Source of the DNA: Atractiella rhizophila | Lineage: Eukaryota | Assembly (NCBI GenBank): GCA_021432655.1 | Contig: MU271299.1 | Location: 65,545-102,810, forward strand | DNA length: 37,266 nucleotides | Direction: 5' to 3' | Shown here: positions 1 to 37,266 of the stretch, piece after piece | Position numbering within the stretch: position 1 is the first letter of the stretch | How the letters are laid out: the number at the start of each line of letters is the position of its first letter | Notes under the pieces: model-generated | Databases searched by the model: none | Seen by the model: the letters and a program-made list of their open reading frames with translations, nothing else | What the model was told of the DNA's origin: nothing | Made by a program: the position numbers and the translations under genes

Positions 1-3000
1 CCATCGCTTCGATACGTGATTTTGAAGTGTGAGGTGCCTCGTAGGTATCTGAAGATTCGTTTGACGGCTTTCCAGTGAAGCGACGAGGGATTTTCGGCGA
101 ACTGGGTGACTTGAGTGACGGCGAAGGCGAGGTCGGGTCGAATCGTGATCATGAGGTACAGAAGAGATCCAATTGCCTCTCGGTAACGACCAACCCACGA
201 CTCAGGGATTCCACCTTCCTCTTTATCTTCCTCCGTCGCCGGCTCCAGCTTTCCTCCAATTTCGAACGGTGTTGCAACTGCTTGCAGTTCTGCATTCCGA
301 ATTTCTCCAACAGCCGCTCGATGAAAGCCTCTTAATCGATGGAGATTCCATTGTCGGACTGGGTGATCCGGATTCCTACAAAGTGCGTAGCTCTCCCTTT
401 GTCCTTCAACTTGTAGTGTTTCTCAAGTTCTTTCTTGACAGGTTCAGCATCTTCGTCACTTTCGGCCATAATTGCGAAGTTGTCGACGTAGACTCCGACC
501 AGTACATATTTTCCTGTCTTCTCGTCTTTCTTCGTATAGATAGTTGATTCTGACTTGGATTGCTTGAAGCCCATGCTCTTCAACTTCTCATCGGCATCCC
601 CATTCCAAACTCGACTGCTCTGATGGAGACTGTAGACGCCTTTCATAACTTTGATGACCCAATCAGGATGCTCAGGGTCTTCCCAGCCAGGAGGTCGACG
701 AAGATAGACAGGTTTGTCGAGTTTCCTGTAGAGATACGCTGCTGAAACGTCGACCATGTGGACAGGCCACCGGTTCTTCCCTCCGATGGACAAGATGAAG
801 CGAAATGACGGCATGGAGAGGACTGGGAAGAAAGTTTCGTCATAGTCGACGCCCTCGCACTGCGTGAAGCCTTGAGCGACGACTCTTGCACGAAATCGGA
901 CGGTTTCTCCCCCTGGACCTAGTTTCTCCCTCAACACCCATTTCGAACCGATCACGTTCTCCCCCTAGGAAGCGGCACCATCTCTCCAACTTCCCTCTCC
1001 TTCCACGAACTCCTCTCCTCGTCAAATGCGTCCTGCCACTTGGAGGCGTCTGGACCATTAACGGCTTCTTCGTACGACGGAGTGAGGTTGCGAGTGGGGC
1101 TGGCGATGGTAATGTGAGCCACAGCGTCGGAGAGAGGTGAGTCTCCAAAATACTTTTCTCTGTTCTCTCTCTGAGCTTCTGCAGGAGAACAACGGGCTCG
1201 CTGAGAGCGTTTGCGGGGCGGAGGTGGGTCAGGTTTCACCTTCGACGGCGCCTCAGTGGGTCTCTCCCCCTCTTTCTGTTCCTCTCCCTTTTCTACCATG
1301 TCTGATGTCTCTTCGGGAGCAGGAGGATCCAGCACTTCGTTAGTTTGGACTTCGAGAGATTGAAGGAGGGTCGGAGGGTGAGTTTCGTCGAATTGGACAT
1401 GGAGGTGTTTGGTGACTGACCCGTTTTTGGGGTTGTAGATGTGATAAGTCTTGCTCTCCCAATCATAACCGATCAGTCTCCCTTCCCACAAACGCACATC
1501 CAGCTTCTGCCTGTTTGGCTTAGGAGGAACCAGGCTGTAAGTTCGACATCCCAGGACTTGCAAGTGCTCCACTGACGGCTTCTTTCCAGTCCAAGCCTCG
1601 AACGGCGTCTTGCCTTCGAGTGCGACGGTTGGACGGCGATTTAGGAGGTGAATTGCGGCGACAGCGAGCTCTCCCCACAGCTTCTTGGGGAGATTGGAAG
1701 TGTGGAGGGTAGAACGGATGAGGGAAGCGATGGAGAGGTTGAGACGCTCCGTGACGCCATTCTGCTGCGGAGTGTAGGAGGCAGTGTGCTCGTGCTTGAT
1801 GCCATGAGACTTCAGGTACGTCTCGAACTCGTTGCTGGTGTACTCCCCGCCATTATCTGACCTTATCGCATTGATCTTTAGGCCGGTCTCGAGCTCGACG
1901 TTGGCTTTGAACTCCTTAAAGGTGGAGAAGACATCAGATTTTCGCTTTAGAAGGTAAATCCACTTTCTTCGAGTCGCATCATCTGTGAAGCTCACCCAGT
2001 ATTCAGCTCCACCGATCGTCTTCACAGGCGCAGGACCCCACGTCGGTGTGAACGAGTTCGAGTTTTTCGCTCGCACATTTCGAAGGTCCAGAGGGGAACG
2101 GGAGCTTGGATTGACGACCAAGGAGATATCCGGCGCAAGGTGCGTGATGATCCTCCTCTCCCACTTCCATCCCTCTAACCATTTCTTTCTTCTGCAGCTC
2201 CTTAAGTCCATCCATTCCAAGATAACCGAGCCTGCAGTGCCAGACGTGAACAGACGGGGTTTTCACGGCAGTGGTGAGTTTCGCATTTGCTTCGCTTGCT
2301 TCCAGGAACAGCACTGACGCATCAAGCTTGCACAGGCCTCCTTCCGCACTAATTTCTGCCACTACCATTCCATCTTGCTTTACAATCCTCCCGCGTCTGT
2401 GCGTGGAGAAGACGTCGTCGAAACCACGCAAGTTGAGCTTGTAGGTGGAGAGGAGAGCGCAATCAATTTCGGGGTCAAAGAGAACATCAGTGAGTTCGAT
2501 TTTCTTTCCACTCCATTCACTTTTGTCAAGACTCTGACTGTTCCAATGCCAGTGGCCTTTGTGATGATTCCGTGGGACGAGCGGATGCGACGAGCATGCG
2601 GAGAAAGCGACGAGAACCAGGAACGGAATGGGACATGTTGCCGCAGAATCGATGTAGATCCCCTCACGGTGAGTTCTATCTCCAGCGACCGTGTGGAAAG
2701 CATCTGAGATCTTCGCTTCCCCAGTTTTTCTCCTTCCTCCCGCTTCTTCTTTCGGCAATCCCTCTCCCAATGACCTTCAATACCACAAAAGTGGCATTTG
2801 CCCTTTTTCTTCTCGCTTTTCGACCTCCCTCCACTGCCACTTCCACCTCCCGACTTGGTATAGTTCCTTCCTCCTCCCCCAGACCTCGTAACTAACGCTT
2901 CCCTAGGTTTTGAGTCTGGATTCCTTCGATCAGCTTCAAGCAGGAGACGGGAAGCGACGTAGGAGGACGTGAAATCAGAGGAGGAGACGGTCATGAACGA

Positions 3001-3303
3001 GGAGACGACTTCGATCCAGGACGGCGGTAGGGAGATCAACAGTAGCATCGCGACATCCTCGTCATCCGTCTTGTCACCCATCGCCTTCAACTCTTGCCCC
3101 ATGGTGCGAATCCGATTGACATGATCTCGCATCGACTCACCCTCGACGTAACGCGCGGTGTAGAGCTTCTGACAGAGGAGAACACGAGCCTGGCGGTCCT
3201 GGGTTGGGTAGAGCTCCTTGAGCCTATCCCAAACCTCCTTCGGCTTCTCGACGTCGATATCCCGGATATCGGTGAGTACGTGGTCTGCAAGGTGCGAGAC
3301 CAA
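1..3303 (-). mobile_element. Degenerate Ty1/copia LTR retrotransposon (gag-protease-integrase-RT), running off the left edge; no LTR recognised
   Basis: Copia domain order on minus: gag with zinc knuckle CHFCGIEGHWERDC (ORF 2380-3303), protease YIDSAAT, GAG-pre-integrase WHCRLGY, integrase (FTDDATR, IRSDNGGEY, TPQQNGVTERLN; ORF 952-2220), RT (RARVVAQGFTQCEGVDYDETF, VYVDNF; ORF 332-955) and GSLLYL..RPDLAFAV..HWKAVKRIFRYLRGT below 330. Several frameshifts and an in-frame TAA at 332-334. Confidence 0.95.
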
Positions 3304-3437
3304 TCAAAACTCTGGGTCTCACACTTGCAGGGGAAGTTATTTTATAGCATAAAAGCTGAATAATAAGGAACTAAGAAAATATGACTTCGCACCAGCAAGA
3401 GAAAGGAGGGTGCATTTATGCTCCCGTGGCCCCATCA

Positions 3438-4108
3438 TAATTCATTTCATTATAATGTGCCCGCTGAGGAGGTATAAATGTTCAAAAGTGAATTTTATGA
3501 CTCATGCCAAGAACTGATGAATCTAGATAGATAGATAGATTGTGTGGAGGCACTCATGGCCTCAAGGTGACAAAATGTCAGGGAACAGAGAATCGAACCA
3601 ACACCAAAAGCAAAATTAGGTTTCATTCTCACATAATACCACATCTGCAAACTCTTTACCTTGTCAGCTTATTTTGATAGGTAAGGAAAATCTTGCCAAA
3701 AGTGCCAAAGTCAGTCACTTGACTCAGTCATGAAGACAATTAGGTTTTTGTCCTTTAAATAAGCTTTGTTGTATATGTTTCGAAAGGGTGCTGATGTGTA
3801 TTCTGGTGGTATGCGCAGAATTTTGACGGGGTTGTTGTGGACCAAGAAGTCACTTGAGTCAGTTGGAAAAATAATATTTTTTCGTCTTTCAATGGGCTTT
3901 GCTGTATATGGTTCGAAAGGCGCTGACACGTGTGTTCTGGTTGTTGTGGGTGGCGAGAGAAGTGCTCAAGTACATGTGGGAGTCATGCCAAGATCCCATC
4001 GTGCTTTATCCTTACCTCTAAAAGCCATCTGTTCTTGGCATGAGTCATAAAACACACTTTTGAGCGTTCATACCTCCCTCAGCAGGCCCATTGAAACGAA
4101 ATGAATTA
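3438..4108. mobile_element. Non-autonomous terminal-inverted-repeat element (MITE-like), ~670 bp
   Basis: 3438-3519 (TAATTCATTTCATTATAATGTGCCCGCTGAGGAGGTATAAATGTTCAAAAGTGAATTTTATGACTCATGCCAAGAACTGATG) is an imperfect reverse complement of 4026-4108. CATCA flanks both ends (3433-3437 and 4109-4113). Interior is AT-rich and non-coding. Confidence 0.75.
3713..3942. repeat. Two diverged direct repeats, ~135-bp period, inside the TIR element
   Basis: AGTCACTTGAcTCAGT...GCTTTGtTGTATATGtTTCGAAAGGgtGCTGA...TTCTGGT at ~3713-3807 recurs as AGTCACTTGAgTCAGT...GCTTTGcTGTATATGgTTCGAAAGGcGCTGA...TTCTGGT at ~3848-3942. Confidence 0.75.
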
Positions 4109-4591
4109 CATCATCTTACTGCATATGCTTGCGCCTTTCTGAAGCCGCGAGGAAATTTTATTCTGAAGATGGTAAAAAGTGTGTTTCATCCTGGACTCGA
4201 ACTCACAGTAGGGTTCAAGGGGCCATGCCCTTTGTGAGTGGGTTGGGGGGCCTGAGGGACGAAGGCCTCTGACATACTTGTACATAAGGATAACGGTCCA
4301 TATCAAAGCAAGCTTGGTGCCATATTTTCAAGCAACTTCCAAACATCGAGATTCGACTAGACCAGCGCCGAGAGGTTGATGAGAATTCACGATCCTTACG
4401 GCCATAATGGGGAGAAGCACATAGGATGAGACATGAGTTGCAATTCGCATGAATTGTTAATTTCCAGTGCTAGTAATACATGCATAGAGTGAAAATCATA
4501 AGCATAGGCGTGAGATCTAGCCTCTACATATATATGTACCTTTCTACACCGTCTCGAATGCACTCCATTCAAACTAAAGAGGCGTCAACGA

Positions 4592-7500
4592 TCAATAATC
4601 GAACAGCTTTAACCTCTCGCCAGTCTTCCAATACCATGTCTGTGGGGAGCATCAGTAACTACGCGTGCATGGGGAAATGAAGAATGTACGATATCCCTCT
4701 CTTCCACTTCTCGAAGTGTGAAACCATTCCCGTAGTGCGCGAAACGGTTGTTCGAATAGATATAATTGAAGTCTGTAACGAAGCAAATTATCAATCTCGC
4801 GCAGACTGAGGATGAAGAAAGGAAAATGTACCTTCCCACCGTGGGTTCTGAAGTGTGGAGAAATAATGGAGCCTTCCGCCAGGATGCAATGAATCGAGAG
4901 GCCCATCTGGTTTACCGTTCTTAAACCTGTCCATCCAACATCCATCAATCCCTTCGAACTCGGAGGAATAGAACAAGGATGACTAACCAAGAACTACAAG
5001 TGCTAGCCCACGCCGTAGTTTTCAATTGTTCTTGTGCATGTTCGTACAGCTCATCCACGACGTCTTGCTTTACTTCGATTGTTTTTATCGGTTCAGTCTG
5101 TAAACGGTGAAGGACCTTTATCGCGTAGTCCGAGACGTGTTCCGTCGAAGGGATGAGTGCACCGTGAGCAGAAGGCGAGCCAGGACCCATGACAACTGAA
5201 CAAACGATCTCATCAGAACACGGAGAAGAAAAGAAAAGACGTGGAACATACCGAGATAATTGGGGAATCCAGGAACAAACATGCTCTGATAAGCCCTTGC
5301 CCTATCCTTCCAAACCTGCCTCAGGTCTACGCCTTTTGTCCCAAGTAATGGAAACCGAGGCTTGAAAGAGATGTCGAAGCCAGTCGCGCAGATGATCACG
5401 TCCACCTCGTACTCCTTTCCATTCCTATCCATCACCCCCTTCTCCGTCACACGCTCGATTCCAGTTGTCACAGGCGTCACGTTCTCTTTCTGTAGAGCAG
5501 CGAGGAATCCAGGAGCGGGTGTGAGACGACGACAACCTACCCAAGGACGAATGAAAATCAGTATGTGGACAGAGAAGTTTGATGGAGAGAGGAGAGACGA
5601 ACCGACAGCGAAATCGGGGACAAGGATATCGATTAGATCTTGTCTGCCGTTCAGAGCGGTTATCATCTCCTTCTTGAAAAAGTCGAAGATCTCCTTCTGC
5701 GCCTCCGAATCCTTAATGACGAATTTCCAACGCTTGTTCAGTTCGAACTCGATATTCTGGATGCTGCATAAACACGAGCACATCAATCAGCAAATGTTTT
5801 ATACGCAAAGGACGAAGAAAACATACTACTCCCGATGTTTGACCTCATCCTTCCTAAACTCCTCTTTCCTCTCCTCGTCATAATCAAAATTGCTCCCTCC
5901 AGGTCCAGCGTACTTAGCCGCAAAAGAGGGTGTGATCCAAGTCTTGGACCTAATGAAGTGGTAGACGTGTTCGACCTCTCCCTGAATGTTAGGGAGCACC
6001 TGAACTGCTGAGGATCCGACTCCGATCAAAGCGACCTTCTTTCCCTTGAGAGAAATGGATCGATCCCACGCTGCAGTATGGGTAAGTTTTCCCTTAAAGT
6101 CATGGAGACCTTTGATGTCAGGCCACTTCCAGGCGTTCAACAGCCCTACCAAGCTTCCATCAACCTTCTTGCACTTGAAATGGATGAAAAAAGAGACGAT
6201 GGCGTACCGGAACCGTTGATAAAGAAGTCGCACCAGTCTTCAAAAGCCTCCTCCCTCTTCCCTTCCGGGACGACCTTCACAATCCAATGCGAGGATTCCG
6301 CGTCCCAACGAGCACCTACGACTTCGTGTGAGGTCTTGAAATATCCTCGGAGGTCAAAGTCGTCGACGACCTTTTCCATGTAGGCTTGAATTTGGTCGGA
6401 GGTCGAATAGCTATCATGAATGAGCGGATGAAGGAGATGATGAGCGAGGACACACTAGGAAGGCCAGTCTGGGTAGAGCGCCCATGTGAACTGGTAGGTG
6501 TGAGAGGGAATATCGCATGCGCATCCCTGAATCCAATGAAATCGAGTAAGAAGTTGTTTGTTCGCAGTTTCTCAATGTCACAAATGTCTACTCTTCATGC
6601 TTTCAAAAAGATAACCCACTTCTCACAAAGATCACCCACAGGCGATCATAGAGAGTGAGTAGCCCTAGATAAATACTCTGAACTCACTACCTCCTCGTGA
6701 GATCAAATAGAAGCATCATCTGTTCATGCAATCAAAATAAATCCTAATTGGCGCATGGTCAATCCTTTGGAGCAAAGGAGGAGTCTTCACGCGGTAATGA
6801 GAATAAACAACTCCTCATGCCATCATCATCACACCCTTAGAAGGAACAACTGGGTTCTCAGCCACGGAGAATTACCAACAGCTCTGTCAGCCGTTTGAAA
6901 CCAACTCTTCACAACTGAATAACCAACACCTGCTGAACTCATAGAAATAGGATCCACTTTACCGCTCCACTGAAAGCTTAAAAGGCAAACAAGTGGCTGC
7001 TCATGAATGTGCATGGAACAATTGGTACCGTGAGATATCACTAACTCTACTAGTTAATGAGAATAACGGCTCTCAAGCTGCCACATAAAATGCTCAGCTC
7101 CTCGTGAACTTGGGAGAACAATCTCAAAGCATAAGGAAGTAACTGATTGGTCATGAAGGGAGTTAATGAGACAAGAGACGTACAGGATATTTGTTCTCAA
7201 ACCAGGTTCCAGTCAACCCAGCATTCTTCTCATAACAAGTCAACGTGACATCCTTGAGGTGCGTTTTGACCTTATAGGCCATATTGATGCCACTCGCACC
7301 ACCTCCTACATATATGAGCTTTAAGGGACGCCTCTGACCAAGCGGTTGAGGGAGCATCTGATACCTAAACCAACAATAATATCCATGTCATCAGAACAGA
7401 AAGAACATGGACAGAAGAGCAAAGGAAGGGAAAGGAAGACTGACGAAGAAGAAGGTTGTCTCGGACCAAACACCTCATCGCTCGAGCTGACCTTTGGCGG

Positions 7501-7731
7501 GTTCGCCTTCCTCGAGGGATGGACGGGTAAGTCGTCAGCTACGAAGGTGGGTATGATCGAATGTTCCTTCTCCAAGTCGAGCTTCTGTGCTCCGTTAACG
7601 TTCGAGTTCAAGTTGACGCCGTTTGAGATGTTTGATATGGGCTTTGGGAGGGCTGATTTGAGGGCGGAGATCGCTCCGTTGATGGATGTGCCGTTCGAAG
7701 AGGAGGGAGAATCGATGGCGACTGGGGACAT
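4592..7731 (-). CDS. Type I Baeyer-Villiger / flavin-binding monooxygenase (multi-exon)
   Basis: First Rossmann motif YVGGGASG, GTWFENKYP|GCACDIPSHTYQF, BVMO fingerprint FKGKLTHTAAWD (FxGxxxHTAxWD), second Rossmann motif LIGVGSSAVQ, CRRLTP, DVIICATGFD. Modelled C-terminus ...RDI|TWYWKTGERLKLFDY* ends at 4592. Confidence 0.92.
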
Positions 7732-8142
7732 GGTCTTCTATTCTACTCTACCGTAGTGGCTGACAATGGCTGATGTAAGTATAAGGTAGATGTAGATGGT
7801 GAAGGGACGGATGGAGGGAGTGCGACATCTTAAATGTCCTGCCATACGAAACGCCTGCCACGGCACAACAAAACACCGATAATATAGCCGATAATCCAAA
7901 TCGAAAGCGACAGCAAAACACCGTGGACGAACTAAAACGCCGGAGGCGTGCTTTCCACTCGGCGTTCTCCGGCACGTCAGCCGGCACTCGCGCCTCACCA
8001 CTACAGCTAAAAGAAGCATCAACCATCAACACTCCGATCCATCTCCATCCACCATTCGCCATCCGACGACCACCAGGCGCCAATAACACCTAACAACAAC
8101 AGCGATAGAAGAGATATTCGCGACGCGTGACGTATCGATCAC
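7732..8142. promoter_or_regulatory. Bidirectional promoter (BVMO / acyl-CoA ligase) with four AACRCCG motifs
   Basis: Divergent ATGs at 7731 and 8143. AACACCG at 7872 and 7917, AACGCCG at 7936, CGGCGTT at 7960. Confidence 0.7.
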
Positions 8143-11099
8143 ATGACCTCCATTAATCGAACCAAGCGAGTTACTCCTCCCCTCTTCTGGTCACCGGGAG
8201 GTCCACGTCCTCACGAAGGGGAGGAGCCGCACATCGAGAAGTTTAGGAAATGGGTCAACGCTCGACGTTCTTACGGCCTCAAATCCTATTGGGATCTCCA
8301 TCGATGGAGCGTTTCCGTACGTCTCAATCTTCATCACAAGTGTGGGGGATTGACTTGATATCTTTGGTGAGAGCAGAAGACCGATGAGTTCTGGAGCGAC
8401 TGTTGGGACTACTTTGGCTTCGTAGGCTCAAAAGGAAACGGGGTGCGTCACTCTCTTCCTTTCGCATCACAACTCTTTCTTACATATTACATATATTCCA
8501 CGATTACAGTCAGCACACGACAGGTCGATACCAATGAACAAACCACAACGCTGGTTCCCCGGCGCATCCTTCAAGTGCGCCATCTTCCTCGTTTTCTCTC
8601 CTCCTTCGTCATGAGAACTGACATTATTCCTTTTGCAGCTTCTCAGAAAACCTCCTCCTCTCCCATCCCAACGCACGCTCCCCAACAGCCACAGCCGTGA
8701 TCGGAACCGTCGAGCCCGACCCATCCTCTTCATCTCCGCAAGAGCCTGTAGAGACAGGGCGTTTGAGTTGGGCTGAGCTGTATGACGAAGTGGGCCGTCC
8801 ATCCATTACATATCTGAAAGCAAAGACATGTTGTTGACGTTGAATTATTGATAGGTGGGAAGAGCGGTTGTAGCGCTCAGGAAGTTGGGTGTTAAGCCTG
8901 GAGACTCAGTCGTCACCTTTGGAGCGTCGAACGTGGAGATGGTCGTCGTCTATCTCGCCGTGATAGCTGTAGGAGCGATCTTCAGTTCCACACCCGCCGG
9001 TGCGTATATTACCCCTTCTCTTCCCTCCTCGGCAACTGACATTCCGACTTATGGATGGATGCTGCAGAATTCGGATCCCACGCAGTCATCGACAGATACT
9101 CCATCATCAAGCCAAAGGTCCTCTTCACCATCGACAAGTACAGGTACGGACGAAAGGAGCATCTCGTATCGCAACGCGCTAGGGAGGTCGTCGACGCTCT
9201 TGTCAAAATGGGAGGGATCGAGCATGTCATCGTCATCGGACACCTCGTCCCTTCTCGCGAACCTGTGCCGGATAGTTTGAAAGGATTCAAAGGGGTAAAG
9301 GTACGCTTTCTCTTGATCGTATCTTTAAGATGAAACTGACTTTTTTCTCTTTTTCAATTCTGATGCATAGACTCAGACTTGGAATTCCTTCTTAAAATCA
9401 GGAAATGGCGCACCGAAGAATATCGAATTCCATAGGGCTGATTTCAGCTGGCCAATATGGATCGTCTTCTCTTCTGGTTCGTCGCCCCCTACTATTTCAT
9501 TTTACGCCTTTACGGCAAGAGGATGTGCTGACTCGATGGCTCGATTGGCTGGTTAGGGACGACTGGAAAGCCCAAGTCGATCTTAGGACCTGGTGGGGGA
9601 CTACTCTTGAGCAGGAAGATGACGAATATGCTCCACATGAATCTAGACCATCGAGACACCGTGCTCCAATTCTCCACCGTGCGCTCTCTTACCTTCTCCA
9701 TTTCAACGAGATCGCAATGCTCACAGCGATTCACAGATGGGTTGGATCGTCTATAACCTCTCCGTCAACTTTTTGGCCACAGGAGGGACCATGTTGTGCT
9801 ATGACGGCTCGCCATTCCATCCCCAAGAGGTTCTCTGGAGGCTGGTCGAGAAATACAAGTCCGTTTCCTCTAACTTTGCAGGATGAATTCTGACTATCGG
9901 CGATAGGGTAGCGCAACTTGGAATCTCCCCTCGGTACATCCAATCGCTGGCTCGAAATCGTTTCGTCCCCTCCGCAGAACGCGACATCTCCTCCCTGAAA
10001 CAAGTTTATACCACCGGGGCTCCAATAACGGGAGACGTCTACGATTACATCGCTCGAGAGGCTCGTCTTCCTCCTTAACCCATCCCAAGTACGATATAGC
10101 CGCTAATTTTCGAAAACTTAGGTACCCAATGCGTTCTTGTCCAATAACTGTGGCGGCACGGAGATCGGAGGAGGCCTGCTCCATTCCGTTCATACCCTTC
10201 CCGTCTATCGAGGGGAGTTACAAGTGCCGATTTTGGGGATCGATCTAGCGGCTTTCGATGATAATGGTACAGTGTGTTTTTGCATTCTATAGCTCGATAT
10301 TGATCAAACCATTTATTCATTACAGGCAAACCGGTATACGATCAGGAAGGCACCATGGTCATTCGCACCGCCTTCCCAAATATGCCAGTAGGCTTCGTCG
10401 GTTTGTCCTTTCTCTCCCGCTGTCTCTGGATTCTTAAGTAGGGAATGCGGGGACAGGAGATGAAGGCGGCAAACGATATCAAGAGACCTATTTCTCCGAC
10501 TTCCCTTCCCCCGTGTTCAACATGAACGACAACGTCTACATGAACTCTGTCACCGGCGGCACTCTCGTCCTTGGACGGTCAGACGGAGTGCTCAATCCAT
10601 CCGGCGTGCGGTTCGGGAGCGCCGAGTCTGTCTCCTCTTCCCTCTGGCAATTTCACTCATCAATGGTACAGGCTTTATTACATCCTCGAGAAGGACTTCC
10701 GCGACGAGATCGTTGACTCGATAGCCGTAGGCCAAAAGACAGCAGATAACAACGAACGCGTCGCTCTCTTCGTCGTTCTACCTGAGCACAAGCGGTTGGA
10801 CAAAGATTTGGTGGGGATGGTGCAAGAGGCGATTCAGCAGCAGCTCAGCAGACGGCATGTACCAGAAATCATCGAGCAATGCCCTGCGATTCCGAGTACC
10901 ATGTCGAATAAGAAACTGGAGAGCACGGTCAAAAAACTGATGTAAGCCCTACTTCTTCATCTCTTTGTGGACACTAAGGCGGATGGACAGAAACGGAGTC
11001 CCGTTGAAAAATATCAACACGTCTGGAGTCGCCAATCCGGAATCCTTTGCCTTCTTCGATCAGTGGTACAAGAAGCAGACAAGGCCTGCAAAGCTCTGA
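8143..11099 (+). CDS. Acetoacetyl-CoA synthetase-family AMP-dependent acyl-CoA ligase (divergent), C-terminal PTS1-like AKL
   Basis: SYWDLHRWSV, RWFPGA, GAIFSSTP, AMP-binding IVFSSG|TTGKPKSI, YDGSPF, GGTEI, GRSDGVLNPSGVRFGSAE, LSRRHVP, SNKKLE, ANPES. Last exon ends ...KKQTRPAKL* (TGA 11097-11099). Confidence 0.9.
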
Positions 11100-11280
11100 T
11101 ATCCGAATCTGTTTCGATCCCTTTATTGTTTAGATATAGCATTTGCATTACGATTACTGTTGCATTACAACCTGCATGCGAACGAGAACAAGCACTCAAA
11201 CGGTAGTTACATAACGAGATGGATAATGCGTCAAAGCGCTGGAAAGGTGAAGTCGGCAAAAGACAAGAGTAGAGCAATGC

Positions 11281-14200
11281 TCATTGAAAAGTGAAGAAAG
11301 GGTCCCACTGAAAGTGAGCACTAAGCATTCCACATGAAGCAAGAGAAAAAGGGGACTCACCGTGACACTCTGGACCAGTCCAAAGTTGCCAAAAATGTCA
11401 TTCTGGACGAACTGATCGATCTGCTCTCCACCAGTCAAAGGCATCCAGTTCGAATCGCTCATCGAAACGAGCAGATCGTCCATCGAGAGCTCAGGCATTG
11501 GCATATCCTGCTGCCCACGGTGCTGTTGCTCGTCCAGTGCACCGTTTGCACTGCCACTGATAGTTTGCGATTGGTCTTGTTCCGGCAATGGGTCAAGGTA
11601 TAAATTGGTCTGGTTGTTAGGGCTCGTCGCCCGCGTCGAGCAAGATTCTTTAAGTAAGGCATTCAGACGGTCAGCGTAGATCTTGGACCGTCCGAAACGG
11701 TGAGAAGGGTAGACACCGAAGCTTTCAAGGAGTGTTACGACTCGTCGTAGGAGGTGGTAAATGTTGGGTTCGATGGGTTGACTTGATTCTTTCCATAGCA
11801 ATAGCTGAGATCAGAGCATACATCAATAACATGTCCAATTTCAAGGGTGATAAAATACCTTGAGAGCGAACGTAGCAGCGTATCCGATCATCATACAGGT
11901 ATTATTGACGAGATACCTGAGTTCTTCTCCTGCTTCTACGAATGCTTGACAGGTTTGCAACGCTGCTATGAGACATTCATGCAACATCGTGGACTCAGAC
12001 GGATGCCCGAGGTGGTCCTTGAGGACGACAATGAGGATGGAGAGCTGAGTATGACAGCCGACAAGATTGAGGTAGGAAACTTGTGAGCCAGATGATGAGT
12101 TCTGCTCCTCATTCTAGAGAAGAAAAGGAGAGCGTACAGGTCCGCGATTTAGGCAACCAATCGTTCCTCCACATGGTCCTGAACACCGATGATATAAGGA
12201 GATGTCCAGGCAGTCAAGTGATGGAGACGCACATAAAATCCGCCGTGATAGCCTTCACCACTGCGGGACTGCTCTTGGGTTTAACCTGCATCTGTTGGGC
12301 CGTCGGAAATGCTGTATTCTCTGGAGCATTCGATACTTGTCTCAGGATATGTGGCTACATAGACCGTCGGTTCGAGGGCTCAGAAATCGAAGAAACCGAG
12401 CAGGAAGGAAATGGCACACCAGTTTACGACGAATCACCACTAGAGCGGCGACGGTCCAATCCTCTGGAACAGCAGAAGGATCGTTAGCCCACTGTTCCAC
12501 TGATTGTACAAGGTCGTTTTCTGGTATGGAGAAGATCCAAGGGTGTCCATGTAAGAGAGCTAGTCTGTCGTTGGAGAGTCAGCACACAGGGTAACATGGA
12601 GGAAGCGAGGTAGGTACCCGCGATCGAAACAGAATAAAGTGAGATAAGTCCTCTCATAAGACCTGACATGTAATTTTCCCTCGTGTGGAAGGTCGGTCTG
12701 AAGGGTCGGACGACGAATTTGGTGAAATTTGTAGTTTGCAAAGTTGAGGTAGGTCGAGGTTTGGTCAAGGGAGAAGTGGGGACTTGCATCCTTCGTTCAT
12801 TACGTTCAACGGATGAATGGAAGAGTAACGGAGATGGAGGAAGGGAGAGGCGCACCAGCCAGGGACAAATAATGCAAAGCGCCTGAACTAATTCTAACGA
12901 GCTCCCTCCTTCAACGAGCACGTGTCCAAGCATGGTCTTCAAATGCTGATCTAGGCGTTGAGAGGTGGCTTGATACCCCTCAAGGAACCTGCACATGGTG
13001 ACGCCGTCAATTTCAACAGCGAATGAGATACGCGACTCACTTGGAAGCTGAAGCGAGTATGGAAACAAATAGAAATGTGCTCCTTTCCCTCACCTCTTGT
13101 CTTCCTTGAATCCTCTCGTCCACTAATGCGACCATGGGCTGAAGGTTTTTATTGAACCTAATACCAACGGCGCGGAATAGATCAGCAGATTCAAGTAGGG
13201 GAGAGGTCAACGAACATCTCAAACATCTCCTGGGCTTCTTTCTCCGTACAAATGCCGACCACGATGGGATCGAAGTCTTCACAATAAGCTAGTGTGGAAG
13301 GGATGGAGAGCATGTCACCGAAATAACTGGAGTGGTGGACCTCAGCATTCATCTTCGTCCTATTCATCGGCCGGTAGGTGGTAGACACCACCCTCCCACT
13401 CGAGGTCCCCAACCGGGGAATTTCTGACGGCTTCCGCTCCGCCAACATCTCCAAAGGCGTGTGCGTGAACTTGGTGCTCGCTGGCGGTTCTTGGGCAACC
13501 GCTGAGGGAAGATCGATTTGGGGTTGTGCCCTGAGAGTGGGGGGAGGATGAGGGGGTGGCGGGTGAGAATGAGGATGAGGCTGTGGGTGGTGGGCATGAG
13601 CATGAGCAGTGTAGGTGGTCGAAGGTGGCATTCCCCCAAGAAGGAGGAGGTTGGATACGCCGTCCGAGTGGGAATGGGAATGGGAGTGTTGGAGAGGCGG
13701 TGGGGGAGGAGGAGCGGCGTGCTGAGGCGGATACGTCGGCGGATGGTGTTGAATTTGGTTATGAGGAGAATGTTGGTCTCCTGGTGCCATTGGGAACACA
13801 TTTTTGGGTTGACCATAGGTTGGAGTGGTGAGTTGGACCACTGGGATATCAGAGGCGGAGCTGGTTGAGGTCGATGGGAGGTTGATGAGCTGATTGACTG
13901 GTGTCACAGCCGCCGAGGACCCAGAATGATGATGTTCGTGAGGGGAGTGTCCGATTGGCCCGTTAGGGAACTGAGACACATGGTGAGGGTGCTGGTGAGG
14001 GTGCTGCTGCTGGCTGAAAGATAGTGCCGCCTTCCCTCCATCTAGCAGCGCCTGCAAGCCCTCGCCTCCGCTAGGACCTCCATTAGCACTCCCTCCACCT
14101 GCTTTCAAAGCGTCCTCCAGAACCTCTATCGCCTTCGTCAGCTTCTTGGTTTTGTGGTACCTATCCAAATGCAAAATCAGAGTCTCATTCTGGGGTTTGC

Positions 14201-14490
14201 TGGCAAGACATAACCACCAAATGAGAGAAAAAAGACTCACTCGACCGGTTCAGTCCTCCTACGTCCAGACTGGCGAGCTCGGGTCTCACAGACGACGTTG
14301 GCTGCCTCACATCGTTTGCAGGTCTCGTTCTCGTTATTTCGCACACATTTCATCTTGCCTGTCCAAGAACTGAGCGTGAGCAGCTAGACTGACGACCAGA
14401 AAGAAACAAACTGGTGCGACAATACATGCACGCAGTGGCGATAGTGCTCGACTTCTCCCTCCTCTTCCTTGTGGCCTTCTCCTCACTCCC
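11281..14490 (-). pseudogene. Zn2Cys6 transcription factor, downstream partial copy: lacks promoter and first 16 codons, retains native C-terminus
   Basis: Near-identical to 14491-17574. Begins at GSEEKATRK at the duplication junction. Modelled end ...QNDIFGNFGLVQSVT|WDPFFTFQ* at 11281. Confidence 0.7.
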
Positions 14491-17400
14491 ACGAACTGAT
14501 CGATCTGCTCTCCACCAGTCAAAGGCATCCAGTTCGAATCGCTCATCGAAACGAGCAGATCGTCCATCGAGAGCTCAGGCATTGGCATATCCTGCTGCCC
14601 ACGGTGCTGTTGCTCGTCCAGTGCACCGTTTGCACTGCCACTGATGGTGTGGGAATGGTCTTGTTCCGGCAATGGGTCAAGGTATAAATTGGCCTGGTTG
14701 TTAGGGCTCGTCGCCCGCGTCGAGCAGGATTCTTTAAGTAAGGCATTCAGACGGTCAGCGTAGATCTTGGACCGTCCGAAACGGTGAGAAGGGTAGACAC
14801 CGAAACTTTCAAGGAGTGTTACCACTCGTCGTAGGAGGTGGTAAATGTTGGGTTCGATGGGTTGACTTGATTCTTTCCATAGCAATAGCTGAAATCAGAG
14901 CATACATCAATAACACGTCCAATTTCAAGGGTGATAAAATACCTTGAGAGCGAACGTAGCAGCGTATCCGATCATCATACAGGTATTATTGACGAGATAC
15001 CTGAGTTCTTCTCCTGCTTCTACGAATGCTTGACAGGTTTGCAACGCTGCTATGAGACATTCATGCAACATCGTGGACTCAGACGGATGCCCGAGGTGGT
15101 CCTTGAGGACGACAATGAGGATGGAGAGCTGAGTATGACAGCCGACAAGATTGAGGTAGGAAACTTGTGAGCCAGATGATGAGTTCTGCTCCTCATTCTA
15201 GAGAAGAAAAGGAGAGCGTACAGGTCCGCGATTTAGGCAACCAATCGTTCCTCCACATGGTCCTGAACACCGATGATATAAGGAGATGTCCAGGCAGTCA
15301 AGTGATGGAGACGCACATAAAATCCGCCGTGATAGCCTTCACCACTGCGGGACTGCTCTTGGGTTTAACCTGCATCTGTTGGGCAGTCGGAAATGCTGTA
15401 TTCTCTGGAGCATTCGATACTTGTCTCAGGATATGTGGCTACATAGACCGTCGGTTCGAGGGCTCAGAAATCGAAGAAACCGAGCAGGAAGGAAATGGCA
15501 CACCAGTTTACGACGAATCACCACTAGAGCGGCGACGGTCCAATCCTCTGGAACAGCAGAAGGATCGTTAGCCCACTGTTCCACTGATTGTACAAGGTCG
15601 TTTTCTGGTATGGAGAAGATCCAAGGGTGTCCATGTAAGAGAGCTAGTCTGTCGTTGGAGAGTCAGCACACAGGGTAACATGGAGGAAGCGAGGTAGGTA
15701 CCCGCGATCGAAACAGAATAAAGTGAGATAAGTCCTCTCATAAGACCTGACATGTAATTTTCCCTCGTGTGGAAGGTCGGTCTGAAGGGTCGGACGACGA
15801 ATTTGGTGAAATTTGTAGTTTGCAAAGTTGAGGTAGGTCGAGGTTTGGTCAAGGGAGAAGTGGGGACTTGCATCCTTCGTTCATTACGTTCAACGGATGA
15901 ATGGAAGAGTAACGGAGATGGAGGAAGGGAGAGGCGCACCAGCCAGGGACAAATAATGCAAAGCGCCTGAACTAATTCTAACGAGCTCCCTCCTTCAACG
16001 AGCACGTGTCCAAGCATGGTCTTCAAATGCTGATCTAGGCGTTGAGAGGTGGCTTGATACCCCTCAAGGAACCTGCACATGGTGACGCCGTCAATTTCAA
16101 CAGCGAATGAGATACGCGACTCACTTGGAAGCTGAAGCGAGTATGGAAACAAATAGAAATGTGCTCCTTTCCCTCACCTCTTGTCTTCCTTGAATCCTCT
16201 CGTCCACTAATGCGACCATGGGCTGAAGGTTTTTATTGAACCTAATACCAACGGCGCGGAATAGATCAGCAGATTCAAGTAGGGGAGAGGTCAACGAACA
16301 TCTCAAACATCTCCTGGGCTTCTTTCTCCGTACAAATGCCGACCACGATGGGATCGAAGTCTTCACAATAAGCTAGTGTGGAAGGGATGGAGAGCATGTC
16401 ACCGAAATAACTGGCGTGGTGGACCTCAGCATTCATCTTCGTCCTATTCATCGGCCGGTAGGTGGTAGACACCACCCTCCCACTCGAGGTCCCCAACCGG
16501 GGAATTTCTGACGGCTTCCGCTCCGCCAACATCTCCAAAGGCGTGTGCGTGAACTTGGTGCTCGCTGGCGGTTCTTGGGCAACCGCTGAGGGAAGATCGA
16601 TTTGGGGTTGTGCCCTGAGAGTGGGGGGAGGATGAGGGGGTGGCGGGTGAGAATGAGGATGAGGCTGTGGGTGGTGGGCATGAGCATGAGCAGTGTAGGT
16701 GGTCGAAGGTGGCATTCCCCCAAGAAGGAGGAGGTTGGATACGCCGTCCGAGTGGGAATGGGAATGGGAGTGTTGGAGAGGCGGTGGGGGAGGAGGAGCG
16801 GCGTGCTGAGGCGGATACGTCGGCGGATGGTGTTGAATTTGGTTATGAGGAGAATGTTGGTCTCCTGGTGCCATTGGGAACACATTTTTGGGTTGACCAT
16901 AGGTTGGAGTGGTGAGTTGGACCACTGGGATATCAGAGGCGGAGCTGGTTGAGGTCGATGGGAGGTTGATGAGCTGATTGACTGGTGTCACAGCCGCCGA
17001 GGACCCAGAATGATGATGTTCGTGAGGGGAGTGTCCGATTGGCCCGTTAGGGAACTGGGACACATGGTGAGGGTGCTGGTGAGGGTGCTGCTGCTGGCTG
17101 AAAGATAGTGCCGCCTTCCCTCCATCTATCAGCGCCTGCAAGCCCTCGCCTCCGCTAGGACCTCCATTAGCACTCCCTCCACCTGCTTTCAAAGCGTCCT
17201 CTAGAACCTCTATCGCCTTCGTCAGCTTCTTGGTTTTGTGGTACCTATCCAAATGCAAAATCAGAGTCTCATTCTGGGGTTTGCTGGCAAGACATAACCA
17301 CCAAATGAGAGAAAAAAGACTCACTCGACCGGTTCAGTCCTCCTACGTCCAGACTGGCGAGCTCGGGTCTCACAGACGACGTTGGCTGCCTCACATCGTT

Positions 17401-17574
17401 TGCAGGTCTCGTTCTCGTTATTTCGCACACATTTCATCTTGCCTGTCCAAGAACTGAGCGTGAGCAGCTAGACTGACGACCAGAAAGAAACAAACTGGTG
17501 CGACAATACATGCACGCAGTGGCGATAGTGCTCGACTTCTCCCTCCTCTTCCTTGTGGCCTTCTCCTCACTCCC
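11407..17574. repeat. Head-to-tail tandem duplication, 2 x 3084 bp (11407-14490 and 14491-17574)
   Basis: ORFs recur at a constant 3084 offset (11847/14931, 13191/16275). Junction CTCACTCCC|ACGAACTGAT at 14490/14491. About 15-20 substitutions seen by eye and no net indel. Confidence 0.97.
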
Positions 17575-17622
17575 TAGCCCTCCCGCATTGAGGGAATCAT
17601 TGTTATGTGGATGCTGCATCAT
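14491..17622 (-). CDS. Fungal Zn2Cys6 (GAL4-type) transcription factor, upstream copy, C-terminus cut by the duplication junction
   Basis: ATG at 17622. Spliced N-terminus gives CMYC-RTSKMK-C-VRNNENET-C-KR-C-EAANVV-C (Cx2Cx6Cx8Cx2Cx6C), then a His/Pro/Gln-rich region and a fungal TF middle region (DPIVVGICTEKEAQEMFEM..FNKNLQPMVALVD, SSLELVQAL). Confidence 0.88.
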
Positions 17623-18063
17623 CCTCCGAGTTCTGTCCTAGGCTCCTGGAAAATTATATTATCTGTCTAAATTAACAATATTTTGTACTTTTACGCGGCT
17701 GCAGGGCGCCTATGTTGGGGAAGTGAGGAGGAGCTTGATGACTGTATTGCTAAATTACCATATTCCCACCGTGAGTCAATTTGTGGGACCGGAGCCAAGG
17801 TAGGCGGTGCTACCTTCCAGTGGCAACAGCTATGATTTTGATGTTATCTTATCGACATTACTGAAATATTGCGACAACTTGCACTTTGCGACTGGCAGGA
17901 CAAGAATTTTGATGCTGCGAATCAATGCATTCGATAACTAATCAGGCACACGTGCAAAATCTACTGGTACATTCCTTCATCCATCATAGCATGCGTATCC
18001 GATCCAAAATACGATCAATTCATAAGGTATCAAAGGAGACAGCCTGTCTCAAGGGGACAGCGC

Positions 18064-20772
18064 CTAATAGACGTAACGGAACTGTTCCAAACCCAACCAC
18101 ATCAGCGTCACCACCTCACACGATTTAAAAGAGTGAGAGAGCTCACATTAGGGTTCTGCACATCCGTCAAGTCCGCAAAAGCAGTCTCATTCTTCTCCGG
18201 ACCGACTCCTCCTCCCACCTTCGCCTTGGCCTCCCTCCTTCGATTCTCGTACCAATACCAAACACCGAGGAGGACGCAGGCGACGAACTCGATGAGAATC
18301 GAGATCAACATCGACCTCAGGCCGAGGTTGAAAACTGGCGCCTCCTCCGTCTTGTAGAAGAACGGCCCAGCCAGATTACCCGTCGCCATACCCACGAAGG
18401 TGACGGCCGAGGTGAGAATCTTTTTGGTGTGACCTGCCGTGTTTGACACGATAAGAGACAAGACCTGCAATTGATCATCGTCAATCTTTCGTTGGGTATA
18501 TAGAACGGCTGGGGAGCGCACCATGATGTAAGTCAGGTTGAAGGGAGCGGTGAGGTAGTAGCAGATCAGACGAGGGACCTTCTGATCAGGATCGGTGAGC
18601 ATAAGGCCTTCATCCGACATATGTCGTTGGTGTCAACGGAGGAGGAGAGAAGTAAGACACCAACCGAGAGCTCCAGCGATATTGGGAAGGCACGAAAAAG
18701 CAGCAATGAACGCCCGCTTATTCTTGCAACTGTCGTCACCATTTCATGTCTCTTCCATAACGCAGGAAAGGGAGAGATGCGCACTGGTGGTTGATAAACA
18801 CCCCTCCGAGCACCCAGAAGAATGCAAAGAAACCATATGGCACTTGCAGCACCGTTGTCGTGAGAGTCGAGAATCCGAAACCTGTGTCCATTCCATCACA
18901 AGTATAAACATGAAGCTATACAAACGGGAAGAAGAAAAGTGAAGAGTGAAAGGGAGCCAGACGAACCCTTGATGATTTGAGTACCAAAGTTTGAGATCCC
19001 TCCATTGATCAAATTGGAGCTGATGCCGACGGCGAAGTAAAGGAGGGTAGGCACGGAAGTGAAGGTCTCCTTGACCTGGTCCCACTTGAAATGTTTATCT
19101 TCCAGACCCGTCTGGTTCTCCTGAATCCTGGCCTACACGCGATCCGATGAATACGCAAGATCTCTTTGATGAGGAAGAGAGATAATGGATTGGGGGACGC
19201 ACGATTTGCATCATCCGCTCCTTCTTAGTAAACAGGTGCGTGTTCGCAGGGCTGTCGGGGAGAACCCAGAACATTGTGACTCCCCAAATAAAACAGAGGG
19301 CACCAATGATCAGGAATTCGTATTTCCAACTAGGGATCGAAGACTGTCATCGACACCACCAATATATCAGTATATGAAACGTGAGTGGATGAAGAATGGA
19401 AAGAATGAACAGGGGAGACAAACATCAGGAATAGATCCGATGCCGTATCCCAACAACCCTCCCAGAGCGATTCCGATCCCAATAGCGGAGAACCAGATGC
19501 CCATCCTCAAGGGTTGTTCTTTACGTGTGTACCACATTCCGGTGATGATCATGAATGCCTTCCCATCGCAACAATCCAAATCAGTCGACGAGGTCAAAGG
19601 AAGCAAAAAAGAATGAGGAAGAATCACAGGATCCGCTGTCCCCTCCGCCATCCCGCTCAAGAACCTCAGAGCGCCCAACTCGCCAAAACTCTTGCAAGCG
19701 GCTTGACACATGAGGAGTACTCCCCAAATCGTGATCCTAACCACGCATTACACGTATGTTAGCCTCCTCTTTGTTCGGAGAGAAAGCTGACGCACGAAAA
19801 GGCAAGATATTTTCCCACTGGTAGACGCTGGATCAAAAGATTGGTAGGAACAGCCCAAGTCTAGGTGCACAATCAGCCCTAGAATTGTACCAGTGAAGGA
19901 AAACGAACGAGCCATCCAAAGTAGAAGAGGGAGGAGAGCCAAGAGTACTCCGTGCCAACGAGGTGCAGATCGTCCTTGAGACCAAATACAGCGGCGTATT
20001 GGAGCGTGGTTTTATCGATGTACTGTCGCATTGCAATGTCAGACGGACCAGAGGGGAGGGAGAGGGAAACGTACGTAGAAGGCATTGCAAATGATGATGC
20101 ACACCAAAATGATCTTGTCCACCTTTGTGATCAACGCCCTCTTCTCTTCCGCCGGGATCGCGGACTCGTCTGGGTAGGTGGCTAATGCCTGTGCAATGGT
20201 GGCGCATTAGCTTATGACAGTGTGTTGAAGTAAAAGGAAAGGAGATCGGCAATGTAGAAATTGGAGGTCGGTTAGAAATGTATCAGAAGGAGGCGATATT
20301 GCAAAGTATGAGAGAGCATAACAATACAGAAGAAAGACGAGATGGAAAAGGGAAAGGTTGGAAGAAGGGAATGAAAATGAGAAACGCGGGAGGAAGAAAG
20401 AAAAAGATAGAGAGTAGGCATATTGAACAAAGATAGAAAGACGGAGAAAAGAGAAGAAGGAAGGATAGAGCAAAGATAGGGCTAAAGATAAAGATATTCT
20501 AAGATAGAAAGATGGCTCACCTGCGCTATCTCTTTAGTATTATCTGGTTTGTAGACCAATCGCTTCCAAAGCGACCTCTTCTCTGCGCCATAGTCTGAAG
20601 AACCAGCATCCCAATCTTGGCCTCCCTTGGGAAGAGCAGGATGATGGGTTGGCGACGACTCTATCATCTCCACATCCTCCTTCCTCTTCTCAAGGGAAGA
20701 AGGGGCTGGCGATGGAGAGGAGTGCTCCTTTTCCTTGATATCTCTCTCATCGTAAGACATTGGCTGGGACAT
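18064..20772 (-). CDS. MFS transporter, allantoate permease (DAL5)/anion:cation symporter family
   Basis: QYIDKTTLQYAAVFGLKDDLHL..EYSWLSSLFYFGWL, LRFLSGMAEG, WYTRKEQPLRMGIWF, SNTAGHTKK, ENRRRE, AFADLTDVQNPN|FRYVY* (TAG 18064-18066). Confidence 0.93.
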
Positions 20773-21226
20773 TGCTGCTTGACTACCTCGATATTCGTTC
20801 GTGGCTGACCAACTGAGTTTGAATTATGCGCTGCGCTAGTTAAGTGTTGAGTTGTTGAGTTGTGTGGATGGGGACAGAAGTTAACAGTGACGCCGCGAAT
20901 GAACCAGCTGTAAGCGTGAGCGTTAGTGGATTCGAAACGCGGGGTAACGCCCGAGTGAAGGATATGCGGTTTTTAAACTCTTCCTCGCTCGATACGCCCC
21001 TTTCCAACTAAAACACCGGGGTTCCATCACTGTACGGCGTTCTGCGTTGATGAGGAAACAAATGTGTCGGCGTTTTTCATCATAAACTATTTTTTGCTGA
21101 GCAGAGTCATTTCGGAGATTTGAAGGAGAATTTGAAAAAGGGAAGAACGCCGTCGGCGTTTACTCTTAATTCTATTACGGGATATCACATGATCTACTGA
21201 AATCCACCAGCAACAACCAACTTACA
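20773..21226. promoter_or_regulatory. Bidirectional promoter (MFS / thiolase copy 1) with five AACRCCG motifs
   Basis: AACACCG at 21012, CGGCGTT at 21035 and 21068, palindrome AACGCCG-T-CGGCGTT at 21146-21160. Confidence 0.7.
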
Positions 21227-22727
21227 ATGGCATTGCAGGATATCCTCACCCGCTCGCCAGACGATATCGTCATTCGTCAGTCCTTTATTCCTGTCTCTTC
21301 ATTGCATCTTCTCTTCCGTCACCTTGGTGGACATTATGAGAAGTACTGAGCAAGCTTCAACAGTATCCGCCAAACGCACGCCGCTCTGTCGAGCAAAAAT
21401 GGGCGGTCTAAAGGATAGCAAATTTGAGGACCTGCTCTCTACCAGTCTACGAGCGGTACTACATGAAGGAGGAGTGCCAGCTGACAAGGTGGAAGAGGTA
21501 TGCATCGGCACTGGTCCGTCTTCCTCTTTCCCTTCTCTTGACAACATACAGTATACGCTGATTACCCCTGGACTTTGTGATCTTGAAGTCAGGACACCGA
21601 GAGGAGGAGCCTCCATTTCCCGCATGGCCGCCATCCATGCTGGCATCACCACAAAATCCACCGTCAGCACCGTCAATCGTCAGTGCTCTTCTGGCCTTCA
21701 GGCTGTGTGGAACGTCGCCCTCAGTATCAAGAACGGGGACATTGATATTGGCATCGGAGGAGGGGCGGAGTGCATGACCATGCATTATAATACAAAGGTG
21801 GTGGAACATGAAGTCAGTTTTTCACTTTCCTCCCTATATCTTTTCTCCCCATATGTTTCATTTCTTTGCTGCTATTGTCACATTGAGCCTCTTTTCTTTC
21901 CTTTCATTGTGTCGCATCAAATTGATCACAATTTCCGCCTCGGTCAACAGGTCTCGGAAGATGTGATGAGCACTAAAGCAGCAGCAGACTGCTTGATACC
22001 TATGGGAATAACAAACGAAAACGTAGCGACACTGTGCGTCCTCCTTTTCGAGCATACACACGAACAGAAAACTCTAACCCAAATACCGACAGGTATTCGA
22101 TCCCCCGCTCTTCTCAAGATGCCTTCGCAGCCTCCTCCTATTCTAAAGCCGAAAAGGCCCAAAAAACCGGCTTCTTCGCCGAAGAGATTGCTCCGGTCCT
22201 GGTACGGAGTAAGAAGAAGGGAGAGGACGGAAAAGTGGTGCGAGTGGAGAGCAAGGTGGAGGCGGACGACGGTATTCGATACGGTGTCACAGCCGAGGTG
22301 GGTGACGTACTCTACCCTTTCTCCCTTTCTCGGTTTCGGTCTGCAAAGATGAGGATGCGTACTGATTGGGTGGGTGGTGCATATACAGAGTCTGAGCACG
22401 ATCAAGCCCGCATTCAAAAAGGACGGGAGCACGCACGCGGGTAACGCCTCTCAACTGACAGATGGCGCGGCCGCTGTCCTCCTCGCGCGGAGGTCTGTGG
22501 CGGAAGCGATGGGGCTAGGGGATCGCATTAAAGGCAAGGTGGTTAGGGTCACAGGTGTCGGTGTACCTCCACATGTGAGCGCGTACCCTTCTCTTCCTGT
22601 CAGCTTGTTTGATGTTGGTATGCTGGTAGATCATGGGCGTGGGACCGGCTTTTGCGATCCCCAAGTTGTTGGAAAAAGAAGGACTTGGTATAGGAGACGT
22701 CGATTTCTTCGAAGTTCATCTCCTCCC

Positions 22728-22733
<6 letters not shown>
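21227..22733 (+). pseudogene. 3'-truncated copy of the 3-ketoacyl-CoA thiolase
   Basis: TVNRQCSSGLQA, MGITNENVA, HAGNASQLTDGAAAV and IMGVGP are present. The sequence breaks in the intron after ...DVDFFE at the poly-A, so the NEAF, GHPLG and final catalytic Cys exons are missing. Confidence 0.8.

Positions 22734-22779
<46 letters not shown>
22732..22779 (+). repeat. Homopolymer A48 at the duplication junction
   Basis: 48 consecutive A; the matching position in copy 2 reads CCTTTAAGTG (~25118-25127). Confidence 0.95.
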
Positions 22780-22781
<2 letters not shown>

Positions 22782-22909
22782 TGGATGACAGAAAAGATAG
22801 AGAGTAGACATTGAACAAAGATAGAGAGAGGAGAAAAGAGAAGGGAGGAAGGATAAAGCACAGATAAACCTAAAAGATAAAGATTATCTAAGATAGAAAG
22901 ATGGCTCAC

Positions 22910-23161
22910 CTGCGCAATCTCCTTAGTATTATCTGGTTTGTAGACCAATCGCTTCCAAAGCGACCTCTTCTCTGCGCCATACTCGGAAGAACCAGCATCC
23001 CAATCTTGGCCTCCCTTGGGAAGAGCAGGATGATGGGTTGGCGACGACTCTATCATCTCCACATCCTCCTTCCTCTTCTCAAGGGAAGAAGGGGCTGGCG
23101 ATGGAGAAGAGTGCTCCTTTTCCTTGATATCTCTCTCATCGTAAGACATTGGCTGGGACAT
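22910..23161 (-). pseudogene. Orphan duplicate of MFS exon 1
   Basis: MSQPMSYDERDIKE...KEIAQ, near-identical to 20521-20772, followed by an intron donor that runs into the A/T tract. Confidence 0.8.
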
Positions 23162-23615
23162 TGCTGCTTGACTACCTCGATATTCGTTCGTGGCTGACCA
23201 ACTGAGTTTGAATTATGCGCTGCGCTAGTTAAGTGTTGAGTTGTTGAGTTGTGTGGATGGGGACAGAAGTTAACAGTGACGCCGCGAATGAACCAGCTGT
23301 AAGCGTGAGCGTTAGTGGATTCGAAACGCGGGGTAACGCCCGAGTGAAGGATATGCGGTTTTTAAACTCTTCCTCGCTCGATACGCCCCTTTCCAACTAA
23401 AACACCGGGGTTCCATTACTGTACGGCGTTCTGCGTTGATGAGGAAACAAATGTGTCGGAGTTTTTCATCATAAACTATTTTTTGCTGAGCAGAGTCATT
23501 TCGGAGATTTGAAGGAGAATTTGAAAAAGGGTAGAACGCCGTCGGTGTTTACTCTTAACTATATTACGGGATATCACATGATCTACTGAAATCCACCAGC
23601 AACAACCAACTTACA
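23162..23615. promoter_or_regulatory. Duplicate bidirectional promoter upstream of the intact thiolase
   Basis: Motifs at 23401 and 23424, and 23535-23549 (AACGCCG-T-CGGTGTT). The site at 23457 has changed to CGGAGTT. Confidence 0.65.
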
Positions 23616-25485
<1,870 letters not shown>

Positions 25486-25682
25486 AGATGAAATCAAATA
25501 GCTATGTTGCGCATGGTGCAATCCACACGTAAAGGGAATAAAAATACTCTTTCCTGACCCAGTGTCGATATGCATGATATTCACTTACGAAGCAATGGAT
25601 ATGCGCGGCAAAATTCACTTGCACTTGAAGTACATTGCAAGCTTGTATCTTTAAATCGGCACAGCATTGAGGACTTCGCTTC

Positions 25683-27236
25683 TTAGAAAATTGCTACTAC
25701 ATTCGCTGTAGATTGAAGAAACAAGCAGATTTGTTAACGTCACAGGGAAAGAGGAGCGAGGGGAACGTACGAGTTGACCCGACGCCTCCAGGGACATTGA
25801 GTGGAGCGGAGGAAAGGAAGAAAGTCCACCTTTTATGTTCTTCGCAGAGTTTAGACAGTCTGTTCAGCAAAAAATGCCGATTTAGTCAAAATAGTGAGAA
25901 CGAAGAGGAGGCATACTTTTCGAGATTCCACATCTCTCCAATGCTTCCATTTCCATCAAGTAGCACGTTAGAACCAGAGAATAAAGGTGGAGTGATCTAA
26001 CTTACGGCATACCTGTTCCAGATGGAGGAATAAGTACATATAGTAAAAGAAGAGAGAAGAACACGAACCCCAGAGAGCCAAGAAATATTCGTGCACTTTG
26101 TCAATTTCTGATTAGGCAGCTCTTCGACAGACATGAAATGGGTAGGCTCACGAGATGGGGACACCTTCGGCGGCCAGGCTTCAAAAGCGACAGTATCTCC
26201 TCCCACAGCCGCGAAATGATTATTCCTACGCCCCATCCCTGTTAACTCTCATAGCACGAAAGAGAGGCAAGACACACCAAAACCACTCCACGCTCTCCTC
26301 TGTACACTCCACTCCGATAAAAACTGCGTTCTCAAATGTCCCTTTCTTTCTCTCCTCCTCTCCGGCCTCCTCGTGCCACTTCACGAACCCCGTCCTGATG
26401 AGCAGAATGTCTCCGACTTTGAATTCCACTCCCTGTTCGCGAGCTACAGCTTGGAGCTCAGAAAGAGGGATTTCGTGTCGTGAGACAGGCGAAGGGACAG
26501 AGGTCGAGGATCGACGCATCTTCCACGACAACCAATCAAGCAATACGCCACGACCGACAATGCCACCGGCGGAGCAGAAGTTTGAAATACTGTTCTTGAG
26601 GCCGTGGGAACCACTAATGATCTCGTCATGACTGTCCAGACCAAACCTTTCAGCTCCCACCGAAAACATGATTGGAATGAGCACAAACGTTAGTCCGTTG
26701 TAGTATTTCCCAGATTGCCGATGCGCATAGTGCAGGAATCCGTCCCACTGAGAGCCACATTGAGTGTTGAAACTGACCTATTTACACTCGTTACCCGCGC
26801 ACAATCTAATCTAAGAGGAGAATATACCTACCTCATCGTCACACCCAATATGTCCACTTGTGGGATTGCTTTTGTCAATAATCTTCTGCTTGAAAGGAGC
26901 TCTACAACCAATCAAACTTAATGAATGCTTCGTTCACGGCTTAAAATGGTAAACGGACCGCCGAAAGCCAGGAAACTGGACGTTATTCAGCGACCAATCT
27001 AGCTGCACTCTCACCCCAGTCCTGATCTCCTCCTTCGCCGCATCCTGTACTCTTTCTGGAGTTAACAGATTCAGTGCTGTGTTACCACATCATTAATTGA
27101 CAGACAAATTTACAGATAAAAGGTGCCTACTTCCCAACTCGTCTCTCGTGCTCTTGTCTTTGCTAAACAACCCCCATGCACAGCCGTGAGGCATACCCTC
27201 GACATAGGGGAGATCCTTGAAATCGCAGATCTCCAT
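25683..27236 (-). CDS. Fungal cyclase-family (kynurenine formamidase-like) metal-dependent hydrolase
   Basis: MEICDFKDLP..GCAWGLF..DELG|TLNLLTPERV..EIRTGVRVQLDW, SQWDG, GGIVGRGVLLD, GDILLIRTG, FAAVGGDTVAFEAWP, PLNVPGGVGST|PNVVAIF* (TAA 25683-25685). Confidence 0.9.
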
Positions 27237-27682
27237 CGCTTGCTTTCTTTCTTCAGCTACGATTGATTTATTGCAAACAAGCTCCTTTGTGAAGAGCCGG
27301 TGTTTTACTTGACTCTCCGCTCCGGTTCGGAGCCGATTTGGCAGAAAAAAGGAAGGTCCCGCTCCCAGTCATCTCTTTTCTATAGAATATTTATTATTTA
27401 TAGCAGACTAATAATTATGGGAATCGTGGAGCCTCGTGTTCAACCCATCTTGCGAATGACCAAGTGTTTTTTCAGACTCAAGATACCCATTGATTATGGA
27501 TTGGCTGAGCAATGAGTATGAGAATGAATATGGTCTTGAGACAATATGGAAAACTGGAGTGCCTATAGATTCTCAATTTTTGATGCCGCACCTTTTCCAA
27601 GGTCTTGAGCCAAAATCGCCAAATGCTACAATTCGATGATTTACAACATGACAAAATATAGGCTACATCGATTGAGAGTCGT

Positions 27683-28752
27683 TTAAATGCCTCTTCCTCC
27701 GTCGACAGATACAATGATCCCCGTCACAAAATCGCTCTCCTTGCAGGCGAGATGGGCAACCATGTTAGCGATATCTTCAGGCTGAGCAATTCTTTGGATT
27801 GGAATAGTCTGCGCGAGGCGTTTTCGAGCCTCAGGGTCGTCCTTTCCTCCAGTCAGGCTATTGGTCCTGTTCATTATAGTTAATCTTGCCGGTAAGGTGA
27901 AGATTGAGATGACTGTGCGTACATTTGTGTGTTGGCGATGACTGGAGCAACGCCGTTGAAGCGAATTTGATGTGGAGCATATTCTATAGCTAATGACTTT
28001 GTCGCTCCCTCTGCTGCGGCTTTTGATGCCCTAATCCAAAATTCCATTTCTGTGTGTCTTTTGGGAGAGACACTTACGTGTAGTAAGCGAGCCCTGGCCG
28101 TGGACGCGAAGCACTCATGCTTCAGGTCATAGTCGTTAGTTATTGTGCGTGCCGAAGGATGAGGGAAGTTGCGTACCTCGTGATGTTGACAAAGTTCGCT
28201 TTGATGCCTTCTTTGATGAAATGAGGAACGAGTAGCTGGGCCGACACGAAAATCGGCTTCAAGTTAACCTTGAGAAGGCGATCGAGTGTGTCAAATCCCA
28301 TCTCGTGTGTTGGCTGCAGCCCAGATTAATATATCCATCAACTTTCAAAGGAAGCGAAAGACGCACAGTAGCGTTCATCACAATGCCTGCATTATTCACG
28401 ACTATGGTGAGCTTCCCCCATTTCTCATTTGCAGTTTTCAACGCCTCTTCCCACGGTTTTGGATCCGAAACGTCTCCCTGAATGATCTAATTTGCGCCAT
28501 TTAACTGATATTCACTGAAGGGGAAGAGGGGAAGAGACTTACAGCTACATCCTCGCGCTTGTCGTCCTTCAAAGGCTCAATGTTCCAGTCAATGATTATC
28601 ACCTTCGCTCCCTCGTTCAAAAACTTGGTGACAATTCCAGCTCCCAAGCCTATCCACGCCTTCAGTTGCTTGAATTTAGATAGTGATTGAGAGAACAACT
28701 AACCGATGGCACCCCCTGTCACGATTGCGACTTCCCCTTCGAGCTTTCCCAT
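27683..28752 (-). CDS. Classical short-chain dehydrogenase/reductase (3-oxoacyl reductase-like)
   Basis: MGKLEGEVAIVTGGA..GLGAGI, VVNNAG, RPRPGLAYY..ASK (YxxxK), IRFNGVAP, PEDIANMVAHL..FVTG..VDGGRGI*. Confidence 0.92.
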
Positions 28753-29031
28753 TCTGATTGATCCGTAATGTAAGCTCAGGATACCTTTTGAACTCCTTTC
28801 TTTCCCCCCTTTTCCTTTTTCCTTTTACAATTTGCTGCTATAGGAAAACCGGCGTGAAAACGCCGGCCGGTGTTGCCGCAGGGTTTTGCCTTTGCCGCCA
28901 TCAGCCAGACAGCAGAGGTGGGGTAGGAAGATATAGCAACGATGTTACAGGAGTCTAAAATGGCATGCTAAACTCTGAGTTACTGCTACCTTCAACTGCT
29001 GGAATCCCTTCCCGTTCTGTCTCCGGCAAGC
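28753..29031. promoter_or_regulatory. Bidirectional promoter (SDR / hydrolase) with palindromic motif pair
   Basis: AACGCCG-GC-CGGTGTT at 28859-28874, preceded by AAAACCGGCGTG. Confidence 0.65.
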
Positions 29032-30273
29032 ATGAAGTTCGTACTTGCTTACAAGCACGTTAAATCTACCCCTCTTCTCATGGATGTACACCCATCCGAT
29101 GTCTATGTGGAGGGGGGAAACCCACTTGCATTTTATTTCCACAGTGGCGGCCTCGTGAGTCTCCCCGTTTGCGTCGAATAACAAGCCTTGATGCCGAAAC
29201 GACAGACGGGAGGAAGGAGAGATGGCTTCTTCCCACAGTGGTTGGCAGATTTCGCTAACCAAAGAGGCGTACATGTCGCCAGTGCCGACTACAGACTCAT
29301 ACCTAGCTGCACGGTCGCGGACATCATTGAGGACGTGAAGGACATTTATGAGTTTGTCAGAAGCGAGGATGGGTTGCAAAGGGAATTGGAGAAGAGAGGA
29401 CTGGGGAGGGTGGATAAGAACAAGCTCCTCGTGTGAGTTTTCCTTCCCTCGCAGTGGGACAGCCCTAAGTTTTCTACTGCTCAAGAACGGGAGGAAGTGC
29501 AGGTGAGCTGTGCTCCTTCCACTCGTCCGATTGGACTCTGATCAATGTTATGAAGGTGTCTACTGCGCTCTCCAGTTGACTCTCCATCTTCTTTCTTCAG
29601 CTTCCAAACATCCACCTCCTCTGGGATTCCTCAATCTGTACGGTGAGCTTGACATAGGCGCGCGGCAGCACAACCATCCTCCTTTCTCCCTCCCAGAGGA
29701 GTATCGCTACCTTTGGGATAACAACCGGGCTCCAGTGACGGGGACAGATGTGAAGTGGTTCTACACTCCGGTTGAAGAGTGTTCCAATGCGGTCGAGAGA
29801 GAGGAGGCAGACCAAACCACTTTGTGCGTCCTGCCATCCTATTCTTCGCTTAGTGTCTGATAGGCAGAAACAGGACGTCAAAGCTTTTCGCGGCAGGTAT
29901 TTTAGCAGACGCGTTCACATCTTCGGACAGCCTGTCCCGCGCGCTTGCAGAGCAGAAAGACGATTCTCTTGAAACTCAAGCGGCAACGATCCCCTCAGAG
30001 CTTCATTGCTTTTTCCCACTTCTCCAGATCCCCAGTTCCTTTCCTCCAACCCTCATCTTTCATGGGGAACAAGATGCGGCAATCCAAATATCTGAATCCG
30101 AGCGTTTTGCAGAGAAGTTGAAACAGGTCGGGGTTCCGGAAGAGAAGATCAAGTTCGTCAGAATTCAAGGCGAGGGCAGCGGCCATGGATTTGATAGAGG
30201 GGATGGTTTTGAAAAGTATTGGGAGAGCGTGATGAAAGAGAAGATGGAGTGGTTGTTTGAATTCGTAAATTGA
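29032..30273 (+). CDS. Alpha/beta hydrolase (HSL-like esterase/lipase family)
   Basis: MKFVLAYK..FYFHSGGL (HGGG-like oxyanion motif), ADYRLIP, nucleophile GGSAG, FLIFHGEQD, GHGFD. Ends ...WLFEFVN* at 30273. Confidence 0.88.
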
Positions 30274-30627
30274 ATGTTGTGAGTACTTCCTCGTCGCGCT
30301 TAATACTGCTTGGAGAGGCTAAGTTGATTCTGGGTCAGAAACAAACTCATATTTATCCTCACTGTAGTCGGGTTAGCTGACGCAATAACGAAGGCCCTGT
30401 CATTATCCTGTAAAATGACTGACAATCACATTACACAACCATACCCGCAATCCAAATGTTCGAAGTACATCGACTTTCCCAATCTCATACCTTCTTGACT
30501 GCCTGGCAGGCTTTGCCCTATTCTCTCGAGCCTCTTAATGAGAGGACTGCGTTTCCTTGACAATGCGTTGAGCTCATACTAGCACATTCTTAAAGCTTGA
30601 ACCTTTTACCACCTCAAGGTTCCGTGG

Positions 30628-30928
30628 ATGTCCTCCATCAATGCCCTCCAGGCCTCCAGTCAATCCAGTTCTCCAGCGGCGACCGAAGATGTAGTGTACG
30701 TACAAAATGCCGAGATATACAAATGGCTTGATGATTTCTTCACCAAACTCTTGGTAAGTGAATTATCAAGCAGAAACATGGCTAACGGTAGCGTAGATTC
30801 ATAAAGATCAATGGACCAGAGAAGAGGCTGGCATCGTTTTCAAAGTGAGGTCAACGAAGCCTCCGTCAAAGGTTACGTATTCAAATTTATCTCTTGAAAT
30901 AACTCTGCAAGTCACACTTTGTACGTGA
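30628..30928 (+). other. Possible small spliced orphan ORF or gene remnant
   Basis: Canonical GTAAGT..GCTAAC..TAG intron (30754-30796) joins two open frames in phase (..WLDDFFTKLL|IHKDQWTREEAG..). No recognisable family. Confidence 0.25.
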
Positions 30929-31394
30929 CTTTCTTTACGGGCTCCTCAAAATGCTCAATGATTGCATGTTGATAGCAGGCCGTCATAGGAGTCCTTCAGA
31001 ATTGTTGTATTGACCAAAGGACGCTAGCGTGCGCTAATTGCAGAACTCAATGTTAAGCCCAGACTCAAACATTGAAGCTCTTGAACACATAATGCACTGC
31101 CACCTAATCCCAAACGACTATTTTTCTTACCCAGATTTCATCGCGCCACTTTCCACAACGATACGCAGTCGGCCACAACAATGGACGCAGCCGCCGTCCG
31201 CTCGCATCTCGTCTCCTTGTAAATGACCCGGATCGTCGGGCGCGATCAAGTTCCCTTTCCCTTTGTTCTCAAATCGTCTCACTTGTCCAACCTTGCCTCT
31301 TGTACGGGGTTCCGAATCCCCTGGTCACATCGTATATATACCCCTTGTCTTTCTGGTTGTTTTGTGGTTACGATCCGAGTGGAGGGAAGTGAGG

Positions 31395-33153
31395 ATGGAG
31401 CGGAAGAATACGCTCACGAAGCGATTGCCCTTTTTTGGTGCGTGGCACCTCTTCCTCCCTTGTGATGCGTGTGCGGAACTCCTAATGGATTTGGTGGTTC
31501 GACTGGTCAGGGAAAAAGAAAATGACAATTTCTGGGCCAACTGATGCGACGCTTCTCATTCATGGGGCTGAGAATCCCGACACCGGGGAGATCACTGTTT
31601 GTCCTCTCCCTTGTTTTCATGTCTGATCCTCAAAGTGTTCGTGTGACAGGGACTACCCCACGAATGGGCTCGGGCGCTTTCATCGTCAGACCAGAACGAT
31701 ACCGTGCTTCATGTCCAAAGAGGCGGACTGAAGATCGAGATACCCTCTCCGCAACGGAAAACACGAGGAAGACAATTGTCCATTTCTCTCGCCCCTCAGA
31801 TAACCTCGCCCACGTCCCCAACCTCCCCCACTTCTCCCCGCTCTTCGACCTCGACTCCAAAAACCAGCTACGAACGGCAACCGAACTGGACCCAGCTTCA
31901 GATCGCTGGTGGGCAGGGCTGGGACGGTTCGATCCCACCTCACGTTATGGAGGTTGAGGGATGTGAGGTGCTATGGAGGGCGTTGATGGGAGTGGTGAGA
32001 CATGAAGATGAAGAGGAAGAGAAAGGGGATAAGCGGAAGGGGTATGCACAGATTGGAGACTTTGAGAATGGGTTCGTCTTTGCTCCTTCCCTTTCTCCCA
32101 ACTAACAACTCCATGGGGCTGCGTTGGATCGTGCAGCAACACATCCGTCGTCCAAACTGCCTATCAACGTGGAACCAACGAGGTGGTGGCAATCAAGCGG
32201 CTTTCCATCCGTGTACCCGGCCCGCGTCTTAAATCTCGCCTCATATCTCTAGTCTCCGAAATCACTTGCCTACGAATGCTCAGCGCAGATATGCCACGGC
32301 ATGAGTCTTTTGTTCCCCGATTCGTCGACGCTTTCGTGCACGGTGGAGAGGCATGGATAGTTTGCGTAATGGCCGACCTGGGCAATCTATTCCACATCCT
32401 TCAACAGTACGCTTTTATGCCTCTCTCTCACTCCAAAGAAGATATACAAGTGGGGTAACAGGGATCCCGAAATACAGCAAGTTGATCTGAGACTCCCTCA
32501 GATTGCATATATCATGCGTTGTCTTCTCCTTGGACTCTCCCACCTACACACCGTCCATCAAATCCTCCACCGCTCCCTCAAATCCGAAGAAGTACTCATA
32601 ACGTACGACGGTCGGATCCAGCTGTGCGACTTTGGGAACAGCGTCTTACCGCCCACCTTCCTTCCTCAGGACACCTCATGGCGCTCCCGCATCTCTGGCG
32701 CACCGCATGCCCTTCCCCCCGAATGCTCCAGGGGAGAGCCGTACGACAGGTTTGGGGAGGTGTATGGTGTGGGTATGATTGCGTTCGAGTGCACGTACGG
32801 ACCGTGCATTTGGAGAGAGTGGGAGCCGGCCAAGGTTCTCCATGTTCTGGCGAGGTGTGTCCATCCTCCATCCTCCATCCAACCCCTTCCCTTCCTTAAC
32901 TTGAATCACCGCCTAAATGATGCGACGTAGGCATGGACCACCACCGCTTTCCATCCCTGACAAACTTCCCCCTTTGCTCCTCCGCTTTCTTCGCCACACG
33001 ATGTCGGAAAGGGAGCAGAGGTGGAACATCCGTCAGCTGTTGGGGGACGAGATTGGATTTTTGAAGTTGGCGGAATCGAAGGAGGAGGATGGGAGGGGAC
33101 AGAGGGAGGCAATAAGAGATTTGGCGAGGAGGGTGAAACTTGAACGTTCTTGA
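31395..33153 (+). CDS. PAK/Ste20-like pseudokinase with a degenerate CRIB (p21-binding) domain
   Basis: Spliced model MERKNTLTKRLPFFG|KKKMTISGPTDATLLIHGAENPDTGEIT|GLPHEW (CRIB-like), then VVAIK, GLSHLH..ILHRSLKSEEVL..IQLCDFG, GAPHALPPEC, EVYGVG, HGPP. Confidence 0.8.
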
Positions 33154-33337
33154 GTGTCGAAAAGATGCAGGAAGGGATGGACATCCAATCAATCGTTCGA
33201 TCGGACTAGCAATCAGTTGAATGAGTAAAAGCTGCAGCAGTCATGGTTTGTAGAAGGCACGTATCACTTTCAAGCGCAGATATGTAATCGTAATATACAT
33301 GCACCACAAGTTTGAAGTTTTCTGGAAATATGAGCCA

Positions 33338-34269
33338 TCAGTGCATCTCCAAACTCATGCCATCATGAATCTCATAATCTTCCAGGGTGATATGGTCCTT
33401 ATAGATGGTGTACCACTTCTTCAACACTATCTTCTCCGCTTTATTTCCCGTCTGCGCCGCTATCAGCTTTTTGAGGTCTCCAACGGTGTCTTGAGGTGAA
33501 CACTTTACACGCACTGTATCGACATTTTGGGTTAGTGTCCATAGTCAGTGAGGGCAGGGAGAGTGTGGCGTACCTTTTCGCCCCAATCTGTCGTTGGCGA
33601 TGACTTCAATCAACCCAGCAGCGAAGGCGGTGGCCGTGTCAACTGGACTTGGCGCTCGAGGAGGGGGGAGATCATCTGTGCGCACTGGTCAGCATCCATC
33701 CTATGTGAGAGAAAGCATAGGGTGGCAACGTCGAAAGAAAAGATGTACGCGATGAAGGAAGTAAAGAAATTCAGGGGAATGACTAACCCAATTCTTCCTG
33801 CGTAGGAGCCGCCGTCTTGGAAGCATCTTTGAAGTGCATCTTCCGGCCCTTCAGCTTCTCCTTCGGCGCGAACGCTCTCGGAGCAGATAATTCCTCCTCC
33901 TTCGGTTCATCATCCTCCCTCCCACGTCCTCGGGGCGGGTAATCCCTGTCACGACGAGAGCTCCAGCCGTAATCCCTATCCCTATCCCCGTCCCGCCGAG
34001 AAGAGGAGCCATAATCCCTCCTCCTTTCATCCCGTCCGTCCCTCCGGTCTTCTTTCCTATCGTCTCTTGAATCTCGTCTCTTACTATCCCGTCTGCTGTC
34101 GTCACGGTATCGTCGCTCTCGTGAACGCGAACGGGACCTTTCTCTGCGTGGCGGAGGAGCACGACGGTCTGGCGAACGGGAGCGAGATCTTCCCTGTTCC
34201 GTACCAGAGTGTATAAGCACTCTTCCTAAGGGATAAGCAAATAATTACGCTTTGAGTAGTTTCCCCCAT
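33338..34269 (-). CDS. HUB1: Ubiquitin-like protein 5 / Hub1 domain with a long N-terminal RS/RD-rich extension
   Basis: C-terminal [71 protein letters not shown] is a clear UBL5/Hub1 sequence. It is spliced in frame to [27 protein letters not shown]. Confidence 0.9.
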
Positions 34270-34376
34270 TTCCCTCTTTCGTCTTCGCAGTTTCTTCTCC
34301 TGGAGCGGCGGACCTCCAAAATTCCTTTCTGATACTACCTTTATTAAGCGTTGGAAGGCTCTGTGTGTATGTCTAT

Positions 34377-34448
34377 TCCTCAGTAGTCCAACGGTCAGGA
34401 CATCTGTCTTTCACACAGAAGACCCGAGTTCGACTCTCGGCTGGGGAG
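34377..34448 (+). tRNA. tRNA-Glu: tRNA-Glu (anticodon TTC), intronless
   Basis: 72 nt. Acceptor stem TCCTCAG/CTGGGGA, anticodon arm TCTGT-CTTTCAC-ACAGA, T arm CCGAG-TTCGACT-CTCGG, followed by a TTTTT Pol III terminator. Confidence 0.95.
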
Positions 34449-34966
34449 AATCTTTTTATCTGTTTGTCACTTTTTGAACCCAATTCGATCTCGTTAATAT
34501 TCCGTGTATTTACAGCTCACTGATCCAGGAATCGGGCATCGACTGTTTAACCAAACCAAAACTGCCTGCACTCGCCACACGCATGTAGAGTAGCATTGTT
34601 TTCCTTCTTCCTTAATTAAACTCAGGCAGGTTGTACGTACAGTCTGCGTTACAAGCTTTGAGACAGCTGGAACTTGAATAATCGAAGCAGGGGCATCGAT
34701 GGCAGCACATTCCAGGTGACATAAAAGGTTCAAAAGGTTTGCGTGTTTCAGCTGTGATTGTGTAGTGCCAAGGTGAGTTTCAATGCACATTCAATGTTTA
34801 GTAAATTTGTTACTGGACAACGCGAAAGTTCATAGGGTGGTATGCTCAAGTGAGGGAATGGGCTTCAACCTCTGACGGTCCAATCAGCCCCTGTGTTGAC
34901 TTAATTGATGGGATTGTAGGCTAACGATTGCAAACTTGCAGTGGAAAGTACAATTACCAAAGTCTC

Positions 34967-36589
34967 ATGATTACGAGTAGGATAGTAAAACAGCTCCTGC
35001 AGCGCTCGCAAACCACCAAACCTAACAGTACGAGGAAGGCAAAGAGAGCCGACCTTCAATCGTTACCTCCAGAACTTGTCGTCCTGATTTTTCAGCATGT
35101 CTTTACCGCTGTGGGATCCGTGTGCTTCTCCCACCTCCTCACACTCTCGAAAGGCTTTTATCCCATCTTACGCTCAATTTTATTTTCTAAAGTACACATA
35201 CGAGCGGACAACTATCAAAAATTTATTTCAATTCTCGAATCTAACGACTACCTTGCCTCGTCACTTCAACATCTTGTGGTTCGCCGGCCCAGAATGTATC
35301 ACGAGGATAGTAACACGGGAGCCTTCAGGTATTTAAGCTGCATTCCGCTGTCTGCCACCAAAGCGTTACGAACTCTTACCTGGCCTGCTATCCACAAGCA
35401 TCTTTTTGTCCTAAATTGGTCAATCCCTGTCTTCCCAATGCTTCAAATACTCGAGATTTCCGCACTGGAGCAAGGAAATATTCTCGACCTAGTCCCTTCG
35501 TTTTGGTCTGGGTTTCCAGCCTTGGAAACTCTGATCATAAAAAGCTCTGAGCACGGTCCTTTATGGATTTCTTTCGACGAACCCGAGGCTCCAGAATTAA
35601 CGAAACTTGTTCTTGACACACGCCCAGGACCTCAATATCGATTTCATCCTCTACCACGGTTACAGGAATCACTTAGATGTCTTTCTCTACGAGAGTCTAC
35701 GCTCTCGGACAATGTTGATTTGGAGGCCATCCTACTTTCTCTCACTTGCTTAAGAGAGCTGAGCCTTCTTGATATTTCGCGGCCCGTTTCCGCTCTTTTG
35801 CCCAATCTGACTGAGCTGCACCTTGAAGGTCCTAATATGCCGAGGGACGTGTTTTTCAGTGCAACTTCGCTCCGCCGGTCGTTGTGTGACATCTTTCCAA
35901 ACCTGTCTAAGTTTCGTTCGCTCCAATCACTCACCCTGGAGAAACTCTTTGTCCACACGAGCCGTTCCCCTGAGTTTGAGTTCGCACTGAATTACTTGCG
36001 CTTATCTTATTGTCAGGTTGATGCATCGTCAGGGTTGTTGATCGCGGCTACAAGGGACCTGTCGATCCGTGCCACCAACCTATTGAGCGTATTTTCTTTC
36101 CGACTATCTTTCCCGAAACTCATTGCGATCGAACTCCATGGTTCATTCGAAGACTTAAAACCTTTCGAATCAGCAGCGGTGAACCTGTCGGCGCTTTCAT
36201 TCTTACATAATGAGTTGCCATCCATGCGATTACCTGACGAAGAGCTGAACTTCAATTTTCCTATTCTGAAGAAACTGTCACTTCACGCAACGGCGTCAAG
36301 GAAGCGATTCGACATGCTCACTGCGCTGGTGACCCACGTGGAAAAACGGAAGATGGATAAGCTAGAAAACGTCGAGCTCTGGTTTAGCGATGTGAGTCTC
36401 CTTTCCAACTAACTTAATATGTTAAGGTCCTGCTAGTACGAGTTCAACGTATTGTCAAGGAAACGCGATGCCCTCATAAAGAAGCTCACAAGAGCAGGAC
36501 TGAGCGTGAGCTTTCACAACAAAGATTTGCATTTGCACGATGGGTCAAGCCGGTGGAACTCCTGGAAAGCTGACCTACTCCTAAATTGA
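34967..36589 (+). CDS. F-box-like / leucine-rich-repeat-like protein
   Basis: N-terminal F-box-like LQSLPPELVVLIFQHV and repeated LxxLxL segments (FPMLQILEI, FPALETLII, SLRCLSL, LPNLTELHL, FPKLIAIEL, FPILKKLSL). A probable intron from GTGAGT at 36392 extends the frame to TGA 36587-36589. Confidence 0.75.
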
Positions 36590-36899
36590 AGCTGTAGAGT
36601 GTACATGGACGATATTACCATATGAGGGTTAGTCGACGTTAGTCCCTTCAATGATACCTAGAGCGGTTAACTTCTTGAATTGTCCATCATCATGTACGGC
36701 ACAGTGAGTCCACAGACATAGACTGGCTGAACTAGGTTGTTTGGTGCGCCTGTTTGCGACAGGTTGACTCTTACGTTCTGAGGAGTGAGGCCCCAATCGT
36801 TGAACCACGCATCAAATGCGCATGTACCTTCTCTGTTATCTTCCCAACGCTTACGCTCGTACGAGGTCTGTCACCGTAGTCAATGGGACATTCCTCGCA

Positions 36900-37266
36900 A
36901 AAAGACAAGTACACAGGGCTACGAACTCTCATGGGCAATTCAGTCTATCACAGATTGGTCTATTCCCGTCTTTCCGAAACTTCGATTGCTAGCTTTATCT
37001 GGAGTAGAAGAAGGAAATATTCTCGATCTCGTCACTTTATTTTGGTCTTCCTTTCCAGTCTTGAATACTCTGATCATAAAAGGTGCTCACATGTGGATAT
37101 CTTTCGACAACGCCGAACCTCCAAAATAAATTGACAAAACTGGTGTTTGAGATGCGAAGCGGTTACGAACGGCCATTTTATTCTATCCCACATTTACAGC
37201 GCTCGCTTAGATGTCTCTCCCTCCGAGAATCGACGATCCCTGAGAGCGTTGACTTACCAGCAGTCC
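36900..37266 (+). pseudogene. Disrupted paralog of the adjacent F-box/LRR-like gene, running off the right edge
   Basis: WSIPVFPKLRLLALSGVEEGNILDLV..FWSSFP..WISFD..PPK aligns with WSIPVFPMLQILEISALEQGNILDLV..FWSGFP..WISFD. TAA at 37127-37129 plus a frameshift precedes LTKLVF..SLRCLSLREST. No F-box N-terminus seen upstream. Confidence 0.8.

Follow-up and report, generated by a model that had tools for sequence, protein, structure and literature searches.

The locus at positions 4592 to 30273 of the analysed window, a stretch of 37,266 nucleotides from the root-associated fungus Atractiella rhizophila, is probably a co-regulated catabolic gene cluster for the uptake of a ketone or ester and its breakdown to acetyl-CoA. 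We assign this reading a probability of about 0.6, based on gene identities, catalytic motifs, the enrichment of a promoter motif, the transcription of four genes and a partly kept linkage. The genes of the window correspond to annotated proteins of A. rhizophila and follow the order Baeyer-Villiger monooxygenase (BVMO, -), acetoacetate-CoA-ligase-family enzyme (+), Zn2Cys6 regulator (-), MFS transporter (-), thiolase (+), cyclase-like hydrolase (-), short-chain dehydrogenase/reductase (SDR, -) and Abhydrolase_3 esterase (+). The outer bounds given in the first-pass annotation proved exact, as the spliced models place the end of the BVMO gene at 4592 and that of the esterase gene at 30273, and the three head-to-head pairs BVMO/ligase, MFS/thiolase and SDR/esterase were recovered. 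All eight kinds of gene that it had listed were found and their enzyme identities were upheld by profile matches, solved relatives and catalytic motifs. However, two tandem duplications in the assembly had been overlooked and one thiolase copy is truncated, so that the locus contains ten gene-like units rather than eight. The flanks are as described before, with a degenerate copia-type gag-integrase-RT remnant at 3-3303 on the left and unrelated genes, a protein kinase among them, on the right.

The type I BVMO gene (4592..7731, minus strand, about 646 aa) contains many introns and was assigned by the Pfam FMO-like domain and by exons matching the annotated proteins P0103 (window), P0291 (second contig) and the orthologue P0104. 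The motifs GGGASG, FKGKLTHTAAWD and GVGSSA are readable, one stretch agrees with FxGxxxHxxxW[P/D], and the best solved relatives are the cyclohexanone (CHMO), steroid (STMO) and phenylacetone (PAMO) monooxygenases with E-values of about 1e-48. A divergent promoter (7732..8142) with three AAAAC[AG]CCG sites (7870-7878, 7915-7923 and 7934-7942) separates it from the gene of the acetoacetate-CoA ligase family (8143..11099, plus strand, 701 aa), which was assigned by exon order and NCBIfam profiles. Eight of the nine scanned ligase exons match acetoacetate-CoA ligase profiles best and are collinear with them, while the ninth has no match. For the annotated protein P0292 the TIGR01217 score is 520.9 bits, equal to the cut-off of 520.9, with profile positions 14-651 of 652 covered; on NF002937 the ligase reaches 596.3 bits, short of the cut-off of 639. 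This predicted family membership fits the earlier proposal that a CoA ligase and a thiolase feed 3-oxo acids to acetyl-CoA. Since the protein ends in -AKL, it is probably peroxisomal.

The Zn2Cys6 regulator gene is affected by the first tandem duplication (11407-14490 / 14491-17574), which comprises 3084 bp with 99.5% identity and 15 differences and has both breakpoints within this gene. According to the gene models and the junction sequence, the downstream copy (11281..14490, minus strand) keeps the native C-terminal end and lacks a start codon and promoter of its own; the upstream copy (14334..17622, minus strand) starts with the ATG at 17622 and receives an altered tail through a frame shift at the duplication junction. 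The Zn2Cys6 motif is interrupted by a 53-nt intron and reads CMYCRTSKMKCVRNNENETCKRCEAANVVC after splicing, and the match to Pfam Zn_clus is partial (17.3 bits).

The MFS transporter gene (18049..20772, minus strand, exon 1 at 20525-20772) matches Pfam MFS_1 on two exons and appears to be of the anion:cation symporter (DAL5-like) type. This agrees with the family named in the first-pass annotation, as one exon matches the ACS-family model TIGR00893 with an E-value of 4.6e-9 and 35.7 bits, far under the whole-protein cut-off. Exon 1, the divergent MFS/thiolase promoter (20773..21226, with AAAAC[AG]CCG at 21010-21018 and 21068-21076) and about 80% of the thiolase gene were copied in the second tandem duplication (20392-22733 / 22783-25124, 94.9%). 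The gene model of the first thiolase copy (21227..22713, plus strand) stops after DVDFFE without the C-terminal catalytic His and Cys, and a run of 48 A (22732-22779) lies downstream of it. The duplicated MFS exon 1 and promoter (22783..23615, with AAAAC[AG]CCG at 23399-23407) precede the intact second copy (23616..25485, plus strand), a degradative 3-ketoacyl-CoA thiolase with its Cys, His and Cys motifs including SMCAGTGFG, whose introns at 24204-24350 and 24434-24492 are borne out by spliced RNA contigs. Among solved structures it is closest to peroxisomal 3-ketoacyl-CoA thiolases; by-eye reading of the thiolase revealed neither PTS1 nor PTS2. This counts against the catabolic reading, as does the broken thiolase copy together with the rearranged regulator gene, since the cluster could be decaying.

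The cyclase-like (PF04199) hydrolase gene (25683..27236, minus strand, 327 aa) was placed by mapping P0001, its introns are supported by RNA contigs, and the region upstream of it (27237..27682) contains AAAAC[AG]CCG at 27298-27306. The protein aligns end to end with PDB 5ibz (E-value 2.7e-24, low identity) and carries the modified motif Gln-x3-Gln-x-Asp-x3-His; among 22 aligned relatives Q104, Q108, D110, H114, H272 and E285 never vary and R75 hardly does. The structure 5ibz is that of MGS0169, a metagenomic cyclase-like, metal-dependent and Mn-stimulated carboxylesterase in which mutagenesis showed the modified-motif and substrate-binding residues Q127, Q131, D133, R87, H286 and E299 to matter and the H137A mutant was insoluble, and trans-dienelactone hydrolase is stated to have the same modified motif (Sci Rep 2017, PMC5341072). 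MGS0169 and the fungal protein have this motif in common, and the Arg, His and Glu tested there are kept. MGS0169 is, however, bacterial and has no established physiological role or context, and the esterase role of the fungal protein is predicted. The fungal protein belongs to the Gln-variant subfamily and not to the classical amidase type, the characterised member of this subfamily being an esterase.

The SDR gene (27683..28752, minus strand, about 255 aa) is of the classical type, with Pfam adh_short and adh_short_C2 matches on three exons, the motif TGGAIGLG and, once spliced, VNITS...AYYTASK, where the catalytic Ser and YxxxK are found. Its divergent promoter (28753..29031) contains AAAAC[AG]CCG at 28857-28865 within the palindrome CCGGCGTGAAAACGCCGG and leads to the alpha/beta-hydrolase esterase gene (Abhydrolase_3 / BD-FAE, 29032..30273, plus strand, about 345 aa). 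The esterase model includes FHSGGL and GGSAG, the Pfam assignment was made on the near-identical relative P0141, and an RNA contig links 29432 to 29554 over a mini-exon.

The 9-mer AAAAC[AG]CCG occurs eight times in the 37 kb window against 0.43 expected, and none of 100 shuffles reached eight. All eight sites are located inside the five cluster promoter regions, and the window scan found no site within coding regions, none in the flanking DNA and none in the promoter of the regulator itself. In an unbiased motif search it tops its class with 7 sites in four of the five promoters; it was derived from the same promoters used for scoring, which is allowed for by the shuffle test, where none of 200 dinucleotide shuffles equalled this result and the best gave 4 promoters with 4 sites. 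If one mismatch is allowed, 16 of 29 sites fall inside the 3.2 kb of promoters. Unrelated DNA gave a background of 6 sites in 284 kb. The flanks of the sites are mutually dissimilar; the sites are therefore not copies of a longer repeat. The earlier description "apparently co-regulated" thereby gains in-silico support. Spliced RNA contigs (run X3) show that four genes are transcribed, namely those of the second thiolase copy, the cyclase-like hydrolase, the SDR and the esterase; co-induction lies beyond the reach of contigs.

The synteny check yielded a mixed picture. Partial linkage is seen in Pseudohyphozyma bogoriensis, where the BVMO orthologue KAI5479976 and the esterase relative KAI5479973 (53% identical) share a 259-kb contig and have accession numbers differing by three, and on a metagenome contig, probably from an ascomycete (L108), where SDR and cyclase-like gene are arranged and oriented as in the window and a Zn-ADH and a BVMO come next. 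In Meredithblackwellia, however, BVMO and esterase relative are unlinked, being 255 accession numbers apart. The actinobacterial locus of Streptomyces sp. NPDC058001 (L074) combines Abhydrolase_3, 3-oxoacid CoA-transferase, BVMO, ligase, cyclase-like, SDR and thiolase-like genes, Acrocarpospora pleiomorpha (L062) has a similar set, and an Acidimicrobiaceae MAG (L036) has the cyclase-like gene between thiolase-like and acetoacetate-ligase-like genes. These loci resemble the cluster in that the cyclase-like gene adjoins acyl-CoA ligases, SDR and thiolase-like genes, but differ in their acyl-CoA dehydrogenases, hydratases, TetR or sigma-54 regulators and SCP-x-like thiolases; they are uncharacterised, make up 3-4 of 80 loci and share 25-38% protein identity with the window. 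A further locus (L051) has an acetoacetate-ligase-like neighbour by tblastn. BVMO relatives lie near only two of the 80 bacterial cyclase-like loci, acetoacetate-ligase relatives likewise near only two, and the 106 neighbouring ORFs scanned out of 154 candidates represent heterogeneous contexts with only 16 CoA-thioester enzymes. The closest relatives of the cyclase-like gene are from Ascomycota and those of BVMO and esterase from Pucciniomycotina, so the gene histories differ.

On the catabolic reading, an ACS-type permease would take up a small organic acid or ester, the SDR would interconvert a secondary alcohol and a ketone, and the BVMO would insert oxygen beside the ketone to give an ester or lactone. 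Acetoacetate, or a closely related short 3-oxo acid, would result and be activated by the ligase, probably in the peroxisome, and the degradative thiolase would cleave the CoA ester to acetyl-CoA. We infer the order of these steps and the substrate with its class, as well as the "self-contained" and "catabolic" character that the first-pass annotation had also proposed. The cluster's own Zn2Cys6 factor may drive all promoters through putative binding to an AAAAC[AG]CCG(G) element; no copy of the motif is present in the promoter of the regulator itself, which counts against this model. The route also lacks a step turning the BVMO and esterase products into a 3-oxo acid, and this counts against the catabolic reading.

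The same genes could form a cluster for 3-hydroxybutyrate, ketone-body or polyester utilisation, which we consider unlikely. Here the esterases would free 3-hydroxybutyrate from esters or from PHB oligomers of rhizosphere bacteria, the SDR would yield acetoacetate, the ligase acetoacetyl-CoA and the thiolase acetyl-CoA, with the BVMO in a peripheral role such as clearing acetone formed from acetoacetate. The ligase family speaks for this linear route, which the SDR, thiolase, two esterases and carboxylate permease also suit, and the esterase matches a medium-chain PHA depolymerase model with 24.6 and 23.2 bits, far under the cut-off of 270 bits. However, the best models of the SDR are generic rather than those of 3-hydroxybutyrate dehydrogenase, the thiolase is of the 3-ketoacyl and not the acetoacetyl-specific type, and since the BVMO linkage recurs in Pseudohyphozyma, L108 and L074, the BVMO is unlikely to be peripheral.

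That ordinary, independently regulated metabolic genes are neighbours by chance, with the regulator and transporter serving something else, would agree with gene families that are all large and common in fungi, with the unlinked Meredithblackwellia genes and with the differing gene histories. It is distinctly unlikely given a 9-mer restricted to the cluster promoters at a count that no dinucleotide shuffle reached, the three divergent gene pairs, the co-occurrence of SDR, cyclase-like gene and BVMO on the unrelated contig L108 and the repetition of the enzyme set in actinobacteria.

That the genes form a biosynthetic or tailoring cluster lacking a classical core enzyme appears quite improbable. 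On this reading, ligase and thiolase would build a small beta-keto skeleton by Claisen condensation, SDR, BVMO and hydrolases would modify it, and the MFS protein would export the product. Thiolases are able to catalyse condensation as well, tailoring steps are often carried out by BVMOs, SDRs and hydrolases, and fungal secondary-metabolite clusters typically include MFS exporters and Zn2Cys6 factors. However, the domain scan of 196 ORFs of at least 75 aa found no PKS, NRPS or terpene backbone, as noted before, and likewise no prenyltransferase domain; the transporter belongs with the ACS/DAL5 importers, the thiolase is similar to peroxisomal enzymes of degradation, and beta-oxidation enzymes abound in the analogous bacterial loci.

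In Clostridium scatologenes, an SDR (PGR) adjoins a "cyclase"-family enzyme (DPGC) that retains the isatin hydrolase metal site, in a pathway ending in acetoacetate and acetoacetyl-CoA. A comparable phloroglucinol-type route, in which the SDR would reduce the ring of a polyhydroxy-aromatic compound or of a cyclic 1,3-dione, the cyclase-family enzyme would open this ring by retro-Claisen C-C hydrolysis like dihydrophloroglucinol cyclohydrolase, and ligase and thiolase would carry the triketide acid to acetyl-CoA, is suggested by this neighbourhood and by the adjacent, co-oriented SDR and cyclase-like genes in the window and on L108, but is very improbable, because the window protein carries the Gln-Gln variant known from the esterase MGS0169 instead of the DPGC metal site, a BKACE-type lyase is absent, and BVMO and second esterase are left without a role.

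Literature searches for such a fungal gene cluster found none described among the titles and abstract openings listed, in line with the first-pass annotation, which had not recognised the combination as a characterised fungal pathway. The fungal catabolic clusters for quinate (qa/qut) and nicotinate (hxn) have their own Zn2Cys6 factor, an MFS permease, divergent promoters and CGG-containing sites. They resemble the window cluster in joining enzymes and permease with a binuclear zinc regulator, in the divergent promoters and in these sites, whereas their enzyme set is wholly different; to our knowledge, neither BVMOs nor acetoacetate-CoA ligases take part in any of them. The mymA operon of Mycobacterium tuberculosis, with a proposed role in lipid remodelling and not in carbon-source catabolism, encodes a flavin monooxygenase, the LipR esterase, an SDR, an alcohol dehydrogenase and the FadD13 ligase. 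It shares the monooxygenase, the Abhydrolase_3-type esterase, the SDR and an acyl-CoA ligase under a dedicated regulator, but is not known to include a thiolase, a cyclase-like hydrolase or a ligase of the acetoacetate type. In the bacterial ketone and cycloalkanol clusters chn (Acinetobacter, cyclohexanol), mekAB (Pseudomonas veronii) and acmAB (Gordonia), an SDR alcohol dehydrogenase, a type I BVMO and an ester or lactone hydrolase act in sequence under a pathway-specific regulator and pass their products to central acyl-CoA metabolism. SDR, type I BVMO, hydrolase and own regulator are common to the window cluster, which differs as a eukaryotic locus with many introns, a Zn2Cys6 regulator, an MFS importer and two unrelated hydrolases, and in that the acetoacetate-CoA-ligase-family enzyme and thiolase stand in for omega-hydroxy-acid and aldehyde dehydrogenases.

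The region 4592-30273 is best read as a co-regulated catabolic gene cluster, a reading that we put at a probability of about 0.6. The DNA of the window is intron-rich and fungal, and three annotated proteins of Atractiella rhizophila (Pucciniomycotina), the BVMO P0103 (KAH8924303), the ligase P0292 (KAH8924304) and the cyclase-like protein P0001 (KAH8924310), align with it exon by exon and belong to one common contig of 102,810 bp. Spliced models were built with a small self-trained exon-chaining script and corrected by annotated proteins, orthologues and spliced RNA contigs, and domains were searched with Pfam in all 196 stop-to-stop ORFs of at least 75 aa and with NCBIfam in 32 exons. Pfam and NCBIfam matches together with the spliced models place the BVMO (4592-7731, minus strand), an acetoacetate-CoA-ligase-family gene (8143-11099, plus strand), an MFS gene (18049-20772, minus strand), a thiolase in two copies on the plus strand between the MFS and cyclase-like genes, the cyclase-like gene (25683-27236, minus strand), an SDR (27683-28752, minus strand) and an Abhydrolase_3 esterase (29032-30273, plus strand). 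A Zn2Cys6 regulator, also in two copies, was located by domain searches and a spliced model on the minus strand between the ligase and the MFS gene. Five accession numbers lie between the ligase and the cyclase-like protein, equal to the five gene-like units modelled there. The cluster enzymes are contiguous with a permease and a regulator of their own, with no unrelated gene interrupting 4592-30273, and Pfam places a protein kinase and then further genes to the right of the esterase. The first-pass annotation had described eight genes in three head-to-head pairs without a PKS, NRPS or terpene backbone; the spliced models confirmed its outer coordinates, the gene map its pairs, and Pfam found no PKS, NRPS or terpene synthase domain among the 196 ORFs. 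The eight genes are real, but self-comparison of the window revealed two tandem duplications that had been overlooked. On the left, a degenerate copia-type retroelement identified with Pfam (3-3303, minus strand), in which the gag, integrase and RT frames are broken, adjoins a pair of 83-bp inverted repeats (3438-3519 and 4026-4108, 85% alike).

The strongest new support for co-regulation is a motif common to the cluster promoters. The search covered every 9-mer with no more than one two-fold degenerate position in five promoter regions (BVMO/ligase, regulator upstream, MFS/thiolase, cyclase-like upstream and SDR/esterase), and the best motif, AAAAC[AG]CCG, occurred with 7 sites in four of the five. 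None of 200 dinucleotide-preserving shuffles equalled it, the best reaching 4 promoters with 4 sites. Across the whole window the motif was observed 8 times as opposed to 0.43 expected, a count reached in none of 100 shuffles. The sites lie at 7870, 7915 and 7934, at 21010 and 21068, at 23399 (in the duplicated promoter), at 27298 and at 28857, all of them 60-300 bp from the start codon of some cluster gene; coding sequence, introns, the regulator's own promoter and the surroundings of the flanking genes are free of the motif throughout the window. When one mismatch was tolerated, 16 of the 29 sites fell inside the 3.2 kb of promoters. The flanks of the sites differ from one another, so the sites did not arise by copying of a longer repeat. 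As a background, 284 kb of unrelated metagenome DNA contained 6 sites, and the motif was absent from L108, the metagenome locus described below. A CGG-Nx-CCG search gave no spacing common to the promoters, and generic k-mer sharing with one mismatch was no better than in shuffles; the exact degenerate 9-mer was the sole pattern to rise above them. The CCG/CGG triplet within the motif and a palindrome at 28849-28866 fit a binuclear zinc factor, and the cluster's own regulator is the putative binder. The earlier claim of co-regulation thus gains computational support from a strongly enriched promoter motif, whereas the RNA contigs attest the presence of transcripts, relative levels or induction being beyond their reach.

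The regulator carries near its N-terminus the Zn2Cys6 pattern C-x2-C-x6-C-x5-12-C-x2-C-x6-8-C once a 53-nt GT-AG intron is removed, reading CMYCRTSKMKCVRNNENETCKRCEAANVVC. This intron splits the motif, which is why no unsplit Zn2Cys6 motif was found in any of the six frames; the second exon alone scores 17.3 bits against Pfam Zn_clus, under the cut-off of 21. The fungal-specific middle homology domain (Fungal_trans, Fungal_trans_2) gave no match on the regulator exons and ORFs, in an exon-wise search that is less sensitive.

Transcription was followed with contigs of four public runs placed on 22790-37266, a section chosen to avoid long internal repeats, which leaves out the BVMO, ligase, regulator and MFS genes and both duplication junctions. 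Contigs of run X3, with GT..AG and CT..AC joints, extend over the complete thiolase copy, the cyclase-like gene, the SDR, the esterase and flanking genes, while runs X4 and X5 cover the section partially and X1 behaves as DNA. Among the joints listed (15 of 44), two thiolase introns and seven introns of the cyclase-like gene were confirmed, and the esterase mini-exon was separately supported. A 30-letter loose end of RNA contigs at 22909 had no exact 20-mer match in the window.

Judged by family membership, the enzymes would convert an alcohol or ketone to an ester or lactone, hydrolyse it, and, through a hypothetical step joining the BVMO-esterase half to the ligase-thiolase half, carry a 3-oxo acid on to acetyl-CoA. 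Type I BVMOs are recognised by the fingerprint FxGxxxHxxxW[P/D]. This fingerprint and the FAD/NADPH dinucleotide-binding motifs are present in the window protein, GGGASG, FKGKLTHTAAWD and GVGSSA being readable both in P0103 and in P0291, the BVMO of a second contig. Among solved structures 44 sequences were matched, the best being CHMO, STMO and PAMO (E 5e-48 to 1e-45), and residues 14-478 could be aligned to STMO, giving the whole-length similarity of a type I BVMO. The nearest relatives are from other Pucciniomycotina, with 66-74% identity over the query exon. The ligase matches TIGR01217 at 520.9 bits, exactly the cut-off, over profile positions 14-651 of 652, and NF002937 at 596.3 bits, under the cut-off of 639; the acetate- and propionate-CoA ligase models scored much lower (230 and 165 bits). 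A homologue search with one 89-aa exon of the ligase as query returned only 8 matches, which were uninformative on synteny. The C-terminus of the ligase is -AKL, and that of a Vanrija protein annotated as acetoacetyl-CoA synthetase is -ARL; both are probably peroxisomal signals. In the complete thiolase copy the nucleophilic Cys, the catalytic His and the C-terminal Cys (SMCAGTG) are all present, as in degradative thiolases, and all or nearly all top matches of both exon searches were plant, human and yeast 3-ketoacyl-CoA thiolases of the peroxisome. The SDR contains TGGAIGLG and, once spliced, VNITS...AYYTASK, its NCBIfam matches being generic, and one exon of the MFS gene matches the ACS-family model TIGR00893. 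The esterase contains FHSGGL and GGSAG, and its near-identical relative P0141 matches Abhydrolase_3 and BD-FAE; its family is small, since only 7 of 220 representatives reached E 1e-10.

The cyclase-like protein matched a single solved structure at E values up to 0.01, namely 5ibz (E 2.7e-24, residues 31-326), and no kynurenine formamidase or isatin hydrolase structure at that threshold. 5ibz is described as MGS0169, a cyclase-like protein that came out of a metagenomic library; its esterase activity, measured on p-nitrophenyl acetate and stimulated by Mn2+, is some three orders of magnitude above its isatin amidase activity (PMC5341072). In the same text, MGS0169 has Gln-x3-Gln-x-Asp-x3-His in place of the classical His-x3-His-x-Asp-x3-His, a modified motif that is shared by a trans-dienelactone hydrolase, and mutation of Q127, Q131, D133, R87, H286 or E299 greatly lowers its activity (PMC5341072). 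The residue roles for the window protein were taken from this source and transferred by residue-by-residue alignment to 5ibz, which showed the modified motif and the conserved Arg, His and Glu to be present. In an alignment of 22 fungal and bacterial relatives, Q104, Q108, D110, H114, H272 and E285 are invariant and R75 nearly so, and the signature of the classical PF04199 amidohydrolases (kynurenine formamidase, isatin hydrolase and dihydrophloroglucinol cyclohydrolase) is absent, Gln replacing the first two His. On the strength of the MGS0169 data and of these invariant residues, the gene is read as a predicted metal-dependent esterase or lactonase, so that the cluster would hold two unrelated enzymes able to open the BVMO product.

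Two known routes were compared with the proposed chemistry. The cyclohexanol (chn) pathway has 6-hydroxyhexanoate and 6-oxohexanoate dehydrogenases beside its BVMO and lactonase. Its dehydrogenases have no counterpart domain in 4592-30273, where Pfam detected neither an aldehyde dehydrogenase nor a second alcohol dehydrogenase domain. A phloroglucinol route was set aside: in Clostridium scatologenes the ring of phloroglucinol is opened by an SDR together with a "cyclase" enzyme, yielding acetoacetate, but the "cyclase" is said to retain the classical metal site (PMC10470551), which weakens the idea for a protein with the Gln-variant motif.

The first tandem duplication (11407-14490 and 14491-17574) comprises units of 3084 bp that are 99.5% identical, with 15 differences, 10 of which fall in 11562-11832. 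Both breakpoints lie within the regulator gene: the upstream copy has its ATG at 17622 and a tail that is frame-shifted from the junction on, and the downstream copy retains the native C-terminus without a start codon or promoter. In the second (20392-22733 and 22783-25124; 2.35 kb, 94.9% identical), the repeated unit spans MFS exon 1, the divergent promoter and, counted from its 5' end, about 80% of the thiolase, and a stretch of 48 A (22732-22779) links the two units. Thiolase copy 1 stops after DVDFFE, inside an intron, and is without the GHPLG and CxG parts, and hence without the catalytic His and C-terminal Cys of a degradative thiolase; copy 2 is complete. The regulator duplication may have happened recently, or it may be an artefact of assembly or of haplotypes. 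The BVMO and ligase have near-identical second copies, adjacent to each other, on a 23.6-kb contig of the same assembly, and the esterase has one on a 52-kb contig, KAH8915124/5 and KAH8918501 being proteins of these second contigs; P0291, P0133 and P0141 from other contigs are ~98% identical to window proteins or fall into common 90%-identity clusters with them. The pattern is suggestive of haplotigs or of a segmentally duplicated cluster, and because of these second copies unresolved haplotypes are a live possibility for the tandem duplications as well. The DNA contigs of run X1 also differ from 22790-37266, 20 of 53 being only 95-99% alike with many substitutions and small indels, which is indicative of variation between strains or haplotypes at this locus.

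Linkage in other fungi was judged by accession order, which in the window follows gene order, and the picture was mixed. In Pseudohyphozyma bogoriensis the BVMO orthologue KAI5479976 and the esterase relative KAI5479973, 53% identical to the window esterase over the query exon, share a 259-kb contig; in Meredithblackwellia the two also share a contig, yet 255 accession numbers apart, so that they count as unlinked. A metagenome scan with a BVMO alignment returned 33 loci, none above 50% identity, of which only L108 was informative. This locus has intron-split frames and a cyclase-like gene closest to that of a lichen-forming ascomycete, and carries on one strand the C-terminal part of an SDR, the cyclase-like gene, a Zn-ADH and a BVMO, with the SDR and cyclase-like gene in the order and orientation of the window. 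In two further loci, L105 and L110, an SDR adjoins the BVMO.

At least 567 bacterial relatives of the cyclase-like gene were found and 80 loci were kept, in which tblastn with the window proteins detected relatives of the SDR in 16, the thiolase in 4, the BVMO in 2 and the acetoacetate ligase in 2, and of the esterase or MFS protein in none. The immediate neighbours are heterogeneous, with 16 CoA-thioester enzymes, 4 lactonases and 4 luciferase-like monooxygenases among the 106 of 154 candidate ORFs scanned. Three loci were mapped from 74 of their 126 ORFs. L074 from Streptomyces sp. (18-16503) encodes an Abhydrolase_3 protein, 3-oxoacid CoA-transferase A and B, a BVMO, a TetR, a thioesterase and a ligase, followed by the cyclase-like gene, two acyl-CoA dehydrogenases, an SDR, a second ligase and two thiolase-like genes. 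L062 from Acrocarpospora (611-16323) is similar; both combine a BVMO, the cyclase-like esterase, acyl-CoA ligases, acyl-CoA dehydrogenases, an SDR and SCP-x-like thiolases, the Abhydrolase_3 esterase and the 3-oxoacid CoA-transferase being additional in L074, and they may encode an undescribed catabolic pathway. In L036, thiolase-like and acetoacetate-ligase-like genes flank the cyclase-like gene. That like enzyme kinds recur around the cyclase-like hydrolase in a few lineages far apart from one another speaks for a functional connection rather than for one fixed operon.

For the BVMO and the esterase, the closest relatives belong to Pucciniomycotina; for the cyclase-like protein, the closest non-self ones come from Ascomycota, with about 50% identity across the query exon and as much as 60% in the alignment behind the tree. 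A quick tree of this family, built from 53 of 102 matches after removal of unnamed entries (seven were kept as outgroup) and of proteins above 420 aa, including that of the other basidiomycete, Ceraceosorus, placed the basidiomycete Atractiella protein among Ascomycota beside Taphrina (SH-aLRT 90) and in no strongly supported clade, which is only a hint of transfer from Ascomycota. A far wider reading, which we consider unlikely, would see here an undescribed and widely scattered catabolic module of fungi of two phyla and of actinobacteria, in which an SDR, a Gln-variant cyclase-like esterase or lactonase and a BVMO are followed by 3-oxoacid activation and thiolysis. In Atractiella it would have been partly assembled by transfer of the SDR/cyclase-like pair from Ascomycota, wired to a peroxisomal acetoacetate-CoA ligase and controlled via a new Zn2Cys6 element, AAAAC[AG]CCGG, in a root endophyte consuming a plant or rhizosphere ketone. 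Candidate substrates would be a cyclopentanone such as jasmonate, a methyl ketone or an acyl-phenol and, if true, this would be a eukaryotic signal- or toxin-degrading pathway.

For the co-regulated catabolic cluster, fungal catabolic clusters with their own regulator and permease are already known, as is the bacterial BVMO-esterase logic; what would be new here is their combination. The literature, in the portions accessible to us, describes no fungal cluster that joins this layout with BVMO-esterase logic or couples it to an acetoacetate-type ligase and a thiolase. If the reading holds, it defines, for a root endophyte that has been little studied, a regulon of one motif, one regulator and eight targets; it places in a physiological setting a cyclase-like esterase subfamily so far known through one metagenomic enzyme and a dienelactone hydrolase only; and it gives a lead on the small ketones or esters that such fungi obtain from roots or from microbes nearby. 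The BVMO and the two hydrolases are also candidates for biocatalysis.

To the right of the cluster, a 495-aa open frame without a Pfam match (34925-36409, plus strand) is followed by a partial look-alike (36782-37129, plus strand), with a repeat that is 75% alike (35415-35542 and 36954-37081); the two may form a small tandem gene family. The word depth of the RNA contigs was by far the highest within 22790-37266 over a small gene at 33338-34540 (minus strand), whose C-terminal exon presumably resembles the ubiquitin-like protein Hub1/UBL5.

Follow-up and report, generated by a model that had tools for sequence, protein, structure and literature searches.

ARAACRCCG, a candidate cis-element shared by the promoters of a seven-gene cluster of Atractiella rhizophila, and its proposed zinc-cluster reader

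Introduction

In ascomycetes, gene clusters with a cluster-specific zinc-cluster factor and sites in every cluster promoter are textbook knowledge, and the ARAACRCCG system described here is not a new principle. For the Atractiellomycetes, to our knowledge, no transcription-factor site has been defined. Bacterial gene sets for the degradation of cyclohexanol and cyclic ketones combine a dehydrogenase, a Baeyer-Villiger monooxygenase (BVMO) and a lactone or ester hydrolase, an enzyme logic that is suggested at the present locus by a short-chain dehydrogenase/reductase (SDR), a BVMO and a hydrolase, followed by a CoA ligase and a thiolase. In contrast with the bacterial sets, the genes here are eukaryotic, contain introns and have individual promoters, and their regulation would use a zinc-cluster factor and not a bacterial regulator.

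Three Zn2Cys6 factors provide the comparison. In passages of PMC6265462, AlcR and Pho7 are described as monomeric factors that recognize one CGG triplet plus an extended site. AlcR, of the ethanol-utilisation (alc) cluster of Aspergillus nidulans, binds as a monomer, its base contacts coming from residues inside the zinc module or upstream of it, and its sites are short, contain one CGG, occur singly or as direct or inverted repeats, and are found several times per promoter (same passages). The locus studied here is similar in these respects, and it too is a catabolic-looking cluster with its own Zn2Cys6 gene; nonetheless, AlcR recognizes a pentamer, (A/T)GCGG, whereas the element here is a 9-mer, AlcR belongs to the Ascomycota and the present host to the Pucciniomycotina, and the site here is predicted. 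Pho7 of Schizosaccharomyces pombe, according to the same passages, is a monomer with no coiled coil that reads one CGG and specific bases outside it. The likeness lies in the single CGG with outer bases, and in the coiled-coil-like stretch behind the zinc cluster of the present factor, which is not kept in its only homologue; the 14-bp footprint of Pho7 has another sequence, its targets are unlinked phosphate genes and not a gene cluster, and for the present factor monomeric binding is a proposal. TerR is encoded in the terrein cluster of Aspergillus terreus; its DNA-binding domain is monomeric, it uses CGG-based sites in bidirectional cluster promoters, and an N-terminal basic stretch helps it to bind (PMC4360782). 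The factor here has a comparable stretch, KATRKRREK, ahead of its zinc cluster. The motif given there for TerR is a direct CGG repeat, TCGGHHWYHCGGH, unlike the one found here, and the terrein cluster is biosynthetic.

Results

Genes of the cluster

The window, that is, the whole stretch of 37,266 nucleotides that was analysed, contains seven enzyme and transporter genes and a Zn2Cys6 factor gene (Table 1), with gene starts set by eye, translation and homologues. By its sequence the first of these genes is a type I BVMO: it has the FxGxxxHxxxWD fingerprint (FKGKLTHTAAWD, 6063-6098), the Rossmann GxGxxG motif in the form GGGASG (7277-7306), and solved BVMOs as its top structure matches (E down to 3.6e-11 on one exon), while its best NCBIfam match is PtlE. 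Several cluster genes are transcribed, with RNA-type contigs carrying GT..AG joints covering the thiolase, cyclase, SDR and hydrolase genes. In the cyclase gene these joints confirm eight introns, and a loose contig end suggests a ninth. Taken together the seven genes look catabolic, probably serving to break down a ketone or an ester.

Table 1. Genes, ARAACRCCG sites and duplicated segments of the locus, in window coordinates.
Feature	Position	Strand	Remark
BVMO gene	4612..7731	-	ATG 7731 backed by homologue N-termini
Site AAAACACCG, BVMO/ligase divergent promoter	7870..7878	+	motif scan
Site AAAACACCG, BVMO/ligase promoter	7915..7923	+	motif scan
Site AAAACGCCG, BVMO/ligase promoter	7934..7942	+	motif scan
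Site AGAACGCCG, BVMO/ligase promoter	7960..7968	-	motif scan
Acetoacetate-CoA-ligase-like AMP-binding enzyme	8143..11099	+	3' end approximate
Zn2Cys6 factor gene	11200..17622	-	ATG 17622; zinc cluster split by intron 17443-17495
MFS transporter, anion:cation symporter type	18108..20772	-	3' end approximate
Site AAAACACCG, MFS/thiolase divergent promoter	21010..21018	+	motif scan
Site AGAACGCCG, MFS/thiolase promoter	21035..21043	-	motif scan
Site AAAACGCCG, MFS/thiolase promoter	21068..21076	-	broken in duplicated copy
Everted pair AGAACGCCG-T-CGGCGTTTA, MFS/thiolase promoter	21144..21162	.	perfect 15-bp palindrome 21146-21160
Thiolase copy 1	21227..22810	+	3' end approximate
Tandem duplicate: MFS 5' fragment, promoter, thiolase copy 2 (ATG 23616)	22873..25179	+	
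Duplicated promoter copy	23399..23551	.	sites 23399(+), 23424(-), 23533(+), 23543(-); one broken at 23457
PF04199 'putative cyclase' gene	25650..27236	-	RNA-contig joints
Single site AAAACACCG, cyclase promoter	27298..27306	-	65 bp upstream of cyclase ATG
SDR gene	27683..28752	-	
Everted pair AAAACGCCG-GC-CGGTGTTGC, SDR/hydrolase divergent promoter	28857..28876	.	motif scan
Alpha/beta hydrolase	29032..30273	+	BD-FAE / Abhydrolase_3 / Peptidase_S9 matches

The shared element

The initial annotation had noticed AACRCCG (CGGYGTT on the other strand) upstream of all seven enzyme and transporter genes. On rescanning the window each of the positions it listed is an exact match, both palindromic pairs are as it described them (21146-21160 and 28859-28874), and the shared motif, which includes a CCG/CGG triplet, is strongly non-random. 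The window holds 22 matches, where 6.32 +/- 2.80 are expected from 100 dinucleotide-preserving shuffles, none of which reached 22. Six of the matches had not been listed (267, 12182, 15266, 18261, 27949 and 37109); they lie within gene bodies or at the window end, that at 15266 is a duplicate of 12182, and their frequency is close to the chance rate.

Enrichment was determined on the four unique promoters (411, 454, 444 and 279 bp; 1,588 bp together), leaving out the duplicated promoter copy. They contain 12 sites against 0.35 +/- 0.60 expected from 2000 local dinucleotide shuffles, the highest of which gave 3 and none of which reached 12. In an unbiased ranking of 7-mers AACGCCG came first (7 occurrences in the promoters against 2 in a background of about 30 kb; Poisson p 1.1e-10) and AACACCG third, and in all 200 of 200 random region sets the best word was weaker than AACGCCG (minimum p 1.9e-8).

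Conserved positions around the sites are confined to -2..+6, and the full element is the 9-mer ARAACRCCG, with 10 exact copies in the four unique promoters and 3 more in the duplicated one. No exact copy was found on either strand outside the cluster promoters in the window, and the A-R prefix is absent from all five unique non-promoter matches to the 7-mer. The longest sequence common to the promoters is at most 14 bp and centred on the motif, and for this reason common descent of the promoters is not the explanation. Within the window the element is thus over-represented in the cluster promoters and nearly confined to them, and it is a real candidate cis-element. Among papers pairing ARAACRCCG with Zn2Cys6 or 'binuclear' in full text, none appeared related from its title and the opening of its abstract.

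Arrangement and limits

Upstream of each of the seven genes, at 65-385 bp from the ATG, there is one site or more, and the CCG triplet typical of Zn2Cys6 sites terminates 12/12 unique promoter sites. The sites do not follow the classic homodimer layout of two triplets in fixed spacing and orientation: there are two everted pairs, with spacers of 1 and 2 bp, and the other 8 of the 12 are single half-sites with no partner half-site at any fixed distance, which counts against a reading by the cluster's factor. When sites are placed at random, 0.2% of the placements yield two everted pairs whose gaps do not exceed 3 bp. A degenerate inverted partner, AGGCGTG (5/7), lies one base past the third site of the BVMO/ligase promoter, and a near-site, CGGCGTG, lies directly upstream of the SDR/hydrolase pair.

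Seven other intergenic stretches contain one 7-mer match in total (37109) and no 9-mer. Among these stretches are the factor's promoter (17623-18107), the region upstream of the kinase gene (30300-31226) and the divergent region beside the HUB1-like gene (34411-34924), all three of which lack the motif, in agreement with what had been seen by eye. The proposal that the motif marks the limits of the cluster stands on the right side only, where the hydrolase gene has it and the kinase gene does not; on the left a copia-type retroelement borders the cluster at the edge of the window. A metagenome scan for related loci returned only 3, which lack synteny and whose thiolase is 49% identical, and the sequencing runs of related organisms are RNA-like, without promoter DNA.

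With regard to the duplicated MFS/thiolase promoter, one difference, CGGCGTT to CGGTGTT, keeps the consensus as had been pointed out, but a second change, CGGCGTT (21068) to CGGAGTT (23457), had not been mentioned and destroys the site. Between the two copies there is no sign of constraint on the sites, with 2/6 substitutions falling within 45 bp of sites and one of these two being disruptive, which speaks against the reading proposed below.

The Zn2Cys6 factor gene

The factor gene encodes a canonical zinc cluster. Removal of a 53-nt GT..AG intron gives CX2CX6CX8CX2CX6C (CMYC...C) at residues 37-66 of copy B, which fits the pattern CX2CX6CX5-12CX2CX6-8C. Profile matches are below threshold and in the correct order along the protein: Pfam Zn_clus scores 15.4-16.8 bits on incomplete pieces (cut-off 21), and the fungal-specific middle domain PF04082 scores 14.1 bits (cut-off 23; E 0.025) at residues 386-513 of P0001.

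The copies arise from an internal tandem duplication of 3,084 bp (A, 11407-14490; B, 14491-17574). Promoter, ATG and all six cysteines are present only in copy B, whose last exon is out of frame across the junction, with loss of the C-terminal residues (..WDPFFTFQ). A word-seeded search of 5.8 billion proteins found a sole homologue, P0005 of Pseudohyphozyma bogoriensis, which keeps STIATAC before Cys1 and CETRARQSGRR after Cys6; the lost DPFF motif recurs near the C-terminus of this orthologue. Its gene (MNV49_002257, on a contig of 259,167 bp) is unlinked to the best BVMO homologue (MNV49_000759, on a contig of 75,659 bp). In the promoter of the factor gene itself no site appears, even with one mismatch to the 9-mer allowed; the alcR gene of A. 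nidulans, by contrast, controls its own expression by way of sites in its promoter. The rearrangement of the gene, the unlinked orthologue and the empty promoter all weigh against the cluster's factor as the reader.

Discussion

The presence of ARAACRCCG in every cluster promoter and nowhere else nearby suggests that it is probably a common on-switch for these genes. We propose, with a probability of roughly 0.55, that this cis-element shared by the seven cluster genes is read as a monomer by the cluster's own Zn2Cys6 factor. It would serve four promoters, of which three are divergent, and through them all seven genes of a cluster that is probably catabolic. In this model the factor's zinc cluster would touch the CCG at the end of the site, while the A-rich 5' part may be read by the conserved arm and basic stretch just N-terminal to the first cysteine, or by the conserved linker after the last one. 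Such a factor would be closer to the monomeric, extended-site factors Pho7, AlcR and TerR than to a dimer of Gal4 type, and the multiple sites per promoter, including the two everted pairs, would allow co-induction of the seven genes, by activation rather than repression. Binding of the element, by this or any other protein, is predicted here from sequence patterns.

A less probable but serious alternative is that the shared cis-element is real and its reader is encoded elsewhere in the genome, for instance a factor of another class, such as C2H2, or one that governs fatty-acid, ketone-body or beta-oxidation genes in general, the cluster's own protein being crippled or binding something else. 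Enrichment statistics do not name a reader, the ligase and the thiolase are enzymes of general acyl-CoA metabolism, and the mostly single, extended sites are unlike classic CGG-Nx-CCG dimer sites; the disrupted factor gene and the site-free factor promoter point the same way. On the other hand, all sites close with the triplet that zinc-cluster sites typically have, a gene of this factor family lies amid exactly the gene set that carries the motif, and an unlinked target in another species leaves regulation here possible. Monomeric zinc-cluster factors with single extended sites are also known, as passages of PMC6265462 describe.

It is improbable that the element is a core-promoter or structural feature near transcription starts instead of the site of a pathway-specific activator. 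The palindrome of the thiolase pair is just 67-81 bp from the ATG, and an RNA contig that reaches 27288 stops 10 bp short of the cyclase site, but transcription starts cannot be defined from the contigs, the other promoters carry 1 to 5 sites in either orientation at 110-385 bp from the ATGs, and the motif is missing from the three control promoter regions of the window. A distance of about 10 bp from transcribed sequence is unusually close for an upstream activating site, and in this the cyclase promoter does not favour the cluster's factor.

That the clustering reflects chance, the base composition of promoters rich in CpG or a choice of motif after seeing the data is very unlikely and largely refuted within the window, given that the motif, although defined by eye from the same promoters, two of which (P1 and P2) are CpG-richer than the control regions, and inflated in raw count by the second promoter copy, exceeds the local shuffles with that copy excluded, tops the unbiased ranking and outscores the best word of every random region set.

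Returning to the cluster's factor as reader, a wider picture can be drawn, which we regard as rather doubtful in its entirety: a Zn2Cys6 factor so far confined to the Pucciniomycotina, with an undescribed 9-bp monomer-type site, would control, in a plant-root endophyte, a seven-gene eukaryotic BVMO pathway from a ketone or ester to acetyl-CoA, which would be a fungal equivalent of the operons by which bacteria degrade cyclic ketones. Because the recent tandem duplication within the gene parts the complete DNA-binding domain from the conserved C-terminal tail, the regulon may at present be undergoing rewiring or silencing.

Should the element prove real, it would define a compact and easily tested regulon of 12 sites, seven genes and one candidate factor, and would provide a means to find further members genome-wide. 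It would add a further case to the few zinc-cluster factors known to read a single extended site instead of paired CGG triplets, and would give a handle on what this root endophyte degrades by the route of BVMO, hydrolase, CoA ligase and thiolase.

Motif shared by the promoters of the cluster genes

Within this window, the motif AACRCCG is very probably (at a probability of roughly 0.85-0.9) a genuine cis-element common to the seven enzyme and transporter genes of the cluster. The four unique promoters, which total 1,588 bp and do not include the repeat copy of either tandem duplication, contain 12 sites. Shuffling of each promoter with its own dinucleotide content kept gives 0.35 +/- 0.60 sites (maximum 3), and none of 2000 trials reached 12. 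This agrees with the initial annotation, which had placed the motif upstream of all seven genes and whose listed sites were all recovered in a search of both strands. The 37,266-bp window as a whole has 22 matches on the two strands, compared with 6.32 +/- 2.80 after dinucleotide-preserving shuffling, where 22 was reached in none of 100 trials. The six matches that had not been listed fall inside the retroelement or gene bodies, or at the end of the window, and, given that one is a duplicate of another, amount to five independent matches in about 30 kb, near the chance rate of one per 4 kb.

Because the motif had been chosen by eye, an unbiased ranking was made of all 7-mers of the four promoters, with the remainder of the window as background. 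In it AACGCCG came first (7 in the promoters versus 2 in the background, p 1.1e-10) and AACACCG third, and in 200 sets of four size-matched random regions the best word was always weaker (smallest p 1.9e-8). Common descent of the promoters is ruled out: they have no similarity beyond 14 bp and the stretches that they share are the motif itself, and therefore duplicated promoter DNA is not the explanation.

The seven other intergenic stretches have a single match in total, at 37109. These stretches include the promoter regions of the zinc-cluster factor and the kinase and the divergent region beside the HUB1-like gene, which are without matches, as had been judged by eye. The further claim that the motif marks the limits of the cluster holds on the right side only, where the hydrolase gene has sites and the kinase gene has none; on the left the cluster adjoins the retroelement at the edge of the window.

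Gene models and transcripts

The window is fungal, with many GT..AG introns of 52-65 nt. Gene identities come from searches of single exons against Pfam, NCBIfam and solved structures, and start codons were read off the sequence.

Features of the window (window coordinates)
Feature	Position	Strand	Remarks
Copia-type LTR retroelement	3-3303	-	gag, integrase and reverse-transcriptase matches; adjoins left end of cluster
Type I Baeyer-Villiger monooxygenase (BVMO)			fingerprint FKGKLTHTAAWD and GxGxxG motif
Acetoacetate-CoA-ligase-like enzyme	approximate 3' end 11099		dynamic-programming gene model
Zn2Cys6 factor	11200-17622	-	
Tandem duplication in factor gene	11407-14490 and 14491-17574		3,084 bp, about 98% identical
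Factor promoter	17623-18107		
MFS transporter, anion:cation symporter type	approximate 3' end 18108		dynamic-programming gene model
Second tandem duplication	20484-25179		unit about 2.39 kb
Thiolase			single-exon matches
PF04199 'putative cyclase'	27236 to about 25650		introns from RNA-contig joints
Short-chain dehydrogenase (SDR)			single-exon matches
Alpha/beta hydrolase			single-exon matches
Protein kinase			after the cluster genes
Ubiquitin-like HUB1-type gene			follows the kinase
Four unique promoters	7732-8142, 20773-21226, 27237-27680, 28753-29031		
Everted pair CCG-T-CGG	21146-21160		perfect 15-bp palindrome
Everted pair CCG-GC-CGG	28859-28874		
Second shared word	7756-7764, 20801-20809, 27502-27508, 28901-28907		four promoters
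Previously unlisted AACRCCG matches	267, 12182, 15266, 18261, 27949, 37109		15266 duplicates 12182

The database BVMO protein of the window, P0006 (559 aa), begins at 7357. BVMO homologues of three other Pucciniomycotina species have 35-75 extra N-terminal residues, and in four homologues an N-terminal extension agrees with the open frame starting at the ATG at 7731 (MSPVA...). The P0006 model therefore looks truncated, and on this comparison of sequences 7731 is the likelier start.

RNA-type contigs from four runs of related organisms, which behave as transcript assemblies with GT..AG joints, cover the thiolase, cyclase, SDR and hydrolase genes, which are thus transcribed; these contigs carry no expression levels. 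Among the differences listed for these runs no variant falls in a promoter site, an observation that is not read as conservation, and stretches left uncovered by the contigs do not count as evidence. The joints confirm eight introns of the cyclase gene, and a ninth is inferred from a loose end located in the window. A contig at 32721-33675 runs from the kinase gene (+), at its 3' end, into the HUB1-type gene (-), indicating that these convergent transcripts overlap or were assembled together. Very high contig depth is seen over 32962-34404 in one RNA run (X3).

Layout of the element

Alignment of the 12 sites brings out two further informative 5' positions (A in 10 of 12, A or G in 11 of 12) and, over 22 bp on each side, no other conserved position. 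Ten exact copies of the extended word ARAACRCCG stand in the four promoters and three in the duplicated promoter, with none elsewhere in the window on either strand; all 7-mer matches outside the promoters are without this 5' prefix. Sites occur in both orientations, at 65-385 bp from the ATG and in one to five copies per promoter. The single cyclase site lies 10 bp beyond position 27288, which a contig from a root metatranscriptome reaches.

Both palindromic pairs pointed out in the initial annotation are present, and two such everted pairs arise by random placement in 0.2% of trials. These pairs account for four sites; the other eight of the 12 are single, with site 7936 having a 5-of-7 partner.

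A second shared word, TGGCTGA/TCAGCCA, is found in all four promoters (5 copies versus 3 in the background, p 1.4e-6), and GTGGCTGAC lies 25-37 nt upstream of the ATG in both the BVMO and the MFS genes. The word reaches only the 5% level of the random-set null, a borderline result, and it is regarded as unproven.

The second tandem duplication, as assembled, takes in the entire divergent promoter, flanked by the initial 289 bp of the MFS gene on one side and the thiolase gene on the other. Six of 454 positions differ between the promoter copies. Two of the six are inside the sites (45 bp in all) and one of these abolishes a site; in so tiny a sample this gives no sign of constraint. The thiolase copies differ at 102 positions plus indels, and this contrast with the promoter could mean that divergence was uneven, that gene conversion took place or that copy 2 is decaying.

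The candidate reader of the motif

The best single explanation, and one that we somewhat favor, is that the motif is read by the zinc-cluster factor encoded in the cluster. Its gene is located between the ligase and MFS genes and, with a 53-nt intron removed, reads MMQH...KATRKRREKSSTIATA-CMYCRTSKMKCVRNNENETCKRCEAANVVC, the canonical six-cysteine pattern. Pfam matches on the incomplete pieces of the factor are below threshold (Zn_clus 15-17 bits, Fungal_trans 14 bits) and in the right order. A word-seeded search of 5.8 billion proteins returned only the factor's own protein and one homologue, P0005 (MNV49_002257) of Pseudohyphozyma bogoriensis, which matches 96% of the query region at 42% identity. 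The zinc clusters of the two are 69% identical, and P0005 keeps STIATAC before the first cysteine and CETRARQSGRR after the sixth. A helical stretch of the factor, possibly a dimerising coiled coil, is not kept in P0005; this and the fact that most sites are single and extended suggest a zinc-cluster protein of the monomer type. A fold-based homodimer test with two copies of residues 1-95 of the database protein of the factor, P0001, scored 0.02 against a mark of 0.32 and was counted neither way. Pho7 and AlcR are described as factors of the monomer type (PMC6265462), and for TerR a monomeric domain is described, with an N-terminal basic stretch that is helpful for binding (PMC4360782).

Two features of the factor gene speak against a simple regulation story, namely its apparent rearrangement and its own promoter, in which no site is found even with one mismatch allowed. 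Copy B of the internal duplication, as assembled, retains the promoter, start codon and complete set of six cysteines, and its last exon crosses the junction out of frame (...GGEQIDQFV joined to GVRRRPQG...), so that it would lose the native C-terminal ~23 residues (...QNDIFGNFGLVQSVTWDPFFTFQ, from P0001). The DPFF motif of this native end recurs near the C-terminus of P0005. Copy A keeps the native end and has no start of its own; P0001 corresponds to copy A and begins at a Met inside the zinc cluster. The main rival, which is less likely, is that a factor encoded at an unlinked locus reads the motif. In Pseudohyphozyma bogoriensis the orthologue of the factor is on a different contig from the best BVMO homologue (MNV49_000759), and therefore their linkage is not conserved in this species. 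This counts against the simple story too, as does the lack of any sign of constraint between the promoter copies.

Function of the cluster and relation to known systems

Atractiella rhizophila is a root-associated member of the Pucciniomycotina. The SDR, the BVMO and the esterase-type hydrolase, followed by the acetoacetate-CoA-ligase-like enzyme and the thiolase, may form a catabolic route, a reading that the organic-anion-type MFS transporter would also fit. Such a route would turn an alcohol or ketone into an ester or lactone and then into acyl-CoA and acetyl-CoA, and it resembles bacterial cyclohexanol and ketone degradation. A metagenome scan with the thiolase exon gave three loci (49% identity), which have the thiolase only and none of the other cluster genes. 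Literature joining BVMO, acetoacetate-CoA ligase, thiolase and fungi was searched for and none was found; the motif word combined with Zn2Cys6 or 'binuclear' likewise gave no related report among titles and the openings of abstracts.

The arrangement of a cluster factor and its sites is well known, for example from the alc and terrein clusters, and the qa and aflatoxin clusters are further examples of the same kind. New in this case are the motif word, the lineage and a layout in which most sites are single.
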